Shown here: positions 1 to 64,000 of the stretch, one piece after another
Layout of the letters: each line of letters starts with the position of its first letter
Numbering within the stretch: the stretch's first letter is position 1
Origin: Actinomycetes bacterium
Lineage (GTDB): Bacteria; Actinomycetota; Acidimicrobiia; Acidimicrobiales; JAMCQF01
Direction of reading: 5' to 3'
Length of the DNA: 64,000 nt
Assembly (NCBI GenBank): GCA_021851885.1
Contig: JAJZBS010000002.1
Location: forward strand, 3,162-67,161
The notes under the pieces: model-generated
What the model saw: the letters and a program-made list of their open reading frames with translations, nothing else
The model's database searches: none
What the model was told of the DNA's origin: nothing
Program-made: the position numbers and the translations under genes

Positions 1-137
1 CCCTCGGTGGGGAGGGCTACACGGTGCGCAACCCGTCCGATCTCGACGAGGTGCTCGGCGCCCTCCCGGACCGCACCAGGCCCGTGCTGGTCGACGTCAA
101 GATCGATCCTGACAAGGTGGTGACGGGTGGGCATTGA
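1..137 (+). CDS. ThDP-dependent enzyme, C-terminal fragment (5' end outside window)
   Basis: Frame 3 is open from the window edge: ...GEGYTVRNPSDLDEVLGALPDRTRPVLVDVKIDPDKVVTGGH, with TGA at 135-137. It resembles the C-terminal tail of acetolactate-synthase/benzoylformate-decarboxylase-type enzymes (family recall only). Confidence 0.45.
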   Translation, partial: LGGEGYTVRNPSDLDEVLGALPDRTRPVLVDVKIDPDKVVTGGH

Positions 138-158
138 CGCGGTTGGAGGGGTGCAGGC

Positions 159-708
159 ATGAGCGCCGGCCGACGGTGCGCGGTCCTCGGCCTGGGACCG
201 ATCGGGCTGTTGTTCTGCCACGTGCTGAAGCAACGCGGCGCTGCCCGGGTCACGGGTGTCGACCGCATCGGCCGGTCAGACGTGGCTGCGGACTTCGGCA
301 TCGATGACGAGCAGTGGGCGACGTCGGCCCAGTGGGCGGGCAAGCTCGGCGTGGAGCGGCCGGACGTCGTGATCGAAGCTGTGGGGCATCAGGTCTCTAC
401 GCCCCAGGATGCACCTGCCGCAGTGGCGCCGTCGGGGAAGATCTTCTCCTTCGGAGTGAAGGACAACGCCGTGTACCCATTCAAAAGGGCGCTGCTGCTT
501 CGCAAGAACCTCACCCTGATGTCCGGGGTCACCCTGGCAAACCCGGATGCCGGCAGAGGCGGCGGACTACCTGGACGTCCGTCCCGAGCTCGTCGAGCAC
601 TCGGTCACCGATCGCTTCGACCGTACCGACGTCCAGCGCGCCTGCGTGACCGCCGCCAAGCCGGCACCGGGCCGGCTCAAGGTCGTCGCTATGGTGAGCG
701 TACCGTGA
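159..708 (+). pseudogene. MDR/Zn-alcohol-dehydrogenase remnant (cofactor-binding half only, frameshifted)
   Basis: The ORF begins almost at the Rossmann motif (CAVLGLGPIGLL), with no catalytic N-terminal domain; the upstream gene stops only 22 nt earlier. Near 520-545 the family-like reading moves from frame 3 to frame 1 (...RMPAEAADYLDVRPELVEHSVTDRFDRTDVQRACVTAAKPAPGRLKVVAMVSVP, stop 706-708). Confidence 0.6.
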
Positions 709-751
709 TGGGTGCTCGGTCGGCCGTCGCCGGGCCTGAGACCTGACAGCT

Positions 752-1993
752 GTGGCTGACCGGAGCGCGAACGCTAGGGACGGCCGGACCTGGTTGGCTG
801 CGGCCGCCGCTGCCGCGGCCGCCCTGGCCATCTCGGTAGGGTTCGGCCGGTTCAGCTACGGGTTGGTCCTGCCGGCGATGGAGAAGAGCACGCTCGGGTC
901 GTTCGGGCGGGCGAGTTGGCTCAGCAGCATCAATCTGGGCGGGTACCTCATCGGGGTGATCCTGGTCACGGCGCTCGCGGGCCGCGTACCGGCCACGGTA
1001 CTGCTGCGGGCCGGACTGGCGGGCACGATCCTGGGCCTCGTCCTGCTGGCGATCAGCCCGTCGTTCGTCCCGCTGGCGTTGGCAATGGCCGTCGCCGGCA
1101 TCTCGTCGGGAGGCGTGTGGGTCCCGGTGACCGGCGTCGTCGCCGAAGTGGCACCCCCCAACCGGCAGGGGGTCGCCCTCGGCATCACGGTGGCGGGTGT
1201 CGGTATCGGGCTCGTCGCCTCCGACGTCATTGTCACCCTCGTGGGCAGTCACTTCGGACCGCAGAGCTGGCGGGCCGATTGGGGACTCGAAGCGGTCGGC
1301 GGTGTGATGGCGTTGGCGGTGACGGTTACGGTGATCCCGGCCGTGCACGGCACCGCCCGTGCGGCAGAGCGGAGTTGGCGCTCACTGCGCCGTCTCATCG
1401 ACCGCCGGGCCGTGCTGCTCGCCTACGGCGCCTACGGTCTCGGCTACGTCATCTACACGACCTTCCTGGTGGCGGGACTCGAGCGGAGCGGGCGGCTGGC
1501 GGCGAGCAGCGCCGGTGCCGTGTTCGCTCTGGTGGGTGTGACGAGCGCTCTGGGTGGCCCCGCGCTGGGCCGGCTCTCGGACCGCGTCGGCCGCCGCCCG
1601 ATGCTGGTGGCAGGCCAACTGACACTGGCACTGTGCTCGATCGTGCTGCCGACGCCCTCTCTCGTCCTCGCCCTGGCATCGGCAGCCGTGTTCGGCGTCC
1701 TGATGTCCGGCGTGGGCGCGACGGTGGTGGCACACCTGAGCGACAACGTCGAGCCGCACCACGTCCCCGGTGCGTTCGGCGTGCTCACGTTGGCCCTCGG
1801 TGCCGGCCAGTTCGTCGGGCCCGCCTTCGGCGGCTACCTCGTCGACGCCACCGGAGGGTTCCGGGCGACGTTTGCGGTGGCGGCCGGCGCCTTCGTTGTC
1901 GGTGCGGCCGCCGCCACGCGTCTGCGTCGCTCCCTGCCCGCCACGGAGGCTCCGGTGGCGGGTAGGGCGACGGTGGACCCCGGCGAGGACTGA
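752..1993 (+). CDS. MFS transporter
   Basis: 413-aa ORF with a GTG start, highly hydrophobic, about 12 predicted TM stretches, and an MFS-like loop (LGRLSDRVGRRPML). Confidence 0.8.
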   Translation: MADRSANARDGRTWLAAAAAAAAALAISVGFGRFSYGLVLPAMEKSTLGSFGRASWLSSINLGGYLIGVILVTALAGRVPATVLLRAGLAGTILGLVLLAISPSFVPLALAMAVAGISSGGVWVPVTGVVAEVAPPNRQGVALGITVAGVGIGLVASDVIVTLVGSHFGPQSWRADWGLEAVGGVMALAVTVTVIPAVHGTARAAERSWRSLRRLIDRRAVLLAYGAYGLGYVIYTTFLVAGLERSGRLAASSAGAVFALVGVTSALGGPALGRLSDRVGRRPMLVAGQLTLALCSIVLPTPSLVLALASAAVFGVLMSGVGATVVAHLSDNVEPHHVPGAFGVLTLALGAGQFVGPAFGGYLVDATGGFRATFAVAAGAFVVGAAAATRLRRSLPATEAPVAGRATVDPGED

Positions 1994-2066
1994 GCCGTCC
2001 CCCACGGGACACGAGGTGAGGCCCTGGTGGGTACGGGCAGGAGACGGGCTGCTCCGCCGGACCACC

Positions 2067-2828
2067 TCAGCGGTTGTCGAAGCCGCAGCCCTCGTCGACG
2101 CGGTAGCCCCGCACGCGGGCGAACGCTGGGCGCAGCAATTCCCGGACTGCCGGCTCTCCAAGGAAGTCCTCGGCCCACTCCTGCTGGTCGAAGTACAGCT
2201 CCAGGAACCCGATCTTGGTGCTCTTCTCCAGCACCCGCCCGACCGGTCGCTGGCCTGGCTCGTCGACGGGCTCGGTGGCCTGCTCTCGGGTCACCGTGTC
2301 CTGGACGAGCAGCCGTAGGCCGAAGTCGCGCTCGCGCGCGTGGGCCGCGAGTGCGTCGGCCAGAGCGTCGAAGCGGCGGCGGTCCAGGTCGACGCCGTCG
2401 GTGGGCCCGCTGACTCCGCTGCCACCGCCGTCACCCACCGGCGCACCGCTCGCCCGTTCGAGGTCGAACAGGTACTTGACCAGGGTGGTCTGGCCGCGCA
2501 GCTCGTCGATGACGACCCGCTCGTCCACGGTGAAGCTGCGAAGATCGCGCAGACAGTTCCGGTGGTCCTGGACCACCTGCTCCTGTTCGGCGGCCGACAG
2601 GCCGAGGCGCTGACCAGGGGCCAGGCGAAGGATCACCCAGCGCCAGGCGTCCGGGCGCTGGCCGAAGCCGCCGCGTACGTCGTAAGCGGCAGTGGCCCTG
2701 TCGATGTGATAGCTCACCATGTGGGGCCGGTCTCGAAGCAGGTGGCGGGCCCAGCGGGTGTGCACGTCTGAATAGTGGCGTTCACACTCGTCGATGCTGA
2801 GCGACCACAGCGGGTTGAAGCTCGACAT
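2067..2828 (-). CDS. Hypothetical protein (possibly EthD/dimeric alpha-beta-barrel-like)
   Basis: Coding-like composition from MSSFNPLWSLSIDECERHYSDVHTRWARHLL... The start is uncertain: ATG 2828 lacks an SD, and alternative ATGs lie at 2879 and 2867. I recognised no family motif with confidence. Confidence 0.5.
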   Translation of the reverse strand: MSSFNPLWSLSIDECERHYSDVHTRWARHLLRDRPHMVSYHIDRATAAYDVRGGFGQRPDAWRWVILRLAPGQRLGLSAAEQEQVVQDHRNCLRDLRSFTVDERVVIDELRGQTTLVKYLFDLERASGAPVGDGGGSGVSGPTDGVDLDRRRFDALADALAAHARERDFGLRLLVQDTVTREQATEPVDEPGQRPVGRVLEKSTKIGFLELYFDQQEWAEDFLGEPAVRELLRPAFARVRGYRVDEGCGFDNR

Positions 2829-2938
2829 GGTCTTGTCGAACGGTCCGGTCGGGACAGTGGTCCCCATCGGTCTCGCCATCGGGTCAGCGTCGGTCGACCC
2901 GCCTCCCTGGGGCCCAGCGCCGGACCCGACGGCCACGG

Positions 2939-3736
2939 CTACTTGCCTTCGAACGTGGGCGTGCGCTTCTCCAGGAACGCGCGGACGCCCTCGGGGAAGT
3001 CGTGGGTCTCCCACAGCTGGGAGACGAGCTCGCGCTCGAGGTCGAGCTGCTGGTCGAGGTCGTTGACCGTAGCCCGGTCGACGAGGGCGCGGGTCCGCAG
3101 GAGCGCCATCGGGGGGGTCCCGGCTACCGAATGGGCCAACTCGATGGCGCGCTCGGTCGCCTGTCCCTTCGGCACGACCTCCTCGGCCAGGCCTAGTGCC
3201 ACCAGTTCGTCGGCGAACAGTGCCCGGTTGCGGAGGATGAGCGAGAGCGCGCGGGCCCCTCCGAGCGCCCGGGTCAGTGCGTAGGAGACCCCGCCGTCCG
3301 GCGAAGCGCCGATGGCGAGGTACCCGGGCACGAGCTGGGCCGATTCGCTGGCCACGCGTAGGTCGGCTGCAAGGGCCAGCCCCATCCCGGCACCGACGGC
3401 GGGCCCCTCCACCGCGGCCACGATGGGGAAGGGGAGGCGTCGGACGACTCGCAGCGTCTGGTGGAGGTTGTCCACCAGCGGCGCAAGCACCGCAGCCGGA
3501 TCACCCTCCAGCGCCGAACGGACGAGAGCCAGGTCGGCGCCCGCGCAGAAGCACCGGCCCTCGCCGGTCAGGACAGCGGCGTGGGCACCCGCCTGCTCCA
3601 GATCGCCGAAAGCGGTACCGAGCTCCCGTACGAGGTCGACGCTCAGCGCGTTCATGGCGTCGGGGCGGTTGAGCGTCACGACGGCGACACCGCCGTCGAG
3701 GCGCTCCACGTTCACGTTGGTTGTAGAAGTCGGCAT
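2939..3736 (-). CDS. Enoyl-CoA hydratase/isomerase family protein
   Basis: MPTSTTNVNVERLDGGVAVVTLNRPDAMNAL...LTGEGRCFCAGADL is a crotonase signature. A GGAGG SD lies 6 nt before ATG 3736. Confidence 0.9.
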   Translation of the reverse strand: MPTSTTNVNVERLDGGVAVVTLNRPDAMNALSVDLVRELGTAFGDLEQAGAHAAVLTGEGRCFCAGADLALVRSALEGDPAAVLAPLVDNLHQTLRVVRRLPFPIVAAVEGPAVGAGMGLALAADLRVASESAQLVPGYLAIGASPDGGVSYALTRALGGARALSLILRNRALFADELVALGLAEEVVPKGQATERAIELAHSVAGTPPMALLRTRALVDRATVNDLDQQLDLERELVSQLWETHDFPEGVRAFLEKRTPTFEGK

Positions 3737-3774
3737 CTGGGAGCCTCCGATGGTTGCCCGCTCCTGGCCGGGGC

Positions 3775-4926
3775 TCAGGACAGGGCCTCGACGATTGTGG
3801 CGTTGGCCATCCCGCCGCCTTCGCACATCGTCTGCAGGCCGTAGCGGCCACCGGTGCGGCGGAGGTGGTGGATGAGCGTGGTCATGAGCCGGGCGCCCGT
3901 TGCGCCGAGCGGATGGCCGAGTGCGATGGCGCCGCCGAGGACGTTGGTTCGTTCGAGGCTCGCGCCCGTCTCCTTCGACCAGGCCAGCACCACGGGCGCG
4001 AACGCCTCGTTGATCTCGAAGAGGTCGATGTCGTCGATGGACATTCCTGCCTTTTCCAGGGCCGCCTGCGTGGCGGGGATGGGCCCGGTCAGCATGAAGA
4101 CGGGGTCGGATCCGACCACCGTCATGGTGTGGACCCGGGCGAGCGGGTGCAACCCGTAGCGTTCGACGGCGTCGGCTGACGCCACTAGGAGGGCGGCGGC
4201 ACCGTCGGAGATCTGGCTGGCTGCGGCAGCGGTGAGGCGTCCGCCGTCGACCAGGGTGGAGAGGCCCGCCATCTTCTCCAGGCTGGTGTCCTCACGGGGT
4301 CCCTCGTCGCGTCGCACATCGCCGTAGGGGGCGACCTCCTCCTCGAACAGGCCGTCGCGCCAGGCGGCGAGTGCCCGCTGGTGGCTGTCGTAGGCGAAGC
4401 GCTCCATGTCCTCCCGGGTGATGTCCCACTTCTCGGAGATCAGCTCCGCGCCGCGGAACTGCGAGATCTCCTGGTCGCCGTAGCGGGCGCGCCAGCCATC
4501 GCCGCCGAACGGCGTCCCCATGCCATTGGCCTCGCCCAGCAGGCCTGGGCTCGAGATGGGCACCATGCTCATGACCTCGACGCCACCGGCGACCACCAGG
4601 TCGTACACACCGGCCATGATTCCCTGGGCGGCGAAGTGGACCGCCTGCTGCGACGAGCCGCACTGACGGTCGATAGTCGTCCCTGGCACGTGCTCGGGGT
4701 AGCCGGCAGACAGCCAGGCGGTGCGGCCGATGTTGCCGAACTGGGCCCCCATCGCGTCGACGCAGCCGAAGATGACGTCGTCGACGGCCCCGGGGTCGAC
4801 CCCGGCCGCATCGATGACGGCCCGGATCGCGTGGGCTCCGAGGTCGGCGGGGTGCACGTGGCTGAGACCGCCGCCACGGCGGCCGACGGGCGAACGGTTG
4901 GCAGCGACGATGTAGGCGTCGGGCAT
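3775..4926 (-). CDS. Acetyl-CoA C-acyltransferase (thiolase)
   Basis: Starts MPDAYIVAANRSPVGRRGG. Active-site motifs are present: DRQCGSS, GHPLGATG, CEGGGMA. Confidence 0.92.
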   Translation of the reverse strand: MPDAYIVAANRSPVGRRGGGLSHVHPADLGAHAIRAVIDAAGVDPGAVDDVIFGCVDAMGAQFGNIGRTAWLSAGYPEHVPGTTIDRQCGSSQQAVHFAAQGIMAGVYDLVVAGGVEVMSMVPISSPGLLGEANGMGTPFGGDGWRARYGDQEISQFRGAELISEKWDITREDMERFAYDSHQRALAAWRDGLFEEEVAPYGDVRRDEGPREDTSLEKMAGLSTLVDGGRLTAAAASQISDGAAALLVASADAVERYGLHPLARVHTMTVVGSDPVFMLTGPIPATQAALEKAGMSIDDIDLFEINEAFAPVVLAWSKETGASLERTNVLGGAIALGHPLGATGARLMTTLIHHLRRTGGRYGLQTMCEGGGMANATIVEALS

Positions 4927-5097
4927 GGTGTCGTTTCCTTTTCTGTCGAGTTGCTCCGAAGGTTGTACTGGTCCCTGGGCCGGATACCGCATTGATGGCC
5001 GGCACTGGTGGCCGGCATCGTGGCCCCGGCCTGTCCGAAGTCAGCGGCTCGCCGTCACGGCCTCAGCTCCGTGGCGCCGGTCGTCCGCTGTCGCGGT

Positions 5098-6831
5098 CTA
5101 GTCCTGTCCGGCATCAGTGGCCGGCGTGTCGATGTCGTGGTCCCGGCGAGCTGCCAGGTGCTGGCTGGCAATGTAGGCGAAGGTGACGGCTGGCCCGATG
5201 GTGGCACCAGGGCCGGCATACTCGTGCCCCATCACCGCCGCCGACGTGTTGCCCGCCGCGTACAGGCCGGCGATGACGCTGCCGCCTTCGCGTAGCACGC
5301 GGGCGTGCTCGTCGGTCAGGAGGCCGCCCTTGGTCCCGAGGTCGCCAGGGACCACCTTGAGGGCGAAGAACGGGCCCGTCTCGATGGGGCCGAGGCACGG
5401 GTTGGGTCGCCGTGACGGATCGCCGTAGTAGCGGTCGTAGGCACTGTCACCCCGGCCGAAGTCCAGGTCGCGCCCGGTGCGGGCGAAGCTGTTGAAGCGC
5501 TCGACCGTCTGCACCAGGTTGTCGGCGGGGACCCCCATCTGGGCGGCGAGGTCCCGGATCGTGTCGGCCCGCTTCACCACGCCGGCCTCGAACCACGACG
5601 CGGCGATCCGTTGGCGCGGGAGGAAGCGTCCGAGCTTGTACCGGTTCCGGTACGTCTTGTCGACGATGAACCAGCTGGGGACGTGCGTCACACCCGTGGC
5701 CTCGCCCTCGTAGATGGCGTGACAGACGTTCACGTAGGGAGCGGACTCGTTGGTGAAGCGCTTCCCGGCGGAGTTGACCATCATCCCGCCGGGGGCCTGG
5801 CGCTCGGTCAGCAGGAAGTCGGACCGCCCTTCCGGGTTGAGGAGTCCGGGTCCCCACCAGGAGTCGTCCATCAGTGCGACGGCGGCGCCCAGTTCCATGC
5901 CGGCACGGATGCCATCGCCGGCGTTTCCCGGCGCACCGAGCGTCCAACGCGTGCTGGTGGGCGGCTGCTGGTATGTGCTGCGCATGTCGGCATCGCGCTC
6001 GAAGCCACCGCTGGCGAGGACGACCCCGAGCCGGGCCCGTACGCGGACGGGTGTGCCCTCCCGGTCGATGACCGCACCCACAACCTCGCCGTCGTCACCG
6101 GTGATGAGGGACTGCATCGACGTCTGCAGCCAGAGGGGAACGTCGTGCTCCACTAGCCCGGCACGCATCCCGGCGATGAGCATCTGCCCGCCCGACATGG
6201 CCATCTTCTTGCCCTGCAGCTTGGCCACCAGGCCGCGCAGTGCTAGGCGTACGGCCAGCACACGGGCCTTCCACGAGGTCCCGAACGTTCCGAGGTCGCG
6301 GGCTTCGTCGATGCGGATCCACATGCCGAACGGCTGGGGAACCATGGGTGTCGCCCGGCGCATCTGGGCAGCGGCGCTGCCGAGGACTCGGGTGTCGACG
6401 GCCCGCGGCTGGATTTGGCGGCCGTCGGTCGTCCCACCGGGGAGCTCAGGGTGGTAGTCCGGGTAGTCCTTCACCCAGTCGAAGCGGAGGTAGCGGCACT
6501 GCTTCTCGAGAAGGGCCACGGCCTTCGGGCCCTCGGACAGGAAGGCGGTGCGCCGCGCATCGCTGACGTCGTCGTCGTTCAGGGCCAGCACCGCGTCGAG
6601 GTAACGCCGTGCTGCCTCGGGCGTGTCGCGCATCCCCTGGCCCTGCAGCACCGGATTGTTGGGGATCCACATTCCCCCGCCGGAGTAGGCCGTGGTGCCG
6701 CCGTAGTACTTGGTCTTCTCGATGACGAGCGTGTTCAGTCCGAGCGAGGAGCTGGTCACCGCGGCCGCCAGGCCCGCTGCCCCGCTCCCGACGATCAGCG
6801 CGTCACACTCGTAGTCGTATGCGTCGGTCAT
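5098..6831 (-). CDS. FAD-dependent oxidoreductase, 3-oxosteroid 1-dehydrogenase (KstD)-like family
   Basis: Has the dinucleotide fold DALIVGSGAAGLAAA and YSGGGMWIPNN, about 577 aa. I chose ATG 6831 (AGGAG 10 nt upstream) over ATG 6840. Confidence 0.8.
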   Translation of the reverse strand: MTDAYDYECDALIVGSGAAGLAAAVTSSSLGLNTLVIEKTKYYGGTTAYSGGGMWIPNNPVLQGQGMRDTPEAARRYLDAVLALNDDDVSDARRTAFLSEGPKAVALLEKQCRYLRFDWVKDYPDYHPELPGGTTDGRQIQPRAVDTRVLGSAAAQMRRATPMVPQPFGMWIRIDEARDLGTFGTSWKARVLAVRLALRGLVAKLQGKKMAMSGGQMLIAGMRAGLVEHDVPLWLQTSMQSLITGDDGEVVGAVIDREGTPVRVRARLGVVLASGGFERDADMRSTYQQPPTSTRWTLGAPGNAGDGIRAGMELGAAVALMDDSWWGPGLLNPEGRSDFLLTERQAPGGMMVNSAGKRFTNESAPYVNVCHAIYEGEATGVTHVPSWFIVDKTYRNRYKLGRFLPRQRIAASWFEAGVVKRADTIRDLAAQMGVPADNLVQTVERFNSFARTGRDLDFGRGDSAYDRYYGDPSRRPNPCLGPIETGPFFALKVVPGDLGTKGGLLTDEHARVLREGGSVIAGLYAAGNTSAAVMGHEYAGPGATIGPAVTFAYIASQHLAARRDHDIDTPATDAGQD

Positions 6832-6883
6832 CGCAACCATGCTCCTGCAGCTAATGGCGGCACACCGGCCGCCCGCGAGTTCC

Positions 6884-6898
6884 TAACGTAACACGTTA
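6884..6898. promoter_or_regulatory. Dyad operator site O1 (ACGT-N3-ACGT family)
   Basis: TAACGTAACACGTTA with perfect 6+6 arms. It lies in the divergent region between the KstD-like gene (-) and the LLM gene (+), followed by AAATAATGAT. Confidence 0.6.
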
Positions 6899-7109
6899 AA
6901 TAATGATCCGCATCCCGCACGCTCAGGAGGGGCCCGGGACCGCTCTCGACGCCGTCCGGGTCGGATGCCGGTGCTATCTTCCGTTTCTCGGAAGATGGAG
7001 ATATCAGGGCGACGGCAGGTGTCGGCATCGGCTTCCTGGGCCATCCGGGGGGACGGGCGGTGGCCGGCGCCAGGAGAAAGGACCAGGACCGGTGGACGTT
7101 GGGATCGCC

Positions 7110-8174
7110 ATGGGGGCAGTGCCGCCGTTCGAGTCGATGCGGCGGCGGGTGGAGCGCAGTGCCGGAGGCGCGGTCGACTCGTTCTGGTGGCCCGACCACC
7201 TGGTCGCGTTCCACTCCCATTCTCTGTGGGCGACCGGCGCCCTGGCTGCCATCCAGCCGGACCCGCACGCCTACGCCGACCCGTTCGTGTGCATGGCGGC
7301 ATGCGCCCCGAGCGCAGGGGACGCGCTGGTAGGCGTCTGCGTGACCGACGCCGTCCGCCGCATGCCGGCGACGCTGGCGCAGACCGTCATGAGCCTCGAC
7401 CACCTTGCTCCCGGCCGCGTCGTGCTCGGCCTGGGCGCGGGGGAGCACGCCAACTACAGTCCCTACGGCTGGGAGGTCGCCTCGCCGGCCGGTCGGCTGG
7501 AGCAGGCGGCCGGGCAGATCCGCCGGCTGCTCGACGACGGCGCCGCCGACGAGAAGGGTGCGGTGCTCGGTCTGCGGCCGCCGGCCGGATCTCGGGGGCC
7601 GCAGCTGTGGATCGCCGCCCACGGGCCGCGGGGCTATTCGGTCGCCGGACGGTTCGGCGACGGATGGATCCCGAACTTCCTGTCACGGGACGCGTGGCAG
7701 GCCGGACGTCGGTCCGTCGCCGACGCGGCCCGGGAGGCGGGGCGCGACCCGAGCGCCCTCACCTATGCGTTGTCGGCCCAGGTGGTGGTGGCCGACACCC
7801 ACGAGGCCGCCCACCAGCTTCTGGAGCATCCGATCCTGCGGGCCTACGGGCTACTGCTCCCCCCGGAGCGCTTCGCCGAAGTTGGCGCCGACCATCCGCT
7901 CGGTGGGCATGGGCTGTCGCACCTGGTCGCCAGCCGGGACGACGGGAGCCAGCTCGCAGCGGCGAAGGCGGTCCCGTTCCCCGTGGTGCACGACTACTTC
8001 GTCCACGGCACACCGGAGGAGGTGGCGGCGCAAATCGGTGCCTACGACGAGCTCGACCACGCCGTCCTGTGGGACCCGGTGCCGCTGGTCGACCTCGGCG
8101 CCGCTCGCACCAGCGCCGCTGGGGTCGCCGAGATCGCCCGCATGCTGAAGGCGGGGGGCCGGCCCCAGGGCTGA
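7110..8174 (+). CDS. LLM-class (F420-dependent-type) oxidoreductase
   Basis: Luciferase-like monooxygenase-family sequence (...SLDHLAPGRVVLGLGAGE...GDGWIPNF...). The start is ATG 7110 or GTG 7092, with GGAGAAAGG upstream. Confidence 0.8.
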   Translation: MGAVPPFESMRRRVERSAGGAVDSFWWPDHLVAFHSHSLWATGALAAIQPDPHAYADPFVCMAACAPSAGDALVGVCVTDAVRRMPATLAQTVMSLDHLAPGRVVLGLGAGEHANYSPYGWEVASPAGRLEQAAGQIRRLLDDGAADEKGAVLGLRPPAGSRGPQLWIAAHGPRGYSVAGRFGDGWIPNFLSRDAWQAGRRSVADAAREAGRDPSALTYALSAQVVVADTHEAAHQLLEHPILRAYGLLLPPERFAEVGADHPLGGHGLSHLVASRDDGSQLAAAKAVPFPVVHDYFVHGTPEEVAAQIGAYDELDHAVLWDPVPLVDLGAARTSAAGVAEIARMLKAGGRPQG

Positions 8175-8199
8175 CCGAGGAGGTCGCCCGCCCGCTCGA

Positions 8200-8679
8200 T
8201 CAGCCGGCCGGCGGAGCGGGGGCGGCGTCGCGGCCGGCGTACGGGTAAGTGCGCCCCGGGACCTCATCGCGGCCGCGGTAGAGGAAGGCGAAGGTGCGGC
8301 TGGCGAAGCGCCACGCACCGTCGTGCCGTTCCAGGTCGTCTTCGTAGTAGCCGATGAACAGCGCACCTGCGCCTTCCGGGTCGCGTCCGTGCTCGGTCAG
8401 GTACCACCGGGCCGTGGCCCGGTCGCCGTGGAGGTCGACGACGCCCGAGTGGAGGAGCTGTACCAGGTGGGTGAACTGTCCCAGCAAGCCGGTGAGGCGG
8501 GCGGCGATGTCGTCGTGCCCCACGGTCTCGTCGACGCCGGGCACGATCCAACGTCCATCGGGAGCGAAGAGCGCCGCCATCTCGGTGGGGGAGCGGCGGT
8601 TCACCGCGTCGGTGAAGCGTTGCGCCAGGTCGCGGATGGCCAGCTCGTCTGCGATCTCGGTGTCGGTCAGTAGCGCCAT
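8200..8679 (-). CDS. NTF2/SnoaL-like domain protein
   Basis: 159 aa; IRDLAQRFTDAVNRRSPTEMAALFAPDGRW... is typical of SnoaL_4-type proteins. It overlaps the upstream gene's stop by 13 nt. Confidence 0.75.
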   Translation of the reverse strand: MALLTDTEIADELAIRDLAQRFTDAVNRRSPTEMAALFAPDGRWIVPGVDETVGHDDIAARLTGLLGQFTHLVQLLHSGVVDLHGDRATARWYLTEHGRDPEGAGALFIGYYEDDLERHDGAWRFASRTFAFLYRGRDEVPGRTYPYAGRDAAPAPPAG

Positions 8680-10064
8680 GTGTCCTCCAATCCACCTACG
8701 CGTTCCCCGAGCACCAGCTCGGCGCAGGTCAGTCCTGAACGTGCCGCACGGTCGATGCCGACCGACCGGCTCCGGAAGGTGTCACCGCCGACGAACAGAC
8801 CGTCGATGCCCGGGACGACGTTGTGCGGGCGCATTGCGCCGACAAGCCCGGGTCGAGCCTTGAGGCCGAAGTTCGTGATGACGTGTCGCACGCGGAACGT
8901 CGAGTGCGCCAGGACAGGGTACAGCTCCTCCATGTCTGCCTCGAAGCCGGCGAGGACGGTGGCCAGGCGTCGCCGGTCGCGGACAGCCGCCAGATCGCAC
9001 GCGACGCCACACACGAAGAGGTTGCCGTCGGGCGGGGCTGACACCGGGTCGAGCATCGAGTGTGTGTAGGCGAACCCCGGTAGGCCCGTGCGGGCGGTGC
9101 CGAACCACACGGCGAGCTCGCGCGGCGTGTAGACGGCGGGCGGCTCGGGGAGCGCGGCGTAGAAGCCGATCCAACTACCTCGGGCGTCCTCAGTGGTCAT
9201 CCGGGCCACGAGGTCGAGGTACCAGGCCGGGACGTCACCACCGGGCAGCAGTCCCAGGACATCCCACGCGGGGAGGGTCAGGATGACCGTGTCGGCGTCG
9301 ATGCGCTCGAGCGGGAGCACCTCGTTCGGCACCCGGCGCTCTCCGACCTCGACGTACACGCCGCGGACCGTACAGTCCTCGACGGCGACGCCGGCTACCG
9401 AAACCCCGCGCCGCACCTCGGCGCCGCCTGCCTGCGCCAGCGCGCCTACCTGTTCGAACAGGTGCTCGAAGCCGCCGACGGGCACGTAGGAGTAGCCAGG
9501 CTTGCGTTGCTCGCGCAGGTGCAGGGACCGCATGAACAGGTTGTCGCTCGCCGAATGGTCCTGCGGGCGACCGGTCTGCCCTTCGAGGACGGCCATGAAC
9601 TCGAAGAGCTCGGTCACCCGCCTGTTGTCGGTCCGTGCTGCCAGCCAGTCGCCCAGCGCCACCTGGTCGAGCTGGTCGAGCTGGTCGAGGTCGAGCGACG
9701 CGACCTCGCCGGCGACCCGGGCCAGGTCGGCGCGACCGGACTGGTAGAACTCGCCCGCCTGCTGCCAATGCCCGCCGTCCCAGACGGCCATGCCGTCGTT
9801 GGTCGGGCCGTGCTCCAGCGTCATGCCGAACCGGGCGAGGATCGCGGTGATGCCGCTGCCGGGGTCCTCGAGCAGGTGCGGGCCCCACTGGAGGCGGTAG
9901 CCGTCGACGTCGAAATACCGGGCGCGCCCGGCAAGCACCTCGTCGCGTTCGAGGAGGAGCACCCGCTTGCCGGCATCGGCCAGGGCGGCCGCCGCGACGG
10001 AGCCGGCGGCCCCGCCGCCCACCACGATGGTGTCGTAGTGCGCCTGACCCGTATTCGTGGTCAT
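8667..10064 (-). CDS. NAD(P)/FAD-dependent oxidoreductase (phytoene-desaturase/CrtI-like family)
   Basis: YDTIVVGGGAAGSVAAAALADAGKRVLLLE dinucleotide motif, 465 aa, ATGA overlap with the upstream ECH gene. Confidence 0.8.
   Translation of the reverse strand: MTTNTGQAHYDTIVVGGGAAGSVAAAALADAGKRVLLLERDEVLAGRARYFDVDGYRLQWGPHLLEDPGSGITAILARFGMTLEHGPTNDGMAVWDGGHWQQAGEFYQSGRADLARVAGEVASLDLDQLDQLDQVALGDWLAARTDNRRVTELFEFMAVLEGQTGRPQDHSASDNLFMRSLHLREQRKPGYSYVPVGGFEHLFEQVGALAQAGGAEVRRGVSVAGVAVEDCTVRGVYVEVGERRVPNEVLPLERIDADTVILTLPAWDVLGLLPGGDVPAWYLDLVARMTTEDARGSWIGFYAALPEPPAVYTPRELAVWFGTARTGLPGFAYTHSMLDPVSAPPDGNLFVCGVACDLAAVRDRRRLATVLAGFEADMEELYPVLAHSTFRVRHVITNFGLKARPGLVGAMRPHNVVPGIDGLFVGGDTFRSRSVGIDRAARSGLTCAELVLGERVGGLEDTWRY
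9663..9695. repeat. 9-bp tandem repeat ctggtcgag x3.7 inside a CDS
   Basis: ctggtcgag occurs at 9663, 9672 and 9681, plus a partial gtcgag. It encodes LDLDQLDQLDQ in the CrtI-like protein and is in frame. Confidence 0.8.
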
Positions 10065-10873
10065 GGGTCTGCCCTCCCGTGATCGGCGCCCGGCCTGCCG
10101 CCGAAGCGGGGGGATCGCCGTTCAAAGAACGCGGCGAACCCCTCGGCGAAGTCGGGCGAAGCGAACAGTGACGGCTGGACCATGCGCTCGAAGGCCTGGA
10201 CCGTCCACAGGTTTCCGTCGAGGCCGCTGTGGAGCACGAGCTTGGCGTAGCCCTGTGCGGTCGTCGGGCCGGAGGCCAGTTCGCGGGCGTAGGCGTGGGC
10301 ACCCTGCCGGAACCCGTCATCTGGCATCACCCTCGTGACGAGGCCGATGGCCGCCGCCTCGGCGGCACCGACGGACCGCCCGCTCAGTACCAGCTCCATG
10401 GCCCGTCGCAGGCCCACCAGGCGGGGCAGGAACCACAGGGCTGCGTGGTCCGGCAGGATGCCCCGCCGGACGAAGACAGGCGTGAACGTGGAGCGCTCGG
10501 ACGCGAGCACGACGTCGCATGCGATTGCCAGCGCGAAACCGGCTCCCACGGCTACACCGTCGACCGCGCACACGATCGGCTTCTCGGCCCGGAACAGCCA
10601 ACCCGTGACCTCGCTCGACACCTGCGTCCATTGGTCGACGACGGCGTCGGCATGGGGACCGGTCATCTCCGCTGGATCGCCACCGGCGCTGAAAGCGCCT
10701 TCGTCACCGGTGAGCAGCACGCATCGGACGCTGGGGTCGCGTGCGGCGTCGCGCACCGCTGTTGCGAGGGCGTCGAGCATCGGCGTGTCCATGCCGTTGT
10801 AACGTCCCGGCCGCGACAGGGTGAGGACGCGCAGCCCGTCCTCGCTCTCTACGCGCACGCGCCCTTCAGCCAC
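10061..10873 (-). CDS. Enoyl-CoA hydratase/isomerase family protein
   Basis: LRVLTLSRPGRYNGMD...LLTGDEGAFSAGGD crotonase motif, 270 aa. Confidence 0.88.
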   Translation of the reverse strand: MAEGRVRVESEDGLRVLTLSRPGRYNGMDTPMLDALATAVRDAARDPSVRCVLLTGDEGAFSAGGDPAEMTGPHADAVVDQWTQVSSEVTGWLFRAEKPIVCAVDGVAVGAGFALAIACDVVLASERSTFTPVFVRRGILPDHAALWFLPRLVGLRRAMELVLSGRSVGAAEAAAIGLVTRVMPDDGFRQGAHAYARELASGPTTAQGYAKLVLHSGLDGNLWTVQAFERMVQPSLFASPDFAEGFAAFFERRSPRFGGRPGADHGRADP

Positions 10874-11549
10874 GACGCCTGCCGATAGGCCTGGCCGACG
10901 GGTTCGGCTCCGGGTCCCGGAGCCCGTCGAGGAAGATGGCTGTCACCGCGGCAGCACGCCGCTCGGCTCGTGCCTGCGACTCGTCGGTGTGTCGGACCGC
11001 ATACCAATTGCACATGCCCAGCAACGCGTCGGCGGCGACCGTGGGATCGCCCGGCCGGAGGCTGCCATCGGTCATGCCCGTGGCGATCAGCCTGCGCAGG
11101 CCCCGCAGGTAGCGGGTGTCGAGATCGACGAGCTCCGGTGGTACCGGCAGGGAGCGCAGGTTCTCCACGTAGATCGACACCGCGGGCGAGTACCGGGCGA
11201 CGTTGCCGAAGTGACGGCGCACCGCCTCTGCCACACGGTCCGGAACAGGGCCAGAGTCGGCCAGGATGTCGTCGAGGTGGGCGACGAAGTCCCGGTACGG
11301 GGGAAGGACGATCTCGAAGAGGAGCTCGTGCTTGGTCCGGACGTAGTGGTACAGGCTGGCCTTGGACAGCCCGAGCTGATCTGCGATGTCGTCCATGCGC
11401 GCCGCGTGGTACCCGTGCCGCCGGAAGACCTCGGCTGCGGCGGCACGGATCTCCTCCCGTGACCGCGGCGGCTGGCCGACCGGGCGCCCCGGTCCCCGGG
11501 AACGCGCCTTCGCCGTCACCTGGCTGCGGTCTGGCGTCGCGGTCACCAC
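10866..11549 (-). CDS. TetR/AcrR family transcriptional regulator
   Basis: HTH region REEIRAAAAEVFRRHGYHAARMDDIADQLGLSKASLYHYVRTKHELL. GTG start without an SD (possibly leaderless; TTATGAG lies 8-9 nt upstream). Overlaps the downstream ECH start by 8 nt. Confidence 0.88.
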   Translation of the reverse strand: MVTATPDRSQVTAKARSRGPGRPVGQPPRSREEIRAAAAEVFRRHGYHAARMDDIADQLGLSKASLYHYVRTKHELLFEIVLPPYRDFVAHLDDILADSGPVPDRVAEAVRRHFGNVARYSPAVSIYVENLRSLPVPPELVDLDTRYLRGLRRLIATGMTDGSLRPGDPTVAADALLGMCNWYAVRHTDESQARAERRAAAVTAIFLDGLRDPEPNPSARPIGRRRG

Positions 11550-11720
11550 CGGGTAGCCCTCATAATCGACTCACGAGTAGAATTGTGGTCGTTAGCCGCC
11601 ACGCGGTCAAGACCGTCACCGGAGGGGGTGGGAGCGGGGGTGGTTGGAGGCCATGGACCTGGAGGCCTACACCCGGAACGCTGTTGTCGGGGAGCAGGGG
11701 ATGGAGAAGGGACGCCAACG

Positions 11721-12794
11721 ATGGAAGCGCAGGCAACGGAGGCCGACAGGTCCACTCGACCGCTCAAGATCGGCGTGCCGGCACCGCAACTGGCGGGCAG
11801 CGACCCGGCGCGGGCAGCACTGGCGGCGGAAGCTGCCGGGCTCGACTCGATGTGGTGGGCGGACCGCCTCGCCGGCTGGATGCCGGAGGGACCTCATGCG
11901 CTCGTCGACCCGTTGCCGTCGATGGCGGTCGCCGGACATGCCACGGCCACGCTTCAGCTCGGTACGGCTGTCGCCGACGTGTTGCGCCGCCATCCGGCGC
12001 AGTTGGCCCAGAGCGCGCTCACTGTCCAGGACCTGAGCGGCGGGCGGCTCATCCTCGGTGTGGGATGTGGCGAGGCGGCCGGCACGGTGCGGTACGGCAT
12101 GGACTTCGATCGCCCGGTCGAACGGCTCGACGAGGCGCTGCACGTCGTCCGCGCCCTGTGGCGCGACGGGGGCCCGGCACACTTCGCCGGGCGGCATTAC
12201 TCCCTGTCGGGCGCCCGCTGTGGGCTGGCCGCTGCCGTGACCCCGCCACCGGTCTGGCTGGCTTCCCACGGACCGCGCATGCTGGCGCTGACCGGCGAGC
12301 TCGCCGACGGCTGGCTTCCCACCGCAGGTGGTCCGCGCCTGTACGCAGAGCAACTGGGCGCCATCCGGCTGGCCGAGGCGGCCGCCGGGCGGCCGGCGGG
12401 GTCCGTGGAGGCCGGCGCCTTCGTGTGGATCGTCGCCTCCCGCACCCGGGCTGACGCCCGCCGACTGCTGGCCAGTGATCGACTGCGGGCACTAGGGCTC
12501 CTGCTCCCGAAAGGAGCGCTCGCCTCGTCGCCGCTGCAGCACGGCCCGTCCCATGACCTCGTCGGCCATGAGGACACGGTGGCACTGGCCCGGCAGATCG
12601 ACCTGGACGAGCTGGCCGAGGTGATGCCGCACGGCGGGCCTGAGGACGTGGCCGAGGAGCTGGCCCGTTACCGCGCGGCCGGCGCTGAGCACATGGTCGT
12701 GTGCGACATGGCTCCGCTCGCCGGACGCGACGCCGGGGGGGACCTGCGCGGTCTCCAGCTGTACCGGTGGCTTCGTGACGCGCTGGTCGCCTAG
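11721..12794 (+). CDS. LLM-class (F420-dependent-type) oxidoreductase
   Basis: Luciferase-like sequence (...DLSGGRLILGVGCGE...ADGWLP...). ATG 11721 is preceded by GGAGAAGGGA. Confidence 0.8.
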   Translation: MEAQATEADRSTRPLKIGVPAPQLAGSDPARAALAAEAAGLDSMWWADRLAGWMPEGPHALVDPLPSMAVAGHATATLQLGTAVADVLRRHPAQLAQSALTVQDLSGGRLILGVGCGEAAGTVRYGMDFDRPVERLDEALHVVRALWRDGGPAHFAGRHYSLSGARCGLAAAVTPPPVWLASHGPRMLALTGELADGWLPTAGGPRLYAEQLGAIRLAEAAAGRPAGSVEAGAFVWIVASRTRADARRLLASDRLRALGLLLPKGALASSPLQHGPSHDLVGHEDTVALARQIDLDELAEVMPHGGPEDVAEELARYRAAGAEHMVVCDMAPLAGRDAGGDLRGLQLYRWLRDALVA

Positions 12795-12883
12795 CCCCAT
12801 CCGGGGATGTGTCTGCTTGATGTGCAGGACGGTCCACTTCATGACGGCGTGCGCCACGGTCGCGGGGATCCTTTTCGGGACGG

Positions 12884-13915
12884 TCAGTCTCCAAGTACGA
12901 GCTCGGCCATGGTCCGCAGGGTGGCCACGTCGCCGGTGACGGTCATCGTCGTGACGGCCGACTCGCGCCACCGCGCCAGGTCGTCGCGGATCTTCGCCAC
13001 CGGCCCGACCAGCGCCACCTCCTCGACGAGCGGCAGTGGCACGGCCGCTTCGGCCTCGCGCTTCTTGCCGGCGAGGTAGAGGTCCCGGATCTTCGTGCAC
13101 TCGGCCTCGTAGCCGAGCCGGTCGAACACCTGGCGGTGGAAGTTGAGGTCGCGGGCCCCCATCCCGCCGATGTAGAGGGCCAGGTGCGGCCGCAGCGTGT
13201 CGGCGGCGGCCTCGACGTCGTCGTCGATGGCGACCGACACCGAGCACGTCACCTCGAAGTCGGAAGCCGTGTGCCTGGCACCGGGCCGGGCGAACCCCTC
13301 GGCGAGCGCCTGGCGGTAGACGGCCTCGTTACCCGGCGAGTAGAAGACCGCCAGCCAGCCGTCGGCGATCTCGGCCGCCAGCGCCACGTTCTTCGGCCCC
13401 TCGGCGGCGAGGAAGATCGGGACGTCGGGGCGCAACGGGTGGGTGATGGACCGCAGCGGCTTGCCGAGCCCCGTGCCGCCGGGGTACGGCAGGGTGTAGT
13501 GCTGCCCCCGGACTTCCACCGGCTCCTCGCGAGCCAGGATGCGGCGGATGATATCGACGTACTCGCGGGTGCGCGCAAGCGGCTTGTCATAGGGGACCCC
13601 GTACCAGCCCTCGACGACCTGGGGCCCGGAGACCCCGAGGCCCATGACGAACCGGCCCCCGCTCAGGTGGTCCATGGTGAGCGCGGCCATGGCCGCCGCC
13701 GCCGGCGTGCGCGCCGCGAGCTGCATGATCGAGGTCCCGAGCCGCAGCCGCGACGTGCCGGCTCCCCACCAGGCGAGCGGTGTCAACACGTCGTTGCCCC
13801 ACGACTCCGCCACCCACATCGAGTCGAAGCCGAGCCGCTCGGCTTCGGCCACCAGTTCGGGGGCGTCGGCCGGCGGCCCCGCACCCCAGTACCCGAGCAT
13901 CAGTCCCAGTTTCAT
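12884..13915 (-). CDS. LLM-class F420-dependent oxidoreductase
   Basis: MKLGLMLGYWGAG...GFDSMWVAESWGNDVLTPLAW...LSGGRFVMGLGVSGPQVVEGWYG is a classic LLM/F420 subfamily pattern. Confidence 0.88.
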   Translation of the reverse strand: MKLGLMLGYWGAGPPADAPELVAEAERLGFDSMWVAESWGNDVLTPLAWWGAGTSRLRLGTSIMQLAARTPAAAAMAALTMDHLSGGRFVMGLGVSGPQVVEGWYGVPYDKPLARTREYVDIIRRILAREEPVEVRGQHYTLPYPGGTGLGKPLRSITHPLRPDVPIFLAAEGPKNVALAAEIADGWLAVFYSPGNEAVYRQALAEGFARPGARHTASDFEVTCSVSVAIDDDVEAAADTLRPHLALYIGGMGARDLNFHRQVFDRLGYEAECTKIRDLYLAGKKREAEAAVPLPLVEEVALVGPVAKIRDDLARWRESAVTTMTVTGDVATLRTMAELVLGD

Positions 13916-13940
13916 CGTGCTCCTCTCTTCCTACGGGGGG

Positions 13941-14717
13941 TCACCCGGATCGCTTGCCCACGGTGGTGCGCCACCGGGCGAAGCGGTCCGGGAACTCCGA
14001 TCCGTGCAGGGCGACTGCTTGTGAACGCACCTCTTGTTCGAGGACCTCGGCGACCAGGTCGAGCTCCATGGCCCGGTAGACGTTCGCCTTCGTGGTGGCG
14101 AGGGCGAACGGTGTTGATGTCGCGATCGATGCGGCCACGTCGAGGGCGGCGGCGACCACGTCCGGCTCGACACGCGATACGAGTCGGAGGGCGAGCGCCT
14201 CCTCCGCACTGACGCGACGGCCGGTCAGAAGCACATCGAGCGCCGGGGCCGTGCCGATCAGGTGTGGCAGGAAGTAGGAGACGCCGTAGTCGGGGACCAG
14301 GCCCATGGTGACGAAGGGTGCGCCGAACCAGGCATCGGGGGAAGCGATGCGCAGGTCGCAAGCAAGTGCCAGGCCGAAGCCGGCGCCGACGGCGGGCCCG
14401 TTGACCGCAGCGATCGTCGGCTGCGGCAGGCGCCGGACGATGACCGGCGTGCGATGGGTGCGTGCGACGTAATCAGCCGCCTCGAGCGATGTCGGCTGCG
14501 CGAACCCAGATGACTCGAGGTCCGCTCCGGAGCAGAAGCCGCGGCCCTCACCGGTCACCACCACAGCCCGGACCGACGTGTCGGCAGCCAGCCGCTCGAA
14601 CGTGTCGGGAAGCGTCCGTAGTAGGAGCTCGTCATCGAGTGAGTTCAGTCGCTCAGGTCGGCTGAGGGTGACGAGCGCCACCCCGTCACTCGGGTGCTCG
14701 ACGCGTAGTCCGGTCAT
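13941..14717 (-). CDS. Enoyl-CoA hydratase/isomerase family protein
   Basis: MTGLRVEHPSDGVALVTLSRPERLNSL...VTGEGRGFCSGADL, with an ATGA overlap with the upstream synthetase stop. Confidence 0.88.
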   Translation of the reverse strand: MTGLRVEHPSDGVALVTLSRPERLNSLDDELLLRTLPDTFERLAADTSVRAVVVTGEGRGFCSGADLESSGFAQPTSLEAADYVARTHRTPVIVRRLPQPTIAAVNGPAVGAGFGLALACDLRIASPDAWFGAPFVTMGLVPDYGVSYFLPHLIGTAPALDVLLTGRRVSAEEALALRLVSRVEPDVVAAALDVAASIATSTPFALATTKANVYRAMELDLVAEVLEQEVRSQAVALHGSEFPDRFARWRTTVGKRSG

Positions 14718-16264
14718 TGCGCCTCCTTCTGGCGGGGAGAACCCGTTGCCGGAGTTCCGGCAACGGGTGCGTAGCGATCGCGCAGCAGGTGCTTCAGAAC
14801 CTTTCCGGTCGCGTTCTTCGGTAGCTCCGCCGACAGCTCCAGGGACTTCGGCACTTTGTACCCGGCAAGGTGCTCCCGGCAGAACTCGGTGATCGTCTCG
14901 GGATCCGCCGTTGCCCCCGGGCGCAGTACGACCAGTGCATGCACCCGCTCTCCCCAGCGATCGTCGGGGACACCGATGACGGCGGCTTCGAGGACGGCCG
15001 GGTGCTCGTGAAGGACGTCCTCGACCTCGCGGGGGTAGACGTTCTCGCCGCCGGACACGATCATGTCCTTCAGCCGGTCGCTCACGAACAGGTAACCGTC
15101 GGGGGAGCGGTACCCAAGGTCGCCCGTGTGCATCCACCCGCCCCGCAGGGCGTCGTCGGTGGCCCGCGGGTCGTTCCAGTACCCGTCCATGACTGTCGGA
15201 CCACGGCTCAGGATCTCGCCGACGACGCCAGGCGGGACGTCGGCACCGTCAGGGTCGACGACCCGGGTCTCGGCGGAGAGAGCGTCGGTCCCCGCCGAGG
15301 CCAGCCATTCGGGATGGCCGACCGGATCGTGGTCCTCGGGGCGCAACAGCGAGACGCCGAACGTCTCGGTCATGCCGAAGAACTGCAAGAACCCGGAGTG
15401 GAAGGCGTCGATTGCCCGGCGCAGGATCTCGGGGGCGATGGGCGAGGCCCCGTAGAGCACCATCCGCAGCCGGTCGAAATCGGCCTCTACCACGGAGGGC
15501 TCCAAGGTGAGCATGTTGATCATGGTCGGCACCAGCAGCACATGGGTGGCCGACCACTTCGTCAGCAGCTCTGCGAAGCCGGCCGGGTCGAACTCGCGGG
15601 ACAAGACGGTGGTGGCGCCACGGTAGGTGAACCCGTTGGAGGTGTGCGCGGCGATGTGGAACATCGGTAGACCCTGGACGAACACGTCGCCTGACCGGAT
15701 GTCGGCCTCGTTGGACATCACGTTGCAGCGGGCCCATACGGCGCCACTGGAGAGGACGGCGCCCTTCGGTCTTCCGGTCGTGCCACTCGTGTACATGATC
15801 GCTGCCGCCTGGTCGGCGGGAACGTAGGTGTCGCACGCCCGGAGTGCCGCAGCCCCCACCAGCTCATCGTAGGAGTCGCCGACGCCCGAGGCGCCGAGAT
15901 GCCAGACGTGCTCCACACCCAGCTGGCCGGCGACCCCGTCGAGCCCGGGGCCGTGTACCAGTAGCCGCGGCGTGCAGTCGCCCAGGATGACAGCGAGCTC
16001 GGAAACCGTCAGCCGAAAGTTCAGTGGCACCAGGATCATGCCCGCCCGCTGCACGGCGAGCTGGATCTCCAGGTATTCGAGTTCGTTGTAGGCAAGGAGT
16101 GCCACCCGGTCGCCGCGCCGCAGGCCGCTCCCGTGGAGCGCCTCGGCCATCCGCGTCGCCTGCTCGTCGACCTCGGCAAAGGTCCGTGAGCGCTCTCCCT
16201 CTGCAATGCACACCCGGTCGGGGAAACGGGTGGCTGCGTTGTGTACGAGGTCTGGTACGAGCAT
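14714..16264 (-). CDS. Acyl-CoA synthetase (AMP-forming, FadD-like)
   Basis: 516 aa with AMP-binding motifs YTSGTTGRPKG and GWMHTGDLG. Paralogous to 44704-46206. Confidence 0.9.
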   Translation of the reverse strand: MLVPDLVHNAATRFPDRVCIAEGERSRTFAEVDEQATRMAEALHGSGLRRGDRVALLAYNELEYLEIQLAVQRAGMILVPLNFRLTVSELAVILGDCTPRLLVHGPGLDGVAGQLGVEHVWHLGASGVGDSYDELVGAAALRACDTYVPADQAAAIMYTSGTTGRPKGAVLSSGAVWARCNVMSNEADIRSGDVFVQGLPMFHIAAHTSNGFTYRGATTVLSREFDPAGFAELLTKWSATHVLLVPTMINMLTLEPSVVEADFDRLRMVLYGASPIAPEILRRAIDAFHSGFLQFFGMTETFGVSLLRPEDHDPVGHPEWLASAGTDALSAETRVVDPDGADVPPGVVGEILSRGPTVMDGYWNDPRATDDALRGGWMHTGDLGYRSPDGYLFVSDRLKDMIVSGGENVYPREVEDVLHEHPAVLEAAVIGVPDDRWGERVHALVVLRPGATADPETITEFCREHLAGYKVPKSLELSAELPKNATGKVLKHLLRDRYAPVAGTPATGSPRQKEAQ

Positions 16265-16391
16265 GGTCGGTCAGCCTCCGACCGTTGGGATCATGCGGGT
16301 CGGGTCCCGGCGGACGGCTCCCTGCCGCTGGATCCCGGAGGCACCCCCACCAGCGCGGGCGCCAACGCCGGCGCGGCCCCGTTTGTTGACC

Positions 16392-17288
16392 TCAGATCGC
16401 ATCGTTGTCTCCTTTCGCCGCTGTCCGCTCCGAGCCGGCGACGGCCACGCCGGTCGACCCGGTGTCGAACACCCGTCGCCGATCGAGCCACGCGAGCACA
16501 GTTTCGGTGAGAGCGTCCGGATCACGCCGGTAGTAGTGGTCGTCGTCCAGCACCACGAGCTCACCGTCGGGTGCGCCGTCCGCCACCTCTTCGGCCCGTT
16601 CCCGATAGGGGGCCGGCTCGTGGGAGCCGGACACCACCAGCACCGGCATCGGCAGCGAGCCCACGTGCAGGCGGGAGTCGGCCAGTGTGTCGGGACCCCA
16701 GGTGGAAAGGACGGTGGCTGCCGCGGCCACCATCGGCACGGGGGCGCTCGATGACAGGACGATGAGCTGCTCAGGATGGCCGGCAGCCACCGCGGCCGCC
16801 GCCCGGGCCAGGTGGTGCTCCACGGCACCGTCGACGAAGACGTCTGCCGCCGCCTGCAGTTCGGGCGCGGGGCTGAGGAGCACGAGTGCAGCCGCCCGGC
16901 TGGCGTGCTCGCCCGCCTGCCAGTAGGTGGCGCGGTGTGTACCGTAGCTGTGGGCCACGGCCACGAAGGGGTGGAGCCCGCGTTCGGCCAGTAGGTCCGC
17001 TGCGGCCTGCAGGTCGAGCGGAGCGTCCTCGAAGCGGTCTCGGAGGAAGCCGATGCACCGCTCACCGTCCCCCAGAGAGCCGAGGTCGTGCCCCCGGCCA
17101 TTGATCGAGAGTGCGGCGAGCCCGCGGTTGGGGGCATCGCGCAGGAAGCGCGCGACTGGCGTACCGTAGAAGTTGCCCCAGGCACCGTGTATGCCCAGCA
17201 GGGCGCCAGCGGCCGAAGGCGGTCCGGCCAGCGCGCCGTGGAGCAGCACGCCGTCACTTGTCCGGGTGCACACCAGGTCGACCAGCAC
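16392..17288 (-). CDS. Alpha/beta hydrolase
   Basis: Nucleophile-elbow-like AHSYG and alpha/beta-fold-like sequence. I chose GTG 17288 (GGAAAGGGGG 5 nt upstream) over TTG 17309. Confidence 0.65.
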   Translation of the reverse strand: MLVDLVCTRTSDGVLLHGALAGPPSAAGALLGIHGAWGNFYGTPVARFLRDAPNRGLAALSINGRGHDLGSLGDGERCIGFLRDRFEDAPLDLQAAADLLAERGLHPFVAVAHSYGTHRATYWQAGEHASRAAALVLLSPAPELQAAADVFVDGAVEHHLARAAAAVAAGHPEQLIVLSSSAPVPMVAAAATVLSTWGPDTLADSRLHVGSLPMPVLVVSGSHEPAPYRERAEEVADGAPDGELVVLDDDHYYRRDPDALTETVLAWLDRRRVFDTGSTGVAVAGSERTAAKGDNDAI

Positions 17289-17313
17289 CGGAACCCCCTT
17301 TCCGATCAAAACG

Positions 17314-17328
17314 TGACGTCAAACGTCA
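17314..17328. promoter_or_regulatory. Dyad operator site O2
   Basis: TGACGTCAAACGTCA with perfect arms, plus an extra ACGT at 17311. It sits between the divergent hydrolase operon (-) and a FadD gene (+). CATACTAGAT lies downstream. Confidence 0.6.
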
Positions 17329-17394
17329 AGTGTGACCATACTAGATTGGTCCGGGGCGACAAGGGGCCCGACCGGACATGTTTTGGAGGCAGCG

Positions 17395-18951
17395 ATGCTG
17401 GTGAGCGACATCGTGAGGCGAAACGCCGAGTTCTTCGGAGACTGTGAGGCGGTGGTGGTGCCGGGATCACGGGTGACCCGATGGGCCGACCTCGACCGCC
17501 GCACCAACCAGCTGGCCCATGCGTTCGCAGACCTCGGCATTGCCAAGGGCGACCGGGTCGCTATGTTCGCCCCGAACTGCGGCGAGTACATCGATTTCTT
17601 CTTCGCTTGTGCCAAGGCCGGCACGATCGGTGCCGCCACCAACATCCGACTGTCGGGCAAGGAACTGGTGCACTACCTGCGCTATGTCGAGCCGGCTGCG
17701 ATCATCGTGCATGCCGACGTCGCCGGCCAGGCCCGTGAGTGGCTGGGTGAGCTCGGCCCGGGGACCCGGGTCGTGGGGGCAGGCGACGGGCACGGTTTCG
17801 ACACCGATCTCGAGGACCTGATCGCTGCGGCAGCGGACAGCGACCCTGGCGTCGCCGTTGACGACACCGACATCTACCAGCTCGGGGCCACCAGCGGGAC
17901 GACCGGGGTCCCCAAGGGTGCCATCCTCACCCATCGCAATGCCTTGGCCGCGATGATGAACTGGTTGGGGGAGATGCCCATACGCGAAGGGGGCACCAAC
18001 CTCCAGAACATCCCGCTCTTCTTCAACCCGGGTGGGCCGGCCGGCCTGCACCCGGCGCTGATGAAGGGTGGAAGGACGGTGCTGTTCCCGTCGTTCGCCC
18101 CTCGCACCTTCCTGGCGGCTATTCCCGAGTACGGCGTGACCCACTCGATCCTGGTGCCCACCATGATCCAGATGGTCCTGGCCGAACCGGACTGCGACTC
18201 GTTCGACCTGTCGACCCTGCAGGCGGTGAGCACCGGCGGGTCGCCGTTGCCGCGAGCCATGCTCGAACGGGCGCGCCAGGTCTTCGGCGACGTGTTCTTC
18301 CCCCAGTACGGGATGGCGGAGACCTACTCGTGCGGGCTGATGCTGCGCCCGGAGAACCAGTTCACATCGGGCACCGAGGCGCAGGTGCGGCACCTGGGGT
18401 CGGCCGGAAAGCCGACGCTGCTCATGTCCGTGCGGATCGTCGGCGACGACGGTGCGGACGTCCCTCACGACAACGAGACGCCCGGCGAGATCTGGATGCG
18501 GGGTGACACCGTGTCCCCCGGCTACTTCAACATGCCCGAGGAGACCGAGGTCTCGCGTTCGGACGGCTGGTTCAAGTCCGGCGATATTGCCGTGGTGGAC
18601 GACGAGGGCTTCGTGACCATCGTCGATCGGGCCAAGGACATGATCATCACCGGCGGCATCAACGTCTTCAGCTCGGAGGTCGAATCGGCCCTGATCGAGC
18701 ATCCCGACGTCCAGTCGGTCGCCGTCATCGGTATCCCCCACGAGCAGTGGGGAGAGGCGATCCACGCGCTGGTGGTGCCGGCGCCAGGCCGGTCGATCGA
18801 TGAGGACGAGGTCCTCCGCTTCGCCGCTGACCGCCTGACCCGATACAAGCGGCCGCGCTCGATCGAGGTGGTGGACACCCTCCCGCTGTCAGCGACCGGC
18901 AAAGTACTGAAGAAGGAGCTGCGGGCCAGGTATGTGGCTCCTGCGCGTTGA
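17395..18951 (+). CDS. Acyl-CoA synthetase (AMP-forming, FadD-like)
   Basis: Starts MLVSDIVRRNAEFFGD and has TSGTTGVPKG. GGAGG lies 6 nt before the ATG. Paralogous to 46338-47888. Confidence 0.9.
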   Translation: MLVSDIVRRNAEFFGDCEAVVVPGSRVTRWADLDRRTNQLAHAFADLGIAKGDRVAMFAPNCGEYIDFFFACAKAGTIGAATNIRLSGKELVHYLRYVEPAAIIVHADVAGQAREWLGELGPGTRVVGAGDGHGFDTDLEDLIAAAADSDPGVAVDDTDIYQLGATSGTTGVPKGAILTHRNALAAMMNWLGEMPIREGGTNLQNIPLFFNPGGPAGLHPALMKGGRTVLFPSFAPRTFLAAIPEYGVTHSILVPTMIQMVLAEPDCDSFDLSTLQAVSTGGSPLPRAMLERARQVFGDVFFPQYGMAETYSCGLMLRPENQFTSGTEAQVRHLGSAGKPTLLMSVRIVGDDGADVPHDNETPGEIWMRGDTVSPGYFNMPEETEVSRSDGWFKSGDIAVVDDEGFVTIVDRAKDMIITGGINVFSSEVESALIEHPDVQSVAVIGIPHEQWGEAIHALVVPAPGRSIDEDEVLRFAADRLTRYKRPRSIEVVDTLPLSATGKVLKKELRARYVAPAR

Positions 18952-19009
18952 GGGAGTCCCCAGGCCGAAGTTTGTGGGCACCGGTTCCGGCCCTGGCGAT
19001 CGCGCCAGC

Positions 19010-19725
19010 CGCCGACGGTCGAGGACTGGCGGGACCGGGCGTGCCGCCAGGTTCCGGACATGGTGTGGGCGTACATCGAGAACGGTGCCGACGCCGAGTG
19101 CGCCGTCGTGAGGAATGAGCGGGCCTTCGACGGGTGGTGCCTGCGCTGGAGGGTGTTCCGGACGGCAACCGCCTCCGCGAACGACGGATCGGCATGGCCG
19201 TCCCGCCCATCGTGACGCCGGCCGGCCAGGGCAGCGCCGTCGTGCGGCCGGCCTGGTGCTGGGGGTTCGTGCACCACCGGCGGACATGGACTGGGGCGAC
19301 CTGGCCTGGACCCGTCAACAGTAGGAGGGTCCGTTGTGTGCCAAGGGCATCCTGGACGCCGATGACGCGCAGCAATCAGTGGAAGCGGGGGCTCAGGGGA
19401 TGGTGGTCTCGAACCACGGTGGCCGCCAGCTCGCCGGCGGCCACCCGACCCTCCTCGCCCTGCAACAGGTGGTTGCCCGTGTGGGTGACCGGGCGGAGGT
19501 GCTGCTCGACGGCGGCATGCGTTCCGCCCACGACGTGATCGTGGCATTGGCTTGGGCGAACGTGCCTACCTGATCGGCCGGCTGCTGGTTTACGGCCTGG
19601 GTGGAGGCGGCACCGCCGGTGTCGCCGCCGTGCTCGAGGTCCTCCGGACGGAGCTCGTGAGCAACCTGGCCCTGATGGGGGTGGAGAGGGTCGCCGACCT
19701 CGACCGCAACCCGGCGGTGCACCTG
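19010..19725 (+). pseudogene. FMN-dependent alpha-hydroxy-acid dehydrogenase (LldD/glycolate-oxidase-like) pseudogene
   Basis: The N-terminal-like piece TVEDWRDRA.RQVPDMVWAYIENGADAECAVVRNERAFDGW is followed by stops and frame changes. Then comes KGILDADDAQQSVEAGAQGMVVSNHGGRQL...LLDGGMRSAHDVIVALA (19334-19560). The tail YLIGRLLVYGLGGGGTAGVAAVLEVLRTELVSNLALMG is in another frame. The middle of the barrel is missing. Confidence 0.7.
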
Positions 19726-19844
19726 TGGAGCTTCCGGACCGGACGTCGAGGCGGGGGCGGCCGACGCCGCACGGGGAACCGGTCCGGAGGTATGCGAGGA
19801 ACTGATCCGGAGCCAAACGGATCGACCTTGGTAACGACAGCGCC

Positions 19845-20402
19845 TCAGGGGCTGGGCTCCCCGTTGCCGCGTTGGCCGTTACCAGCGAGCACCACGTCGA
19901 GGGTGACGCCGGCCGGCATGGGGTAGGGCCCGTTGGCCTGGGCGATCTGGACGAGTGTCCCGTGAGCGGCCCGGGGGTGGATGAACACCTCACGCCAGTA
20001 GGGGTCATCCAGGTACAGGCCGGTCAGCGTCATTCCCTGCCGGCGGGCCGTCGCCACCGCCGCCTCGATGTCGTCCACCTTGAAGGTGACGTGGTGTAGG
20101 CCACCGGCGCCGCGGGTGGCGAAGAAGGAGTCCAGGAACGTCGATCCGCTGAGGGGCTCCATGAGCTCGATGCGGGAGTTGTCGCCGAACTGGAGCTGGA
20201 TGGCTCGGTACCCCACCCGAGGGTTGTCACCGCCATCGAGGAACGAGCCGCCGAGCAGGTCATGGTAGATGGGGAGCAGGTCGCGGATGCGGCGTGCGGC
20301 GACCGCTGCGTGGTCGAAGACCGCGTGGAAGGGGGTCAGCGCCGCTGGTGGTTCCGGACCCGGTGACAGGTCACCGGGCGGTGGGCCGGGGTTGGTCGTC
20401 AC
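19845..20402 (-). CDS. VOC (glyoxalase/methylmalonyl-CoA-epimerase-like) family protein
   Basis: FDHAAVAARRIRDLLPIYHDLLGG...IELMEPL...GGLHHVTFKVDDIEAA is a VOC pattern. AGGAG lies 5 nt before the GTG start. Confidence 0.75.
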   Translation of the reverse strand: MTTNPGPPPGDLSPGPEPPAALTPFHAVFDHAAVAARRIRDLLPIYHDLLGGSFLDGGDNPRVGYRAIQLQFGDNSRIELMEPLSGSTFLDSFFATRGAGGLHHVTFKVDDIEAAVATARRQGMTLTGLYLDDPYWREVFIHPRAAHGTLVQIAQANGPYPMPAGVTLDVVLAGNGQRGNGEPSP

Positions 20403-20490
20403 TTCAGCTCCTGTCCTTGGTCATGGCCATCGGGAGATGGGGGGTGACGGCGTCGCGCCCGAACCAAGCCGCGTCCCCCATCTATCAACT

Positions 20491-20505
20491 TAACGTTTGA
20501 CGTAC
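20491..20505. promoter_or_regulatory. Dyad operator site O3
   Basis: TAACGTTTGACGTAC with a perfect ACGT-N3-ACGT core. ATCTATCA lies just 5' (TGATAGAT on the minus strand, an extended -10-like element facing the VOC gene), and ACGTACGAT faces the plus strand. Confidence 0.55.
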
Positions 20506-20789
20506 GATGAGCATACCGGCATTACCAAGGATCATGAGGGGGAGAACATGGATCCGTTCGTAGGGATGGTTCCGGGCGCCGCTCCGCGAATCGCGCACAC
20601 AGGTGAAGCTCCTGCCGACGCCCGCATGCGGGGCATCGAGTCGATTGCTGGTGGAATGGCAACCTCCGACGCGGCCGGGTCCGGTCGGAGGCGCTGACCG
20701 CGATGGAGTCTCGCGGCCCCTCCGTCGGGTCGTCGGGCCAGGTCGTCGGGCGGCCGACAGCTGCCGTTCGGCGCAACCAACGAGTCCTA

Positions 20790-21523
20790 CGACCTGGGGT
20801 ACAGGTTCGCACACCAGGACCTGGAGCCCGTTGTTTCGCAGTCGATCCTGGGCAACCTCTCTTACGCCAGCGGGTTTCCCACGCGAAAGGGGACGATCAG
20901 GGGAAAGGCCGCGATGTCGGAAGCGGTGTCCGCCCTCGTGCAGGTCGGGCTGGAACTGGATCCGAGGATCAAGGTGTCGAGCCTCGGCGCGGCAAGGCAG
21001 ACGGCTGTTGTCGTCGACCGTGCCATCGGCCGAGACAGCAGCCACCCGGTGCGAGCTCGTCCCCATCGCGCAGCACCGGCGCGCCCGTGAGTCGATCAGT
21101 GCTGCTCGCACGGCCGGAAATCGAGCCTCCGGCACCCATTGACTCGCCGAGCTCCTTCAGAGATGACCTTGCCATCGCGACGGGGATGGCCCTGCTGCCG
21201 GCCGATCGGAAGATTCACGGCGGCAACCGGCAGAAGAACCTGTTCGGAATGTGGCTGAGGATCGAGCTCGGCACCCTCCTCCTTGACGAACCCACACAGG
21301 GGGTGAACCCACACAGGGGGTGGACGTCGGGGCGAAAGCAGAGCTCCAGCGCCAGCTCCTCGCGCTTGTCGCCGAAGGTACCGCCGCCGCCGCCGCTTCT
21401 TCGACGGACGTGGACGAGCTGGTCGCAGGCTGCGACAGGGTCCTGGTGTTCCGGGCGGGGAAGACCGCCGCGGAACTCGGAGGAGACGACATCACGCCCG
21501 GCAATGTCGGCTCGTACCACTGA
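20790..21523 (+). pseudogene. Sugar-type ABC transporter ATPase pseudogene (decayed paralog of 24262-25872)
   Basis: YRFAHQDLEPVVSQSILGNLSY...VQVGLELDPRIKVSSLGAARQTAVVVDRAIG matches CRFVHQDLGLVDSSSILDNLFF...AQVGLDVDPRRLVATLSPAQRTAVAVARAL in the intact copy. The sequence then jumps to QKNLFGMWLRIELGTLLLDEPTQGV / VDVGAKAELQRQLL...DVDELVAGCDRVLVFRAGK. Frame changes, a large internal deletion and a 17-bp duplication are present. Confidence 0.8.
21288..21321. repeat. Perfect 17-bp tandem duplication (gaacccacacagggggt x2)
   Basis: Copies at 21288-21304 and 21305-21321 lie inside the Walker-B (LLLDEPTQGV) region of the ABC pseudogene. The intact paralog has a single copy of the equivalent sequence. 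The duplication shifts the frame. Confidence 0.9.
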
Positions 21524-21647
21524 GGGAGTCGCCTTTCGGGGCGGTGCACCACCTACGGTGGACTCGGCAGGATCTCCTTCGTCGACCTCCCGCCTCGGTG
21601 GCGCGTACCCCGATGCCGACCTGGAGCTGTGGCCATGATCTATCAGT

Positions 21648-21662
21648 TGACGTTGGGCGTCA
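21648..21662. promoter_or_regulatory. Dyad operator site O4 with sigma70-like promoter
   Basis: TGACGTTGGGCGTCA has one core mismatch. TTGACG (21647) is followed after 18 nt by TATATT (21671). ATCTATCA lies just 5'. Confidence 0.5.
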
Positions 21663-21809
21663 AATATCTATATATTCCGGACAGCCCACGCGTACGTCGC
21701 ATGCCGGGAGATGGTGTCGGCGGCGCGTTGGCATGGCAGTACGGAGCCGGTACGTGTTCCGGGGGGAGGTCCATGCCACCTTCCGGTCCGTCGATGGAGG
21801 AGGAGGCCC

Positions 21810-22835
21810 ATGGCCGACGTCAATCGCACCTGGGTGCTGGCCCGGCGGCCGCACGGGACCGACTTCACGGGAGCCCTGGAGTTGTCGGACGGCGTTGTTC
21901 CCGAGCTTGCCGAGGGTGAGGTTCTGGTCCGCAACGCACTGCTGTCACTCGATGCGGGCACGCGCATGTGGATGAACCCCCGCGAGGACTCGTACTCGCC
22001 GCCTACGCCTCTCGGCTCACCGGTGATCGGCATGGTCCTCGGCACCGTGGTGGCCTCGCGCCACCCTGACTTCCGCCAGGGTGACCTGGTCCGGGCGTAC
22101 GGGCAGTGGTCCGACTACTCGGTCTGCCAGCCGGACGTCGCCTATGCGGAGCGGCTCAGCTGGCGGCTGGATGATCTGCGCCAGTACCTGGCCGTGTTCG
22201 GGCCGAACGGTTGGACCGCCTACCTGGGGGTGCTCGAGTACACGCAGACCAAGCCGGGGGACACGTTCGTGGTGTCGGCCGCCTCCGGTGTGACCGGGGC
22301 CCTCGCCGGCCAGATCGCCAAGCAGCACGGGTGCCGTGTGGTGGGGATAACCGGCTCAGCGGCGAAGTGCGCGTGGATCGTCGACGAGCTCGGCTTCGAC
22401 GCGGCGATCGACTACAGGAGCGAGGACGTGTCGGAAGCCCTGGCCAGGTTGTGCCCCGAGGGCATCGATGTGTACTTCGACAACGTCGGTGGGGACATCC
22501 TCGACGCGGCCATGGCCAACATGGCCCTGTTCGGACGGGTGGGGATCTGTGGGCTGATCGTCAACTACGACAAGGACGAACCGATTCCGGGGCCGTACAA
22601 GTTCGACCAGATCCTGATGAAGCGGCTGACGCTCGTCGGGTTCTTCTCCCCGGACTTCTATCACCGTGGCCCGGACGTCGACCGAAAGATGCGGCCCTGG
22701 TATGAAGCGGGCAAGCTGAAGATGGAGTTCGACGTCACCGAAGGCTTGGAGAACACGCTCGATGCGTACGCCAAGCTCTTCAACAGCGCCAAGGTGGGCA
22801 AGTCTCTGGTGCAGCTGGAGGAGCTGCGCCCCTGA
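21810..22835 (+). CDS. NADP-dependent oxidoreductase (MDR family, YncB/prostaglandin-reductase-like)
   Basis: Starts MADVNRTWVLARRPHG..., with VSAASGVTGALAGQIAKQHGCRVVGITGS. GGAGGAGGAGG precedes the ATG. Confidence 0.8.
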   Translation: MADVNRTWVLARRPHGTDFTGALELSDGVVPELAEGEVLVRNALLSLDAGTRMWMNPREDSYSPPTPLGSPVIGMVLGTVVASRHPDFRQGDLVRAYGQWSDYSVCQPDVAYAERLSWRLDDLRQYLAVFGPNGWTAYLGVLEYTQTKPGDTFVVSAASGVTGALAGQIAKQHGCRVVGITGSAAKCAWIVDELGFDAAIDYRSEDVSEALARLCPEGIDVYFDNVGGDILDAAMANMALFGRVGICGLIVNYDKDEPIPGPYKFDQILMKRLTLVGFFSPDFYHRGPDVDRKMRPWYEAGKLKMEFDVTEGLENTLDAYAKLFNSAKVGKSLVQLEELRP

Positions 22836-22919
22836 GGGCCTGGCACCCGCTGGAGTGCCCATGGCGCGCCTGGCGCCCAGGTCACCTGTGCGCCAGTGTC
22901 GCTTACGCAGAAGAAATTT

Positions 22920-22941
22920 AACGCTTGACGTTTGACGCGGT
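22920..22941. promoter_or_regulatory. Dyad operator site O5 (two overlapping sites offset by 7 nt)
   Basis: In TAACGCTTGACGTTTGACGCGG, each site has one ACGC variant. TTGACG (22926) is followed after 18 nt by TACGAT (22950). It lies upstream of the ABC importer operon. Confidence 0.5.
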
Positions 22942-23131
22942 AGATGCATACGATACGGCCGATGAAGGGTAGGGAGGGGGCGATGTGCGCCAGAGCCGCC
23001 GTTCACATCAGCCGGGCTACCGGCTCGGCGTGACGGATCCCGAACACGCCCCATCTCCACGTCGGCTGGGACATCGTTCATCGCTGTTCCGCCGCCGGCA
23101 TCACTCCACTCGCGACTACCCAGGGGGTTCA

Positions 23132-24286
23132 ATGCGAACTAACAAGCCATCCAACTCGATCAAGCTCGTGGGGGTGATGCTGGCCGCCGCTGTCACGCTC
23201 GCGGCATGCAGCTCGTCGTCGAGCTCCACGAGCACGACGGCGGGATCGTCGTCTGGCACCACCTCGGGCGGGTCCTCCAACAGTGAGGTCGCCAAGGCCC
23301 AGGCCTTCGTCAAGAAGTACGAGCAGGTGCCGACTGGCATCCCGACCACCACTCCGCTCAAGACGAAGCCGCCGACCGGCAAGACGATCGTGTTCATGCA
23401 CTGCACGGACGTCAGCCAGTGCACTGACATCGGCACCGGCCTGCAAGCGGCGACGGCGGCCGTCGGCTGGACCCTGAAGCAGATCGACTACCAGTCGGCC
23501 AACCCTGCCACTCTTGTCTCCGCGCTGCAGCAGGGCCTGCAGTACCACCCGGTCGCTGCCATCCTCACCGGCCTGCCCAGCGCCGCGTGGGCGAGCGAGC
23601 TCGCCGCCTACCAGAAGGCGGGCGTCCCCATCATCGAGGGCTACACCGCTGACCCGCTGGGGAACGGGATCATCGCCAACGTCGGCGGCACCCCCTACAC
23701 CACCCTGGTCGGCCAGATCATCGCCAACTGGGTGATCGCCGACTCCAACGGCAAGGCGAACATCGTCTCGTACCAGGTGCCCGACTTCCCGGTGCTCGCC
23801 GCCTTCGACAAGGGCTTCACCGACACGATCAACAGCGGTTGCTCGGCCTGCAAGATCACCGTGGTCACGGGGACCATTGCCCAGGCCACCAGCGGCCAGG
23901 GTCCCAGCCAGATCGTCTCGGCTTTGCAGCGCGACCCGTCGGCGGGCTACGTGGTGACGGACGACGCCACGTGGATCGACGGCCTGCCCTCGGCCCTCAG
24001 CGCCGCCGGCCTGCACGTCAAGGTCGCCGGTGAGAGCGGCGACGTCCAGGCCCTGACGGCCGTCAAGAGCGGTACGGAGAGCGCCTTCACCGGCCTGGCC
24101 ACCATCCCCGGTGCCTGGACCATGCTCGACGCCGCCCTGCGCTACGTCGAGGGGATGCCGGTCCCGGCAGAGGACGCCCAGTTGCCGGTGCAGTTGCTGA
24201 CGGCGGGCGTACCGTTCACGGTGTCCAACTCCTACAACCTTCCGTCCAACTACCAGGAGCTGTGGAAGGCACTGTGGAAGGTGTGA
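23132..24286 (+). CDS. ABC transporter substrate-binding lipoprotein (periplasmic-binding-protein type I, sugar-type)
   Basis: Signal peptide with lipobox MRTNKPSNSIKLVGVMLAAAVTLAAC followed by a Ser/Thr linker. AGGGGG lies 4 nt before the ATG. Confidence 0.8.
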   Translation: MRTNKPSNSIKLVGVMLAAAVTLAACSSSSSSTSTTAGSSSGTTSGGSSNSEVAKAQAFVKKYEQVPTGIPTTTPLKTKPPTGKTIVFMHCTDVSQCTDIGTGLQAATAAVGWTLKQIDYQSANPATLVSALQQGLQYHPVAAILTGLPSAAWASELAAYQKAGVPIIEGYTADPLGNGIIANVGGTPYTTLVGQIIANWVIADSNGKANIVSYQVPDFPVLAAFDKGFTDTINSGCSACKITVVTGTIAQATSGQGPSQIVSALQRDPSAGYVVTDDATWIDGLPSALSAAGLHVKVAGESGDVQALTAVKSGTESAFTGLATIPGAWTMLDAALRYVEGMPVPAEDAQLPVQLLTAGVPFTVSNSYNLPSNYQELWKALWKV

Positions 24287-25872
24287 CCTCGCCTACGGGT
24301 GATTCGGAGCGGGGTGCGGCCAACGGGCCGCACCCCGCTCTCCACCTGCGCTCCGTCTCCAAGACGTTCGCCGGCACCCCCGCTCTCAGCGCCTTCGACC
24401 TGACCATCCTGCCTGGCGAGATCCACGCACTGGTCGGGGAGAACGGGTCCGGCAAGTCGACGATCATCAAGATCCTCGCCGGCTACCACCGTCCAGACCC
24501 GGGCGGTGAGGTGCTGGTGAGCGGGGAGCGGCTGGTATGGGGATCTGCGGAGTCGTCGGCCGCGCTCGGGTGCCGCTTCGTCCACCAGGACCTCGGCCTA
24601 GTGGACTCGTCGTCGATCCTCGACAACCTCTTCTTCGGCGGCGGGTTCACGTGCCGCTTCGGAATGGTCATGGACCGGGCGACCACAGCGGCGGCCCGCG
24701 ACCTATTGGCCCAGGTGGGCCTGGACGTCGATCCCCGGCGCCTTGTCGCCACACTGTCGCCGGCGCAGCGAACCGCCGTGGCGGTGGCACGTGCGCTCAA
24801 GGACACCACCAGGTCCGGCGCGGTCAAGCTCATGGTGTTCGACGAGCCGACGGCGACGCTGCCGGACAACGAGGTGCACCAGTTGCTCGCCACCATACGT
24901 GCCGTGGCGGCACGGGGCACCGGCGTCCTCTACGTGACCCATCGCCTCGACGAGATCTTCACCCTGGCCACCAACGTGACGGTCTTGCGCGACGGCAAGA
25001 AGGTCGCGACGGTGCCGGTCGCTTCCATCGACCGGCCGAAGCTGGTGCGCCTGCTGGTCGGCAGCGAGTTCGATGACGCGCACGCCGAATCCGTCGCGGC
25101 CCACACCGAGCATGGGCAACCGATCCTCGAGGTGGAGGGGCTGACCGCCCCGCGTATCGACGGCATCAGTTTCACCGCCCGGCCAGGAGACATCATCGGC
25201 ATTGCCGGCATCACTGGCTCCGGACGAGAGACGCTCCTCGGCACCATCTTCGGAGCGCACGCGCGTACCGGGGGGCACGTCACCATGAACGGAGTGGCGG
25301 TCAGATCGGCGCGGCCGGCGCAGGCAATGCGGTCCGGCATGGCGTACCTGCCCCCTGACCGCAAGATCAGCGGTGGTGTCATGACCCTGACCGCCCGGGA
25401 GAACATCTCCCTCTCGGGCGTCCGCATGTTCTGGCGGGCACCGTGGCTGCGTCGCCGCATGGAGCGCAACGAAGTCTGGTCGTGGTTCGAGCGGCTCGAG
25501 ATCCGGCCTCACCGGGTCGACGCCGACCTCGCCTCGTTCAGCGGCGGCAACCAACAGAAGATCCTGTTCGCAAAGTGGCTACGGCTCGGACCCAAGCTCT
25601 TCCTCCTGGACGAGCCGACCCAGGGGGTGGACGTGGGGGCGAAGGCCCAGTTGCACCACCAGCTCCTTGAGGCGGCCGCAAACGAGACCACTGTCATCCT
25701 CAGCTCCTCCGACGTGGACGAGCTGGTCGCAATTTGCCACCGGGTGCTCGTGCTTCGAAACGGACGCATCGTGGCTGATCTCAGCAAGGGCGACATCACC
25801 GCCGCCCGGATCTCGAGTGAGTCCCTGGGCGTCGGAGCGCCGACACGGGACCGGGAGGTAGCGGTCTCATGA
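24262..25872 (+). CDS. ABC transporter ATP-binding protein with two fused ABC domains (CUT2 type)
   Basis: Walker A GENGSGKST and GITGSGRE, signature-like SGGNQQK, Walker B LLLDEPTQG. An alternative GTG start at 24283 forms a GTGA overlap with the SBP stop. Confidence 0.9.
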   Translation: MEGTVEGVTSPTGDSERGAANGPHPALHLRSVSKTFAGTPALSAFDLTILPGEIHALVGENGSGKSTIIKILAGYHRPDPGGEVLVSGERLVWGSAESSAALGCRFVHQDLGLVDSSSILDNLFFGGGFTCRFGMVMDRATTAAARDLLAQVGLDVDPRRLVATLSPAQRTAVAVARALKDTTRSGAVKLMVFDEPTATLPDNEVHQLLATIRAVAARGTGVLYVTHRLDEIFTLATNVTVLRDGKKVATVPVASIDRPKLVRLLVGSEFDDAHAESVAAHTEHGQPILEVEGLTAPRIDGISFTARPGDIIGIAGITGSGRETLLGTIFGAHARTGGHVTMNGVAVRSARPAQAMRSGMAYLPPDRKISGGVMTLTARENISLSGVRMFWRAPWLRRRMERNEVWSWFERLEIRPHRVDADLASFSGGNQQKILFAKWLRLGPKLFLLDEPTQGVDVGAKAQLHHQLLEAAANETTVILSSSDVDELVAICHRVLVLRNGRIVADLSKGDITAARISSESLGVGAPTRDREVAVS

Positions 25873-26960
25873 GCGCACGGCGCCGATCCATCAACCTCGG
25901 GTTCGACCGCTTCAGCGGCTTGTACCTGTGGGCGCTGTTCATCCTGGTGTTCAGCATCTGGACACCCAGCCTGTTCTTGACATCGGCCACGCTGCACTCC
26001 GTCGCCTCGCAGGAGGCGATCGCCGCCATGCTGGGGATCGCCGTGCTCATCCCGCTGGTGGCCGGTGCGTACGACCTGTCGGTCGGCTCGGTCATCAACC
26101 TGTCGACCGTCATGGTCGTGATCCTCCAGACGCAGAACCACTGGAACATGTGGATGGCCATGCTCGTCGCCGTCGGCGTGTCGATCGTGGTCGGCGCGTT
26201 CAACGGGTTCGTGGTGGTCAAGCTGCGGGTCAACTCGTTCATTGCGACCCTGGGCATGGCCACCGTCGTCACGGCAGTGCAGGAGATCGTGTCGGGACAG
26301 AACCAGCCGTTGCCGCCGGTGTCGCACGCCTGGAACGCCCTGACGCAGACCAAGGTCCTCGGGTTCCAGATCGTGGTCGTCTACCTCCTCGTGCTGGCCA
26401 TCATCGCCTGGTGGGTACTGGAGCACACGCCTGTCGGCCGGTACCTGTACGCGGTGGGTGGGAATGTCGAGGCGGCTCGCCTGTCAGGTGTGGACGTCGA
26501 CCGGTGGACGTGGCTGTCCATGATCGCCTCCGGCACCATCGCCGGCATCGCCGGCGTGTTCTACGCGTCCCTGACCGGACCCTCGTTGACGTTCGGCGGG
26601 TCACTCCTGCTGCCGGCGTTCGCCGCCGCCTTCCTGGGGTCCACGCAGCTGAAGCCGGGGCGTTTCAACGTCTGGGGCTCCATGATCGCCATCTACGTGC
26701 TGGCCACCGGGGTGAAGGGCCTGCAGCTCATCACCGGCGTCCAGTGGCTGAATGACATGTTCAACGGTGTGGCGCTTGTCGGTGCCGTCGCCTTCGCCGT
26801 CTGGCGTCAGCGCGTGGCCGGCAACAAGTCGGCGTCGGGCGAACGGGTCGAAGCTCCACCGGAGGCCGTCGACCCCGGCGTGACGGGAGCGGCCCCGGTG
26901 CCGGTAGCCGCGCCGTCCGGGCACGGATCGGGTACCGGGTCCGATCCGACCTCGGTCTAG
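25869..26960 (+). CDS. ABC transporter permease (ribose/xylose-type)
   Basis: 363 aa, about 9-10 hydrophobic segments, ATGA overlap with the ATPase gene. Confidence 0.85.
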   Translation: MSARRRSINLGFDRFSGLYLWALFILVFSIWTPSLFLTSATLHSVASQEAIAAMLGIAVLIPLVAGAYDLSVGSVINLSTVMVVILQTQNHWNMWMAMLVAVGVSIVVGAFNGFVVVKLRVNSFIATLGMATVVTAVQEIVSGQNQPLPPVSHAWNALTQTKVLGFQIVVVYLLVLAIIAWWVLEHTPVGRYLYAVGGNVEAARLSGVDVDRWTWLSMIASGTIAGIAGVFYASLTGPSLTFGGSLLLPAFAAAFLGSTQLKPGRFNVWGSMIAIYVLATGVKGLQLITGVQWLNDMFNGVALVGAVAFAVWRQRVAGNKSASGERVEAPPEAVDPGVTGAAPVPVAAPSGHGSGTGSDPTSV

Positions 26961-27169
26961 GCAATCGCCGGCGAGGGGCTTCGGTGCGCACGGTGACGGG
27001 GGGGCTCGGTCCTCCCGCTGGGGCAGCAGTGGCGGGCGGTCCCGGCCCCGGTGCACCAGCGGTGCGGGGTTGCCCGTAGCGCGAGGGTGGCGATCCCGGA
27101 GCTGAACAGGACCAGCGGCTGCGCCGGCTATGCGCCGGAGGTCATGTGGTCGAGTAGGCCTTCCGCCAC

Positions 27170-27950
27170 CTAGGCGGGCAAGCCCTCGATGACGACCGGC
27201 CGGGGCACCTGACCCAGATAGCCGATGGCGGCACGCACGTCGGGGCTCATGTAATAGCCACCCGCCACGACCAGCTCGAGGGCGTCGCATGCTTCGGCGT
27301 CATCATCTGCGAGCTCCTGCAGGCGGGCATCTGCGCCGGTGCCGGCCGCGCCGCCAACGAGGGCACGTCGCAGCGGCTCGGCGAGATCAGGCCGCGCCGC
27401 CAGCACCTGTTCGAGGAGCCCTTTCGCGATCCCGACGGCGCTCGGCGCCGGGCGGTCCTGGCGGGGCGGAAGGAGCGCATCGGCCAGTGCGGCGAGCCGT
27501 CCTCGCTCCTCGACGCCGAAGGTGATCACCGCCGGAGCGGATTCGGCTGCCGGCTCAGGGACCGTGACCGTCTGTTCACAGTCGACGGCAAAGGTGGTGG
27601 TGGGCTCCGGCCTCGGCACCTCCGACCGCTGTTCCACCAGGTGTTCAGCTGCCCGCAATGCCAGGGCGGCGATGGTGCTGGTGGGGTTCACGCCGGCGTT
27701 GGTGACGAACACGCTCCCATCCACGATGGCCAGGTTCGGGATGTCGTGGGATATGCAGAAGCGGTCGACGACGGAGCGGGTCGTCGCCCATGCGGGCCGT
27801 GCCGTAGAGGTGCATTGACACCGGAGCCAGCGGCGTGGACTCCACTCTGGTGGCTCCGGCTTCGTTCAGGGACCGGGTGGCCTGCTCGACGTGCCAGGCC
27901 AGCATGGCCCGCGTGCTGCGCGCCCGGGCGCGACCATGCCGAGGGCCATA
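27170..27950 (-). pseudogene. GMC-family oxidoreductase 3' remnant (5'-truncated, frameshifted) with C-terminal extension
   Basis: ...AMLAWHVEQATRSLNEAGATRVESTPLAPVSMHLYGTARMGDDP reads in one frame. After a 1-nt shift near 27770 it continues as SVVDRFCISHDIPNLAIVDGSVFVTNAGVNPTSTIAALALRAAEHL. Only about the last 110-130 aa of a normally ~550-aa enzyme remain. The reading frame runs into site O6. Confidence 0.65.
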
Positions 27951-27959
27951 GCATCGAAA

Positions 27960-27974
27960 TAACGTTGGACGTAA
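27960..27974. promoter_or_regulatory. Dyad operator site O6
   Basis: TAACGTTGGACGTAA with a perfect core. The right arm fuses to TAAGAT (27972-27977). Confidence 0.6.
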
Positions 27975-28126
27975 GATGTGAGTGCGGGTGGGCGCCAGCC
28001 GGCACGGTGCCGGGGCGTGCCACATGGAAAGGACCGGCCAGCGGACCGCTCGCAAGCGTTGGGCCCTCGTGCGTCGGGGGCGGTCGGTCGGGGGAATGCA
28101 TACGCAAGTGGGGGAAAGGAGGGACC

Positions 28127-28465
28127 GTGGAACGCCAGCATGTGTTTCCGGCGGAGATGATCGGTGAGCAGCGGACAGCGCGGGTCATCGACGCCTTGGT
28201 GGCCGTGCTCCGCGGTGGAAACGCCGGTACCGACGAGGAACGGGCGTTGGCGGCGGCCGACGCCGTCGTCGCCTCGCTGTCGACCGACGGCAATCCGCGG
28301 GTACGGGCGCAAGTCCGCGGACTGGCACAGGCCCTGGAGCAGCTGCGTTCGGGGAACCGAGAATTGGCACTGGAGCTGCTCGAAGGCGAGTTGACCCGCT
28401 CGTTCCTCGGTCGCGGCGACCTGTCTGCGGGCATGAGGTACCTCGAAGACGAGGAACCTGAGTAG
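28127..28465 (+). CDS. Hypothetical small helical protein (112 aa)
   Basis: GTG 28127 is preceded by GGGGAAAGGAGGGA. The sequence is Ala/Leu/Glu-rich, helix-like, with an acidic tail (YLEDEEPE). It is the first gene after O6, and I recognised no family. Confidence 0.5.
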   Translation: MERQHVFPAEMIGEQRTARVIDALVAVLRGGNAGTDEERALAAADAVVASLSTDGNPRVRAQVRGLAQALEQLRSGNRELALELLEGELTRSFLGRGDLSAGMRYLEDEEPE

Positions 28466-28599
28466 GCGCGCGTCCGGCGACGTCGGCGGGTGGAGCGTGC
28501 CGAGACCCGCGGTCGGTGTGTTCGAAGGAGACCGTGGTCGCAAGCGGGTCGGGTCGTGACAACGAGCCGTGTCGTAACAACAAGAAGGCGAGGAACAGC

Positions 28600-29655
28600 G
28601 TGCGTGCACTTCGGCTGATGGAGTGGAAGTCGGACCCGGTGCTGGTTGAGGTGGACGAGCCGGAGCCCGGCCCCGGCCAGGTCGTAGTCCGGATCGGCGG
28701 AGCGGGGGCATGCCACTCCGACCTCCACCTGATGCACGACCTCGAACCGGGGATGCTCCCGTGGGAGCCGCCGTTCACGCTCGGCCACGAGAACGCTGGC
28801 TGGGTCCATGCGCTCGGCGCCGGAGTGACCGGCCTCGAGGTGGGTCAGCCGGTGGCCGTCTATGGGCCGTGGGGATGCGGTGCGTGTATCCGTTGCCGGC
28901 TGGGGATGGAGAACTACTGCCTGGACCCTGCCAGCGCTCCGGTCCCCAGCGGCGGAGGCGGTCTCGGACTTGACGGCGGCATGGCAGAACTGATGCTGGT
29001 CCCGGACGAGCGCCATCTGGTTCCCCTGCCTGACGGCCTCGAGCCGTTGACGGCTGCGCCACTCACCGACGCCGGCCTCACTCCCTACCACGCCGTCCGC
29101 CGCTCGCTTTCCAAGTTGACCCCGGGAACGACGGCGGTGGTGATCGGTGTGGGTGGGCTCGGGCACCTCGGAGTGCAGATCCTGAGCGCGACCTGTGCAG
29201 CACGCGTCATCGCGGTGGACAAGAAGGCCGAGGCGCTCGCCCTGGCGGAGGAGGGTGGCGCCGCGCTGGCGATCCCACAGGGTGACGCTGCCGCAGCGGA
29301 GATCATGGACGCCACGGGTGGCCGTGGCGCCGACGTGGTGCTCGACTTCGTCGGCACCGACGACACCCTTGCGCTCGGAGCAGCCGTCTCACAGCCTCTG
29401 ACCGACCTGACCATCGTGGGCGCGGCGGGGGGGACGTTGGGAGTGTCTATGTACTCGGTGCCCTACGAGGTGTCGGTGCAGTCCATGTACTGGGGAAGCT
29501 GGGGCGAATTGGTAGAGGTCCTCGACTTGGCTGCGCGGGGTCTCCTGCGACCCACGATCACCACCGTGCCGCTCGACCAGGCGGCCGACGCGTACCAGCG
29601 TATGGCGTCGGGAACGTCCCTGGGCCGCCAGGTGGTCGTGCCGAACGCGTCGTGA
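28600..29655 (+). CDS. Zn-dependent alcohol dehydrogenase (MDR family)
   Basis: GAGACHSDLHL and GHENAG zinc/catalytic motifs, a structural-zinc Cys cluster (WGCGACIRCRLGMENYC), and VIGVGGLGH. Confidence 0.9.
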   Translation: MRALRLMEWKSDPVLVEVDEPEPGPGQVVVRIGGAGACHSDLHLMHDLEPGMLPWEPPFTLGHENAGWVHALGAGVTGLEVGQPVAVYGPWGCGACIRCRLGMENYCLDPASAPVPSGGGGLGLDGGMAELMLVPDERHLVPLPDGLEPLTAAPLTDAGLTPYHAVRRSLSKLTPGTTAVVIGVGGLGHLGVQILSATCAARVIAVDKKAEALALAEEGGAALAIPQGDAAAAEIMDATGGRGADVVLDFVGTDDTLALGAAVSQPLTDLTIVGAAGGTLGVSMYSVPYEVSVQSMYWGSWGELVEVLDLAARGLLRPTITTVPLDQAADAYQRMASGTSLGRQVVVPNAS

Positions 29656-29756
29656 GCCCGAGGGGCTGCCGACAGCACACATCGGGGTGGACCGACCGCC
29701 GCCGAAGGAGGACATGAGCGACACAACGCGATCTGGAGGACGCGGCCAGCCTGGGG

Positions 29757-30551
29757 GTGGCGACGATCGCACAGGTGACGGCGGGCGTGCCGAACGTGTT
29801 CGAGAAGATGAAGTTCGGCTCGTCCCAGCACGACGAGGTCGCGGTCGGGTGGCCGGGCACCTCGAACACGGTCGCTGTCGGCGGCATCGACCGCGCCGGG
29901 CAACCGTTCGCCGCGTGGGACCAGGGGATCCCGAACGGGACCGGAATGAGGGCCCGCTGGGGCTGCGACGGCATCGACGCCTCCAGATTCATCTTGTGTG
30001 CCATCGGCGAGTTCCTCGACTCCGAGGGTGTGGAGCACAACTACCCGATCCTGCCGGTGTTCCGTGCCCTGTACTGGTCCGACGCCGCCGGGTTCGGAAC
30101 GTTCCGCGGTGGGCGGTCGATGAACGCCATGTGCCGGATCCACGGTGTGCCGGAGGTAACAGCTGCCTCGATCGGTGGGTGCTGGGACCGGCCGAATGCG
30201 CCGGGCCTCTTCGGCGGGTACCCCAACCGGCCGGTCGGCGTCGCCTTCGTCCAGGAGCACAACGTCGACGAGCTCATCGCCGAGGGGCGGGCCCCCACCA
30301 GCGTCTACGAGGCGACCGCGCTTGCCCGCAAGGAAGAGCGCGTGCGGCGCATGGCGCGGGGTGTTCCCTACGGCCGGTGGCTGTCGGGTTGGCTCGAACG
30401 GCGCCCGCCCGATTCGGTGCGGGGGATGTACGGCGAGTGGCCACACCGACTCACGGCCCCGCTGACCGACTGGGAGCCGCGGGAGCGGTTGCTCGACCCG
30501 GAAGTGAGCAAGGCCCGCGACGTTCCCATGGCCGAGGTCTCCCGCTACTGA
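29757..30551 (+). CDS. Hydantoinase B/oxoprolinase-family C-terminal fragment (probably a truncated gene)
   Basis: 264-aa ORF with a GTG start. SEGVEHNYPILPVFRALYWSDAAGFGTFRGGRSM resembles the conserved HyuB core, but full-length members are 500+ aa. An SD plus ATG at 29713 opens a different frame (MSDTTRSGG...). Confidence 0.4.
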   Translation: MATIAQVTAGVPNVFEKMKFGSSQHDEVAVGWPGTSNTVAVGGIDRAGQPFAAWDQGIPNGTGMRARWGCDGIDASRFILCAIGEFLDSEGVEHNYPILPVFRALYWSDAAGFGTFRGGRSMNAMCRIHGVPEVTAASIGGCWDRPNAPGLFGGYPNRPVGVAFVQEHNVDELIAEGRAPTSVYEATALARKEERVRRMARGVPYGRWLSGWLERRPPDSVRGMYGEWPHRLTAPLTDWEPRERLLDPEVSKARDVPMAEVSRY

Positions 30552-30606
30552 CGGGCGTCGTGATGGCGTCGCCACGCACCGACGGCTCGGCAACCTGAAA
30601 CACATT

Positions 30607-30621
30607 TCACGTTGGACGTAA
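30607..30621. promoter_or_regulatory. Dyad operator site O7
   Basis: TCACGTTGGACGTAA with a perfect core. TTGGAC (30612) is followed after 18 nt by TATAGT (30636). Confidence 0.6.
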
Positions 30622-30735
30622 GACCAGCGAGGTTATATAGTGATCCTCGATGATCCACGGGGGAGGCCGACGTCCCTGCCGAAGGGCAATCGATGGATGC
30701 GGCGTGGACGCGCGGCGTGACGCAGGGGCGCGGTC

Positions 30736-31530
30736 GTGACTTCGGTTCTCGACGTCGATGGTTGCTCGATCGCCTACGACCAGCGCGGTAGCGGCGACCT
30801 CGTCCTGCTCATCCACGGCGCCAGCGGCGACGCGGCGAACTACTGGGGGAAGCTGCGGGTGTCCCTCGCGTCCGAGTGGCAGGTGGTCACCTACGACCAG
30901 CGGGGCTTCGGGCGTTCCCAGTGCGAGGTCCGGCGCATCGACGTGGGCCAGCTGGCTGGTGACGCCGCACACCTGCTGGAGCACGTCGGCGGTGGGCCGG
31001 CCGCCGTGGTCGGGCTGAGCCTGGGCGGCATGGTCGCGCAGCAGCTTGCCGCCGACAGACCGGACCTGGTACGCAGCCTTGTGCTGGCAGGCACCGGACC
31101 GCGGATCGGACCGCGCCTGGCACTCCTCGGCAGCGTGCTCGGCCGGGTCGCCGCCAGCGGGGACCAGGAACTGCTCTTCGACCTCAATCTCCTGCTCCTG
31201 CACGCGGAGCACTTCATCGATCGGCAGGCCGACCTGCTCCCGACTCTGCGCCAGCACTTTGCCGCGACCGCTGCGACCGCCATGCGGGATGGGCTACAGG
31301 AGCAAGTGGTGTGGCCCGGTGTCCTAGCGGGTTCGATCCGCTGCCCGACCCTGGTGGTGCACGGCGAGGAAGACGCGGAGATGCCCATCGGCTACGCGCG
31401 CCAGCTCGTCGAGCAGATCCCCGGTGCCGAGCTCGAGGTCCTGCGGGACGCTGGTCACAAGTGCAGCGATGACCAGCCCGACCGGTTCGCCGATTTGGTG
31501 GCCGATTTCCTCCGGCGGCAACGGTCGTGA
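30736..31530 (+). CDS. Alpha/beta hydrolase (enol-lactonase/haloperoxidase-like)
   Basis: LVLLIHGASGD, nucleophile elbow GLSLGG, and C-terminal DAGHK. GTG start. Confidence 0.8.
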   Translation: MTSVLDVDGCSIAYDQRGSGDLVLLIHGASGDAANYWGKLRVSLASEWQVVTYDQRGFGRSQCEVRRIDVGQLAGDAAHLLEHVGGGPAAVVGLSLGGMVAQQLAADRPDLVRSLVLAGTGPRIGPRLALLGSVLGRVAASGDQELLFDLNLLLLHAEHFIDRQADLLPTLRQHFAATAATAMRDGLQEQVVWPGVLAGSIRCPTLVVHGEEDAEMPIGYARQLVEQIPGAELEVLRDAGHKCSDDQPDRFADLVADFLRRQRS

Positions 31531-31555
31531 CCGCAGCCCATCCGGCAGTTGCGGT

Positions 31556-31581
31556 GGGTGACCACCGTGGCTCGGTCACCC
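31556..31581 (+). terminator. Possible hairpin terminator/attenuator
   Basis: GGGTGACC (31556-63) pairs with GGTCACCC (31574-81), with a 10-nt loop and no U-tract. It lies between the hydrolase stop and the SDR start. Confidence 0.3.
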
Positions 31582-31618
31582 AGCTGGAAGGTCTCATGAA
31601 GTTCCACGAGACAGGACA

Positions 31619-32449
31619 ATGACGAAAGGAGCGATGATGCGCTTTGAAGGCAAGGTGGCGCTCGTCACAGGGTCAGGTTCAGGCATCGGTGAAGCGACCG
31701 CCCGCGCGCTTGCAGAAGGCGGCGCGTCGGTGGCGGTGCTCGACGTCAACGAGGAGCAGGCGAAGCTGGTGGCCGGGACCCTCCCGGGTTCGGCGCGTCC
31801 CGTCGTGGCCAGCGTGGCCGACAGCGCGGCTGTGGACCGAGCCTTCGCCGAAGTGGAGGCGGAGATGGGGCCGATCGACATCCTGGTGAACAACGCCGGG
31901 ATCCCGGGGCGTGCGCTGACCGAGCGAATCACGCCGGCGATCGAGGCGCAGATGGCCGAGGCCGCTACAGGCCGCATCACGACCGCGCTCGAGTCCACGG
32001 TGAGCATCACCGATGACGAGTGGGCAGACATGCTCCAGGTCCACCTGTTCGGAACCTTCTACTGCACCAGGGCGGCCCTGCGCTCCATGGCGCCGCGGGG
32101 GAGTGGCGCCATCGTCAACATCGCGTCGATCTGCGGCGTGGAGGGATGCGCCGGTCACCCGCACTACTCGGCGGCCAAGGGTGGCATCCTGAGCTTCACC
32201 AGGGCGGTGGCGAAGGAAGTGATCCTTCAGGGCATCAGGGTCAACGCGGTCGCCGCCGGCTACGTCGACACTCCCATGGCCGAGACGATGAGCGCGGCGA
32301 TGCGAGCCGCCCTGGAGGTACAGACGCCGATCGGGCGCATGGCCCGACCGCAGGAGATCGCCGCAACGGCCGCCTTCCTGGCCAGCGACGATGCAAGCTT
32401 CTTCGTCGGTGCAACCGTCACGCCAAGCGGCGGGCTGGTCACCGTCTAG
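31619..32449 (+). CDS. SDR family oxidoreductase (FabG-like)
   Basis: GKVALVTGSGSGIGEA, NNAG and YSAAKGG motifs. The true start is probably ATG 31634/31637, after AAAGGAG. Confidence 0.88.
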   Translation: MTKGAMMRFEGKVALVTGSGSGIGEATARALAEGGASVAVLDVNEEQAKLVAGTLPGSARPVVASVADSAAVDRAFAEVEAEMGPIDILVNNAGIPGRALTERITPAIEAQMAEAATGRITTALESTVSITDDEWADMLQVHLFGTFYCTRAALRSMAPRGSGAIVNIASICGVEGCAGHPHYSAAKGGILSFTRAVAKEVILQGIRVNAVAAGYVDTPMAETMSAAMRAALEVQTPIGRMARPQEIAATAAFLASDDASFFVGATVTPSGGLVTV

Positions 32450-33052
32450 GCGCCCCCTCCGCCACGGGATCGAGCGACACATGGAGCCACACCACATCGC
32501 CCCCGGGAGACGTCATGGACTGCCGTCCTCAGCGGCGGGTGCAGCCGACGTTCGTCGGATCGGCCATGCCGACCCGGTCGTCAGGCAATGGGTTCCCGCT
32601 CCCAGCCGTGATCCTCGGTCACGACCCGCGCTCCACGGCAGCCTCCTGTCACGATTGACGGCGGGAGGACAGCGCGTGAGCGACTCCGTACCCGCGGTCC
32701 TGACAGGTGCCCCCGGGACCGCCTGTCCGGGACCCAAGCGATCGCCGTCGACGTAGGTTCGACTGGGTCGCCAGTTCGACGAGCCCCGTGCCCGGCTAGC
32801 AACCTCCCCCCCGCTTCTGGGCACGGGGCCGTCACCCCCTAATTGTTGCAGGCGTTTCCTGCGAGGTGGTGGCACGCGCGGGCGCGGTACGTGGCTGGAG
32901 CTGTACAGCGTCGCCTGGTCGCGTTAGGTGCCGGTGGTCGGTGCCGTTCAGCGCCTGGTGCCGGCCTTCCAGGTGAAGCCCCGAGGACCCGGCCGGTGGT
33001 CGCACCCGTGCGCCCGGTGCGCCGCGTGGAGCGGCACCGCTGGCGTCGTGGA

Positions 33053-33862
33053 TCAGCTCTCGTGGTACTGGCGGTGCGCCCTCGACTGGAGCACCTCGTT
33101 GGCCCCGTCCACGACGAGTACGCTGCCGTTCACATACCAGGCCTCGTCCGAGATGAGGTAGGTGGCGGCCCCGGCGAGGTCGTCGGGAAGCGGGGTCCGC
33201 CCGGAGGGGGAGCGCCGCGCCATGTCGGCCGCCACCTCGTCGACCGCCGCTGAGTTTCCGATGACGGCCAGCGCGGTGAGGGGGGAGGCGACAGCGCCGG
33301 GAGCGAGGCAATTGGCGCGCACGCCGACGTAACGGAGCTCGGTTGCCACCGACTTCGTGAGCCCGACAACGCCGTGCTTTGCCGCCGTGTAGGCATGGGG
33401 GCCGAGGCCGCCCTGCACACCGGCCGTGCTGGCCACGTTGAGGATGGCGCCGGAGCGCTGGGGGATCATGACCCGTGCCGCATGCTTGGTGCCGAAGAAC
33501 ACACCGGTGAGCATCACCGCCACGGTCCTGTCCCATTCCGCTGTGGAGGTCGAAGCGATGGGGCCGAGGGCGCCGAGCAGGCCGGCGTTGTTGACCATGG
33601 CGTCGAGCGCCCCGAACCGCTCGCAGGCGCTGTCGATCGCCCCGGCAACCTGCTCCTCGTTGGTGACATCCACGTACACGAAGGTCGCGGCCTCGCCGAG
33701 CGACTCGGCCAGCGCCCGGCCAAGGTCTTCCTGGACGTCGGCCAGGACGCAGGCGGCCCCCTCTTCGACGAACCGGCGGGCGAAGGCGGCCCCGATGCCG
33801 CTGGCGGCGCCGGTCACGATCACCGTCTTTCCGGCCAACCGTCCTGAACTCGTTGTCGTCAT
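33053..33862 (-). CDS. SDR family oxidoreductase
   Basis: GKTVIVTGAASGIGAA, NNAG and YTAAKHG motifs. GGGAGG lies 5 nt before the ATG. Confidence 0.88.
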   Translation of the reverse strand: MTTTSSGRLAGKTVIVTGAASGIGAAFARRFVEEGAACVLADVQEDLGRALAESLGEAATFVYVDVTNEEQVAGAIDSACERFGALDAMVNNAGLLGALGPIASTSTAEWDRTVAVMLTGVFFGTKHAARVMIPQRSGAILNVASTAGVQGGLGPHAYTAAKHGVVGLTKSVATELRYVGVRANCLAPGAVASPLTALAVIGNSAAVDEVAADMARRSPSGRTPLPDDLAGAATYLISDEAWYVNGSVLVVDGANEVLQSRAHRQYHES

Positions 33863-33905
33863 CCCAACCTCCCGGAGGTCCGAGTCGCTTCACGCTTGCG
33901 AATGC

Positions 33906-33920
33906 TTACGTTAGACGTAA
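33906..33920. promoter_or_regulatory. Dyad operator site O8 (best palindrome)
   Basis: CTTACGTTAGACGTAAG has perfect 7+7 arms (33905-33921). TAAGAT faces the plus operon and TAAGCA is on the other strand. The region is divergent. Confidence 0.65.
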
Positions 33921-34029
33921 GATATGGACCGATGCACACGGCGGTTCCGGTCGGCGCCGCGACCGGCGTTCCCGGGCGTGGCGGGGCGGCAGGCTGCGAG
34001 TGACCACGAGCGATTAGAGAGGCCGAGGG

Positions 34030-35043
34030 ATGGGAGAAGCAGCAGCTGGAGCGGTGATCGATCCGCAGGACGAGTTCATGCACGAACCGACCGACGATCC
34101 CCAATTCAACGAGTCGATGTACTTCAACTTCGTCGACGGTGGCAGCGGGTTCGCCACACTGGTGCGGATCGGCAACCGTGTCAACGAGGGACACGCCGAG
34201 GTGACCGCGCTCGTGTACCAGCCCGGCGGCGGGGCTGTCATCCACTTCGACCGCAGCCCGATCACCGACAACAATGCCTTCGACACGGATGGCCTTCGCG
34301 TCGACGTCCGCAAGCCGTTGGAGCACCTGCAGCTCACCTACAACGGGAAGGGGCACCAGCTCGAACGGGGCACGGACCTCGCCGACCCGAAGGCTGCACT
34401 GAGTGCCGCCCCCGAGGTCCCGCTCGAGCTCGACCTCGCCTACGAGTCGCTGATCGACCTCTATGGCCTCAGCTCGGGCGACGGCGCCGGCGGCGGGATC
34501 GAGGGCGGCGAGAGCACCATCGCCACCGGTCACTACCAGGGGCCGTGCCGGGTCCACGGCACGATCACGGTGGGCGACGAGCGTCACGCCGTGTCCGGGC
34601 TCGGCTTCCGTGACCACTCGTGGGGGCCGAGGCGCTGGCAGGGCCCGACGTACTGGCGCTGGATCTCGTGCATGTGCGACGAAGCCAACGGTTTCGTGGT
34701 CTGGGTGAGCCGGATCGGGGACACGGTGCCCAAGCCGCATGGCATGGTCCTCCTCGACGGTGCGTTCAGGCGGATCGACGATGCGAACGTGACGAGCACC
34801 TACGGGCCGGCGCCTTACTACCCCGAGACCATGCGGATGCACATGGAGACGCAAGCTGGACCCGTCGACGCCACTGGCGAGGTGTTCGCCATGGTCCCGT
34901 TGCGTCATCGACGCGAGGGGCAGGTGGCGCGCCTGGGCGAGGCGCTGGTCCGGTACGAGCTCGAAGGGCGTGAGGGCTTCGGGATCGCCGAGTACCACGA
35001 CCTCATGATCGATGGGGTCCCCGCAGGGATGTCCGAGGCGTGA
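34030..35043 (+). CDS. Hypothetical protein (conserved-looking, beta-rich; RDHSWGPRRW motif)
   Basis: 337 aa with good coding composition. I am not confident of any family assignment. Confidence 0.55.
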   Translation: MGEAAAGAVIDPQDEFMHEPTDDPQFNESMYFNFVDGGSGFATLVRIGNRVNEGHAEVTALVYQPGGGAVIHFDRSPITDNNAFDTDGLRVDVRKPLEHLQLTYNGKGHQLERGTDLADPKAALSAAPEVPLELDLAYESLIDLYGLSSGDGAGGGIEGGESTIATGHYQGPCRVHGTITVGDERHAVSGLGFRDHSWGPRRWQGPTYWRWISCMCDEANGFVVWVSRIGDTVPKPHGMVLLDGAFRRIDDANVTSTYGPAPYYPETMRMHMETQAGPVDATGEVFAMVPLRHRREGQVARLGEALVRYELEGREGFGIAEYHDLMIDGVPAGMSEA

Positions 35044-35504
35044 ACGACGCCGAAGTGGCCCGAATGCTCGATGAGCGGGCCATCGTCGAGGTGACCCACC
35101 GCTACTGCGCTGCCTTGGACGGCCACGACTGGCAGGCACTGGAGCGGTGCTTCACACCGGACGCCGTGGCTGTCTACGGAGGTGTCCCCGGCGAGCACGA
35201 CGGCCTCGACGCGATCAAAGAGGTGTGCCGGGCCTCGTTGGAGCCACTCGACGCATCGCAGCACCTGGTCGCCAACCATCTGGTGGAGCTGGCAGGCGAC
35301 ACCGCCGCGTCGCGCTGCTACGTGCGGGCCCAGCACTGCCGGCGGGAGCTACCCGACGGCGAGAACTTCATGATCGCCGGGACCTACGAGGACGAATGGC
35401 TCCGGACCGCCGACGGTTGGCGCATCACGCGGCGCGTCCTCGCGGTCACCTGGACTGAGGGCAACCCCATGGTACTGGCGCGAAACCGCCGGGAGGGGCT
35501 GTGA
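35040..35504 (+). CDS. NTF2/SnoaL-like domain protein
   Basis: ERAIVEVTHRYCAALDGHDWQALERCFTPDAV...SQHLVANHLV, with GTGA overlaps on both sides. Confidence 0.75.
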   Translation: MNDAEVARMLDERAIVEVTHRYCAALDGHDWQALERCFTPDAVAVYGGVPGEHDGLDAIKEVCRASLEPLDASQHLVANHLVELAGDTAASRCYVRAQHCRRELPDGENFMIAGTYEDEWLRTADGWRITRRVLAVTWTEGNPMVLARNRREGL

Positions 35505-36508
35505 TCCCGGCCACCATGCGGGGGCTACGCTTCCACCGCCACGGTGGCCCCGAGGTGCTGGTGTGGGACGAGCTGCCGGTGCCCGAGCCGGGGCCCGGCG
35601 AGGTACTCATACGCAGCCGCGGCTTCGCCGTGAACTGGGCCGACCTGATGGAGCGGGCGGGGGTCTACCCCGGAGCACCGGATCCCCCGTACGTGATGGG
35701 CCACGATCTGGCCGGCGACATCGTGGCCCACGGGCCCGGCGTGGAAGGTCCCGCCATCGGAACCCGCGTCTTCGGGTTGCTGCCACAGGCGGGCACCTCC
35801 GCGGAGTGGATCGTCGCCCGTGCCGGACAGGTGTACCCGGTTCCGGAGGCGCTGACAGATGCGGAGGCAGCGGGTCTCGGTTCGCCGTTCCTCACTGCCG
35901 ACGCCGCGCTCGTCACCATGGGGCGCCTGCAGGCGGGCGAGACCGTCCTCGTGCACGCGGCAGCCGGGGGCTTCGGTTCGGCGACGGTGCAGCTGTGCAA
36001 GGCCTATGGAGCGGGCACGGTCATCGCGACCGCCGGTTCGCCCGAGAAGCTCCAGCGGGTGGCGACACTGGGCGCCGACGTGACGGTCGACTACACGACC
36101 GAGGACTTCGTCGAGGTCGTGAAGCGGGTCACGGACGGGCGTGGCGTCGACCTGGTCATGGAGTCGGTGGGCGGCGATGTCCTGGCACGCAGCTTCGACT
36201 GCGTGCGCCCGGCCGGCCGGTTGGTGAGCGTGGGGGCAAGTTCCGGCCGCAGCACATCGCGCTTCCGGCTGCAGACCCTGTTCGAGACCGGCATCACCGT
36301 CGGCGGCTTCACCCTCGGGCAGTGGATCCAGCACGACCCGGAGCTCGTCGCCGCGAGCGTCGAGCGGGTCCTGCGCGTGCTCGCCGCGGGGGCGATCCAC
36401 CCTCTCGTGGCCCAGGTGTTCAAGCCCGAGGACATCGCCGACGCACACGTCTATCTGGCCGGCCGGCAGTCGGTCGGCCGGACGATCGTGCTCTTCCCCC
36501 AATCGTGA
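35501..36508 (+). CDS. NADPH:quinone oxidoreductase-like MDR protein
   Basis: PEPGPGEVLIRSRGFAVNWADL... and AAGGFGSATVQLCKAYGA. Confidence 0.85.
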   Translation: MIPATMRGLRFHRHGGPEVLVWDELPVPEPGPGEVLIRSRGFAVNWADLMERAGVYPGAPDPPYVMGHDLAGDIVAHGPGVEGPAIGTRVFGLLPQAGTSAEWIVARAGQVYPVPEALTDAEAAGLGSPFLTADAALVTMGRLQAGETVLVHAAAGGFGSATVQLCKAYGAGTVIATAGSPEKLQRVATLGADVTVDYTTEDFVEVVKRVTDGRGVDLVMESVGGDVLARSFDCVRPAGRLVSVGASSGRSTSRFRLQTLFETGITVGGFTLGQWIQHDPELVAASVERVLRVLAAGAIHPLVAQVFKPEDIADAHVYLAGRQSVGRTIVLFPQS

Positions 36509-36582
36509 CGCAGCGCCCCACCGCACCCGGTGAGCGAGACAGGAGATCGACCCATGCCTGAGATGTCCGTGGAGATGGCTCG

Positions 36583-37407
36583 GTGACGCCGGAGACGACA
36601 GTGCCGGCCGGTACACCGCCAGCAGCTGGCAGCTGGGCCTCGGCGCCTTCAGGCGATGCGACGCGGCTGCAGGGCCGGCGGGCCGTCGTGACCGGTGGCG
36701 GCCGGGGGCTCGGGCGTGCCGTCGCCTGGCGCCTGGCAGCCGAGGGCGCCAGCGTCGTCGTCGCCGACCTCAACGCCGAGGACCTGGAGCACACCGTGGC
36801 CGGGTCGCCGGTTGAGGGAGCGGTCCGGGCGGTGGTGGCCGACTGCGCGCGTGCCGACGGGATCCAGAGCGTCCTCGACGCCTGCGCCGCCCTGGGCGGC
36901 GTCGCAGACGCGCTCGTCAACAACGCGGCGGTCCTTTCAGGAGGGCTGGTCACCGAGGTGACCGAGGACGAGATCGAACGCGTGTTGCGGGTGAACACGA
37001 TGGGGCCGATGCTGGCCACCACGGCCTTCGCCGGCCGCCTGGTTGCCGCAGGTGCTCCGGGATCGGTGGTGAGCATCGCCTCCACCACGGCCCACATCGC
37101 TTCACTTCCTGCGCTCTCCACGTACGCCGCGTCCAAAGGAGCGGTGCTCGCCTACACGAGGGCGGCGGCCGTCGACTTGGCCCGCTACGGGATCCGGATC
37201 AATGCCGTCTCGCCCGGATGGATCCGCACCGATATGACCAGCAACCTCGGCGACGAGCGTGATGCGCCGTTACTGCGGCGGATCCCCATGCGCCGCCCGG
37301 CGGATCCGTCCGAGGTGGCTGCCGCCGTCGCGTGGCTGCTCTCTGACGACTCGGCGTACGTGACGGGAACGAGCGTGGCGGTCGACGGTGGCTGGCTCGC
37401 CTACTGA
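36583..37407 (+). CDS. SDR family oxidoreductase
   Basis: GRRAVVTGGGRGLGRA, NNAA and YAASKGA motifs. GTG start within a GTGA overlap with a 10-codon uORF (36554-36586). Confidence 0.85.
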   Translation: MTPETTVPAGTPPAAGSWASAPSGDATRLQGRRAVVTGGGRGLGRAVAWRLAAEGASVVVADLNAEDLEHTVAGSPVEGAVRAVVADCARADGIQSVLDACAALGGVADALVNNAAVLSGGLVTEVTEDEIERVLRVNTMGPMLATTAFAGRLVAAGAPGSVVSIASTTAHIASLPALSTYAASKGAVLAYTRAAAVDLARYGIRINAVSPGWIRTDMTSNLGDERDAPLLRRIPMRRPADPSEVAAAVAWLLSDDSAYVTGTSVAVDGGWLAY

Positions 37408-38251
37408 GCCCGGCGAGGCGCCGGGCGTGCCCCAGATCGGTGCTACCGAGTTGGTGCTGAGCCACTTCTGTCTCCGCTACGCCAGTTTCGAGGAGCGGGT
37501 AGAGGCGGCCGCGGTGGCCGGACTCTCCCAGATCGGTCTGTTCCACCGCAACTACGCGCAGCTCCTGGCCGACGGCGCCACCCCCAGCTCGCTGCGTGCC
37601 GTCCTCAATCGCCACGGTGTGCGGGTGAGCGAGCTCGAAGTCCTCCGCCCGTGGGCGGAGGACGAGCGGGGGCGGGCTGCGGCGGCCGACGGGGTCCGGC
37701 TGGTCATGGAGATGGCCGAGACCTTCGGGGCCCGGTACCTGCAGGTGATCGGACCGTGCCCACCGGACATGGACCGTGCAGCCGAGGTGCTGGCCGGGCT
37801 GTGTGACCGCGCCGCTGAAGTCGGCCTGATCGTGGGGGTGGAGTTCCTGCCCTTCACGAACATCGCCGACGCGGGGGTAGCGCTCGACCTGGTGCTGCGG
37901 GCGGACCGGCCCAACGCCGGGATCTGCATCGACAGCTGGCACCACTTCCGTGGCGCCGACGACTGGTCGTTGCTCGAGCGCCTGCCGCCGGAACGCATCG
38001 CCGCCGTGCAGCTCAACGACGGGCCGCTGGTGCCCGAAGGCCCCGACTACCTGGAGGACTGCCTGGCCAACCGGCGGGTCCCCGGCGAGGGGGCCTTCGA
38101 CTTGCCGCGCCTGGTCGGGCTGTTGCGCTCGCGGGGGGTCAGCGTGCCGCTCTCGATGGAGGTGATCTCGAACAAGCTGGACGCGTTGCCACCCACCGTA
38201 GCTGTGCAGCGGATCGTGGACGGCACCCGCTCCCTGCTGGCTGAATCCTGA
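37388..38251 (+). CDS. Sugar-phosphate isomerase/epimerase (xylose-isomerase-like TIM barrel) family protein
   Basis: ...GARYLQVIGP...GLIVGVEFLPFTNI...GICIDSWHHFRG... is typical of the AP-endonuclease-2/TIM family. Overlaps the previous gene by 20 nt. Confidence 0.7.
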   Translation: MAGSPTEPGEAPGVPQIGATELVLSHFCLRYASFEERVEAAAVAGLSQIGLFHRNYAQLLADGATPSSLRAVLNRHGVRVSELEVLRPWAEDERGRAAAADGVRLVMEMAETFGARYLQVIGPCPPDMDRAAEVLAGLCDRAAEVGLIVGVEFLPFTNIADAGVALDLVLRADRPNAGICIDSWHHFRGADDWSLLERLPPERIAAVQLNDGPLVPEGPDYLEDCLANRRVPGEGAFDLPRLVGLLRSRGVSVPLSMEVISNKLDALPPTVAVQRIVDGTRSLLAES

Positions 38252-38282
38252 CGGGCAGGCCTGTCCCGGCCGGCGGGGCCGG

Positions 38283-38843
38283 CTAGGTCCCGGCCGGCGG
38301 TAAGTGGGTCTCGCTCCGCCCGGCCGGCGGAGCCGCCCGGCCTGGCCGGTCGATCAGGTCCCAGGCCACGTCGAAGTCTCGGTGGCCGGCGACCTGCAGG
38401 TGCCGCACGGTGATCCTCCAGCCGCCGTGCCGCCGGGCCAGGACGTCGTGGTATTCGCCGAAGAGCCGGGCATCGGGGGTCGGTCCGGGAACGTGGTGCC
38501 ACGCCAGGACCGAGCTGGCGGCTGTGGCCTGGTCGCCGTCCAGGGTGACGACCGGGCTGCTCAGCTGGTGACTGGTGGCGGCGAACCGCCGGAGCCCGGC
38601 GGCCAGGGAGTGGGCCAGGTGATCGAGCCCTCGCCGCTCGCCGCCCATCCCAGGTCCGCGGTCGACAACGCAGTCCTCGGTGAAGACCTCCGCAAGCCGG
38701 TCGGTGGCGATGCGGTCGACGAGGTGGTAGTAGCGGTGCAGCACCTCGACGATGGCGGCACGGTCCTCTATCGCCCGCAGGCGCTGCTCCACGTCGCCGA
38801 TCTGAACGCCGGTCGCCGGCCCGTCGCCCTGGTGCTCCGCCAT
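38283..38843 (-). CDS. NTF2/SnoaL-like domain protein
   Basis: RLRAIEDRAAIVEVLHRYYHLVDRIATDRLAEVFTEDCV...TSHQLSSPVV. ATG 38843 has no SD and lies 10 nt from site O9 (short or absent leader). Confidence 0.75.
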   Translation of the reverse strand: MAEHQGDGPATGVQIGDVEQRLRAIEDRAAIVEVLHRYYHLVDRIATDRLAEVFTEDCVVDRGPGMGGERRGLDHLAHSLAAGLRRFAATSHQLSSPVVTLDGDQATAASSVLAWHHVPGPTPDARLFGEYHDVLARRHGGWRITVRHLQVAGHRDFDVAWDLIDRPGRAAPPAGRSETHLPPAGT

Positions 38844-38852
38844 AATTACCGA

Positions 38853-38867
38853 TAACGTAGGACGTAA
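38853..38867. promoter_or_regulatory. Dyad operator site O9
   Basis: TAACGTAGGACGTAA with a perfect core, fused to TAAAAT (38865-38870). The region is divergent. Confidence 0.6.
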
Positions 38868-38908
38868 AATCTGGACGCGCAAGGGATCGGGACCCGGGGA
38901 GGGACGCA

Positions 38909-39409
38909 ATGCCGGGACGTTGGGAAGCCTACGAGGAGCTGCAGCGGTACCCGCTGACGGCGGAACGACGCGACCTGCTCCTGGCCGAAGCGGTCGAGTG
39001 CGCAGTCACCTGGATCGATGCCGACGGCTGGCCGATGGGAGTGGTCCACTGGTTCGTGTGGGAGCGCGGGCGGTTCTTCGTGACAGCGGGGACAAGGCGC
39101 ACCCGGGTGGCAGCCCTGCGGGAGCGCGCCCAGTCCTCCGTCATCGTCTCCGGATCGGGCACGTCGCTCGGCCCGGGCCTGTCGGTCACCGCCGTGACCC
39201 GGGCCCTGGTGCACGACGACGAGGAGACATTGCGCTGGTTCGCCGCTGCACTGTCTGGCAAGGCACATCGAGGGAACCCCGCGATGGCGGCGCGTTTCGA
39301 ACGGATGCTGGTGGAGACCGATCGGGTGGTCATCGAGCTGGAGCCACTGCGATTCGTCTCCCACGACGGCGCGAGGATGGGTGCCGCCGTGCAGAAGCTC
39401 CCGGCGTAG
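38909..39409 (+). CDS. Pyridoxamine-5'-phosphate-oxidase-like (FMN/F420-binding split-barrel) family protein
   Basis: 166 aa; ...CAVTWIDADGWPMGVVHWFVWERGRFFVTAGTRRTRVAALRE... resembles PPOX-class proteins. GGGGAGGGA precedes the ATG. Confidence 0.55.
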   Translation: MPGRWEAYEELQRYPLTAERRDLLLAEAVECAVTWIDADGWPMGVVHWFVWERGRFFVTAGTRRTRVAALRERAQSSVIVSGSGTSLGPGLSVTAVTRALVHDDEETLRWFAAALSGKAHRGNPAMAARFERMLVETDRVVIELEPLRFVSHDGARMGAAVQKLPA

Positions 39410-39480
39410 GGCCGACCGGGCAACGATCGTCCACCGCGTCCTGGACCCGCCCGGTTCGCCAGCGATCGGCCCGGCGCCGG

Positions 39481-40512
39481 TCAGTGGGGATCGACCAGGA
39501 CCTTGGTGTCGGATGAGCGTCCGGCGGCGAGCTCCTGGAGCACGCCGCCGAGCTCCTCGAGGTTCACGGTGCGGCTGTGCAACGGCGACACCCGCACCCG
39601 GCCGTCGGCGATGAGCGACATGGCGCTGTGCTGGTCCTGGCGGGCGAACCCTACGGAGGCCACCATGGTGATGTCCTTGCCGAGCCATCGGGAAGGGTCG
39701 ATGGTGGCCGCCTCCTCGATATAACCGAGCATCGCCGTGACCCCACCGTGGCGCGTCAGGTCAACGGCGGCCTGCAGCAGCGGTGGGTGCCCGGCGCACT
39801 CGAAGACCACATCGCCGCCGGCGCCGCCAGTCACGTCGAGGACGCCGGCGACGGCCTCATCGCCGGGTGCGAGCACCAGGTCTGCTCCCACCTCGCGCGC
39901 CGCCGCACGGCGGCCCGGATCTGGCTCGATGACGACGACGGTCGCCGCACCTGCTGCCCGGGCGAACTGCAGGGTGAGGAGGCCGATGGGGCCTGCGCCC
40001 TGGACGACGGCGACATCGCCCAGGCCGACGCCGCTACGCCGCACGCCTCGGTGGGCCACTGACGCCGGCTCGATGAGCGCCGCCTCCTCGTCGCTCAGCT
40101 GGGGGTGGACCCGCACCAGGCGTTCGGCGGCGACAGCCAGTGCCGGGGCGAATCCGCCATGGGGGGGAGCCAGGGGGTCGCGACCGAGCAGCATGGCCCG
40201 TGCCGCACGGCACGACCCCGGCCGACCCGCAGCGCAGTCGGGGCAGACCCCGCACGGTGCGCGGACCGCTACGACGACCCGGTCGCCGGGAGCCAGCCCG
40301 CCGGCCTCGTCGCCCACGTCGCGCACCGTGCCCGTCCACTCGTGTCCGAACAGCGACGGGTGCGACGGCATCCCCGTCCGGTAGGCGCCCACGTCGGTGC
40401 CGCACACGCCGCAGTACCGGATGTCGACCACCACCCCACCAGGTGCAGGGTGGGGCTCGGGCACCTCGACCAGCTCGATCTGGCGTGCCCCCGTGATGAG
40501 CGCTGCTCGCAC
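39481..40512 (-). CDS. Zn-dependent alcohol dehydrogenase (MDR, threonine/butanediol-dehydrogenase-like)
   Basis: CGVCGTDV and GHEWTG motifs, a structural-zinc Cys cluster (CGVCPDCAAGRPGSC), and VQGAGPIGLL. Confidence 0.88.
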   Translation of the reverse strand: MRAALITGARQIELVEVPEPHPAPGGVVVDIRYCGVCGTDVGAYRTGMPSHPSLFGHEWTGTVRDVGDEAGGLAPGDRVVVAVRAPCGVCPDCAAGRPGSCRAARAMLLGRDPLAPPHGGFAPALAVAAERLVRVHPQLSDEEAALIEPASVAHRGVRRSGVGLGDVAVVQGAGPIGLLTLQFARAAGAATVVVIEPDPGRRAAAREVGADLVLAPGDEAVAGVLDVTGGAGGDVVFECAGHPPLLQAAVDLTRHGGVTAMLGYIEEAATIDPSRWLGKDITMVASVGFARQDQHSAMSLIADGRVRVSPLHSRTVNLEELGGVLQELAAGRSSDTKVLVDPH

Positions 40513-40578
40513 GGTCTCCTCCTCGCGTGTCCGGTCCCTGATCGCGGTGGCGAACGGCCACCGAGGCGACCTAGTTTC

Positions 40579-40593
40579 TTACGCTTGACGTCG
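40579..40593. promoter_or_regulatory. Dyad operator site O10
   Basis: TTACGCTTGACGTCG with one core mismatch, in a divergent region. AAATAGATAG lies downstream, and GCGTAAGAA is on the other strand. Confidence 0.45.
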
Positions 40594-40625
40594 CACGGCA
40601 AATAGATAGCCTTTCTGGGACGGAC

Positions 40626-40692
40626 GAGCGACGGGCATGAGCGTGGAGCGACGGGCATGAGCGTGGAGCGACGGGCATGAGCGTGGAGCGAC
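40626..40692. repeat. 20-bp tandem repeat gagcgacgggcatgagcgtg x3.35, spanning the start codon
   Basis: Units at 40626, 40646 and 40666 plus a partial unit to 40692. ATGs lie at 40637, 40657 and 40677. The first two open MSVERRA-stop mini-ORFs, each ending in an ATGA overlap with the next ATG. Confidence 0.9.
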
Positions 40693-41165
40693 CTGTGGTC
40701 GACCTGCCGACGGAGCAATTCCACGTCGGTGCCCGGGTCGGTGACCTGGAGGTGTCCATGGACCTGCTGGCGCAGGCGCTGGGCCTCAGGTGGGCGGTCG
40801 TCGTCGAGCGCGACCAGCGTGTGTGGACGCCGTCGGCCGGTGCCACCACGGTGCCGCTCCGGTTCACCTACTCGTGCCAAGGGCCCCAGCACGTGGAGCT
40901 CCTGCAGGGTTCGCCCGGCTCGTTGTGGGACGGGAACCATCTGCCTGGCCTGCACCATCTCGGCGTCTGGGCGGACGACGTCGCTGCTGAGACGGAAAGC
41001 CTCATCGATGCGGGCTGGACCGTCGATGGGGCCGAGCGGCCCCCCGAAGAAGGGTATGGAGTCATGAGCTATGTGAGATCTCCGGCCGGCCTGCTGGTCG
41101 AACTGGTCAGCCGGAGCGTCGAGCCCGCGTTCGAGCGGTGGTGGGCGGGCGGCGAGCTGCGATGA
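40677..41165 (+). CDS. VOC (glyoxalase/dioxygenase-like) family protein
   Basis: 162 aa; FHVGARVGDLEVSMDLL...HVELLQG...LHHLGVWADDV... is a VOC pattern. It uses the third ATG of the tandem repeat. Confidence 0.7.
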   Translation: MSVERPVVDLPTEQFHVGARVGDLEVSMDLLAQALGLRWAVVVERDQRVWTPSAGATTVPLRFTYSCQGPQHVELLQGSPGSLWDGNHLPGLHHLGVWADDVAAETESLIDAGWTVDGAERPPEEGYGVMSYVRSPAGLLVELVSRSVEPAFERWWAGGELR

Positions 41166-41719
41166 CCGTGGACGCAGAACGGACGTCCGACACCGGCCGA
41201 TCGCTGATCGCGGACGTGGAGCTCCTCATGGCCGAGCGGGCCATCCGGCGGGTCCTCCATGCGTACTCGCGTGGTGTCGACCGGCTCGACCTCGAGGCTG
41301 TGCGCGCCTGCTACTGGCCCGAGGGCACCGACGACCATGGGGATTACCGGGGCGGGGTGGACGGGTTCATCGACTTCCTGCGGGACGTTCTCGCTCGCCA
41401 TGACGCCACGAACCATTTCCTCGGGAACACATTGATCGACGTCGACATCGACGCGGGCGTGGCCCGTTCCGAAACGTACGCGATCGCTCATCACCGGCAC
41501 ACCCGGCGAGATGGGCAGCCGGCCGACATGGTCGCCGGCCTGCGCTACGTCGACCGTTTCGAGCGGCGCGCCGACGAATGGCGCATCGCAGCCCGGGTCT
41601 GCGCCTTCGACTGGTGGCGCAATGACCCGGTCAGAGGCGACGTCTCGTGGGGACCCGGGTTCGTCCTCGGCGTCCGCTCGAGCGACGACATCGTGTACCA
41701 CATCCTCGAAACGTCCTGA
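41162..41719 (+). CDS. NTF2/SnoaL-like domain protein
   Basis: ERAIRRVLHAYSRGVDRLDLEAVRACYWPEG...TNHFLGNTLI, with an ATGA overlap with the VOC gene. Confidence 0.75.
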   Translation: MTVDAERTSDTGRSLIADVELLMAERAIRRVLHAYSRGVDRLDLEAVRACYWPEGTDDHGDYRGGVDGFIDFLRDVLARHDATNHFLGNTLIDVDIDAGVARSETYAIAHHRHTRRDGQPADMVAGLRYVDRFERRADEWRIAARVCAFDWWRNDPVRGDVSWGPGFVLGVRSSDDIVYHILETS

Positions 41720-41723
41720 TCCC

Positions 41724-42401
41724 GTGTTGACGAGCGTGGTGCTCTTCATCGGCGGATCGTCGGGCGCAGCACAGTCGGAGGAGGCGGTGGACCGGGTGCT
41801 GGAGCACGTCCGATCGCGCTCCGGCGCCGTGGTGGCCCGGGGAGCCGCGGACGCCGGTCTGCTGGGAGGCGACACGACGCACGGGGCGGAGACTGCTGCG
41901 GGACCGGCGTTCACCGCCGCCGTCCACCTCAGCTTCGAGGACGGGGCACCCGAGCCGGAGCTGGTTTTGCAAGGGCTGGCCAAGACGCTGGACGGTGTCG
42001 CCGACCCGTCGGCCTGTGCCGTCGTCGCCGGCACCGAACACATCATCGTGCCTGGCCAACAGCAGCTGTTGCTGGCCATGGCCATCCGGCGGCTGCCGGA
42101 GCTCACCCACGAACGATTCGAGGAGCACTGGTCGACCGTGCACGCCGACCTCGGTCGCAGCGTGCCCGGTTCGGAGGGCTATCGGCAGGTCCGCACCGAC
42201 GATGCGCTCATTCGCCGCGTCGCACCGGCATCGGGATTCGGTCTCGTTGACCTCGATGGCGCCGCGCTGGCCTACTACTCGAGCCACGAGGCGATGCTGC
42301 GGATCCTGGGGGACCCTGACGTCTCGGGGCGGTTGATGGAAGACGAGCGGACCTTCATCGACCACAGCAGCTCGGCCCTGGTGTGCGGTTGGAGCCGCTG
42401 A
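41724..42401 (+). CDS. EthD domain-containing protein
   Basis: The C-terminal half, LLAMAIRRLPELTHERFEEHWSTVHADLG...GAALAYYSSHEAM, is EthD-like. GTG 41724 lies 5 nt after the previous stop; the start is uncertain. Confidence 0.6.
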   Translation: MLTSVVLFIGGSSGAAQSEEAVDRVLEHVRSRSGAVVARGAADAGLLGGDTTHGAETAAGPAFTAAVHLSFEDGAPEPELVLQGLAKTLDGVADPSACAVVAGTEHIIVPGQQQLLLAMAIRRLPELTHERFEEHWSTVHADLGRSVPGSEGYRQVRTDDALIRRVAPASGFGLVDLDGAALAYYSSHEAMLRILGDPDVSGRLMEDERTFIDHSSSALVCGWSR

Positions 42402-42438
42402 CACCGGCCGGCAAAGAAGACCGTCCCATTCCAGGACT

Positions 42439-42458
42439 GCCTCGACCTACATCGAGGC
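42439..42458 (+). terminator. Possible hairpin terminator after the EthD gene
   Basis: GCCTCGA (42439-45) pairs with TCGAGGC (42452-58), with a 6-nt loop and no U-tract. Confidence 0.3.
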
Positions 42459-42465
42459 ATGAATC

Positions 42466-42480
42466 TGACGTGTGACGTCA
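42466..42480. promoter_or_regulatory. Dyad operator site O11 (orphan, faces an IS-like remnant)
   Basis: TGACGTGTGACGTCA with perfect arms. GTGACG is followed after 17 nt by TAGTGT (42495). Confidence 0.55.
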
Positions 42481-42628
42481 ACAAGCCAGAATGAGTAGTG
42501 TGGCGTCTTGAGGTTGAAATTTCGGCGGGCGGAGGTGAGGGCCTCAGCCCCGCTGAACCGGTCCAGGATCCGTGGAGACTCGGCGGATTCAACCGGTCGT
42601 CGCAACACCTCGATGAGGGAGGTGTGCG

Positions 42629-42975
42629 ATGAAACGTGGCACGAAACAGTTGGCGGAGGCGCCGGCGGGTGCCAGGCGGCAGTGGCGGCGGACCGGGCGC
42701 TGCGCGCACCGATGCGTTCGTCCGGGCGACCTGAGCCCTCGCGGTCGGTGCAGCGGGAGTTCTGGCGGCTGATCGTCACGGGGATCACGACGGTGGAAGC
42801 GTCGGCCGGCGTGGGCTTGTCGGTCCCCGTCGGGACGCGGTGGTCGTCGCGTCTGGGGGACCCTCAGCTCTGGCTAGCCCTCGTACACCACTCTGGTGGA
42901 CTCAACTGCCGGAAGCGGACCGCGACCCACGGGCTCCGGGCCGCGGCAGCCGGGCATTCCTGGTCTCTCGTAGGG
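42629..42975 (+). mobile_element. Possible IS30-like transposase 5' remnant (HTH region only, frameshifted, truncated)
   Basis: GGGAGG plus ATG 42629 opens MKRGTKQLAEAP... A second frame reads RSVQREFWRLIVTGITTVEASAGVGLSVPVGTRW, which resembles the N-terminal HTH of actinobacterial IS30-type transposases (recall only). No catalytic domain and no inverted repeats were identified. Confidence 0.3.
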
Positions 42976-42996
42976 TACGCTTTACGTCATACGTAA
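42975..42996. promoter_or_regulatory. Dyad operator site O12 (two overlapping sites offset by 7 nt)
   Basis: In GTACGCTTTACGTCATACGTAA, the distal site TTACGTCATACGTAA has perfect arms. It is followed by TAAGCG. Confidence 0.6.
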
Positions 42997-43059
42997 GCGA
43001 TGGAGGGCGTGGGCCACCCACCTGGGTGTCGACCCAGCCGTACCACCGGAGGCCGATGC

Positions 43060-43578
43060 GTGAGACCGACAGCGGAGGAACTGCTGGCGAGCCTACGGCT
43101 GTCCCTGAACGACACCGTGGCGCTGAAGATCGAGGATCGGTGGGCGCGTTACGTCGCCACCGCCATGGACCTCGTGCTGCAGCACCTGCAGCTACGACTG
43201 GCAGGAGAGCTCGACACCATGGACGCCGACAGTCTCGACATGGCGGAGACCCTGGCGGCCGTGGCTGGGCAGGCTGTCCGCCACGGGGAGGAGGGCGGCC
43301 AGGACCAGGACAAGTGGTCTGCCCTGCTGCAGCGGCTCGGCACGGCGGCGCCGGGCGATCCCGCCCGGCGCGTCGATGAGGCGGTCGCCCGCAACGAGGC
43401 ACTCCGGGGGCGAGTCGTGGACGTGTTGCGGTGGCTCGACGAGATCGACCCGGACGACGTGGACCCGGAGCTGCACGGCGTACGGGATGAGCTGCACCGT
43501 ATGGTCCGGCGCCAGGTGGGGCGGCTCGTCCCGTTCGTGGAGCCGCTCTACATGAGCTTCCGGCCGGGAGGTGCGTGA
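43060..43578 (+). CDS. Hypothetical helical protein (172 aa), translationally coupled to a kinase-like gene
   Basis: GGAGG lies 7 nt before GTG 43060. Acidic, helix-like sequence, with no family recognised. Its stop overlaps the next gene's start. Confidence 0.55.
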   Translation: MRPTAEELLASLRLSLNDTVALKIEDRWARYVATAMDLVLQHLQLRLAGELDTMDADSLDMAETLAAVAGQAVRHGEEGGQDQDKWSALLQRLGTAAPGDPARRVDEAVARNEALRGRVVDVLRWLDEIDPDDVDPELHGVRDELHRMVRRQVGRLVPFVEPLYMSFRPGGA

Positions 43579-44591
43579 TGGCTGGCGAGCAGCGTGATCT
43601 CGACGAAGGGCGCATCGCCGGGTACCTGACCGAACGTCTCGGCGCCGACTCGCTCGATGTGACCAGCTTGCGGCGCAACGTGGGCGGCATGTCCCGGGAA
43701 ACGTGGTTCGCTGAGGTGCACTGGGCGCGTTCAGGCCAGCAGCACGACGACTCTCTCACCTTCCGGGTGGACCACCCGGAAGGGTCGGTGGTACCCGTCA
43801 GCCTGGAACGCGAGTACCAGACGTTCCGCGCCATCGGCACCTCTTCGGTGCCGGTCGCCCAGACGCTCTGGTACGAGGACGATCCCGAGTTGGTGGGCCG
43901 AGCGCCGTTCTACGTGCGGCGTACCGTGCCCGGCTCGGCCTCGGCCGGGCAGCTCTTCGCCCCCGGCAACGAGAATCGGCGACAGAAGATCGGTGTCGAC
44001 CTGGCCGAAAAGCTCGCCGCCGTCCACACGATGGATTGGCGGGCGGCAGGTCTGGCCGAATTCATGCGGGTCCCCGAGCGGCCTGAAGATCATGCGCTGT
44101 TCGAGCTCGAGCACTACGAACGGTCGTACCGTGCTGCGCAACCCGAGCCGATGCCCGTCGTCGAGGTGCTCCTGTCGTGGCTGAAGCGCAACGCACCAGG
44201 CGACGTGCAGCGCACGTCACTGGTGTGGGGTGACGTCGGTGTCGGCAACTTCATCTACGCCGGTGACGAGGTGGTCGCCCTCACCGACTGGGAGCAGGCC
44301 CATCTTGGTGATCCGATGAAGGATTGGGCCTCCGCCCTGTGGCGGGGTGTCGACGCACTGGCGCCGAAGGAGATGCTGTTCGAGGCGTACGAGGGAGCCA
44401 GCGGATTGCGGATCGATGAGGACCGCATCAACTACTACTCCGTGTTCATCGACGCGGAGTACGTGTGCACGTCGTTCCCGCTCCTCGGCGAGCTCGGCCT
44501 GGACCACACCCGCGACGCGACCTTCGCACGCCTGGGGATCGGTGTCCCGTACATGTGCATGGACCACGGCCTCGGGATGATCGGCTACTGA
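43575..44591 (+). CDS. Phosphotransferase (APH/choline-kinase-like) family protein
   Basis: ...GGMSRETWF..., FYVRRTVPG, and a Brenner-like motif LVWGDVGVGNFIY followed by LTDWEQAHLGDP. It resembles the kinase domain associated with ACAD10/11 and FadE genes. Confidence 0.75.
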   Translation: MMAGEQRDLDEGRIAGYLTERLGADSLDVTSLRRNVGGMSRETWFAEVHWARSGQQHDDSLTFRVDHPEGSVVPVSLEREYQTFRAIGTSSVPVAQTLWYEDDPELVGRAPFYVRRTVPGSASAGQLFAPGNENRRQKIGVDLAEKLAAVHTMDWRAAGLAEFMRVPERPEDHALFELEHYERSYRAAQPEPMPVVEVLLSWLKRNAPGDVQRTSLVWGDVGVGNFIYAGDEVVALTDWEQAHLGDPMKDWASALWRGVDALAPKEMLFEAYEGASGLRIDEDRINYYSVFIDAEYVCTSFPLLGELGLDHTRDATFARLGIGVPYMCMDHGLGMIGY

Positions 44592-44703
44592 CCACTCCCG
44601 GTTGCACGGGCCACGCCTCGGGCCTGCGCCGGCACGAGATCACCGCTGATCGGACCCGAAGCACGCGCGGTCAGCCCGCGAGCATGCCGTACAGCTCGGG
44701 CCG

Positions 44704-46206
44704 TCAATCGGCGAGCATGACCCGTAGCTCGTGCTTCAGTACCTTGCCGGTGGCGTTGCGGGGCAGCTCGCCGACCCGCACCCAACGGCGTGGGACCTTG
44801 TAGCCGGCGAGGCGATGGCGAACCCACGACTCGAGCTCGGCGTCGGGTGGCGCCGGCTCGACGAGCACGGCCGTGACCACCTGTCCCCAGGTCGGGTCGG
44901 CCGTCCCCAGCACGGCGACGTCCCCGACGGCGGGATGTTCCAGGAGCGCGGCCTCGACTTCGCGCGGGTACACGTTCTCACCGCCGGTGATGACCATGTC
45001 GTTGCGCCGGTCGGTGATGTGCAGACGCCCGCGGCTGTCGCGGAACCCGATGTCGCCGGTGTGCATCCAGCCCCCGCGCAGGGCCTCGGCCGTCGCGTCG
45101 GGGCGGTTCCAGTAGCCGCGCATCAGCGACGGCGCACGGCAGACGACCTCACCCAGCTCCCCGGGGGGAACCGGGATGTCGTCGTCGTCGACCACGGCGA
45201 CCTCGAACGAGACGATCTCGCTGCCGGCGGACGACAGCTTCTCCTCGTCGTTGGGGTCGTGGTCGGCCGGCCGCACGATGGTGGAGGCACCGCTCTCGGT
45301 CATGCCGTACTGCTGCAGCATGTCGCAACCGAATCCGTCCATGGCCCGCGCGAGCAGCCGGGGGGTGATGGACGCCCCGCCGTACACGATCTGGCGCAGG
45401 TCCGGCGGGGGCGAGCTCGCCATCTCGGGGCTGTCGAGCAACATGGCGATCATGGTCGGCACCAGGACGGTGGTGGTCACGTGCTCCTCGGACATCGCCG
45501 CCAGGCACTGCTGCGGCGAGAATTCCGGCAACATCGCGACACTCCCTCCGACGACGATGTGCGCGTAGGCCAGGAACGCTGCGATGTGGAACATCGGCAG
45601 GGCCGCCAGGTGCACGTCCGTCGGCCGGAGCTGCAGCTCCGCACAGTTGACCAGGACCCGGGCGGTGAACGCGACTCGGTCGATCATGGCCCCCTTGGGC
45701 CGACCGGTCGTGCCACTCGTGTACAGGATGAGCGCGGTGAGGTCCGGATCCGTGGGATCTGCCGTCCCGTCCGGGACGGCGGCAGCCAGCAGGTCTTCGT
45801 ACCGCTCCACGCCGTCCGCCTCGCCGAGGCCGAAAACGTGCGTAACGCCACACTCCGTTGCCAGCGCCGCCGACCTGGTGAGCTGCGACCGCCCGCCGAT
45901 CAGCACAGCCGGCGTGCAGTCGGCGAGGATGAACGACACCTCGGGGTCGGCGAGCCGGGTGTTGATCGGCACCAGGGTGAAGCCCGACCGCAGGCAGGCC
46001 GCCTGCGCCTCGATGTACTCCGGTTCGTTGGCGGCCAGCAGCGCGACACGGTCGCCGGGACGCAGACCCAAACGGCGGAGGGCGGCACCGAGCCGGCCCG
46101 TTCGCTCGTGCAGTTCGCCGAACCGGATGCGCCGGCCGCTGCCTACCACGGCGACCCGCTCACCGTGGGCCGCCGCCACACCCGCTACCAAGTCGAGGTA
46201 CCACAT
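44704..46206 (-). CDS. Acyl-CoA synthetase (AMP-forming, FadD-like)
   Basis: YTSGTTGRPKG and GWMHTGDIG motifs. ATG 46206 is preceded by GGGAGAG. Paralogous to 14714-16264. Confidence 0.9.
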   Translation of the reverse strand: MWYLDLVAGVAAAHGERVAVVGSGRRIRFGELHERTGRLGAALRRLGLRPGDRVALLAANEPEYIEAQAACLRSGFTLVPINTRLADPEVSFILADCTPAVLIGGRSQLTRSAALATECGVTHVFGLGEADGVERYEDLLAAAVPDGTADPTDPDLTALILYTSGTTGRPKGAMIDRVAFTARVLVNCAELQLRPTDVHLAALPMFHIAAFLAYAHIVVGGSVAMLPEFSPQQCLAAMSEEHVTTTVLVPTMIAMLLDSPEMASSPPPDLRQIVYGGASITPRLLARAMDGFGCDMLQQYGMTESGASTIVRPADHDPNDEEKLSSAGSEIVSFEVAVVDDDDIPVPPGELGEVVCRAPSLMRGYWNRPDATAEALRGGWMHTGDIGFRDSRGRLHITDRRNDMVITGGENVYPREVEAALLEHPAVGDVAVLGTADPTWGQVVTAVLVEPAPPDAELESWVRHRLAGYKVPRRWVRVGELPRNATGKVLKHELRVMLAD

Positions 46207-46246
46207 GACTCTCCCGATGGGTCGAGGTCCGATGGATATGCGCCCT

Positions 46247-46261
46247 TTACGTTCAGCGTCA
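46247..46261. promoter_or_regulatory. Dyad operator site O13
   Basis: TTACGTTCAGCGTCA with one core mismatch, between divergent FadD genes. GATACTAGTACACT lies downstream. Confidence 0.5.
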
Positions 46262-46337
46262 GATACTAGTACACTCGTGGGTGCGTTCGGGGATCCCCCC
46301 CGCCGCCCACGCCGGAGCGGCAAGGAAGTGATGACCG

Positions 46338-47888
46338 ATGTTGATCAGCGATGTCGTGCGCCGCAACGCCCGGTACTTCGGCGACATGCAGGCCGTCGTC
46401 GTGCCTGACGGACCGACGCGGACCTGGCGCGAGCTCGACCAGCGGACGGACCGGCTGGCCAACGCGCTGCTGTCGCTCGGGCTCGCCGCGGGCGATCGGC
46501 TGGCCATGTACGCCCCCAACTGCGGCGAGTACATCGACTTCTTCTTCGCGTGCGCCAAGTCCGGGGTCATCGGTGCGGCCCTCAACACCCGGCTCGCTCC
46601 CCACGAGACGAGCGCCTACCTGTCGTATGTTGAGCCGACCGCCGCGCTGGTGCACGCCGATCTCCTCCCGGTCGCCCGCACATGGCTTGCCGAGGTGCCC
46701 TCGGTGCGGCACGCCATCGGCTTCGGCGGTGACCACGGACTGGCATTCGACCTCGAGACACTGATCGGCGCAGCGTCCGCCACGGCCCCGGTCGTCCAGA
46801 TCGCCCCCGATGACGTCTACATGCTCGGCGCGACCAGCGGTACCACGGGCATCCCGAAGGCAGCCATCCTGACCCATGGGAACGCCATCGCCGCCATCGT
46901 GAACTGGGCGATGGAGATGGTGATCGCCGAGGGCGGCACCGCACTGCAGAACATCCCCTACTTCTTCAACCCGGGCGGCCCGTCGGGACTCCACCCGGTG
47001 CTCCTGAAGGGTGGGCGCACCGTGATCCCGCCGGCGTTCGACCCGATGGAGTTCCCGAAGCTGGTCGAGGAGTACGGCGTCACCCACACGATCATCGTCC
47101 CGACCATGGTCCAGATGGTGGTGTCTCAGCCGGGTATCGAGTCCTACGACCTGTCGTCCCTGCTCGGGGTCATGTCCGGTGGTTCGCCGTTTCCGGCACC
47201 CGTGCTGAAGCGGGCACGCGAGGTGATGGGCGACGTCTTCAACCCGACCTACGGCATGGCCGAGAGCTACTCGTGCGGTACCGCGCTGCGCCCGCAGAAC
47301 CTCTTCACCGAGGGCACGGAACAGCAGATGCGCCAACTCGGCTCCATCGGCAAGCCGCACACGCTGATGAACGTGCGGGTGGTCGACGGCGAGGGCAACG
47401 ACGTGCCCCACGACGGGGAGACATCCGGAGAGATCCTGGTGTCCGGCCCGTCGGTGTCCCCCGGCTATTACCGGATGCCCGAGGAGACCGAGCGCAGCCG
47501 TGAGGGCGACTGGTTCCACACCGGAGACGTGGCCGTGGTCGATTCGGAGGGTTTCATCACCATCGTGGACCGGTTGAAGGACATGATCATCACCGGGGGC
47601 ATCAACGTCTTCAGCATCGAGGTGGAACGCGCCCTCGAGCAGCACCCTGACGTCGCCATGGTGGCCGTCATCGGACTGCCCCATCCGCAGTGGGGCGAGG
47701 CGATCCACGCCGTCGTCGTCCGGCGTGAGGGTGCCACCGTGACGGAGGAGGAGCTGATGGCGTTCGCCGCCGAGCGGCTGACCTCCTACAAAAAGCCCCG
47801 TTCGGTCGAGCTCGTCGACTCGCTCCCGATGGGGGCGACCGGCAAGGTCTTGAAGAAGGAGCTGCGGGCCGAGCGCGGCATTGCCTGA
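46338..47888 (+). CDS. Acyl-CoA synthetase (AMP-forming, FadD-like)
   Basis: Starts MLISDVVRRNARYFGD and has TSGTTGIPKA. Paralogous to 17395-18951 (both contain APNCGEYIDFFFACAK). Confidence 0.9.
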   Translation: MLISDVVRRNARYFGDMQAVVVPDGPTRTWRELDQRTDRLANALLSLGLAAGDRLAMYAPNCGEYIDFFFACAKSGVIGAALNTRLAPHETSAYLSYVEPTAALVHADLLPVARTWLAEVPSVRHAIGFGGDHGLAFDLETLIGAASATAPVVQIAPDDVYMLGATSGTTGIPKAAILTHGNAIAAIVNWAMEMVIAEGGTALQNIPYFFNPGGPSGLHPVLLKGGRTVIPPAFDPMEFPKLVEEYGVTHTIIVPTMVQMVVSQPGIESYDLSSLLGVMSGGSPFPAPVLKRAREVMGDVFNPTYGMAESYSCGTALRPQNLFTEGTEQQMRQLGSIGKPHTLMNVRVVDGEGNDVPHDGETSGEILVSGPSVSPGYYRMPEETERSREGDWFHTGDVAVVDSEGFITIVDRLKDMIITGGINVFSIEVERALEQHPDVAMVAVIGLPHPQWGEAIHAVVVRREGATVTEEELMAFAAERLTSYKKPRSVELVDSLPMGATGKVLKKELRAERGIA

Positions 47889-47914
47889 GAAGCACGTCCG
47901 AGAGAGAGTGAACC

Positions 47915-49060
47915 ATGGACTTCGAGTTGAGCGACGAGCACGTGGCCCTGCGCCAGAGCCTGCGCACCTTCTTCGAGCGCGAAGCGCCACTCGACGTGGT
48001 GTCCCGCCACGACCGCGACGAGGAATTCGACAACGACCTGTACCGCAAAGCAGCCGAGATCGGCCTGTGCGGGCTCGCCTTCGACGAACGCTACGGCGGG
48101 TCGGACGCCGACCAGATCTCGATCTGCATCGCCGTCGAGGAGGTGGCCCGGGCCAGCGCAGCGCTGGCATACGCCTGGCTGCCGACGGCGACGTTCTGCG
48201 CGAAGGGGCTGGCGCGCTTCGGCACCGATGAGCAGAAGGAGGCGATCCTCCCTAGGGTCGCCACCGGCCAGGTGCGGATGGCGATGGGCCTCACCGAGCC
48301 GAACGCCGGATCGGACCTGACTCACCTGGCCAGCCGGGCCGTGCGCGACGGCGAGGAGTTCATCGTGAACGGCCAGAAGGTCTTCACGACCGGCGCCGAT
48401 ACCGCCGACTACATCTTCGCCTTCGTCCGGACCGATCCGGAGGCGCCGGCGTCGCGCGGGCTGTCCGTGCTCCTGATCCCGCGGGAGACCGAGGGCGTCA
48501 CCGTCCGTCCGTTGCGCAAGCTGGCCGGCCAGGCGACCCATACGTGCGAGGTCTTCCTCGACGACGTCCGCGTCCCCGGGGAGAACCTCGTCGGCGAGCT
48601 CGGGCAGGGCAGCCGGATCATCTTCGACCTCATGAACGGCGAGCGGATCTACGTGGGCGCCGAGGGCACCGGGTTGGGCCAGGGGGCGCTCGACATGGCG
48701 CTCGCTTACGCCCAGCAACGGGAACAGTTCGGCCGGCCGATCATCGAGCACCAGGCTGTCGCCCACATGCTCGCCGACATGGCGATCGACGTGGAGACGT
48801 CGCGGCTGATCACGTACAGCGCGGCCTGGAAGCTCGACCAGGGGATGGAGTGCTCGCTCGAGGCGTCCATGGCCAAGGTCTACGGGTCAGAGGCCGGCAC
48901 CCGCTGCGCCAACCGGGGGATGCAGATCCTCGGCGGGTACTCGTACATGGTCGAGTACGGCATGGAACGCTACTGGCGTGAGACCAAGCTGTACGAGATC
49001 GCCGGTGGAACCAACCAGATCATGCGGAACATCATCGCCCGCGAGCTGGCGAAGCGCTGA
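47915..49060 (+). CDS. Acyl-CoA dehydrogenase
   Basis: 381 aa with GLTEPNAGSDL and a C-terminal ...YEIAGGTNQIMRNIIAREL. Confidence 0.92.
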   Translation: MDFELSDEHVALRQSLRTFFEREAPLDVVSRHDRDEEFDNDLYRKAAEIGLCGLAFDERYGGSDADQISICIAVEEVARASAALAYAWLPTATFCAKGLARFGTDEQKEAILPRVATGQVRMAMGLTEPNAGSDLTHLASRAVRDGEEFIVNGQKVFTTGADTADYIFAFVRTDPEAPASRGLSVLLIPRETEGVTVRPLRKLAGQATHTCEVFLDDVRVPGENLVGELGQGSRIIFDLMNGERIYVGAEGTGLGQGALDMALAYAQQREQFGRPIIEHQAVAHMLADMAIDVETSRLITYSAAWKLDQGMECSLEASMAKVYGSEAGTRCANRGMQILGGYSYMVEYGMERYWRETKLYEIAGGTNQIMRNIIARELAKR

Positions 49061-49096
49061 GCCCGGCCCGGTTGAACCGGACCGGGCGCAGTGCCA

Positions 49097-49873
49097 CTAT
49101 TGCGCGGTCCAGCCGCCGTCGACCACCAGCGCCGACCCGGTGATGTAGCTCCCGGCGTCCGAGGCGAGCAGGAGCAGCGCACCGATGAACTCGTCTGCGT
49201 TGCCCAGGCGGCGCATCGGGATACTGCGCGTGACGTTCTCCATGGCCTCCGGGCTGGCCTCGATCGCCGAGGTCATGGCGGTGTGGACGAGGCCGGGCAC
49301 GAGCGAGTTCACCCGGATCCCGCGCCGGAGAGTCCACTGCAGTGCGAGGTCGCGGGTCATGGCCATGACTCCAGCCTTGGACGCGCCGTACGCCACCTGG
49401 GGCGCGTCGTTGGCCACCATGCCGACCACCGACGAGATGTTGATGATCGACCCGCCGTGTTCACCGGCGATGCACGCCCGGCCGAACGCCTGGGCCATCT
49501 GGTATGCGCCGGTGAGGTTGATCTGCACCACCCGGGCGAAGTCGGCTGGGTCCTCCTTGTGCGACGGTGCCACGTGGCCCACGCCGGCGTTGTTCACCAG
49601 GATGTCGACCGTGCCGAGCTGATCGACGGCGGCAGCCACCAGGGCCTCGCAGTCGGCGACGACGGCCACATCTGTCGGCACCGCGATGCACCGGCGGCCT
49701 AGGGCCTCGATCTTCCCCTTGGTGTCCTCGAGGAGGTCCGTACGCCGGGCGCCCAGCGCCAGATCGGCGCCCGCTTCGGCCAGGGCGAGGGCGAACGTGA
49801 CCCCGAGCCCTGACGAGGCCCCGGTCACGACGGCGACCTTGCCCTCCAGGCTGAACCGGTCGAAGACGCTCAC
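49097..49873 (-). CDS. SDR family oxidoreductase
   Basis: GKVAVVTGASSGLGV, NNAG and YGASKAG motifs. GTGA overlap with the CoA-transferase B stop. Paralogous to 62215-62991. Confidence 0.88.
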   Translation of the reverse strand: MSVFDRFSLEGKVAVVTGASSGLGVTFALALAEAGADLALGARRTDLLEDTKGKIEALGRRCIAVPTDVAVVADCEALVAAAVDQLGTVDILVNNAGVGHVAPSHKEDPADFARVVQINLTGAYQMAQAFGRACIAGEHGGSIINISSVVGMVANDAPQVAYGASKAGVMAMTRDLALQWTLRRGIRVNSLVPGLVHTAMTSAIEASPEAMENVTRSIPMRRLGNADEFIGALLLLASDAGSYITGSALVVDGGWTAQ

Positions 49874-50721
49874 CTGACCCTCGCTTCCGCCCGCTTCCAC
49901 TCGGCGTCGAGGATGCCCTTGAGGTACGGCAGCCGTTCCTTGCCCGAGAGAAAGTCGAACTTCACGGTGCCGAACGGGTCGATCCTGTTGCGCAGCAGCT
50001 CGAGCTGTTGCTCGGTCGGCTCGGCCGTGGTCGGAACCTCGCTGGGGACATCGAGCGCGAAGCCCGTGTTCTCGACGACCATCTGCGGGTCCACGCCTGG
50101 GTGGACGCTCTCGATTCGGAACGGCTCGCCGTCCTCATCCTTGACGAGCACGGCGAGGTTCGTCACGACGATGATCGGCCCGGGCTGCAGTCCGGCCTTC
50201 CGGCGTGCCTCGGCGCCGACCTTCCACCGCGTGCCCGTGACGAACTCGACCTTGTCGACGAGCGTACGCGAGTTGTGGTTGCCGAAGTAGGCGATCATCT
50301 TGCGGTACATCTTGATGACTTCCGCCGCCCCGGCGCCACCGGGAAGCCGTACCTTCGGCTTGTCGAACGGGCCGATCGTCGACAGGTTGATGGCGCCGTC
50401 CCCGTCGAACTGAGCGGACGAGACGGCCTCCACCCCACCGTGGTTGGAGAGGTGGATGGAATTGATCTCGGTGAGCATCCCCCAGCGGCAGACGGCGCCC
50501 TTGTAGGCGGCGGCCTCGGCGCCGGTGAACGACAGCTGGATGGGCGCCATGCCGACCGCGTCGAAGCCGACGAGGTAGGCGTTCGGTGCGTGGGTCAGCT
50601 TCGCCAGCATGTACGAGGCGTAGGCCAGGGGCGTGAACGATCCCATGACCGTCACCCCGTCCTCGTCGACCTCGGCGGCCACCCGGGTGACCATCAGCTC
50701 ATGGACATCGTATGCAGTCAC
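49870..50721 (-). CDS. CoA-transferase subunit B (family I, glutaconate-CoA-transferase/IpdB-like)
   Basis: 283 aa with a GTGA overlap with the subunit A stop. GGAG lies 8 nt upstream. It resembles beta subunits of two-subunit CoA-transferases. Confidence 0.75.
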   Translation of the reverse strand: MTAYDVHELMVTRVAAEVDEDGVTVMGSFTPLAYASYMLAKLTHAPNAYLVGFDAVGMAPIQLSFTGAEAAAYKGAVCRWGMLTEINSIHLSNHGGVEAVSSAQFDGDGAINLSTIGPFDKPKVRLPGGAGAAEVIKMYRKMIAYFGNHNSRTLVDKVEFVTGTRWKVGAEARRKAGLQPGPIIVVTNLAVLVKDEDGEPFRIESVHPGVDPQMVVENTGFALDVPSEVPTTAEPTEQQLELLRNRIDPFGTVKFDFLSGKERLPYLKGILDAEWKRAEARVR

Positions 50722-51629
50722 AGGTTCGCTCCTTCGAGAGTCTCGGCCGCGTCGACCAGGGCGGCGAGCACGACGTCGCGCCCGGTCAGGACGCGGGCCC
50801 GGTAGTCGTCCTCGCTCTCGGACCGGATCCGGTCGACATAGCCACCGAATTCGTCGGTTCCGGCCTGGCCCGCATAGTCCATGAGCTCCCAGGCATCCAT
50901 GGAGTAGCGGGGGATGTGGGACGTCGGGTGGGCCCCGAATGGCGCCTCGACGACGGCGTCGACGTAGTAGCCGGGCAACTTGGTCATGTGCGGGTTCTGC
51001 GCGATGACCGAGCGGTCGACGATCTCCTCGCAGGTGACGATGACCCGCCTTGCCGCCTTTGCCATGTCCACGTCGGGTCCGGAGGTGCCGTCCCACTGCG
51101 CGTTGCCCTCGGCGTCGCACCGCAGCGCGTGGACGATGGCCACGTCCGGCTGCAGTGCCCGGACGGCTGTGAGCTCCTCACCGGTGAAGGGGCAGGTGGT
51201 GGTGGCGTAGATCTCCGGGTAACGGGCCGGCAGGTCGGAGCCGAAGGGGCCCCGGTAGGGGAGGAACGGCATGCCGCGTCCCTGCGCCTCGAGCCCGATG
51301 AGCAGGCCGAGCCCGGTGTACTCGGTGAACGGTACCGATGCCGTCTCGATGGCCTTGCGGACGTTCGGAGCGAGGCCGAACGCTTCGAGCGTCACCATGG
51401 AGAATGACAGGTGGCCGAGGACACCGGCCGCTGCCAGCAGGTCCATGTCCACCGAGCCGACGACGGTGATGGCGTGGATGTCCTTCCGGCCGGCGCGGAT
51501 CAGCTGACGGACCGCCGCCATCGGGTGGTTGGCGAACCAGCCGCCTCCGAAGGCGACCGACTCGCCATCGGCGACGAGATCGCCGAGCTCATCGAGCGGT
51601 ACCACCTTGTCGGTGGGGGGCGGGGTCAC
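50718..51629 (-). CDS. CoA-transferase subunit A (family I, IpdA-like)
   Basis: ...DKVVPLDELGDLVADGESVAFGGGWFANHPMAAVRQLIRAGRKDIHAITVVGSVD... I chose the in-frame GTG 51629 as the start. It forms a GTGA overlap with a 15-codon SD-driven uORF (51673-51626). Confidence 0.75.
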   Translation of the reverse strand: MTPPPTDKVVPLDELGDLVADGESVAFGGGWFANHPMAAVRQLIRAGRKDIHAITVVGSVDMDLLAAAGVLGHLSFSMVTLEAFGLAPNVRKAIETASVPFTEYTGLGLLIGLEAQGRGMPFLPYRGPFGSDLPARYPEIYATTTCPFTGEELTAVRALQPDVAIVHALRCDAEGNAQWDGTSGPDVDMAKAARRVIVTCEEIVDRSVIAQNPHMTKLPGYYVDAVVEAPFGAHPTSHIPRYSMDAWELMDYAGQAGTDEFGGYVDRIRSESEDDYRARVLTGRDVVLAALVDAAETLEGANL

Positions 51630-51712
51630 CGGGTCACCACCGCATCGGATGTGAGCGAGTTGTAAGTGCCCACTGGGCCCTCCTAACAGGTCGGGTTGGG
51701 TTGACTGTAATC

Positions 51713-51727
51713 TATCGTTAAACGTCA
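51713..51727. promoter_or_regulatory. Dyad operator site O14 (faces the minus-strand CoA-transferase operon)
   Basis: TATCGTTAAACGTCA. The minus strand reads TGACGTTTAACGATAGATTACAG, so the arm fuses to TAGATT. Confidence 0.45.
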
Positions 51728-51894
51728 AAGTTTACCAGTGGGAGGACCCGAGGGCCACATGCGGGCCGGGAGTCCGGGCGCGTTGGTGGTGCCTGCCCGC
51801 CGGTCGGGCGCACGCCTGAACCGGGAGGGCGTGCTGTGGGCCCCCGGACGCGTCCCCGGTGGCCCCTGGCGAACTCGCCGGGGGTGTGCAAGAC

Positions 51895-51909
51895 TGACGC
51901 TTGACGTAA
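51895..51909. promoter_or_regulatory. Dyad operator site O15
   Basis: TGACGCTTGACGTAA with one core mismatch, fused to TAAAAT (51907-51912). It lies upstream of the meaB-mutase operon. Confidence 0.5.
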
Positions 51910-51913
51910 AATA

Positions 51914-52936
51914 GTGAATATTGACCACCCGTCCACCCGCAGCGAGACCCGGCCCGTGACGTCCTCCGCACCAGGCACATCTGAACTTGTGGTCAGCGAC
52001 AGCGTCCGTCATGCCGCGCGCCTGATCACCCAGATCGAGAACGGGGTCCCGGCCGCCCGCGCGGTCCTGGCCGAGTTACTGCCCCACTGCGGCTCGGCAC
52101 AGCTGGTCGGCATCACCGGCCCGCCGGGAGCGGGTAAGAGCACACTCACCGCGTCGCTCATCAAGGAGCTGCGGTCACAGGGCCGGAGCGTCGGGGTGAT
52201 CGCCGTCGACCCGTCGAGCCCCTTCTCCATGGGTGCCCTGCTCGGTGACCGTGACCGGATGCTCGAGGCGGCCAGCGGCGACCCTGGTGTCTTCATCCGC
52301 TCGCTCGCCTCGCGAGGTGTCCCGGGCGGGCTGGCCGCAGCCGTGAACGACGTCGTCGACGTGATGGACGCCATGGGCAAGGACGTGGTGATCGTGGAGA
52401 CCGTCGGCGTGGGCCAGGGTGAGCTGGAGATCGCCAAGATCGCCCACACCGTCGTGCTCGTGTTCGTCCCCGGGTACGGCGACGCGTTGCAGGCCATGAA
52501 GGCCGGGATCACGGAGATCGCCGACGTGGTTGCAGTCAACAAAGGCGACCTGGCCGAGGCGTCCAGGGCGGTCCAGGAACTGCGCGGCCAGGACTACGTC
52601 CGGCACGACCCGACGGCGGACCGGACCTGGGTGGTGCCGGTACAGAAGGTGTCGGCCCTCCGCAACGAGGGCATTGCCGAGCTCGTGGGGCTCATCGACG
52701 ACCACTACCGGTTCACAGCCCAGAGCGCCTGGCGGAGCGAGATCGAGCGCAACCGCCGCCACGCACAGTTCATGGCGTTCGTGACCGAGCGGCTGCGGGC
52801 CGAGCTGGCGTCGATCGACCTCGACGCCTTCGACGCCGGCTGGCTGCGTGATCCGTACGCGGCAGCAGAGGAATTCGTCACCGAGATCGTGAAGGCCCGT
52901 GCGGACAGAGGCGCCGTGGGCCTGGCAGCGAAATGA
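51914..52936 (+). CDS. meaB: Methylmalonyl-CoA-mutase-associated G-protein chaperone (MeaB/ArgK family)
   Basis: P-loop GITGPPGAGKST, VETVGVGQ and NKGD. The start is uncertain: GTG 51914 abuts the -10-like hexamer, and in-frame GTGs at 51956 and about 51989 are possible. Confidence 0.85.
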   Translation: MNIDHPSTRSETRPVTSSAPGTSELVVSDSVRHAARLITQIENGVPAARAVLAELLPHCGSAQLVGITGPPGAGKSTLTASLIKELRSQGRSVGVIAVDPSSPFSMGALLGDRDRMLEAASGDPGVFIRSLASRGVPGGLAAAVNDVVDVMDAMGKDVVIVETVGVGQGELEIAKIAHTVVLVFVPGYGDALQAMKAGITEIADVVAVNKGDLAEASRAVQELRGQDYVRHDPTADRTWVVPVQKVSALRNEGIAELVGLIDDHYRFTAQSAWRSEIERNRRHAQFMAFVTERLRAELASIDLDAFDAGWLRDPYAAAEEFVTEIVKARADRGAVGLAAK

Positions 52937-52949
52937 GAGCGAGGAACTG

Positions 52950-54620
52950 ATGAGCCAGGACGTTTCGACCGATTCCTTCGAGGCCCGCAAGCACGAGTGG
53001 GAGCAGCGCCGGGCGCGCTATGCCGACAAGTTGCGCCCGGGCAAGACGCTTTCGGGCCTGCCGGTCAAGACCGTCTACACGAAGGAGGACGTCACCGACA
53101 GCGATCTCGACGAGATGCCTGGCGTCTACCCCTTCACCCGTGGGCTCTACCCGGACGGCTATGCGCTCACCCCGTGGATGCAGCAGATGGTGTTCGGCTA
53201 CGGCACCATCGAGGAGACCCGCCAGAAGATGGAGAAGATGGTCGAGGAGGGCATGGAGGGCTACTTCGGCCACAAGGTCTTCAACACCGTCTACGACATC
53301 CCGTGCATGTACGGCATCGACGCCGACGATCCCGAGGCGGTCGGCAACCTCGGTCAGTGTGGGGTGCACATGAGCACCGGCGACGACTACGACGAGCTGA
53401 TCCGCGGCTGGGACCTGGAGTCCACGAACTTCTCGATGATCACCGGCGACAACTGCCTCCCTGCCCTCGCCCTGCTGGCGGCCGCGGTCGAGCGCCGGGG
53501 CGAGCCGTTCTCGAAGATGCACGGCAACTCGATGAACTGGTACCCCCGCATCGCCGTGCAGGACGTGCCGTCGTGGGAGCCCAAGTGGGGTTACGCCCTG
53601 ATCATCGATCTCGTCAAGTGGGCGATGGAGAACGCGCCCGACTGGAACCCGGTCAACATCTTCATGTACGGCATCTCCGAGGCGGGGGCCACCCCCGTCC
53701 AGGAGCTCGCCTACGGCCTGGCCTGGGGCAAGTCCATCATCGACGCCGGCCTGGCGGCCGGCCTGGCGCCTGACGACTTCATCGGCCGCCTGTCGTTCCA
53801 GATCGGCTGCACGGTCAACGTCTTCGAGGAGGTGGCCAAATTCCGGGCACACCGTCGCATGTGGGCGAAGATCTGTAAGGACGCCGGAGCCACCAAGCCG
53901 TCGAACATGCTGGCCCGGGTCCACGTGCACACGAGCGGGTACGTCCTGACCCAGCAGCAGCTGCTCAACAACACCGGCCGGATCACTCTCCAGACCCTGG
54001 CCGCCGTGCTCGGGGGCGTCGCCTCGATCCACACCTGCTCCTACGACGAGGCCGTCGGGGTGCCCACCGAGGAGTCCCACCGGACGGCGCTGCGCACGCA
54101 GCAGATCCTGATGTGGGAGAGCGGGCTGCGCGAGGTGGCCGACCCGCTCGGGGGCTCGTACTTCGTCGAGCAGCTGACCGACGACATGGAGGCGGCCGCC
54201 TGGGAGATCTACGACGAGATCGAGGCCGCCGGTGGCTACCAGCGCGGGATCGAGACCGGCGAGATCAAGCGCGCCATCGACAACTCCTCCTACGAGCTCA
54301 AGAAGATGGTCAACAGCGGTGAGCTGCCGGTGGTGGGCGTCAATCGCTATGTCACGGACGAGCAGGAGAACTACGAGCCGTTCCGGATCGATGAGTCGAT
54401 CGAAGAGAAGGCCAAGGCCCGGCTGCAGGACTACCGGGCACGGCGCGACGAGACCGCCGTCAGGGCGGCGCTCGAGAACGTGCGGGTGGCGTGCGAGGCG
54501 CTGAAGGAAGGCACGGGTTCGCTGATGCCTGCGCTGGTCGACGCAGCCCGGGCCGGCGCCACCAACGGCGAGATGATGGTGCCGATGCGCGACGCGTTCG
54601 GCTGGTTCGTCAGCGAGTGA
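52950..54620 (+). CDS. B12-dependent acyl-CoA mutase large (substrate-binding) subunit, divergent
   Basis: YPFTRGLYP, EVAKFRAHRRMWAKI, and ALRTQQILMWESGLREVADPLGGSYFVEQLT are mutase-family blocks. The expected RQYAGF and GTIQNDILKE blocks instead read QQMVFGYG and HGNSMNWYPRIAV. Confidence 0.8.
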   Translation: MSQDVSTDSFEARKHEWEQRRARYADKLRPGKTLSGLPVKTVYTKEDVTDSDLDEMPGVYPFTRGLYPDGYALTPWMQQMVFGYGTIEETRQKMEKMVEEGMEGYFGHKVFNTVYDIPCMYGIDADDPEAVGNLGQCGVHMSTGDDYDELIRGWDLESTNFSMITGDNCLPALALLAAAVERRGEPFSKMHGNSMNWYPRIAVQDVPSWEPKWGYALIIDLVKWAMENAPDWNPVNIFMYGISEAGATPVQELAYGLAWGKSIIDAGLAAGLAPDDFIGRLSFQIGCTVNVFEEVAKFRAHRRMWAKICKDAGATKPSNMLARVHVHTSGYVLTQQQLLNNTGRITLQTLAAVLGGVASIHTCSYDEAVGVPTEESHRTALRTQQILMWESGLREVADPLGGSYFVEQLTDDMEAAAWEIYDEIEAAGGYQRGIETGEIKRAIDNSSYELKKMVNSGELPVVGVNRYVTDEQENYEPFRIDESIEEKAKARLQDYRARRDETAVRAALENVRVACEALKEGTGSLMPALVDAARAGATNGEMMVPMRDAFGWFVSE

Positions 54621-54652
54621 TCATCAACCCCGAACGCGTGAGATAGGAGTAG

Positions 54653-55063
54653 GTGGTGTCGAAGGAGCACATCAAGGTCCTCCTGGCCAAGAAGAAGATC
54701 GACGTCCACGGGCGCGGCACCAAGCTGCTCGCCCGCGAACTGCGCGACGCCGGGATGGAAGTCGTCTACTTCCGGTTCGGTGTCGTCGATGAGATCGCCG
54801 ATGCTGCGGTGCAGGAGGACGTCGACGTGGTCGGCGTGAGCGTCATGACCAGCGGCCAGATCCAGATCGCCCGCGGCCTCATCCCCGCGCTGAAAGCGCG
54901 TGGGCTCGACAATGTCCTGGTCATCATGGGGGGCATCATCCCCGAGGTCGACTACGAGCCGCTGTACGAGCTTGGCATCCACCGTTGCTTCGCCCCGGGC
55001 CTGCCTGGTGGAGCGGTCGCCGAGTACATCAGGGAGAACGTCGGGACCGCCACGCTCGGTTGA
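54653..55063 (+). CDS. Acyl-CoA mutase small (cobalamin-binding) subunit
   Basis: 136 aa with the DxHxxG motif (IDVHGRG), GVSVMTSG, and the MGGIIP Rossmann-like B12-binding domain. AGGAG lies upstream, with a GTG start at 54653/54656. Confidence 0.85.
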   Translation: MVSKEHIKVLLAKKKIDVHGRGTKLLARELRDAGMEVVYFRFGVVDEIADAAVQEDVDVVGVSVMTSGQIQIARGLIPALKARGLDNVLVIMGGIIPEVDYEPLYELGIHRCFAPGLPGGAVAEYIRENVGTATLG

Positions 55064-55118
55064 GTGGTCAGGCCGGCGGCAGGTACGGAGGCCCACTTGG
55101 GCCCAAGGAGGGACAGCC

Positions 55119-55928
55119 ATGGCCGCGCTCGCTGGAGTGCACGGCAAGTCGGTGATCGTGACCGGTGGAGGCGGGGGGCTGGGGTCGTCCTTGGCCGCGG
55201 AGCTCTGTCGGCTGGGTGCCCGGGTGGTGGTGTGCGGTCGCACGCAGGCCACCCTTGACCAGGCCGTCGACGCGATCGATGCCGAGCTCGGGCCCGACCA
55301 GGCCTACGCGGTCACGTGCGACGTCAGGGACCCGCAGTCCGTCCGGGACCTGTTCGACCGGGCCGAGGAGCTGCTCGGCGGCGTCGACGGCCTCGTCAAC
55401 AACGCGTCCGGTCTGTTCCCGGTCAAGGCCGAGGACCTCAGCGCCAACGGGTTCGACGCCGTGGTCAAGATCGTCCTGAACGGCACGTGGCACTGCACGT
55501 CCGAGGCCGGCCGCCGTTGGCTGGCCGCCGGGCGCAAGGGCGCGGTGGTCAACGTCCTCACGCCGTACGCGTGGATGGGTGCCCCCGGCATCGTTCACAA
55601 CGCGTCGGCGAAAGGAGGCGTGCTCGCCATGACGCGGACGCTGGGTGCCGAGTGGGCGGGCCGTGGTGTCCGGGTGAACGCCGTGGCACCAGGTTGGATG
55701 CCGGTCGGGGGAACGGAGTTCCTGGCAGGCGACCCGGCGGTGCGGGATCGCCTCATCGAGGCGATCCCGGCCGGGCGGCTGCTCCAGCCGGAGGAGACCG
55801 CACGGGCCGTGGCATACCTGCTCTCCGACGACGCCGATTACGTGGTGGGGGAGACCCTGACGATCGACGGCGGGCACCACCTGTCGAAGGGCCTGTTCGA
55901 GTTCCTGCACGAGGTACCCGCCCGCTGA
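55119..55928 (+). CDS. SDR family oxidoreductase (2,4-dienoyl-CoA-reductase-like)
   Basis: GKSVIVTGGGGGLGSS, NNAS, and SAKGG in place of YxxxK. AAGGAGGGA precedes the ATG. Confidence 0.8.
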   Translation: MAALAGVHGKSVIVTGGGGGLGSSLAAELCRLGARVVVCGRTQATLDQAVDAIDAELGPDQAYAVTCDVRDPQSVRDLFDRAEELLGGVDGLVNNASGLFPVKAEDLSANGFDAVVKIVLNGTWHCTSEAGRRWLAAGRKGAVVNVLTPYAWMGAPGIVHNASAKGGVLAMTRTLGAEWAGRGVRVNAVAPGWMPVGGTEFLAGDPAVRDRLIEAIPAGRLLQPEETARAVAYLLSDDADYVVGETLTIDGGHHLSKGLFEFLHEVPAR

Positions 55929-55980
55929 GCGCGTTCCCCTGGGGGGTATGAGCCGGGTTACGCGATAGAGACGCTACCCT

Positions 55981-55995
55981 TGACGATAGTCGTGA
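55981..55995. promoter_or_regulatory. Degenerate dyad O16 (ACGA-N3-TCGT) upstream of MerR-1
   Basis: TGACGATAGTCGTGA, preceded by cTTGACG. It has two core mismatches relative to the family and is weak. Confidence 0.25.
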
Positions 55996-56023
55996 ACGTT
56001 TGATGTCGAAAGGGTGAGGGCAG

Positions 56024-56569
56024 ATGTCCACCGGCGAGCGCAAGCCTGATTCCGCACCAGCGAAGCCACGTCGTGGCAGGCAGTCCCCGAATGATCGGGT
56101 ATTGAAGGCCGCCGAACCGGCCGGCAAACTCCCCGATCCCGTCGGGGAGACGGTCAGCATCGGTGAGCTGGCGAGGCGGACGAACGTGTCGACGCGGACC
56201 ATCCGCTACTACGAGGAGCTCGGCATCCTGCCCGAACCGGAGCGGACGTCGGGAGGCACCCGGCGGTACCCGACGGATTACATCTTCTACGTGGAAGGGG
56301 CAAAGATCCTGAAGCAGCTGGGCTTCGGGCTCGAGGAGATCGCCGAGCTGGGCAAGTTCGCGCTGACCGGGGCATCGGCGTCCAAGCGGACGCGCGCCAT
56401 CCTTCAGCAGAAGCTCGGTGAGCTCAACCACCGGATCGGGGTGCTCGACCGCTTGCACGACCTGGTGGAGCAGGCGTCCTCCGATCCGACGGCGAAGGAC
56501 CTGCCGGTGCCCGAGCTCCTCCGCTGGGTGACCGAAGAGAACGGCCTCCGGGCGGTCGCCGGCGACTGA
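56024..56569 (+). CDS. MerR family transcriptional regulator (paralog 1)
   Basis: HTH region IGELARRTNVSTRTIRYYEELGILPEPERTSGGTRRYP. GGGTGAGGG precedes the ATG. About 75% identical by eye to 63093-63602 over the core. Confidence 0.88.
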   Translation: MSTGERKPDSAPAKPRRGRQSPNDRVLKAAEPAGKLPDPVGETVSIGELARRTNVSTRTIRYYEELGILPEPERTSGGTRRYPTDYIFYVEGAKILKQLGFGLEEIAELGKFALTGASASKRTRAILQQKLGELNHRIGVLDRLHDLVEQASSDPTAKDLPVPELLRWVTEENGLRAVAGD

Positions 56570-56728
56570 CTCGCCATGGGAGAAGATGTGTCACGTTGAC
56601 CGCGTGGCGGCGACCGGTGTCCACCCAGGACCTGTCCCGCCGCCCCGGAGAACACTAGGGGCGTCCGACGGACCTGGCGAGGCCGCCGGGGCGCGATCGA
56701 CGGTGGACGTCGGTGGCGAACCATGATA

Positions 56729-56743
56729 TAACGTTGGACGTCA
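56729..56743. promoter_or_regulatory. Dyad operator site O17
   Basis: TAACGTTGGACGTCA with a perfect core, upstream of the MaoC-ACAD operon. Confidence 0.6.
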
Positions 56744-56771
56744 AGTGGTAGAAGCTACGGCTGGAGCGCGC

Positions 56772-57227
56772 ATGTTCGACAGGTACTACGACGAACTCGA
56801 GGTCGGCGACCGGCGCGAGTTCAGCGGCGTCACGATCACCGAGACCCACGTCGTCAACTTCGCCGGGGTCACCGGGGACCACTTCGGTCTGCACATGGAC
56901 GCCGAGTACGCGAAATCCACGCCGTTCGGGCAGCGGATCGCCCACGGTCTGCTGGTGTTGTCGGTCGGTGCGGGCCTGATCCCGCTCCTCCCCGGTCGGG
57001 TCCAGGCCTTCATGGGCATGGACGAGGTGCGGTTCCTGGCGCCGGTCTTCTTCGGCGACACGGTCCATCCCGTGATGGAGGTGCTCGAGAAGGAGGACAA
57101 GAAGTCCGGCGGCACCGTCGTGATCCAGGAGAACATCGTCAATCAGAAGGGCGACGTCGTGGTATCGGCGAAGATCCGGATCTGGGTGGGGTCCAGTCCG
57201 GAGGGCGCCGGGACCCCGCCCGCCTGA
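56772..57227 (+). CDS. MaoC-like (R)-specific enoyl-CoA hydratase/dehydratase
   Basis: Hot-dog fold pattern ...ITETHVVNFAGVTGDHFGLHMDAEYA...FGQRIAHGLL. GGAG lies 5 nt before ATG 56772. Confidence 0.85.
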   Translation: MFDRYYDELEVGDRREFSGVTITETHVVNFAGVTGDHFGLHMDAEYAKSTPFGQRIAHGLLVLSVGAGLIPLLPGRVQAFMGMDEVRFLAPVFFGDTVHPVMEVLEKEDKKSGGTVVIQENIVNQKGDVVVSAKIRIWVGSSPEGAGTPPA

Positions 57228-57300
57228 ACTATCCACCCGAGACGTGACGCGGTACGGCACCCGCTCGGGTGGCAACCGGGCATGCAGTGACGGAGACGCC

Positions 57301-58449
57301 ATGGAACGGAACCTCTTCGAGCCGGACCACCTCGCCTTCCGCGACTCGGTGCGCACGTTCATCGCGCGCAACGTGGCGGATGACTACGAGCGCTGGGAGC
57401 ACGAGGGCATGGTCGACCGCCTCCTCTGGAACCGGGCCGGGGAGGCCGGGTTCCTCGGGATGTCCATTCCCGAGGAGTACGGCGGCGGCGGCGTGGTGGA
57501 CTTCCGGTTCAACGCGACGCTGACCGAGGAGTTCGCGCTCTCCAACATGCTGTCGCTCTCGTCGGGGTTCGGCCTGCACAACGACGTGGTGGCGCCCTAC
57601 CTGGTGGAGCTGGGCACGCCCGAGCAGCACGCCCGCTGGCTGCCGGGGTTCTGCTCGGGTGACATCGTCACCGCCATCGCCATGACGGAGCCCGATGCCG
57701 GGAGTGACCTGAAGGGGGTGCGCACCACGGCGCGCCGCGATGGTGATTCGTACGTCGTGAACGGCACCAAGACGTTCATCACCAACGGGATCCACGCCGA
57801 CCTCGTGATCGTCGTGGCCAAGACCGATCCGGGAGCCGGGGCACGCGGGATGAGCCTGCTGGTCGTGGAGCGCGGCATGGAGGGGTTCGAGCGCGGCCGG
57901 CGCCTGTCCAAGGCGGGCATGCACGCGCAGGACACCGCCGAGCTGGTGTTCAACGACGTGCGCGTTCCGGCCGAGAACCTCCTCGGCCAGGAGAACGGCG
58001 CCTTCGGGCACCTGATGGACAATCTGCCCCAGGAGCGGTTGTCGATCGCCGTCGTCGCCGGTGCCGCCGCACGAGCTGCGTTCGCATGGACGGTCGACTA
58101 CTGCCACGACCGCAAGGCCTTCGGTCAGCCGATCGGCAGCTTCCAGAACAGCCGGTTCAAGCTCGCCGAGATGGCGACGGAGATCGAGGTCACCCAGCAC
58201 TACATCGACCAGTGTGTGGTGGACCACCATGCAGGCCGCCTCAGCGCGGTGGGGGCCGCAAAGGTGAAGTGGTGGGCGACCGAGGTGATGAAGCGGGTGA
58301 CGGACACCTGCGTGCAGCTCCACGGCGGGTATGGCTACATGGACGAGTACCCGATCTCGCGCGCCTGGCGTGACGCCCGGGTCCACACCATCTTCGGTGG
58401 CACGACCGAGATCATGAAAGAGATCATCGGCCGCGACCTGGGGTTCTGA
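57301..58449 (+). CDS. Acyl-CoA dehydrogenase
   Basis: AMTEPDAGSDL and a C-terminal ...IFGGTTEIMKEIIGRDL. GGAG lies 5 nt before the ATG. Confidence 0.92.
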   Translation: MERNLFEPDHLAFRDSVRTFIARNVADDYERWEHEGMVDRLLWNRAGEAGFLGMSIPEEYGGGGVVDFRFNATLTEEFALSNMLSLSSGFGLHNDVVAPYLVELGTPEQHARWLPGFCSGDIVTAIAMTEPDAGSDLKGVRTTARRDGDSYVVNGTKTFITNGIHADLVIVVAKTDPGAGARGMSLLVVERGMEGFERGRRLSKAGMHAQDTAELVFNDVRVPAENLLGQENGAFGHLMDNLPQERLSIAVVAGAAARAAFAWTVDYCHDRKAFGQPIGSFQNSRFKLAEMATEIEVTQHYIDQCVVDHHAGRLSAVGAAKVKWWATEVMKRVTDTCVQLHGGYGYMDEYPISRAWRDARVHTIFGGTTEIMKEIIGRDLGF

Positions 58450-58458
58450 GGGCGGGCC

Positions 58459-59922
58459 TCAGGCCGGTTGGCGATGGGCGACGTGGCGGCCGGCGACCCG
58501 TCCGAAGAACGACCCCGGCCCGAGACTGAGGCCGCTCGCGTACCCCTTGCCGTCCTGGGCGATGGTCGATGCACACGCCCCGGCCGCGTACAGCCCGGGC
58601 ACGGGGCGGCCCCGGGTCGTCAGTACCCGGGCATCGGCGTCGGTGCGCAGCCCGCCGAGGGTCATGAACAGGTAGGACGACGTGTCGAAGGAGACGTCGA
58701 ACGCCGCCCACGGACCGTTCGTCAGCGGCACCACCCAGTCGGGGTGCTTCATGAACTGCGGGTCCTCGCCGCTCGCCGCGTGCTCGTTGTACGCGGCGAG
58801 CGTGGCGACGAGCGCGCCGGCGGGCATGCCCAGGGCCCGTTCCATCTCCTCGACGGTTTCCCATCCGTCGACCAGCGTGTGCCGGTGCGCGGTGATCTTC
58901 GGATAGGCGAACGTGGCCGCGTCGACGACCAGGAATGCCCTCTGCTCCGGCTGCTCCATGATGAAGCCGGCCGTACGCCCGTGGTAGGCGTCCTCCGCCA
59001 CGAAGCGCTCGCCCCGCAGGTTGACGAGCACCCCCTTGATGAGCCCGCTGGGCGGGTAGAACGAGCCGGTGGCAATGATGCCGCCCATCGACTGGGTGCT
59101 GGCACCGGCGGAAACTCCGAGCACGATGCCGGAACCGTCGTTGCCGGGGACGCCCAGCGGTTCCGAGGTCGCGGCCAGTGACGGGACGTGCTCGGCGAGC
59201 ATCCCCGGGTCGAAATTGAAGCCGCCGGTGCCGAGGACGACGCCGCGCCCCGCCCGCAGGTGGACGTCTGCGCCGTCGCGCCGTGCGCGCACGCCGATGA
59301 TCCCGCCGTCGCCACCGGCGACGAGGGCGGTGACTCGGGTGTCGGACATCGCCGGGAGATCCTCGGCCTGGCACGTGGCCAGGATGGCCTGCATGCCGAC
59401 GGCACCGGCGTGCTCGCCCTCGCCGGCGACCTTGTGTCCGCGCGGCGCCGGCCGGGCGATCTCCCGGAACGGCCACGCCTTCTCATTGCCGGTGCTGAAC
59501 AGCCCGGTGGTGCTGGTCAGGACCACCGACTTCCCGCCGAAATAGCTGCGTTCGAAGGGCACCCCCTGGGCCTCGAGCCAGTCGAAATGCTCCGGGCTCC
59601 CGAGGCAGTAGCGCCGCACGATGGAGGCATCGGGCGCGTTCGTGCTGGACAGGAGGAACTTGTACATCTCCTCGGGATCGTCCTCGTGCCCGAGATCCCG
59701 CTGCAGGGCGGTGCCACCGCCCAGATAGAAGATGCCCGACGAGACGATACTGGACCCACCGGGACCGCCCGCCCGGTCCACGACGAGGACGTCGGCGCCG
59801 GCTCGCTGCGCCTCGAGTGCGGCACAGGCGCCGGCGATCCCGTAGCCGACCACCACGACGTCGACGGTCTCGTCCCACGTGGCCACGTCCTCGGCGGGGA
59901 CCAAAGCTACCTGTTCGGGCAT
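58459..59922 (-). CDS. FAD-dependent oxidoreductase (KstD/fumarate-reductase-flavoprotein-like)
   Basis: VDVVVVGYGIAGACAALEAQRAG dinucleotide motif and a C-terminal GLYAAGACAS. 487 aa. Confidence 0.8.
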   Translation of the reverse strand: MPEQVALVPAEDVATWDETVDVVVVGYGIAGACAALEAQRAGADVLVVDRAGGPGGSSIVSSGIFYLGGGTALQRDLGHEDDPEEMYKFLLSSTNAPDASIVRRYCLGSPEHFDWLEAQGVPFERSYFGGKSVVLTSTTGLFSTGNEKAWPFREIARPAPRGHKVAGEGEHAGAVGMQAILATCQAEDLPAMSDTRVTALVAGGDGGIIGVRARRDGADVHLRAGRGVVLGTGGFNFDPGMLAEHVPSLAATSEPLGVPGNDGSGIVLGVSAGASTQSMGGIIATGSFYPPSGLIKGVLVNLRGERFVAEDAYHGRTAGFIMEQPEQRAFLVVDAATFAYPKITAHRHTLVDGWETVEEMERALGMPAGALVATLAAYNEHAASGEDPQFMKHPDWVVPLTNGPWAAFDVSFDTSSYLFMTLGGLRTDADARVLTTRGRPVPGLYAAGACASTIAQDGKGYASGLSLGPGSFFGRVAGRHVAHRQPA

Positions 59923-59971
59923 GGGACCCTCCTCGGCCGATGAGCACTGACGGCACCGAGCCTAACGATAC

Positions 59972-59986
59972 GTACGATTAACGTCC
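59972..59986. promoter_or_regulatory. Degenerate dyad O18 in a divergent promoter region
   Basis: GTACGATTAACGTCC within AACGATACGTACGATTAACGT. TACCAT (60002) is followed after 6 nt by ATG 60014, which looks leaderless. Confidence 0.3.
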
Positions 59987-60013
59987 AATGGCAGATCGCT
60001 GTACCATTCCGAC

Positions 60014-61219
60014 ATGGACTTCGAACTTTCGGAGGCGGCGAGCGACGCCAGCGAGCGGATGTGGCAGTTCATGCGCGAGGAGGTCTTCCCGGCGGAGCCG
60101 CGGTGGTACGAGCACCTGCGCACCCATGGGGAGCACAGCCACCCGCCGTTGATGGAGCAGCTGAAGGACTCCGCCCGCAGGCGCGGACTGTGGAACCTGT
60201 TCCTGCCGGAGTTGGGGGGGATGAGCAACGTCGACTACGCGGCGGTGGCCGAGATCTCCGGCTGGTCGCCGGTGATCGCCCCCGAGGCCATCAACTGCCA
60301 GGCGCCCGACTCCGGGAACATGGAGACCCTGAGCCTGTTCGCGACGCCTGCGCAGAAAGAGGCCTGGCTCAAACCGTTGCTCGACGGCGAGATCCGGTCG
60401 GCGTTCGCGATGAGCGAGCCCGATGTCGCCTCCTCCGACGCGACCAACATCGCTACCGTCATCCGCCGCGACGGCGACGAGTACGTCATCAACGGGCGGA
60501 AATGGTGGATCACCGGCACGGCCGACGAGCGCTGCTCGATCCTCATCGTCATGGGCAAGACTGATCCGGACGCCGAACCGCACCGCCAGCAGTCGATGGT
60601 CCTCGTCCCACGGGACACGCCTGGCGTGCACGTCGAGCGGCACCTGCCCATCTTCGGCTACCAGGACCAGCACGGTCACTCGGAGATCGTCCTCCGCGAC
60701 GTGCGCGTCCCGGCCGCAAACCTCCTGGGGGAAGAGGGTGACGGGTTCCGCATCGCCCAGGCACGCCTGGGACCGGGCCGCATCCACCACGCCATGCGGG
60801 CGATCGGCATGGCCGAGCGGGCGCTGGCGCTGATGGTGGACCGGTCCAGGTACCGGTCGGTGTTCGGCTCCAAGCTGTCCGATCACGCCGTCGTGCAGGA
60901 GCTCGTCGCGCAGTCGAGGATCGAGATCGACCAGGTCCGCCTGTACGTCTACCGCACGGCCTGGCTCATCGACCGCTACGGGGCGAAGGGGGCGCGTTCG
61001 GAGATCGCGGGGATCAAGGTGGCGGCACCGGCCATGGCCACCCGCGTCATCGACCGCGCCATCGAGGTGTTCGGTGCCATGGGCCTCAGCGACGACACGC
61101 CGCTCGCCTACTTCTACGCCTGGGCCCGGGCGCTGCGTGTGGTCGACGGACCGGACGCCGTGCACCGCCGGACGGTGGCGCGCCAGGAACTTCGCCGCGA
61201 GCGGCCGTACACCGGGTAG
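60014..61219 (+). CDS. Acyl-CoA dehydrogenase, FadE2/ACAD10-11-type
   Basis: SEPDVASSDATNI..YVINGRKWWITG is characteristic of the ACAD10/11-FadE2 clade (recall). No SD, with a -10-like hexamer 6 nt upstream of the ATG. Confidence 0.88.
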   Translation: MDFELSEAASDASERMWQFMREEVFPAEPRWYEHLRTHGEHSHPPLMEQLKDSARRRGLWNLFLPELGGMSNVDYAAVAEISGWSPVIAPEAINCQAPDSGNMETLSLFATPAQKEAWLKPLLDGEIRSAFAMSEPDVASSDATNIATVIRRDGDEYVINGRKWWITGTADERCSILIVMGKTDPDAEPHRQQSMVLVPRDTPGVHVERHLPIFGYQDQHGHSEIVLRDVRVPAANLLGEEGDGFRIAQARLGPGRIHHAMRAIGMAERALALMVDRSRYRSVFGSKLSDHAVVQELVAQSRIEIDQVRLYVYRTAWLIDRYGAKGARSEIAGIKVAAPAMATRVIDRAIEVFGAMGLSDDTPLAYFYAWARALRVVDGPDAVHRRTVARQELRRERPYTG

Positions 61220-61306
61220 CGGTGGGGACCACCGCCACGACGGCCGCCCAGGAACGCTTGATCCCGGGTTCGGATCCTGGCGCTGATGACGCACGTGAGA
61301 TAGAGT

Positions 61307-61321
61307 TTACGTTGAACGTTA
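61307..61321. promoter_or_regulatory. Dyad operator site O19
   Basis: TTACGTTGAACGTTA with a perfect core, followed by TAGATAAGAT. AAGGAGG and GTG 61348 come next. Confidence 0.6.
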
Positions 61322-61347
61322 GATAAGATCTGAAGGAGGGCGTCGCC

Positions 61348-62139
61348 GTGGCCGATGTGGAGCGGATCGACAAGGAAACGTTGTACGTGGAGACACACCT
61401 CGAACCGCGGTATGCGGTCATCACCCTGCATCGCCCGGACGTTCTGAACGCCGGGAGCCCGACGCTCTTCCGCGAGCTTGCGGAGACCATCGAGTCGTTC
61501 GACGGCGACGACCGGGTCCGCGCCGTGGTGCTGACCGGTGGTGACAGCCGGGCCTTCTCCGCCGGTGCCGACCTCGGCGGGATGACCTTCGACAACATGG
61601 CGAACTGCCGCAGCTTCATCCGCCAGGCACACGCTCCCTTCGAAGCGATCGAGCGGCTGCCCAAGGTGGTCATCGCAGCGGTCAACGGCTACGCCTTCGG
61701 TTTTGGTACCGAGATCGTGCTGGCCTGCGACCTGGCCCTTGCGTCGGACAAGGCCCGTTTCGGGCTCCGGGAGATGAACCACGGTCTGGTGCCGGCGGTG
61801 ACCATCACCCGCGGTGTCGACATGCTCGGCCGCCGCCGCGTGGCCTGGATGGCGCTCACCTCCGACGACCTGAACGCCGAGGAGGCCCGCGAGGTGGGGA
61901 TCGTCAACAAGGTGGTTCCCCACGAGCAGCTCGTGGAGGAGTACACGGCGCTGGCCACGCGCATGGCCAAGCGCGCTCCGCTGGCGGTCTCCTTCACCAA
62001 GTGGACCCTGAACCGGACGGCCGGCGAGCACTACCGCCAGGGGGAGAACCTGATGCCGGCGATCTTCGCCTCGAAGGACGTCGAGGAGGGCCGGAACGCC
62101 TTCGCCGAGCACCGGGATCCGGTGTTCCGTGGGGAGTGA
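61348..62139 (+). CDS. Enoyl-CoA hydratase/isomerase family protein
   Basis: AVITLHRPDVLNA...LTGGDSRAFSAGADL crotonase motif. Confidence 0.88.
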   Translation: MADVERIDKETLYVETHLEPRYAVITLHRPDVLNAGSPTLFRELAETIESFDGDDRVRAVVLTGGDSRAFSAGADLGGMTFDNMANCRSFIRQAHAPFEAIERLPKVVIAAVNGYAFGFGTEIVLACDLALASDKARFGLREMNHGLVPAVTITRGVDMLGRRRVAWMALTSDDLNAEEAREVGIVNKVVPHEQLVEEYTALATRMAKRAPLAVSFTKWTLNRTAGEHYRQGENLMPAIFASKDVEEGRNAFAEHRDPVFRGE

Positions 62140-62214
62140 CCGCTGCGTGACCGTGACGAACGAGGCCTCGCGACAACAGACGTCCGAGGGCTCACGACCG
62201 AAAAGGACTCTTGC

Positions 62215-62991
62215 ATGAGCGTGCTCGACCAGTTCCGTCTCGACGGCAGGGTGGCCATCGTGACCGGCGCGTCCTCGGGACTCGGCGTGGCCTTCGCCGA
62301 AGTCCTGGCCGATGCCGGCGCCGACCTGGTGCTCGGTGCCCGGCGGGTGGACCGCCTCGACGAAACTCGGCAGAAGGTGGAGGCGCTCGGCGGAAGGTGC
62401 GTCGCCGTCGCCACCGACGTCTCCGACGCAGCGCAGTGCAAGAGGCTCGTCGATACGGCCGTCTCCGAGCTCGGCCGGGTCGACATCCTCGTCAACAACG
62501 CGGGCGTCGGCTACGCCACCCCGGCCCACAAGGAGGACCCGGGCAACTTCAACGACATCCTGCAGATCAATCTGGTGGGTGCCTGGTTCATGGCGCAAGC
62601 GTTCGGCCAGGCGTGCATCGACGCAGGGCATGGGGGCTCGATCGTCAACGTGTCGTCCGTCCTCGGCATCAGCGGCAGCGAGATCCCGCAGGTTGCGTAC
62701 TCGGCCTCCAAGGCCGGGATGCTTGGGATGACCCGGGACCTCGCCATGCAGTGGGGAGGGCGACGGGGCATCCGCGTGAATGCCCTCGCCCCGAGCTTCT
62801 TCGACTCGGAGCTCACCGGTCCGCTGCTGGCCACTGAGGTCGGCAGGGAGAAGGTGCTGGCCCGCACCCCCATGGGACGGGTGGGAGAGGTGTCGGAGCT
62901 CGCGGGACCCCTGTTGCTGCTGGCTTCCGACGCCGGCTCGTACATCAATGGCATCACGCTCGCTGTCGATGGCGGCTGGAGCCTGCACTGA
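62215..62991 (+). CDS. SDR family oxidoreductase
   Basis: GRVAIVTGASSGLGV, NNAG and YSASKAG motifs. Same length as, and clearly paralogous to, 49097-49873. Confidence 0.88.
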   Translation: MSVLDQFRLDGRVAIVTGASSGLGVAFAEVLADAGADLVLGARRVDRLDETRQKVEALGGRCVAVATDVSDAAQCKRLVDTAVSELGRVDILVNNAGVGYATPAHKEDPGNFNDILQINLVGAWFMAQAFGQACIDAGHGGSIVNVSSVLGISGSEIPQVAYSASKAGMLGMTRDLAMQWGGRRGIRVNALAPSFFDSELTGPLLATEVGREKVLARTPMGRVGEVSELAGPLLLLASDAGSYINGITLAVDGGWSLH

Positions 62992-63092
62992 GCTCCACGG
63001 GACGGCGAGCGACGGATCCCTGAACGGTCGGCACCAGGACGGGTCGGTACCACGACGGACCGCCCATTCCTTCGAGCACGGTGAGGTCGCAT

Positions 63093-63602
63093 ATGGCTCC
63101 CACATCCGAAGACACCCCGGCCCGGCCGGCGGCCGGCGACGAGAAGGTCGCGCCAGCGGAGGGAGCTGCGGGCCAGACCGATGACGAGCAGCTCAGCATC
63201 GGCGAGCTGGCCGCGCTGGCGGCCGTCTCGACCAGGACGATCCGTTACTACGAGGAGCTCGGCATCCTGCCGGCCCCGCCCCGTACGTCAGGCGGCACCC
63301 GTCGATATCCGCGTGCCTACGTCTTCTACCTCCAGGGTGCCAAGGTCCTGAAACAGCTGGGCTTCGGCCTCGAGGAGATCGCCGAGCTCGGACAGTTCGC
63401 CCTGGTCGGCACATCCGCGTCGGCCCGGACTCGGGCCATCCTGCAGCAGAAGCAGACGGAGCTCAGTCGCCAGATCCGGGTGCTCGACCGGCTCCACGAG
63501 ATCGTCCGCGACGCCGTCGCGAAAGACCACCCCTCCGACCAGTCGCCCGTCACCGACCTGCTGCTCTGGGTCGGCACTGAGAACGGGTCGGTCGCCGATT
63601 GA
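63093..63602 (+). CDS. MerR family transcriptional regulator (paralog 2)
   Basis: HTH region IGELAALAAVSTRTIRYYEELGILPAPPRTSGGTRRYP. GGTGAGG lies 6 nt before ATG 63093. Confidence 0.88.
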   Translation: MAPTSEDTPARPAAGDEKVAPAEGAAGQTDDEQLSIGELAALAAVSTRTIRYYEELGILPAPPRTSGGTRRYPRAYVFYLQGAKVLKQLGFGLEEIAELGQFALVGTSASARTRAILQQKQTELSRQIRVLDRLHEIVRDAVAKDHPSDQSPVTDLLLWVGTENGSVAD

Positions 63603-63645
63603 GCACGGGCGCCGTCGTCGTGAGCGACTCGCGCACCCGTGGGCG

Positions 63646-64000
63646 TCACCCCGACGCGACAACCGCCGGGTCGACGTCGACGTTCGCGACGAAGTCGCTG
63701 GCCACGGCTCCGGGCTCGATCACCACGACGGTGACGCCGACGGTGGCGGCCACGGGCACCAGGCTCTCCATGAACCCCTCGACGGCGAACTTGGCCGCGC
63801 AGTAGGCCTCGTTGAACGGCTGGCCGATCGCGCCGCCGACGCTCGACACCGTCACCAGCCGGCCGCCCGAGGCACGCAGGTGGGGCATCGCCGCCTTGGT
63901 GACCGCCACCACGCCGAAGAAGTTGACCTCCATCACCCGGCGGACGTCGTCGACGGACTCGGTCTCGATCGTCCCCAGGTGGCCGGCGCCGGCGTTGTTG
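63646..64000 (-). CDS. SDR family oxidoreductase, 3' part (5' end outside window)
   Basis: The frame is open to the window edge: ...[31 protein letters not shown]...[10 protein letters not shown]... Confidence 0.8.

What the first reader, a model, noticed from the sequence alone, without database searches (positions are those of the whole stretch)
6884..61321. One ACGT-N3-ACGT dyad sits on about 19 promoters, suggesting a single large, unrecognised regulon across the island
The AT-richer gaps between genes keep showing the same dyad, T[T/A/G]ACGT-N3-ACGT[A/C]A. The 15-mer sites are:
- 6884 TAACGTAACACGTTA
- 17314 TGACGTCAAACGTCA
- 20491 TAACGTTTGACGTAC
- 21648 TGACGTTGGGCGTCA
- 22920/22927 TAACGCTTGACGTTTGACGCGG (two sites offset by 7)
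- 27960 TAACGTTGGACGTAA
- 30607 TCACGTTGGACGTAA
- 33906 TTACGTTAGACGTAA (7+7 perfect)
- 38853 TAACGTAGGACGTAA
- 40579 TTACGCTTGACGTCG
- 42466 TGACGTGTGACGTCA
- 42975/42982 GTACGCTTTACGTCATACGTAA (two sites offset by 7)
- 46247 TTACGTTCAGCGTCA
- 51713 TATCGTTAAACGTCA
- 51895 TGACGCTTGACGTAA
- 56729 TAACGTTGGACGTCA
- 61307 TTACGTTGAACGTTA
- weaker variants at 55981 and 59972
Eleven sites carry a perfect ACGT-N3-ACGT core. At about 70% GC, an 8-base core of this composition should occur less than about once per 64 kb by chance (a rough estimate, not computed). Every listed site is intergenic, either just 5' of a transcription unit or between divergent units.
In many sites the right arm runs directly into a TANNNT -10-like hexamer:
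- ACGTAAGAT at 27969 and 33915
- ACGTAAAAT at 38862 and 51904
- ACGTTAGATAAGAT at 61316
- on the other strand, TGATAGAT-type extended -10 elements at 20480-20496, 21638-21653 and 51710-51725
In others the central TTGAC(G) doubles as a -35 placed 17-18 nt from a -10 (21647/21671, 22926/22950, 30612/36).
A single DNA-binding protein could therefore gate about 50 catabolic genes. Only the TetR-linked unit (8200-12794) and the first 5 kb lack the dyad. It does not match the KstR (TnnAACnnGTTnnA) or KstR2 operators known for actinobacterial steroid clusters. I vaguely recall that MerR-family LiuR regulons were predicted to use ACGT-rich palindromes, but I cannot verify that here.
Basis: partly seen in the sequence, partly recalled or inferred. 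Interest (0 to 1): 0.85.

Follow-up and report, generated by a model that had tools for sequence, protein, structure and literature searches.

The report
MerR-type operator controlling a catabolic island
A 15-21 bp palindrome (TnACGT-N3-ACGTnA) marks about 18 gene-to-gene gaps in a 55 kb block of acyl-CoA and oxidoreductase genes, and is most likely the binding site of two neighbouring MerR-family regulators related to LiuR, a known regulator of branched-chain amino-acid breakdown, but with the two half-sites one base further apart.

Summary
ACGT-N3-ACGT occurs 13 times against 0.93 expected. A 21-bp matrix finds 17 strong sites, all intergenic, against 0.03 expected in shuffled intergenic DNA. 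The sites face about 28 transcription units and about 50 genes.

The window encodes two MerR paralogs, at 56024-56569 and 63081-63602. They are 60% identical, and the recognition helix and wing are the same in both. Their orthologs in other Actinomycetota (Acidimicrobiia, Streptomyces, Sphaerisporangium, Acrocarpospora) carry the same N3 dyad. The copy upstream of maoC (gATATAACGTTnnACGTCAAgt) is nearly invariant in a conserved maoC/merR/acad cluster.

More distant homologs use the same half-site with N2 spacing. One is a Vibrio liuR-liuA-liuB-liuC..liuE locus, recognised by gene order. Others are in Desulfobacterota and Bacillales. In Bacillales the dyad fills a 19-bp -35/-10 spacer, the classic MerR layout.

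The dyad is therefore best read as the operator of a LiuR-like MerR clade with +1 bp spacing and a much larger regulon. How it regulates (repression or MerR-type activation) and what ligand it senses are inferred only. I found no paper describing this motif. I rate it a new variant of a known kind, of moderate interest.

The parts
6884..6898 (.). Dyad TAACGTAACACGTTA, between the KstD-like flavoprotein gene (5098-6840, -) and a luciferase-like monooxygenase gene (6903-8174, +)
   Evidence: Perfect core; matrix score 27.6 bits, intergenic; gene families
17314..17328 (.). Dyad TGACGTCAAACGTCA, between the operon 17309 to 12884 (-: unknown gene, acyl-CoA ligase, enoyl-CoA hydratase, luciferase-like monooxygenase) and an acyl-CoA ligase gene (17332-18951, +)
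   Evidence: (25.2 bits)
20491..20505 (.). Dyad TAACGTTTGACGTAC, between a glyoxalase-fold gene (19845-20402, -) and the ORF 20703-21638 (+, no family match)
   Evidence: (28.3 bits)
21648..21662 (.). Dyad TGACGTTGGGCGTCA, upstream of an NADP-dependent oxidoreductase gene (21711-22835, +)
   Evidence: 21.4 bits; not used to build the matrix
22919..22940 (.). Three half-sites, 7 bp apart centre to centre, giving two overlapping registers (TAACGCTTGACGTTTGACGCGG), upstream of ABC transporter genes 22985-26960 (+)
   Evidence: 15.0 bits; not used to build the matrix
27960..27974 (.). Dyad TAACGTTGGACGTAA, between the ORF 27170-27724 (-) and the unit 27641/28127-30598 (+: unknown gene, alcohol dehydrogenase, unknown gene)
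   Evidence: (29.4 bits)
30607..30621 (.). Dyad TCACGTTGGACGTAA, upstream of alpha/beta-hydrolase and SDR genes (30736-32449, +). The central TGGACG lies 17 nt from a TATAGT hexamer.
   Evidence: (26.4 bits)
33906..33920 (.). Dyad TTACGTTAGACGTAA, a perfect palindrome, between the ORF 32832/33053-33893 (-) and a five-gene unit 34030-38251 (+: DUF7064/7065, SnoaL-like, alcohol dehydrogenase, SDR, TIM-barrel)
   Evidence: (30.3 bits)
38853..38867 (.). Dyad TAACGTAGGACGTAA, between a SnoaL-like gene (38283-38843, -) and a PNPOx-like gene (38909-39409, +)
   Evidence: (26.3 bits)
40579..40600 (.). Degenerate site with two registers 7 bp apart (TTACGCTTGACGTCGCACGGCA), between an alcohol dehydrogenase gene (39481-40512, -) and glyoxalase, SnoaL and EthD genes (40677-42401, +)
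   Evidence: 14.7 bits for register 40586; not used to build the matrix
42466..42480 (.). Dyad TGACGTGTGACGTCA, upstream of the ORF 42508-42996 (+, no family match)
   Evidence: (24.5 bits)
42975..42996 (.). Two registers 7 bp apart (GTACGCTTTACGTCATACGTAA), upstream of 43000-44591 (+: unknown gene, APH-type kinase)
   Evidence: (22.6 and 9.4 bits)
46247..46261 (.). Dyad TTACGTTCAGCGTCA, between an acyl-CoA ligase gene (44704-46206, -) and acyl-CoA ligase plus ACAD genes (46338-49060, +)
   Evidence: 19.5 bits; not used to build the matrix; all 21 positions identical in L001
51713..51727 (.). Dyad TATCGTTAAACGTCA, facing the CoA-transferase and SDR operon (51629 to 49097, -)
   Evidence: 22.4 bits; not used to build the matrix; 19 of 21 positions conserved in L001
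51895..51909 (.). Dyad TGACGCTTGACGTAA, facing the MeaB / B12-dependent acyl-CoA mutase / SDR operon (51914-55928, +)
   Evidence: 18.6 bits; not used to build the matrix
55981..55995 (.). Variant dyad TGACGATAGTCGTGA (ACGA..TCGT core), directly upstream of the MerR1 gene
   Evidence: The same kind of degenerate site sits upstream of merR in L001, L002, L004 and L083.
56024..56569 (+). MerR1, a MerR-family regulator and candidate binder of the dyad
   Evidence: Pfam MerR, MerR_1 and MerR-DNA-bind; no NCBIfam equivalog; 442 homologs, mostly Actinomycetota
56729..56743 (.). Dyad TAACGTTGGACGTCA, upstream of maoC and an ACAD gene (56772-58449, +). This is the most conserved site of the family.
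   Evidence: 29.9 bits. The same site precedes maoC in L001, L002, L028, L082, L083 and L084.
59972..59993 (.). Weak site with two registers (GTACGATTAACGTCCAATGGCA), between an FAD-binding flavoprotein gene (58459-59922, -) and an ACAD gene (60014-61219, +)
   Evidence: 10.6 and 9.8 bits; conserved in L001 at 14697 (15.2 bits)
61307..61321 (.). Dyad TTACGTTGAACGTTA, upstream of enoyl-CoA hydratase, SDR and MerR2 genes (61348-63602, +)
   Evidence: (33.0 bits, the best in the window)
63081..63602 (+). MerR2, a paralog of MerR1. It has no dyad of its own and is probably the last gene of the unit behind site 61307.
   Evidence: Pfam; 60% identity; the STRTIRYYEELGILP helix and GGTRRYP wing are identical; no site in 62992-63080

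Best explanation
The dyad is the operator of the two MerR-family paralogs encoded in the window. Its fuller form is roughly A-n-A-T-T-T-n-ACGT-N3-ACGT-n-A-A-A-T-n-T.

Each MerR dimer places its two recognition helices (STRTIRYYEE, identical in both paralogs) on the two TTnACGT half-sites. Because the sites lie on or next to -35-like and -10-like hexamers, 9 to about 120 nt from most start codons, occupancy controls RNA polymerase access at about 28 transcription units. These encode acyl-CoA ligases, ACADs, hydratases, a thiolase, CoA-transferases, a B12-dependent mutase, KstD-like flavoproteins, SDR and alcohol dehydrogenases, SnoaL-like proteins and an ABC transporter.

The most likely mode (inferred) follows LiuR. 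The ligand-free protein represses. A pathway intermediate, probably an acyl-CoA thioester, releases it or converts it to a MerR-type activator. MerR1 regulates itself through a weaker variant site. MerR2 is made from a regulated operon, which would give feedback.

In evolutionary terms this is a LiuR-like clade. It kept the half-site, moved the half-sites one base pair apart (N3 instead of N2), and greatly enlarged its regulon in this Acidimicrobiia-like genome.
For: Shown here:
- Strong, strictly N3 and intergenic-only enrichment.
- Two MerR genes lie inside the site cluster. One has a variant site at its own promoter and the other sits behind a canonical site.
- The motif travels with the regulator. 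N3 sites are enriched around MerR orthologs in L001 (Acidimicrobiaceae), L002 (Acrocarpospora), L005, L009, L028, L082 (Streptomyces armeniacus) and L083/L084 (Sphaerisporangium). 42 of the 45 sites scanned in the window plus L001, L002, L005, L009 and L028 are intergenic.
- About 250 kb of comparably GC-rich loci (17 in all) have no hit. Most carry a different MerR subfamily; L003 and L012 look closer to this clade.
- The site upstream of maoC is almost invariant across classes, while its surroundings diverge.
- Window against L001: 130/147 positions identical inside the 21-mers, against 616/865 in the flanks.
- The same half-site with N2 spacing lies just upstream of more distant homologs. 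These include a Vibrio liuR-ACAD-carboxyltransferase-hydratase..HMG-CoA lyase locus.
- In Bacillales the dyad fills a 19-bp spacer between TTGAAG and TATACT. This layout is typical of MerR-family promoters (established knowledge).
- Recognition helices are conserved across the N2 and N3 groups.

From the literature: LiuR is described as a MerR-family repressor with a large regulon (PMC3223726, PMC5343134).
Against: - There is no binding or expression data. The assignment of regulator to site rests on co-occurrence.
- Site position relative to promoter-like hexamers varies. TANNNT peaks at +5 and +16 from the centre, and T[TG]GAC at -8 and -1. No transcription start sites are known.
- The canonical MerR layout, with a -10 starting about +12 from the centre, is not the main class here.
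- One clade member, L003 (Sphaerimonospora), has no site within 10 kb on either side and sits behind a cobalamin riboswitch instead.
- Similarity to the Vibrio LiuR is limited to the DNA-binding domain.
- The proteins have no recognisable ligand-binding domain, so the effector is a guess.
Confidence: 0.72

Rival explanations
1. The dyad is a real operator, but it is bound by another transcription factor. Candidates are the TetR protein at 10866-11549, one of the ORFs with no family match, or a factor encoded outside the window. On this reading the MerR genes are simply members of the regulon.
For: Only co-occurrence links MerR to the site. Several ORFs have no Pfam match and cannot be excluded as DNA-binding proteins.
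Against: The TetR unit is the one block without a dyad, and its divergent promoter region has no inverted repeat of this type. The motif follows MerR homologs across phyla where the neighbouring genes differ: an MFS transporter gene in Neobacillus, an ACAD gene in Desulfobacterota, and liu genes in Vibrio. The half-site spacing changes with the MerR clade.
Confidence: 0.1
2. The MerR proteins bind the dyad but act mainly as classic MerR-type activators. They would untwist an over-long -35/-10 spacer when ligand-bound, and would not work as simple repressors released by the ligand.
For: Bacillales homologs show the textbook 19-bp-spacer layout. Some window sites have a TAGAT-type hexamer starting +13 or +14 from the centre (20491 minus strand, 21648 minus strand, 56729). 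That would fit a 20-21 bp spacer around an N3 dyad.
Against: Across 63 oriented cases there is no peak of -10-like hexamers at +11 to +13. Instead -35-like TTGAC lies inside the dyad, and -10-like hexamers lie at +5 or +16, which are occlusion layouts. LiuR is described as a repressor (PMC3223726).
Confidence: 0.25
3. The dyad is not an operator but a promoter signature. On this reading TTGACG is a -35 element and TAAGAT a -10 element for a housekeeping or alternative sigma factor, and they look palindromic by chance.
For: The arms contain TTGACG and TnAnnT strings, and the sites lie close to start codons.
Against: The two-fold symmetry is strict and extends to the flanks. The spacing between arms is fixed at N3, far too short for a -35/-10 pair. 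Position relative to other -10-like hexamers varies. Sites occur singly between divergent genes. The same half-site with N2 spacing sits inside, not as, the -35/-10 elements of Bacillales promoters.
Confidence: 0.03
4. The dyads are copies of a short intergenic repeat, of the REP or MITE kind, with no regulatory role.
For: Many near-identical palindromes lie in intergenic DNA.
Against: Only about 21 bp is shared and the flanks are unrelated. The sites are conserved at orthologous promoters across classes of Actinomycetota. They always lie 5' of genes and never between convergent genes.
Confidence: 0.02

Closest known systems
LiuR, the MerR-family regulator of branched-chain amino-acid and isovaleryl-CoA catabolism in Proteobacteria (predicted by Kazakov et al. 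2009; described in PMC3223726 and PMC5343134; P. aeruginosa LiuR from Diaz-Perez et al. 2018, as cited in PMC8070244)
   Same: It is a MerR-family HTH protein with a very similar recognition helix. The half-site TTnACGT is the same, shown here on a Vibrio liuR locus identified by gene order. A site lies at the regulator's own promoter. Targets are acyl-CoA catabolic genes (ACADs, hydratases, thiolase). The regulon is unusually large for a MerR protein; LiuR averages 13.7 target genes per genome (PMC5343134).
   Different: The half-site spacing is N3 here and N2 in the Vibrio, Desulfobacterota and Bacillales loci. Only the DNA-binding domain aligns, at 42% identity over 72 residues. The window has no methylcrotonyl-CoA carboxylase or HMG-CoA lyase genes. 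It has two paralogous regulators and about 18 operators packed into 55 kb. The phylum is Actinomycetota.
Canonical MerR-family activators (MerR, CueR, ZntR, BmrR, SoxR)
   Same: The fold matches; the best solved relatives are MerR 4ua1 and CueR. Binding is by a dimer to a palindrome of about 18-22 bp. In the Bacillales relatives the site fills a 19-bp spacer.
   Different: There are no metal-binding cysteines and no drug-binding domain. These regulators usually control one or two promoters. Here the site positions are varied and often overlap the -35 or -10 elements instead of being centred in a long spacer.
KstR and KstR2, TetR-family repressors of actinobacterial steroid catabolism
   Same: One repressor gates many catabolic operons in a large island containing KstD-like, ACAD, hydratase and ligase genes.
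   Different: The protein family differs (TetR). The dyad here has an ACGT core, and the one TetR-linked unit lacks it.

Membership tests
MerR family of transcription factors (the proposed binder) | N-terminal winged HTH of MerR type followed by a long dimerisation helix | tested here: met
   Pfam MerR, MerR_1 and MerR-DNA-bind in both proteins. The profile built from the family matches solved MerR and CueR chains.
MerR family of transcription factors (the proposed binder) | Operator centred in an over-long (19-20 bp) -35/-10 spacer | tested here: inconclusive
   Met for Bacillales homologs. In the window and other actinobacterial loci the layout varies and no transcription start sites are known.
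LiuR regulon | Palindromic operator built from TTnACGT half-sites | tested here: met
   The half-site matrix from the window finds the sites between ivdA and liuR in Vibrio L085 and upstream of homologs in Desulfobacterota.
LiuR regulon | Half-site spacing as in the LiuR box (ACGT-N2-ACGT, a 16-bp palindrome) | tested here: not met
   Window: 16 sites at N3 and none at N2. Loci of the N2 type show the reverse.
LiuR regulon | Regulator is orthologous to proteobacterial LiuR | tested here: inconclusive
   42% identity limited to 72 residues of the DNA-binding domain, against a Vibrio LiuR defined by gene order. No curated LiuR model exists in NCBIfam. No phylogeny was made.
LiuR regulon | Controls the liu and ivd genes (isovaleryl-CoA dehydrogenase, methylcrotonyl-CoA carboxylase, methylglutaconyl-CoA hydratase, HMG-CoA lyase) | tested here: not met
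   No carboxylase or HMG-CoA lyase gene in the window. The conserved core is maoC, merR and acad plus flavoproteins.
LiuR regulon | Autoregulation, with a site at the regulator's own promoter | tested here: met
   A variant site at 55981 is conserved in L001, L002, L004 and L083. MerR2 lies behind site 61307. This shows site presence only; expression was not tested.
LiuR regulon | Acts as a repressor relieved by a pathway metabolite | not testable with these tools
   Needs gene knock-out, EMSA and ligand assays.
KstR / KstR2 regulons | TetR-family repressor with a TnnAACnnGTTnnA or AnCAAGnnCTTGnT operator | tested here: not met
   The dyad consensus is incompatible with either operator. The TetR-linked unit is the one without a dyad.

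The most novel reading that the evidence does not exclude
A widespread actinobacterial clade of LiuR-like MerR regulators kept the TTnACGT half-site but shifted to an odd, +1 bp spacing. In this Acidimicrobiia-like genome it became the master switch for a catabolic island of about 50 genes and about 28 promoters, probably for alicyclic, steroid-like or branched acyl-CoA substrates. Two paralogs share one operator and may integrate two different ligands. A one-base spacing change with an unchanged half-site would make this a natural test case for how MerR dimers tolerate or exploit operator length and twist.
Probability: 0.5. Interest if true: 0.55.

Novelty: new variant of a known kind. Interest (0 to 1): 0.45.

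Why it matters
The finding gives a concrete, testable regulator-and-operator pair for a large catabolic island in a poorly studied, mostly uncultured lineage (Acidimicrobiia). It also covers a conserved maoC/merR/acad cluster in Streptomyces and Streptosporangiales, where all members are annotated only as 'MerR family'.

The matrix can be used to map the regulon genome-wide and so define the pathway. The change from N2 to N3 spacing with a conserved half-site bears on the MerR mechanism, which depends on operator length and DNA twist.

It is not a new kind of system. Large LiuR-type regulons were already predicted in Proteobacteria.

Tried and rejected
- LiuR consensus in print. Kazakov 2009 (PMC2612455, DOI, PMID) is not held. 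The papers that mention LiuR, and their supplements, give no site sequences. I therefore derived the LiuR box directly from a Vibrio liu locus.
- A search for 'LiuR' alone returned mostly author names.
- Literal motif strings such as ACGTNNNACGT gave no papers. Combinations of MerR, MaoC and ACAD terms gave nothing relevant.
- The 'Acin3' motif near a MerR gene in Nocardioides simplex (PMC7807495) was a lead. The logo is held only as an image, its E-value is 0.095, and that MerR sits in a drug-transporter context. I dropped it.
- A protein search of plasmid records with MerR1 gave mostly metal-type MerR and CueR proteins. A Ruegeria hit had no liu context.
- A second operator class, ACGA-N3-TCGT, was tested. 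It occurs twice against 1.4 expected, so it is not a class. The one conserved copy is at merR1.
- I looked for a TetR operator in 11480-11760 and found no inverted repeat.
- I looked for an insertion or deletion in the protein that would explain N2 versus N3 spacing. The alignment shows nothing obvious.
- Rfam finds nothing in the window.
- No structure prediction was run, because it would not decide any of the questions here.

Full report

Yes. ACGTNNNACGT occurs 13 times in the window, against a mean of 0.93 (maximum 4) in dinucleotide-preserving shuffles.

I called genes with a codon and GC3 model, which gave 62 genes covering 86.6% of the window. I then built a symmetrised 21-bp matrix from the 11 intergenic perfect-core sites.
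- It gives 17 hits at 12 bits or more, every one intergenic.
- At 8 bits or more there are 21 intergenic hits and 1 coding hit.
- Shuffling only the intergenic DNA predicts 0.03 hits at 12 bits or more.
- Six of the 17 hits were not used to build the matrix.
Both have poor flanks.
- Spacing is strict. Half-site spacings N0 to N7 give 0, 1, 0, 16, 0, 0, 0, 0 hits.

The consensus extends beyond the 15-mer, to roughly A-n-A-T-T-T-n-ACGT-N3-ACGT-n-A-A-A-T-n-T. The flanks are symmetric and A/T-rich.

**2. What surrounds the sites?**

Pfam and NCBIfam scans show a catabolic island containing:
- five acyl-CoA ligases;
- three ACADs;
- five enoyl-CoA hydratases, a MaoC hydratase and a thiolase;
- two CoA-transferase subunits;
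- a B12-dependent acyl-CoA mutase with MeaB;
- two flavoproteins of the KstD/ChcC type;
- three luciferase-like monooxygenases;
- many SDR and zinc alcohol dehydrogenases;
- five SnoaL-like proteins and an ABC transporter.

There are three regulators: one TetR protein (10866-11549) and two MerR proteins (56024-56569 and 63081-63602).

The sites occupy about 18 intergenic regions. About ten of these lie between divergent genes, so the sites face about 28 transcription units and about 50 genes. The TetR-linked block has no site.

**3. Who binds the dyad?**

The two MerR proteins are 60% identical. Their recognition helix and wing (VSTRTIRYYEELGILP...GGTRRYP) are identical. MerR1 has a degenerate palindrome at its own promoter (55981, TGACGAtagTCGTGA). 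MerR2 has no site of its own and follows the hydratase and SDR genes behind the best site in the window, 61307.

MerR1 has 442 homologs at E below 1e-10, all named only 'MerR family' where a source gives a name. The genera named include Streptomyces, Sphaerisporangium, Microbispora and Thermobifida.

A scan of species-representative genomes returned 80 loci. The closest is an Acidimicrobiaceae MAG (L001, 84% identity, same gene order), so the window probably comes from Acidimicrobiia.

The N3 dyad is enriched around the orthologs:
- L001: 6 hits at 12 bits or more (5 at the half-site threshold)
- L002, Acrocarpospora: 4 hits (3)
- L005: 5 hits (3)
- L009: 6 hits (4)
- L028: 7 hits (6)

These counts are, with the counts in brackets; the sites themselves are listed. 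Across the window plus these five loci, 42 of 45 sites are intergenic.

About 250 kb of equally GC-rich loci (17 in all) have none. Most carry a different MerR subfamily; L003 and L012 look closer to this clade.

Two further lookups gave Streptomyces armeniacus (L082) and Sphaerisporangium (L083, L084). Both show a conserved cluster: an aldehyde dehydrogenase gene, then maoC-merR-acad, then OYE-like, FAD-binding and TPP-enzyme genes.

The site upstream of maoC is nearly invariant in the window and in L001, L002, L028, L082, L083 and L084 (gATATAACGTTnnACGTCAAgt). The DNA around it diverges. The merR-proximal site is consistently a degenerate variant (L001, L002, T. fusca L004, L083).

Between the window and L001, the 21-mers are 130/147 identical and the flanks 616/865. 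This is a modest footprint because the two genomes are close.

**4. Link to LiuR**

I could not find the LiuR consensus in print in the held library. I therefore tested the link directly.

The half-site matrix built from the window detects the same half-sites at N2 spacing, just upstream of more distant MerR homologs in Desulfobacterota and Bacillales. Over all loci, N2 gives 59 hits, against 5 to 17 at the off spacings N0, N1 and N4-N7; N3 accounts for 30. One Desulfobacterota locus has the regulator divergent from an ACAD gene.

A 1.85 Mb Vibrio replicon filed under plasmids, probably a second chromosome (L085), has this gene order: merR, ACAD, carboxyltransferase, a methylglutaconyl-type hydratase, then HMG-CoA lyase. 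A thiolase and a methylmalonate-semialdehyde dehydrogenase lie on the other side, transcribed divergently. This is the liuRABC..E / ivd arrangement described for Shewanella (PMC3223726). Two N2 sites, TTGACGTTTACGTAAG and TTTACGTTAACGTAAA, lie between ivdA and liuR.

The LiuR box is therefore the same half-site one base closer together. The recognition helix is conserved across the N2 and N3 groups. MerR1 and the Vibrio LiuR align only over the DNA-binding domain, at 42% identity over 72 residues.

In four Bacillales promoters the N2 dyad fills a 19-bp spacer between TTGAAG/TTGAAC/TTGTAG and TATACT/TAAACT/TAAATT. This is the layout typical of MerR-family promoters.

**5. How does it probably work?**

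What is shown: a conserved, symmetric, promoter-proximal site that travels with a MerR clade. What is inferred: the MerR1 and MerR2 dimers bind it.

The mode of regulation is less certain. In 63 gene-facing orientations:
- -35-like T[TG]GAC lies inside the dyad, at -8 or -1 from the centre, 12 times each;
- -10-like TANNNT peaks at +5 and +16, 8 times each;
- the median distance from the dyad centre to the start codon is about 55 nt.

These are occlusion layouts. LiuR is described as a repressor (PMC3223726). Repression relieved by a metabolite is therefore my leading reading. MerR-type activation at a subset of promoters is not excluded, because TAGAT-type hexamers start at +13 or +14 at 20491(-), 21648(-) and 56729.

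The effector is unknown. The proteins have no metal-binding cysteines and no extra domain. An acyl-CoA thioester is a guess based on the conserved maoC and acad partners.

Several sites have three half-sites, 7 bp apart centre to centre, which gives two overlapping registers (22919, 40579, 42975, 59972, and also in L028 and L082). L005 has pairs of sites 52 bp apart. I have not explained the role of either arrangement.

**6. Rival explanations**

- Another transcription factor binds the site. This is unlikely. The TetR unit is the one block without sites. The motif follows MerR homologs into unrelated gene contexts, and its spacing changes with the MerR clade.
- The dyad is a sigma-factor promoter signature. 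The strict symmetry, the fixed N3 spacing and the variable position relative to -10 hexamers argue against this.
- The dyads are copies of an intergenic repeat element. The lack of shared flanks and the conservation at orthologous promoters argue against this.

**7. Novelty and score**

The kind of system is known: a MerR-family, LiuR-type regulon on acyl-CoA catabolism. Three things differ here:
- the odd, +1 bp spacing;
- the actinobacterial clade with a maoC/merR/acad core and no liu genes;
- the scale and density of the regulon, with two paralogous regulators.

I found no description of this in the held literature. I rate it a new variant of a known kind, with interest 0.45.

One counter-example remains. 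The Sphaerimonospora homolog (L003) has no dyad nearby and lies behind a cobalamin riboswitch.

Noticed in passing
L003:9500-9708 (Sphaerimonospora sp. CA-214678): A cobalamin riboswitch (Rfam RF00174, 94 bits) lies directly upstream of the ORF that encodes the MerR homolog. No ACGT-N3-ACGT dyad is found within 10 kb on either side. A LiuR-like MerR gene under B12 control is unusual. In the window, a dyad controls a B12-dependent mutase operon.
   Followed up: partly
window 51914-55063: An operon of MeaB GTPase, acyl-CoA mutase large subunit and a separate B12-binding small subunit, followed by an SDR gene, lies behind dyad 51895. The mutase scores below the methylmalonyl-CoA mutase equivalog cut-off (387 against 876 bits), so its substrate may differ.
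   Followed up: no
window 22919-22940, 40579-40600, 42975-42996, 59972-59993; L028:5434-5461; L082:13412-13439: Three ACGT-type half-sites, 7 bp apart centre to centre, give two overlapping dyad registers. Two dimers could not occupy both registers at once without clashing. The meaning is unknown; the registers may be alternatives.
   Followed up: no
L005:323-395 and L005:6136-6208: In this Acidimicrobiia MAG the dyads come in pairs exactly 52 bp apart, about five helical turns. This suggests cooperative binding or DNA looping.
   Followed up: no
L007, L008, L011, L015, L016, L018, L022, L023 (upstream of their MerR homologs): A different MerR subfamily in Actinomycetes and Streptosporangiaceae MAGs has a recurrent TTTGAGGTTAC-like string upstream of the gene and no ACGT dyad. 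This may be a separate operator family.
   Followed up: no
window 8200-12794: A TetR-linked unit (SnoaL-like, amine-oxidase-like flavoprotein, enoyl-CoA hydratase and TetR genes, with a divergent luciferase-like monooxygenase gene) is embedded in the island. It lacks the dyad, and I found no inverted repeat in its divergent promoter region.
   Followed up: partly
window 5098-6840 and 58459-59922; L082-L084: The FAD-binding flavoproteins score close to the 3-ketosteroid-delta1-dehydrogenase models. They also match the 4-oxocyclohexanecarboxylate desaturase models (ChcC1, ChcC2). In Sphaerisporangium the conserved maoC/merR/acad cluster lies next to protocatechuate 3,4-dioxygenase genes. This hints that the substrates are alicyclic acids and not steroids.
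   Followed up: no
window 2067-2936, 16392-17309, 20703-21638, 27170-27724, 29687-30598, 32832-33893, 42508-42996, 43000-43578: Eight sizeable ORFs, most of them next to or inside dyad-controlled units, have no Pfam family. Some may be mis-called at this GC content. The stretches 18952-19844 and 32450-32830 remain without a confident gene call.
   Followed up: no

Follow-up and report, generated by a model that had tools for sequence, protein, structure and literature searches.

A W-type kinase, its orphan helical partner and a DUF7064/DUF7065 protein as a candidate ATP-dependent dehydration module in an acyl-CoA catabolic gene island

Two operons of the window (the whole 64-kb stretch of DNA that was analyzed) carry the genes for an orphan helical protein, an APH-fold kinase of a distinct W-type subfamily and a DUF7064/DUF7065 protein, which on balance are read here as a three-component ATP-dependent dehydration module that would phosphorylate an alcohol and then eliminate the phosphate. 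The base of this reading consists of gene linkage, a gene fusion, the protein folds, the conservation of catalytic residues in the kinase, and shared operator dyads. The features of the two operons are as follows.

33907 to 33919, no strand: perfect dyad TACGTTAGACGTA, putative operator, about 110 nt upstream of the lyase operon
34030 to 35043, + strand: DUF7064/DUF7065 protein (Pfam), AttH-like double beta-barrel, proposed phosphoester (C-O) lyase
35040 to 35504, + strand: SnoaL_4 (NTF2-like) protein (Pfam SnoaL_4, 5e-37)
35501 to 36508, + strand: PIG3/quinone-oxidoreductase-type MDR (TIGR02824 PIG3 family, 5e-78)
42983 to 42995, no strand: perfect dyad TACGTCATACGTA, putative operator, about 65 nt upstream of the small ORF
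43060 to 43578, + strand: orphan 172-aa all-helical protein, GTG start, proposed obligate small subunit of the kinase
43575 to 44591, + strand: APH-fold kinase of the W-type subfamily (WGDVGVGN; Pfam APH, 2e-22)

In the proposed order of steps, the small protein and the W-type kinase would spend ATP to phosphorylate the hydroxyl of an acyl-CoA or lipid catabolic intermediate, and the DUF7064/DUF7065 protein would then eliminate the phosphate, creating a C=C double bond. The SnoaL-like protein and the PIG3-type reductase of the lyase operon may isomerize and/or reduce the alkene, which would let the neighboring beta-oxidation enzymes continue. The substrate could be a CoA ester or a free alcohol, and the position and class of its hydroxyl are likewise conjectural. 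A more specific version is conceivable but doubtful, namely, a flavin-independent, three-component alcohol dehydratase working at ATP cost on acyl-CoA-type intermediates, with an obligatory helical subunit and with an AttH-fold lyase, the reductase, and the SnoaL-like protein finishing the reaction.

RESULTS

The W-type kinase and its small partner

The small gene and the kinase gene overlap, as had been read from the sequence, for which translational coupling was proposed. The TGA stop of the small ORF (43576-43578) overlaps the start of the kinase, which is either GTG 43575 (4-nt GTGA overlap) or ATG 43578 (1-nt overlap); the gene caller chose the latter in the 337-aa protein P0001, which is 100% identical to the kinase. 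For the small ORF, the start at 43060 was favored over the upstream ATG at 43000 because homologues align from residue 1. Both ORFs showed a coding-type composition with a GC3 of 0.84.

The description of the small product as a helical protein of unknown family was borne out, as no family match was obtained in Pfam or NCBIfam and no solved structure was matched in the PDB sequence search. An exhaustive phmmer search of 1.84 billion proteins yielded a family of 38 representatives at 50% identity, essentially all of them full-length (about 140-195 aa), and detected no relatives beyond this family, whose named members are all "hypothetical." The AF2 model has five helices (pLDDT 86) and, compared with PDB folds, matched generic helical bundles only (best E 0.5). 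The small gene lies directly 5' of the kinase gene in 18/18 genome loci, with an RTGA stop/start overlap in 11 of the 18, and the two proteins are naturally fused in one case (P0093). The small protein and the W-type kinase probably act as one kinase, presumably as a heteromeric complex.

The kinase motif SLVWGDVGVGNFIY...LTDWEQAHLGDP was confirmed in the ORF. The exchange of the Brenner His for Trp, already pointed out in the sequence-only reading, is a family trait: WGDVGVGN replaces the HGD motif and is invariant across the W-kinase family. W218, D220, N225, and D238 are invariant, as are R64 and E80, and the catalytic Asp, the Mg-binding Asn, and the DxE/DFG-like Asp are present as D220, N225, and D238, respectively. 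The catalytic loop has no basic residue two positions past the catalytic Asp. The invariance of the kinase-competent residues R64, E80, D220, N225, and D238 supports the module reading.

In comparison with the PDB, the kinase family profile matched 3dxp (5e-30), the kinase domain of ACAD11 (4e-27), Rv3168 (3ats, 3e-20), and 9fsg (1e-13), the last being the weakest of six matches. The 9fsg entry is a 379-aa protein labeled "aminoglycoside phosphotransferase-like protein," which, judged by its length and deposition neighbors, we take to be 25-hydroxysteroid kinase (25-HSK). That 9fsg is a more distant relative of the kinase than are 3dxp and the kinase domain of ACAD11 weakens the module reading. 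The closest solved relatives are thus of the ACAD10/11-type group (3dxp and the ACAD11 N-domain) and not antibiotic kinases, a grouping that had been singled out beforehand as a check. Annotation pipelines label both the W-type kinases and the kinase partners of ACAD11-type proteins "phosphotransferase family protein."

A role in resistance or detoxification, with the kinase as an ordinary APH-type enzyme acting on xenobiotics or antibiotics and the small protein as a regulator or the product of an unrelated co-transcribed gene, is very improbable. The Pfam APH membership and weak NCBIfam matches to APH(3') (1e-6) and macrolide Mph(F) (1e-3) would fit such a role, and Rv3168 formerly carried the annotation of a putative aminoglycoside resistance enzyme (PMC3691515), but all resistance-family scores are far under their NCBIfam cut-offs, e.g., 28 versus 205 bits for APH(3'). 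The conserved surroundings of the kinase are catabolic and not a resistance context, and the constant linkage of the small protein and its one fusion argue against an unrelated neighbor. Phosphorylation followed by elimination, the logic suggested in the sequence-only reading, is the best fit for the kinase.

The lyase-like protein and its operon

The DUF7064/DUF7065 protein, with Pfam matches to DUF7064 (2e-20) and DUF7065 (5e-12), gave an AF2 model of pLDDT 93 and pTM 0.90. In the Foldseek comparison with the PDB, 25-phosphosteroid lyase (25-PSL; 9g4c, 9fzn, and 9g2i) took ranks 1-5 with an E value of 2.6e-14 and a TM of 0.65, about five orders of magnitude ahead of any other AttH-fold protein, the next match being kievitone hydratase (1.4e-9). 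The family profile searched against PDB sequences had 25-PSL as its only significant match (5.8e-5, in three collinear pieces; next AttH protein, 0.22), and the motif R-D-x-S-W-G-x-R is common to the family and 25-PSL. From the model and these matches, we propose that the protein is a phosphate-eliminating lyase and a remote relative of 25-PSL. The assignment is remote (about 16% identity at the above TM) and the AttH-like fold also houses hydratases and Diels-Alderases in the Foldseek results, both of which weaken the module reading. Against NF053593, the Rv3169 family, the protein scored 49.7 bits (E 2.6e-13) with a cut-off of 150 and is therefore related to that family but not a member of it.

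A hydratase of the kievitone hydratase/CrtC-like kind, or another carbocation-type enzyme that makes or uses the alcohol with no phosphate elimination, is an unlikely identity for this protein; the kinase would then act on this alcohol to other ends, e.g., transfer, export, detoxification, or activation for substitution. This identity would suit a fold common to hydratases (E 1e-9), the many family-invariant residues (R46, R50, and E57) that differ in 25-PSL within the aligned N-terminal stretch, and the homologues that have no kinase within 6 kb. The latter are the two DUF7064 homologues L100 and L101, which also count against the module reading, although a split of 8 kb, as in the window, would look alike. 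Against the hydratase identity stand the position of 25-PSL as clearly the best structural and only significant sequence match and the strict operon linkage to a kinase, required for a phospho-lyase but not for a hydratase. The kinase-plus-lyase-like pairing also recurs independently as Rv3168-Rv3169 (PMC5340868), which supports the module reading.

The remaining two genes of the operon may serve to process the alkene. The SnoaL-like gene overlaps each flanking gene by 4 nt, and its product is possibly a double-bond isomerase or an accessory enzyme. The MDR, with its best PDB matches to 2-haloacrylate reductase (1wly, 7e-55) and quinone oxidoreductases, is a probable NAD(P)H-dependent C=C reductase.

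Gene neighborhoods and shared dyads

Kinase neighborhoods were analyzed in 18 genome loci within ±10 kb. The lyase-like gene was found within 10 kb of the kinase gene in 16 of the 18 loci and the MDR gene in 15. In L013, L014, L017, and L102, the lyase-like gene and the kinase gene share one operon and the MDR gene is directly 3' of the kinase gene, and a SnoaL-like homologue is the gene right after the kinase gene in L011 and L012, and in L102 it comes after the MDR gene. The gene order lyase-small-kinase-MDR(-SnoaL) within one operon was seen in Gemmatimonadaceae, Steroidobacteraceae, proteobacterial MAGs, and L102. In the window, the lyase-like and kinase genes are in separate operons 8 kb apart, with the lyase upstream, and this distance weakens the module reading.

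The two operons of the window have an upstream dyad in common. Perfect TACGT-N3-ACGTA is present in only two copies in 64 kb, one preceding the lyase operon and the other the small-kinase operon; at ≤1 mismatch there are 9 sites in the 64 kb, compared to 0.37 expected. Ahead of the small gene, the dyad is conserved at distances of 77 nt (L009) and 18 nt (L005), and L003, L005, L006, and L007 have equivalent sites a short way 5' of the lyase gene. A regulator of the MerR or TetR type may bind it. On the genetic evidence of synteny, operons, and shared perfect dyads, the kinase and lyase-like genes are functionally coupled.

The locus sits in a large gene island for fatty-acyl-CoA breakdown. The acyl-CoA synthetases that had been noticed at 44704 and 46338 are indeed encoded there (44704-46323, - strand; 46338-47888, + strand), as are several SDRs in the window. 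An ACAD at 47915, conserved adjacent to the synthetases, was considered as the eliminating enzyme and rejected: it has a normal ACAD architecture with the usual YE...GT region (catalytic Glu by eye) and looks like a standard dehydrogenase.

The ACAD11-type dehydrogenase of the island

A further dehydrogenase gene lies 15 kb from the kinase gene.

60014 to 61219, + strand: ACAD11/FadE2-type ACAD (ACAD11 match, 2e-124; R/H/R/D active-site set)

Its placement in the ACAD10/11-FadE2 clade by the sequence-only reading was correct. The protein contains SEPDVASSDATNI...INGRKWWITG, and its match to mouse ACAD11 is followed by M. abscessus 4hr3 (2e-114) and next by SCAD (7e-42). The active-site residues of ACAD11/LvaC-type enzymes are R626 and H634-x-x-R637 as the phosphate-binding set and a catalytic Asp replacing Glu (PMC12440821); the ACAD at 60014 has the equivalents of R626, H634, R637, and D753, seen as RLGPGRIHHAMR and VDGPDAVH.

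This ACAD had also been put forward as the partner of the kinase in a split ACAD10/11, where the small protein and kinase, LvaA/LvaB-like, would phosphorylate a 4-hydroxyacyl-CoA and the ACAD would eliminate the phosphate to give 2-enoyl-CoA. We regard this pairing as decidedly unlikely. It would agree with the best solved relatives of the kinase, with the R/H/R/D set of the ACAD (PMC12440821), with the synthetases and SDRs close by and a degenerate island dyad upstream of the ACAD, and with the ACAD having no adjacent kinase in a 64-kb window where the W-type kinase is the only APH gene; a second APH kinase that could serve this ACAD was considered and none is present in the window. The gene neighborhoods speak against it, however. 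In the 18 genomes, the ±10 kb around the kinase contained no ACAD11-type gene, and in 80 metagenomic loci of the ACAD relatives, neither the W-kinase nor the small protein nor the lyase was present. Instead, these relatives use a different kinase of their own with the canonical HGD[FY]RxDN motif, located immediately upstream in 16/80 loci; half of the closest relatives of the ACAD have an adjacent kinase, which the window ACAD lacks. All 16 of these ACAD-adjacent kinases have HGD[FY]R.DN and scored 23-86 bits on the W-family profile versus >500 for its members.

The residues and the small subunit differ, too. ACAD11 contacts CoA through the arginines R86, beside the alphaC Glu, and R176 (PMC12440821), neither of which is conserved in the W-kinase family: the R86 equivalent varies between R, F, W, and H, and that of R176 is L, F, or M in a part of the alignment that is uncertain. 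The small partner is parallel in concept to that of LvaA, but with 172 aa and 19 kDa, it is larger than LvaB (about 12 kDa; PMC6692424), is encoded upstream of the kinase, on its opposite side, and belongs to a family beyond which no relatives could be detected.

The dyad that had been taken as a link between the kinase and the ACAD is real but unspecific, since its copies are found upstream of at least a dozen island operons, and the ACAD is preceded by a 2-mismatch copy only, at 59973. The ACAD at 60014 belongs to the same putative regulon but is probably not a partner of the W-type kinase; the conserved partner is instead the 25-PSL-like protein at 34030-35043, which the sequence-only reading had left out.

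DISCUSSION

To our knowledge, ATP-dependent dehydration by a kinase and a lyase has been known from one system, anaerobic cholesterol side-chain degradation, where the 25-PSL structure was released in 2026. The present locus suggests the same kinase/lyase logic in a conserved five-gene core of lyase, orphan subunit, W-type kinase, C=C reductase, and SnoaL-like protein, which spans Actinomycetota, Gemmatimonadota, and Proteobacteria and is embedded in acyl-CoA catabolism. Thermobifida and Sphaerisporangium are cultivable carriers. A testable hypothesis is thereby gained for the orphan protein family, for DUF7064/DUF7065, and for the Rv3168-Rv3169 operon of Mycobacterium tuberculosis, long listed as a putative aminoglycoside kinase. 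If the more specific, flavin-independent version is true, the core would represent a widespread bacterial alternative to the LvaC/ACAD10-11 chemistry, and Rv3168-Rv3169 would gain their first functional hypothesis. The locus also tells apart two look-alike systems, the ACAD11-type ACADs having a canonical kinase of their own.

Comparison with known systems

In Sterolibacterium denitrificans, the dehydration of a tertiary steroid alcohol costs ATP and is shared between 25-HSK and a second enzyme, a lyase that eliminates the phosphate (PMC8449060, PMC11061730), a precedent that supports the module reading. This 25-HSK/25-PSL pair (PDB 9fzn, 9g2i, and 9g4c for the latter, 9g4c with phosphate and product bound) is similar to the proposed module in combining an APH-fold kinase with a separate AttH-fold protein, in dehydration via a phosphoester, and in the catabolic setting of a lipid side chain. 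The module reading is weakened by 25-HSK being active as a monomer without a small subunit and by its gene being unlinked to the lyase gene (PMC8449060), in contrast to the W-kinase module, which is operonic in many lineages. Besides the remote lyase similarity, the window kinase is not closely related to 9fsg, the presumed structure of 25-HSK. The W-kinase module has the PIG3-type reductase and the SnoaL-like protein in its core and is hosted by Actinomycetota, Gemmatimonadota, and Proteobacteria; its surroundings in the window are acyl-CoA enzymes, and no Mo-hydroxylases were seen there.

LvaA/LvaB with LvaC of Pseudomonas putida levulinate catabolism and the fused mammalian ACAD10/ACAD11 (PMC12440821, PMC11342911, PMC6692424) have kinases of the same broad APH subgroup as the window kinase and share with the module the phosphorylate-then-eliminate logic and the CoA-ester context. 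Like LvaA, the window kinase has a small, essential-looking partner, and its island encodes a genuine ACAD11-type ACAD. The gene lvaB is reportedly downstream of lvaA, as described by Rand et al. in 2017. The Brenner motif is HGD[FY][KR]xDN in these systems and WGDVGVGN in the window kinase, which also belongs to a family lacking the conserved CoA-contact arginines of ACAD11. The conserved eliminating partner of the W-kinase is an AttH-fold protein and not a flavoprotein, and linkage to an ACAD11-type gene never occurred elsewhere in the 18 loci.

We know of no small subunit at the Rv3168-Rv3169 locus, and the similarity to the window proteins is distant, with the kinase profile at 3e-20 and the lyase-like protein at 50 bits under a cut-off of 150. 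Rv3168 and Rv3169 form one operon in M. tuberculosis (PMC5340868), which is repressed by a neighboring regulator acting on a palindrome (PMC5340868, PMC3691515). In Rv3168 (PDB 3ats and 3att), Arg stands in place of the ATP-binding Lys (PMC3691515), as does the invariant R64 of the window kinase, and Trp in place of the Brenner His ("LLWGDARVGN" in 3ats, LVWGD in the window kinase). As in the proposed module, the kinase gene adjoins a gene of the Rv3169 family, to which the DUF7064/DUF7065 protein of the window is related.

Small-kinase gene pair

Both open reading frames (ORFs) proposed by the sequence-only reading were found in place, together with their stop/start overlap:

43060-43578, +, small ORF, GTG start, 172 aa
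43575 (GTG, in GTGA) or 43578 (ATG) to 44591, +, kinase ORF, overlapping the TGA stop of the small ORF

Because the database protein P0001, 100% identical to the kinase, has 337 aa, ATG 43578 is the start chosen by its gene caller. GC3 was 0.84 in both ORFs, usual for genes of the 69% G+C window. The kinase matched Pfam APH (E = 2e-22) and carries the motif SLVWGDVGVGNFIY...LTDWEQAHLGDP, with Trp in place of the Brenner His, as first described. Close homologues (~160), every one named "phosphotransferase family protein," came from Streptomyces, Sphaerisporangium, Thermobifida, Acrocarpospora, Acidimicrobiia, and one proteobacterial MAG. Since R64 (replacing the ATP Lys), E80, W218-G-D220, N225, and D238-W-E are invariant among them, the kinase looks catalytically competent by its residues, and the Trp is characteristic of the family. 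Rv3168 has the Trp as well (LLWGDARVGN), and the His-to-Trp replacement is thus not confined to the window's family.

Among PDB sequences, the kinase family profile matched just six, namely, 3dxp (5e-30), the ACAD11 kinase domain (4e-27 and 6e-26), 9o56 (6e-22), Rv3168 (3ats, 3e-20), and 9fsg (1e-13). Rv3168 is the protein of both 3ats and 3att (PMC3691515). The kinase therefore belongs to the ACAD10/11-like branch of APH enzymes, in keeping with the kinship first proposed, and the W-type kinase is a separate subfamily inside it. A resistance-type enzyme is highly improbable, as the APH(3') assignment failed at 28 bits against the NCBIfam cut-off of 205. In ACAD11, R86 and R176 contact CoA (PMC12440821), whereas their equivalents are not conserved in the W-type family. 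ACAD11, 3dxp, and Rv3168 also have a basic residue two positions past the Asp, unlike the W-type loop (GDVGVGN); speculatively, the small subunit may make up for this lack.

No Pfam family, NCBIfam family, or solved structure matched the small protein. Searched exhaustively with phmmer, 1.84 billion representatives yielded 38 matches, nearly all full-length (140-195 aa), and an indexed search gave 97 "hypothetical proteins," none with a Pfam domain; the protein is a true orphan with a narrow distribution. The N-terminal (MRPxxxELLxSLRxSLNxT..P..EDRWARY...AMDLVLQHLxLR) and C-terminal (RDE..RLVRRQ.DR...V.PL.MSF.P) helices are conserved around a variable middle. The AlphaFold model has five helices (pLDDT 86, pTM 0.69), and its best Foldseek match in the PDB reached an E of only 0.5. 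A small-family member lies directly 5' of the kinase in 18/18 genome loci, which had been retrieved via the kinase (profile E, 4e-83 to 5e-27), with an RTGA stop/start overlap in 11 and gaps of 15-48 nt in the other 7. In the metagenomic protein P0093 (511 aa), small protein and kinase are fused head to tail, the small protein aligning with residues 1-169 (E = 2e-23); as P0093 is known from a single 4.2-kb contig, a frameshift artefact is possible. On metagenomic contig L103 (9037-13068, -), two W-type kinases stand in tandem with a glyoxalase gene and a medium-chain dehydrogenase/reductase (MDR) gene between them, a single small-protein gene 5' of the first, and a DUF7064 gene convergent to the kinases.

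Conserved neighborhood of the kinase

All window proteins were compared with the 18 kinase loci by tblastn. Homologues of ORF 34030-35043 (Pfam DUF7064 and DUF7065) were present in 16 and those of the MDR ORF 35501-36508 in 15. The two loci without the former are one that ends at a contig edge and the window's closest relative, which is split like the window. The MDR is of the PIG3/quinone-oxidoreductase/2-haloacrylate-reductase type, i.e., a C=C reductase and not a zinc alcohol dehydrogenase. Gemmatimonadaceae, Steroidobacteraceae, and proteobacterial MAGs carry one tight operon, DUF7064/65-small-kinase-MDR, and metagenomic contig L102 reads ACAD-DUF7064/65-small-kinase-MDR-SnoaL_4-...-thiolase-SDR. 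The window splits these genes into a lyase-SnoaL_4-MDR operon (34030-36508, with 4-nt overlaps) and the small-kinase operon (43060-44591). Actinobacterial kinase loci also share two acyl-CoA synthetases, an ordinary ACAD (47915), a thiolase (3775), an enoyl-CoA hydratase and SDR (61348 and 62215), and a B12-dependent acyl-CoA mutase.

Other genes were observed in the window:

2067-3014, -, 315-aa protein, no Pfam or NCBIfam match
8200-8679, 35040-35504, 38283-38909, and 41138-41719 (the last on +), four SnoaL_4 (NTF2-like) paralogues
29757-30551, +, 264 aa, matching Hydantoinase_B/oxoprolinase over the C-terminal part alone (profile 345-483 of 519)
41511-42401, +, mechanical ORF overlapping SnoaL_4 ORF 41138-41719 by ~200 nt
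51914-55063, +, MeaB-like GTPase, acyl-CoA mutase large subunit, separate B12-binding subunit, then SDR

Because homologues of the 315-aa protein adjoin the small-kinase pair in five kinase loci (L003, L004, L007, L010, and L011), it adds another uncharacterised protein to the conserved cluster. The 29757-30551 ORF could represent either a fragment or a small subunit standing alone. The real start of the 41511-42401 gene is probably much later, since its EthD domain is the C-terminal third only (residues 196-286). The MeaB-like/mutase/B12-subunit set is kept beside the kinase cluster in actinobacterial loci, and among solved proteins its large subunit matched 2-hydroxyisobutyryl-CoA mutase HcmA best (5e-99), with methylmalonyl-CoA mutase slightly behind. 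Together with two glyoxalase-fold proteins, three luciferase-like monooxygenases, one EthD protein, and two FAD_binding_2 (KstD/fumarate-reductase-like) flavoproteins, the four SnoaL_4 paralogues make up a set of enzymes that recalls catabolic islands of the steroid or terpenoid type.

The palindrome TTTACGTCATACGTAAG (42981-42997), 5' of the small ORF, is an instance of the window-wide dyad TACGT-N3-ACGTA, found at 9 sites with ≤1 mismatch (0.37 expected) and 26 with ≤2 (8.7 expected), many within divergent or promoter gaps, e.g., 6885, 17315, 20492, 27961, 30608, 33907, 38854, 40580, 42983, 51896, 56730, 59973, and 61308. Only two copies are perfect, one at 33907, 5' of the lyase operon, and one at 42983, 5' of the small-kinase operon; that at the ECH-SDR pair (61308) has one mismatch. 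Other genomes have the dyad at equivalent places, 5' of the lyase, small-kinase, and ECH operons. The sequence-only reading had put the kinase and the ACAD at 60014-61219 under the same dyad. A copy does precede that ACAD (59973, two mismatches); given the window-wide sites and the placement of the perfect copies, the dyad marks the whole 60-kb catabolic island and ties the kinase tightest to the lyase. Candidate regulators are MerR-family genes (56024-56569 and 63081-63602) and a TetR gene (10866-11549).

DUF7064/65 protein as a lyase candidate

A single-sequence PDB search with the DUF7064/65 protein gave no matches except weak ones to the two sequences of 25-phosphosteroid lyase (25-PSL; E = 0.12 and 0.39). 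With a 12-member profile, the best 25-PSL match improved to 5.8e-5 over three collinear segments, one aligning GLGFRDHSWGPR with LGSRDRSWGVR of 25-PSL; the next match was AttH (0.22). The confident AlphaFold model (36 homologues, pLDDT 93, pTM 0.90) ranked three 25-PSL entries first in Foldseek (E = 2.6e-14, TM ~0.65), among them 9g4c, a complex with phosphate and desmostadienone, followed by kievitone hydratase (1.4e-9), AttH, and fungal Diels-Alderases. By this remote homology, the protein is a putative phosphate-eliminating lyase. Kievitone hydratase in the same list would fit a non-lyase, hydratase-type role, but 25-PSL outranks it, and such a role is unlikely.

The protein also matched the NCBIfam "Rv3169 family" below cut-off (E = 2.6e-13). 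Rv3168 and Rv3169 form one Mycobacterium tuberculosis operon, repressed by Rv3167c (PMC5340868). Because they share an operon and match the kinase and the lyase-like protein, they are an independent recurrence of a W-type APH kinase paired with an AttH-like protein. On metagenomic contigs L100 (6001-7023) and L101 (6001-7035), the DUF7064/65 homologues (~50% identity) lack a kinase within 6 kb. Their neighbors are a TPP enzyme and an acyl-CoA synthetase in one case and, in the other, SnoaL_4 genes plus a hydantoinase/acetone-carboxylase-like ATP-dependent enzyme; either the layout is split or the fold is used independently of a kinase.

ACAD11-type dehydrogenase

The 60014-61219 ORF matched mouse ACAD11 (2e-124) and Mycobacterium abscessus 4hr3 (2e-114), with the next ACAD at 7e-42. 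It keeps equivalents of R626, H634, and R637 (RLGPGRIHHAMR) and of the catalytic D753 (VDGPDAVH), which are specific to ACAD10/11/LvaC (PMC12440821), and its assignment to the ACAD10/11-FadE2 clade holds.

Its proposed pairing with the W-type kinase found no comparative support. The ACAD11-type gene had no homologue in any of the 18 kinase loci, and neither the W-type kinase, the small protein, nor the lyase occurred in 80 metagenomic loci of ACAD relatives (62-79% identity). Of these, 27 share ≥73% identity and extend ≥1 kb upstream; an APH kinase ends a few bases 5' of the ACAD start in 14 of the 27 and lies nearby in two more. Two shorter loci have the same kinase, truncated. Every ACAD-adjacent APH kinase found has HGD[FY]R.DN and scores 23-86 bits on the W-family profile, against >500 bits for true members. 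Canonical kinase plus ACAD is therefore the usual split arrangement in bacteria, and the two-gene unit looks like their form of ACAD10/11. The canonical kinase was never present upstream of relatives with ≤71% identity. The window's ACAD has none upstream, unlike roughly half of the metagenomic relatives closest to it (loci L019-L076), and the W-type kinase is the sole APH gene within 64 kb, as would suit its supplying this ACAD; against the comparative record, that is quite unlikely.

Proposed kinase/lyase dehydration and comparison with known systems

From the kinase/lyase linkage and common operator-like dyads, from the folds and the conserved catalytic residues of the kinase, and from the small-kinase fusion, we infer a module in which the small protein would bind the kinase as a subunit and the two would phosphorylate a hydroxyl on a pathway intermediate. 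The AttH-fold protein (34030-35043) would eliminate the phosphate to give an alkene, which the SnoaL-like protein and the PIG3-type reductase would isomerise and/or reduce, so that the flanking beta-oxidation enzymes could proceed. Taken as a whole, this model is slightly favored. The substrate may be a CoA ester, as the neighborhood suggests, or a free alcohol, as for 25-hydroxysteroid kinase (25-HSK).

Sterolibacterium denitrificans spends ATP to dehydrate a tertiary steroid alcohol, using 25-HSK together with a separate lyase that eliminates the phosphate (PMC8449060, PMC11061730). The 25-PSL structures were released in January 2026, and their authors may already have noted actinobacterial homologues. 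The window's module would share the kinase/lyase dehydration logic but differs in kinase subfamily, in its orphan third component, in its setting, and in having a reductase and a SnoaL-like protein in its core. Whereas 25-HSK is a monomer with no lyase gene near its own (PMC8449060), the window-type kinase has a putative small subunit and, in 16/18 loci, a lyase-like gene nearby.

Follow-up and report, generated by a model that had tools for sequence, protein, structure and literature searches.

LiuR is described as a proteobacterial MerR-family repressor of branched-chain amino-acid and acyl-CoA catabolism that controls the liu, ivd and bkd operons via a palindromic box (PMC3223726, PMC5343134, PMC7238569). 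The Streptomyces protein called 'LiuR', SCO2775, belongs to the TetR family (bioRxiv 10.64898/2026.06.06.730586). We analysed a 64-kb stretch of actinobacterial DNA, referred to as the window, whose inferred logic resembles that of proteobacterial LiuR: a small MerR protein without a metal site, encoded within its own regulon, would serve many acyl-CoA dehydrogenase (ACAD) and hydratase operons. The MerR gene lies within acyl-CoA operons, and predicted operators stand before these operons, including that of the MerR gene itself. The two systems come from different phyla, and we liken them by the described logic, not by orthology or box sequence. Neither Pfam nor NCBIfam holds a LiuR-specific model, and the LiuR papers that we examined for a motif comparison did not give the box sequence. 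LiuR controls the liu/ivd pathway, whereas the predicted regulon here comprises MaoC-ACAD, an HcmA-like mutase, KstD-like flavoproteins and acyl-CoA ligases.

The dyad TNACG-N5-CGTNA was found as 16 exact matches in the window, against 0.87 expected. With at most one mismatch, TNACGTNNNACGTNA gave 17 matches versus 1.16 expected, and none of 100 shuffles reached 17. Nearly all of these dyads fell in intergenic DNA with promoters. Ten dyad coordinates had been listed in the original prediction, and all of them proved correct on re-scanning. Six sites had been absent from that list (6884, 20491, 30607, 51713, 61307 and 55981-55995), and a weaker, GC-rich match was seen at 30549-30563, 58 bp 5' of the 30607 dyad. 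The features are collected in Table 1.

Table 1. Dyads, putative operators and genes of the window. L numbers denote loci used for comparison; bracketed numbers are positions in those loci.
Feature	Position	Strand	Context and basis
Dyad TAACGTAACACGTTA	6884..6898		Between KstD-like flavoprotein gene (-) and luciferase-like monooxygenase gene (+)
TetR gene	10866-11570		Pfam
Dyad TGACGTCAAACGTCA	17314..17328		Between uncharacterised gene (-) and acyl-CoA ligase gene (+)
Candidate dyad TAACGTTTGACGTAC, one mismatch	20491..20505		5' of glyoxalase-family gene (-)
Dyad TGACGTTGGGCGTCA	21648..21662		5' of oxidoreductase gene, then ABC transporter genes
Dyad TAACGTTGGACGTAA	27960..27974		
Dyad TCACGTTGGACGTAA	30607..30621		5' of alpha/beta-hydrolase and SDR genes
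Dyad TTACGTTAGACGTAA	33906..33920		Between SDR gene (-) and DUF7064/7065 gene (+)
Dyad TAACGTAGGACGTAA	38853..38867		Divergent promoter region beside SnoaL-like gene (-)
Dyad TGACGTGTGACGTCA	42466..42480		
Dyad TTACGTCATACGTAA with abutting TACGCT	42982..42996		5' of uncharacterised gene and APH-family kinase gene
Dyad TTACGTTCAGCGTCA	46247..46261		Between two divergent acyl-CoA ligase genes; kept in L001 (218) and L086 (277)
Putative operator TATCGTTAAACGTCA, one mismatch	51713..51727		5' of divergent CoA-transferase genes; kept in L001 (5670) and L086 (5719)
Putative operator TGACGCTTGACGTAA	51895..51909		5' of MeaB-mutase-B12 subunit-SDR(-MerR-1); kept in L001, L086 and L083
MeaB GTPase, HcmA-like acyl-CoA mutase large subunit, B12-binding small subunit, SDR	51905..55928	+	Pfam, NCBIfam, PDB search
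Putative -10-like TACCCT	55975..55980	+	Abuts putative MerR-1 operator
Putative private MerR-1 operator TGACGATAGTCGTGA	55981..55995		29 nt 5' of start codon; variant dyad
MerR-1	56024..56569	+	181 aa, ATG start, subfamily-A MerR regulator; ORF, Pfam, AF2, PDB fold, orthologs
Putative MaoC-ACAD operator TAACGTTGGACGTCA	56729..56743		Most conserved site of the predicted regulon
MaoC dehydratase and acyl-CoA dehydrogenase	56745..58449	+	Predicted conserved core target operon; Pfam, synteny
Putative operator TTACGTTGAACGTTA	61307..61321		5' of ECH-SDR-MerR-2; kept in L001 and L086
Enoyl-CoA hydratase (ECH) and SDR, preceding MerR-2	61348..62991	+	ORFs, L086 syntenic annotation
MerR-2	63093..63602	+	ATG start, alternative upstream GTG at 63081; diverged subfamily-A paralog

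Both MerR reading frames were as originally described, and we judged their family membership on Pfam PF00376, PF13411 and PF09278. MerR-1 and MerR-2 scored 63 and 59 bits with MerR PF00376 (cut-off 28.2), identifying a MerR winged HTH, 54 and 53 bits with MerR_1 (cut-off 21.6), and 32.6 and 35 bits with MerR-DNA-bind (cut-off 25.4), which covers the dimerisation helix. Pairwise comparison gave 60% identity (E 1e-64). The segment STRTIRYYEELGILP...RTSGGTRRYP was identical in the two proteins, with the same recognition helix and wing. The HTH and wing are shared by the two paralogs as had been claimed, but they are invariant family-wide and nothing special to this pair. The dimerisation helices were also very similar in sequence. 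The subfamily-A signature is VSTRTIRYYEELGILP...GGTRRY...LKQLGFGLEE...LLRW, and orthologs of MerR-1 were the MerR genes in L001, L081-L086 and L109-L111. A MerR-2 ortholog was found in L001 at 17736-18329 and was absent from L086, a close relative. Helix 1 reads AALAA in MerR-2 versus ARRTN in MerR-1, with the loss of two arginines, and the N-terminal tail is acidic in MerR-2 versus basic and disordered in MerR-1.

The AF2 monomer model of MerR-1 showed a core pLDDT of around 90. It predicts a disordered basic tail (residues 1-41), a winged HTH (44-98; helices 46-53, 57-65 and 86-98, strand 80-83) and a long putative dimerisation helix (121-153, pLDDT 82-89). The C-terminal helix bears the conserved LLRW motif, and the best PDB fold matches of the model were all MerR-family dimers. 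Pfam and AF2 revealed no sensor or recognisable ligand-binding domain in MerR-1 or MerR-2 beyond one short C-terminal helix, and effector control of these proteins is therefore only putative. The suggestion that the two proteins answer to distinct CoA-thioester effectors would be pure conjecture. Neither protein contains a cysteine, the ligand that the metal and redox subgroups conserve at the end of the dimerisation helix and in the C-terminal loop, and NCBIfam equivalog models scored 38-68 bits against cut-offs of 117-261 bits; a metal-sensing MerR identity was rejected on these grounds. A B12-dependent MerR protein of the CarH/LitR type was considered on account of the nearby B12 mutase and was rejected, as the 181-aa protein has no B12-binding domain and only one short C-terminal helix.

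The two merR genes sit within a large fat- and acid-degradation gene island. Predicted operators stand before merR-1 and before operons for ACAD, ECH, MaoC, CoA-transferase, acyl-CoA ligase and mutase, and MaoC-ACAD was syntenic with merR in all subfamily-A loci. An SDR gene lies directly 5' of each merR, at 55119-55928 for MerR-1 and 62215-62991 for MerR-2, as stated in the original prediction. The accompanying claim that each merR is the last gene of a dyad-preceded operon agreed with the gene strings behind the dyads at 51895 and 61307, but MerR-1 also has a dyad of its own. Because this dyad (55981-55995) lies in the 95-bp gap directly upstream, MerR-1 is not merely the terminal gene of its operon. 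MerR-2, which lacks such a private dyad, probably shares a transcript with ECH-SDR.

Phylogenetic footprinting gave good support to the view that the MerR proteins are the best candidates for binding the dyad. The matches listed comprised 80 loci, more than two-thirds of which held unrelated MerR genes and were used as negative controls. The subfamily-A loci came from Acidimicrobiia, Streptomyces armeniacus, Sphaerisporangium, Thermobifida, Microbispora, Nostocoides and metagenomes. Among the matches listed, the predicted co-occurrence of MerR orthologs with the dyad was borne out at 12 of 13 subfamily-A loci, covering at least two actinobacterial classes: the dyad stood ahead of the merR transcription unit, and eight of these 12 loci had a private dyad between the upstream gene and merR. 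In 12 of the 13 loci the near-invariant TAACGTTSAACGTCA preceded MaoC-ACAD at the same position and in the same orientation. Loci encoding subfamily A or B carried 34 dyads in 212 kb, compared with none in 241 kb for 16 high-GC loci with subfamily C only (Streptosporangiaceae-type MAGs) and eight in 317 kb for 21 other high-GC MerR loci, again among the matches listed. No rival regulator family recurred among the genes neighbouring the dyads in these loci (GntR at one locus, IclR at one, TetR at two).

Some observations count against this assignment. The private dyad is lost at the L086 ortholog, where a different palindrome is present instead; at the subfamily-B locus L003, no dyad lies within 20 kb; and the Acidimicrobiia loci L005 and L009 carry dyads beside subfamily-C genes only, so that another paralog may read the motif in this lineage. 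A metagenome scan with the 18-nt MaoC operator returned 22 matches, nearly all of them single chance matches in low-GC contigs; the only informative one was L092, with a subfamily-A MerR gene and a second dyad. The CTACTATCCGTGAT box conserved 5' of subfamily-C genes could not be matched to the dyad with any spacing, so it was rejected as a variant of it; it may simply be a -10 region. The literature searched contained no relevant characterised actinobacterial homolog of the subfamily. A MerR gene from a Nocardioides steroid study was set aside for its unrelated context, and a Streptomyces DAP-seq atlas, which gives MerR proteins by SCO number and codon-optimised DNA only, offered no mapping onto subfamily A.

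The own-promoter dyads formed a distinct, conserved variant class with a non-T at position 6; in the private dyad of MerR-1, position 10 is also a non-A. Orthologous variant sites were found before merR in L001, L029, L081, L084, L092, L110 and L111, and before subfamily-B genes in L002, L004, L085 and L109. T occupied position 6 in 1 of 24 own-promoter half-sites versus 26 of 26 MaoC half-sites from the same genomes (p = 2e-13). The variant class is the pattern expected of tuned autoregulation.

The sorting of the arms into TTACGT, TGACGT and hybrid classes was not upheld in the window. The two arms of a site were unassociated, being identical in 6 of 16 sites (permutation p = 0.28), and position 2 of the window arms was G in 11, T in 11, A in 8 and C in 2. 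A paralog-specific half-site preference may nonetheless exist, because position 2 is conserved at orthologous sites across genomes and own-promoter sites differ there between subfamilies: A-type in seven of eight subfamily-B half-sites, G-type in 10 of 16 subfamily-A half-sites (p = 0.002). At the MaoC site, the A/G hybrid is invariant across loci.

The original prediction had placed the dyad in or near a MerR-type promoter spacer, which was not supported: in most cases the dyad directly follows a -10-like hexamer. A hexamer of the form nAnnnT abutted the dyad at 9 of 32 flanks in the window against a background of 2% (p = 8e-9), although -10 assignments are uncertain in this 70%-GC DNA. The abutting hexamer was conserved in relatives at the merR, ECH and MeaB promoters. 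TACCCT beside the putative MerR-1 operator was kept as TACCCT, TACCAT, TACAAT, TACGCT or TAAACT in 10 other loci. The 51895 dyad is accompanied in the window by a -10-like AAGACT (51890) and a CTGGCG box (51866), both kept in L001, L086 and L083. The 61307 dyad is directly preceded by a TAnnnT hexamer (61301, TAGAGT), and CTGGCG stands at 61277; these are kept in L001 and L086. In L111, the promoter of the KstD-like gene reads TATAAT directly followed by TGACG, the hexamer again abutting the dyad. The merR, ECH, MeaB and several other promoters appear to have a -35-like box 18 nt 5' of the hexamer, so the putative promoters lack the 19-20-bp spacer of canonical MerR activation; the MaoC promoter alone allows a second reading, with the dyad inside a 19-20-bp spacer. 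A consensus promoter scan of 50000-64000 found no promoter. Because the -10-like hexamer adjoins the dyad, the operator would lie over the transcription start, a repressor geometry. This predicted position over a putative transcription start is the one argument for repression rather than activation.

We propose that an uncharacterised MerR subfamily of Actinobacteria, subfamily A, uses T-N-A-C-G-T-N3-A-C-G-T-N-A as its operator, and we give the model as a whole, including repression, autoregulation and the role of MerR-2, a probability of roughly 70%. A MerR-1 dimer would bind about 16 operators of the 64-kb catabolic island. These operators would lie just 3' of the -10 element or overlap it, sometimes covering the -35 element, and binding would block the initiation of transcription until a pathway metabolite relieved the repression. 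MerR-1 would also repress its own promoter via the conserved, seemingly deliberately non-consensus operator at 55981-55995. MerR-2 would be a lineage-restricted duplicate whose base-reading surface is that of MerR-1; it would most likely recognise the MerR-1 operators, in homodimeric or heterodimeric form, and supply a second input. It is improbable, though conceivable from its acidic tail and the lost helix-1 arginines, that MerR-2 is instead an effector-dependent modulator or anti-repressor and not an independent repressor.

The dyad could be bound by an unlinked regulator encoded elsewhere in the genome, the MerR genes being mere regulon members with targets elsewhere or none. Our view covers 64 kb of the genome, dyads before merR are equally expected if merR is a target gene, and MerR-2 lacks a private site. 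We nevertheless consider this reading unlikely, since the adjacency of merR and dyad is kept across actinobacterial classes while all other neighbours vary, the sites close to merR constitute a conserved variant class of their own, as is typical under autoregulation, and the 2-fold symmetry of the operator suits a MerR dimer. It is also rather improbable that another paralog, either MerR-2 or an off-window subfamily-C protein, reads the dyad while MerR-1 has a narrower role, or that paralogs split the sites or form heterodimers. Two paralogs do repeatedly occur together: the window and L001 hold both MerR-1 and MerR-2, L086 has A alongside C, and L085 and L109 have A alongside B. This pairing, the dyads beside subfamily-C genes, the differing position-2 types of the own sites, the hybrid MaoC site and the similar dimerisation helices all point the same way. 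However, the arms are unassociated within the window, MerR-1 and MerR-2 have identical recognition helices and wings, the hybrid MaoC site is kept in L081, L110 and L111, where no second paralog was seen, and L086 keeps its dyads without a MerR-2 ortholog. A stricter version, in which the pair (MerR-1 with MerR-2 here, A with B in Thermobifida and Microbispora) shares one operator family with slightly differing preferences at positions 2 and 14 and heterodimers occupy a frozen, asymmetric TAACGT/ACGTCA operator before MaoC-ACAD, seems doubtful; MerR heterodimers are not known to us as combinatorial regulators.

Regulation of acyl-CoA catabolism by TetR proteins via 15-bp palindromes is common, and a Pfam scan of about 55 ORFs agreed with the original prediction that a TetR gene is the sole regulator gene in the window besides the two MerRs. 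In Nostocoides (L082), a one-mismatch dyad precedes an operon containing the orthologous TetR gene. As originally noted, the TetR promoter in the window contains no dyad, even at two mismatches; the inverted repeat found there is another one, TAATCGAC-N17-GTCGTTA. TetR genes are missing from most of the loci with dyads (L081, L083-L086 and L109-L111). The TetR protein was rejected as the dyad binder for want of a dyad in its promoter region, and we regard such a role as very improbable. As an inverted repeat, the dyad might act as an RNA or DNA hairpin (for example an attenuator or processing site) instead of a protein operator, and a 6-7-bp stem is possible for some copies. This is scarcely credible: predicted folds are weak (0 to -6.9 kcal/mol, half of them -1.5 or weaker), the ACG/CGT core letters are invariant and do not co-vary, and the sites lie at or 5' of likely transcription starts. 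A known RNA family was likewise rejected, with no Rfam match. The MerR subfamily-A assignment is the reading that we prefer.

If the operator assignment is correct, it would provide a regulon predictor that delimits the pathway in any genome. The subfamily is widespread in Actinobacteria, where its hundreds of clusters at 90% identity bear no annotation beyond "MerR family regulator", and its conserved companions are MaoC, ACAD, an HcmA-like B12 mutase, KstD-like flavoproteins, a TPP enzyme and an old-yellow-enzyme-type reductase.

MerR, CueR, ZntR, SoxR and BmrR have the same winged HTH, antiparallel coiled-coil dimer fold and short C-terminal element as predicted here. The classical MerR activators bind a core-promoter operator with 2-fold symmetry, as is predicted for MerR-1, but their operator lies inside a 19-20-bp spacer, whereas the dyads here are mostly 3' of a -10-like element in promoters with apparently ordinary 17-18-bp spacers; moreover, the present family has a disordered N-terminal tail of roughly 40 residues and no cysteines. 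HiNmlR, of the NmlR-AdhR type, was among the best structural matches of the predicted model (target-normalised TM-score about 0.63) and has the same minimal architecture, a short C-terminal helix only, 'lacking the sensor domain'. Sequence identity is about 22%, NmlR senses via a conserved cysteine that is absent in MerR-1 and MerR-2, and its adhC/estD stress regulon and operator differ. The acyl-CoA-responsive TetR-family repressors of lipid catabolism (FadR, KstR, KstR2 and PaaR types) follow the logic that is predicted here, with a palindrome of about 15 bp over the core promoters of many catabolic operons and presumed release by a pathway CoA-thioester, but they belong to a different protein family, and the window's one TetR gene shows no link to the dyad. 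Taken together, comparison of the sequences suggests an uncharacterised but ordinary system, a putative LiuR-like MerR-family repressor with an autoregulated catabolic regulon. It would be a second case, after proteobacterial LiuR, of a MerR protein without a sensor domain acting as a catabolic repressor, with the operator placement of a classical repressor; the finding is useful and testable and leaves the general view of MerR proteins unchanged.

We searched the window for the 15-bp dyad and found 17 matches to TNACGTNNNACGTNA with at most one mismatch (1.16 expected) and 16 exact matches to the relaxed core TNACG-N5-CGTNA (0.87 expected). The ten dyad coordinates in the original prediction were all correct, and further sites lay at 6884, 20491, 30607, 51713, 55981 and 61307. 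The curated set comprised 16 promoter-region sites; exact matches at 55312 (within SDR coding sequence) and 30549 (GC-rich, over a stop codon) were excluded. In the symmetrised matrix, ACG/CGT was invariant, T1, A3, T6, A10, T13 and A15 were near-invariant, and position 2/14 was degenerate. MerR-1 has a private dyad, located between the upstream gene and merR. MerR-2 has none and is probably transcribed by read-through from the ECH-SDR promoter (dyad 61307). A one-mismatch dyad between an ADH and a glyoxalase-family gene repeats the -10|dyad design of 42976-42996; it could act as a seventeenth operator, though a weak one.

Coordinates of genes, candidate operators and other features in the window
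Feature	Position	Sequence	Remarks
TetR gene (TetR_C_24)	10866-11570		Minus strand; Pfam
TetR inverted repeat	11563-11594	TAATCGAC-N17-GTCGTTA	Divergent promoter region common to luciferase-like monooxygenase gene
ORF matching GMC oxidoreductase	27170-27865		C-terminal part only
ORF matching hydantoinase B	29718-30551		In part only
One-mismatch dyad	40586-40600	TGACGTCGCACGGCA	Abutting TACGCT; ADH gene (-), glyoxalase-family gene (+)
Box at MeaB promoter	51866-51871	CTGGCG	18 nt upstream of -10-like hexamer
B12-dependent acyl-CoA mutase genes	51905-55928		Whole, including SDR
MeaB	51905-52936		
Mutase large subunit	52899-54620		
Mutase small subunit	54653-55063		
MerR-1 private dyad	55981-55995	TGACGATAGTCGTGA	In 95-bp SDR-MerR-1 gap, 29 nt before ATG
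MerR-1	56024-56569		181 aa; intact ORF
Box at ECH promoter	61277-61282	CTGGCG	18 nt upstream of -10-like hexamer
MerR-2	63093-63602		Or 63081 from GTG; intact ORF

Both MerR proteins passed the Pfam thresholds for MerR, MerR_1 and MerR-DNA-bind, and they are 60% identical across 167 residues. They belong to the MerR family outside any named subgroup, because neither sequence contains cysteine, all NCBIfam equivalog scores were far under cut-off, and the top match in a PDB sequence search reached just E = 2.6e-12. An AlphaFold2 model of MerR-1, built from 42 homologs, showed a disordered tail (1-41), a winged HTH, a 33-residue dimerisation helix and a single C-terminal helix; its top structural neighbours were short MerR proteins, among them HiNmlR, SoxR, CueR and CadR. 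The near-identical HTH and wing attributed earlier to the two paralogs are real but not specific to the pair, since the core STRTIRYYEELGILP.P.RT.GGTRRY is invariant across the 42 homolog sequences. The recognition helix and wing showed no difference between the paralogs. Helix 1 (ARRTN in MerR-1, AALAA in MerR-2) and N-terminal tail charge (about +3 versus about -6) do differ, which would more plausibly alter affinity than base specificity.

MerR-1 homologs are numerous in Actinobacteria and all unnamed. By translating the MerR genes of fetched loci (L-numbers), we separated subfamily A (VSTRTIRYYEE, GGTRRY, LKQLGFGLEE and C-terminal LLRW; MerR-1, with MerR-2 on a diverged branch), subfamily B (VSPRTIRYYEE) and subfamily C (VSSRTIRYYEE and GGTRKY). 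Of the 13 subfamily-A loci, three were from Acidimicrobiia (the window, L001, L086) and five from metagenomes (L029, L083, L092, L110, L111); the others were from Streptomyces armeniacus (L081), Sphaerisporangium (L084), Thermobifida halotolerans (L085), Microbispora (L109) and Nostocoides (L082). The Acidimicrobiaceae MAG L001 is the closest relative of the window (69% G+C) among the matches listed, with MerR-1 orthologs 84% identical. The results showed that merR adjoins MaoC dehydratase and acyl-CoA dehydrogenase (ACAD) genes in 13/13 loci, that TAACGTTSAACGTCA stands in the MaoC promoter of 12/13, always oriented alike, and that a dyad precedes the merR-containing transcription unit in 12/13, eight of these having a private dyad. 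Private dyads also precede the four subfamily-B genes examined in L002, L004, L085 and L109. The exceptions are L086, whose private site has been replaced, and the subfamily-B locus L003, where 20 kb held no dyad. Loci with subfamily A or B held 34 dyads in 212 kb, versus 0 in 241 kb for 16 high-GC loci whose MerR genes were all of subfamily C and 8 in 317 kb for 21 other high-GC MerR loci. No other regulator family recurred beside dyads in the loci compared. Judged as comparative regulon reconstructions usually are, this linkage, the density contrast and the lack of a competing family assign the dyad to this MerR lineage, and they support the original choice of the MerRs as best candidates.

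The merR-proximal sites formed a class of their own, departing from consensus at positions 6 and 10 (ACGA, ACGG or ACGC for ACGT). T occupied position 6 in 1/24 merR-proximal half-sites versus 26/26 in the MaoC sites (dyads before MaoC-ACAD genes) of the same genomes (p = 2e-13). The deviation is selected rather than inherited, because own-site sequences vary between lineages, and a weakened operator for autoregulation would be the simplest explanation. In the close relative L086 (region 9950-9985), a perfect 16-bp palindrome, GCTTGCAGCTGCAAGC, replaces the private site of the MerR-1 ortholog, and an opposite-strand subfamily-C gene takes the MerR-2 position.

An RNA hairpin was rejected as an explanation of the dyad: predicted stems were weak (0 to -6.9 kcal/mol), core letters were invariant rather than co-varying, and Rfam gave no match. 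TetR was rejected as the binder; it is, as predicted, the sole other regulator, its promoter lacks the dyad even at two mismatches, and its own inverted repeat is different and probably marks a separate small regulon. The 64 kb leave room for an unlinked regulator encoded outside them, but such a factor would leave unexplained both the tight cross-class merR-dyad linkage and the special own-promoter class. A paralog other than MerR-1 might act on the dyad; in the Acidimicrobiia loci L005 and L009, dyads lie beside subfamily-C genes.

The arms had been sorted into TTACGT, TGACGT and hybrid types. We found no two-class structure in the window, since position 2 read G in 11 arms, T in 11, A in 8 and C in 2, and arms were identical in 6/16 sites (permutation p = 0.28); pooling TAACGT with TTACGT was arbitrary. 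Across loci, the MaoC site without exception combines an A-type with a G-type arm at position 2, and own sites are A-type in 7/8 half-sites of subfamily B versus G-type in 10/16 of subfamily A (p = 0.002). Such patterns indicate that position 2 is constrained across evolution, so paralog-specific half-site preference or heterodimers might exist.

A -10-like nAnnnT hexamer exactly abuts one dyad side at 8/16 window sites, and it nearly always precedes the dyad in the direction in which the neighbouring gene would be read. Overall, 9/32 flanks carry it versus 2% in neighbouring intergenic DNA (p = 8e-9). In other genomes, the hexamer is TACCCT, TACCAT, TACAAT, TACGCT or TAAACT before merR dyads; the ECH dyad follows TAGAGT, TATACT or TAGCGT, and the MeaB dyad follows AAGACT or AACACT; at a KstD-like gene of L111, TATAAT directly abuts TGACG. 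The predicted operator position is thus about -6 to +9. The ligase promoter (46247) differs in having a conserved TACACT 8 nt downstream of the dyad, which would therefore cover the -35 region. The earlier placement of the dyad in or next to the promoter spacer could fit the MaoC promoter alone (nTGATA - 20 bp - TGn-extended -10, dyad inside the spacer), but elsewhere the dyad mostly abuts the hexamer. We infer that a steric repressor would tolerate mixed positions with ordinary 17-18-bp spacers, and that a MerR-type activator would not. A consensus promoter scan of 50000-64000 found no promoter. The CTGGCG box at the MeaB and ECH promoters, kept as CTGGCR in L001, L086 and L083, could represent a -35 element read by one specific sigma factor.

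About 55 ORFs were scanned against Pfam, and the window emerged as a catabolic island with five acyl-CoA ligases, four acyl-CoA dehydrogenases, enoyl-CoA hydratases, many SDRs or ADHs, KstD-like flavoproteins, luciferase-like monooxygenases, thiolase, CoA-transferase, MaoC, and MeaB with a B12 mutase; TetR and the two MerRs are its only three regulator genes. The mutase is nearest by sequence to 2-hydroxyisobutyryl-CoA mutase HcmA (4r3u, E 5e-99), with methylmalonyl-CoA mutase scoring lower (E 2e-91). The two partially matching ORFs may be gene fragments or pseudogenes. The window's TetR/ECH/amine-oxidase/luciferase/MFS_4 module recurs in Nostocoides (L082). In Acidimicrobiia as well as in Streptomyces, Thermobifida, Microbispora and Nostocoides, subfamily-A merR is accompanied by one gene set: MaoC, an ACAD ending ...EIMKEIIGRDLGF, KstD-like FAD_binding_2 proteins, a TPP enzyme, an Oxidored_FMN reductase, an APH-like kinase, an MFS_4 transporter and an aldehyde dehydrogenase. 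This set resembles a catabolic pathway that has been conserved. Acidimicrobiia have an enlarged dyad regulon (16 sites/64 kb versus 2-3 per 20 kb elsewhere). In the MAG contig L029, the subfamily-A MerR frame (9860-10804) breaks after the HTH, and the shifted translation becomes family-like again, reflecting either assembly error or a pseudogene; six dyads persist there. All subfamily-C genes of Streptosporangiaceae-type MAGs (L007-L024) have CTAC[TG]ATCCGT[GA]AT about 100-200 nt upstream and lack any dyad over 8-20 kb; in L007, L008 and L013 a direct repeat of GTGATTA follows the box. The box could mark a -10 region or serve as some other operator.

Among the papers searched, none characterises this actinobacterial subfamily. 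Acyl-CoA thioesters as effector are only a guess from regulon content. We regard the MerR-1/dyad system as a new, well-supported example of a kind already known, with three modest apparent peculiarities: its operators are placed as for a repressor, its auto-operator is weakened in a conserved way, and paralog pairs recur. Its closest functional analogue would be proteobacterial LiuR.
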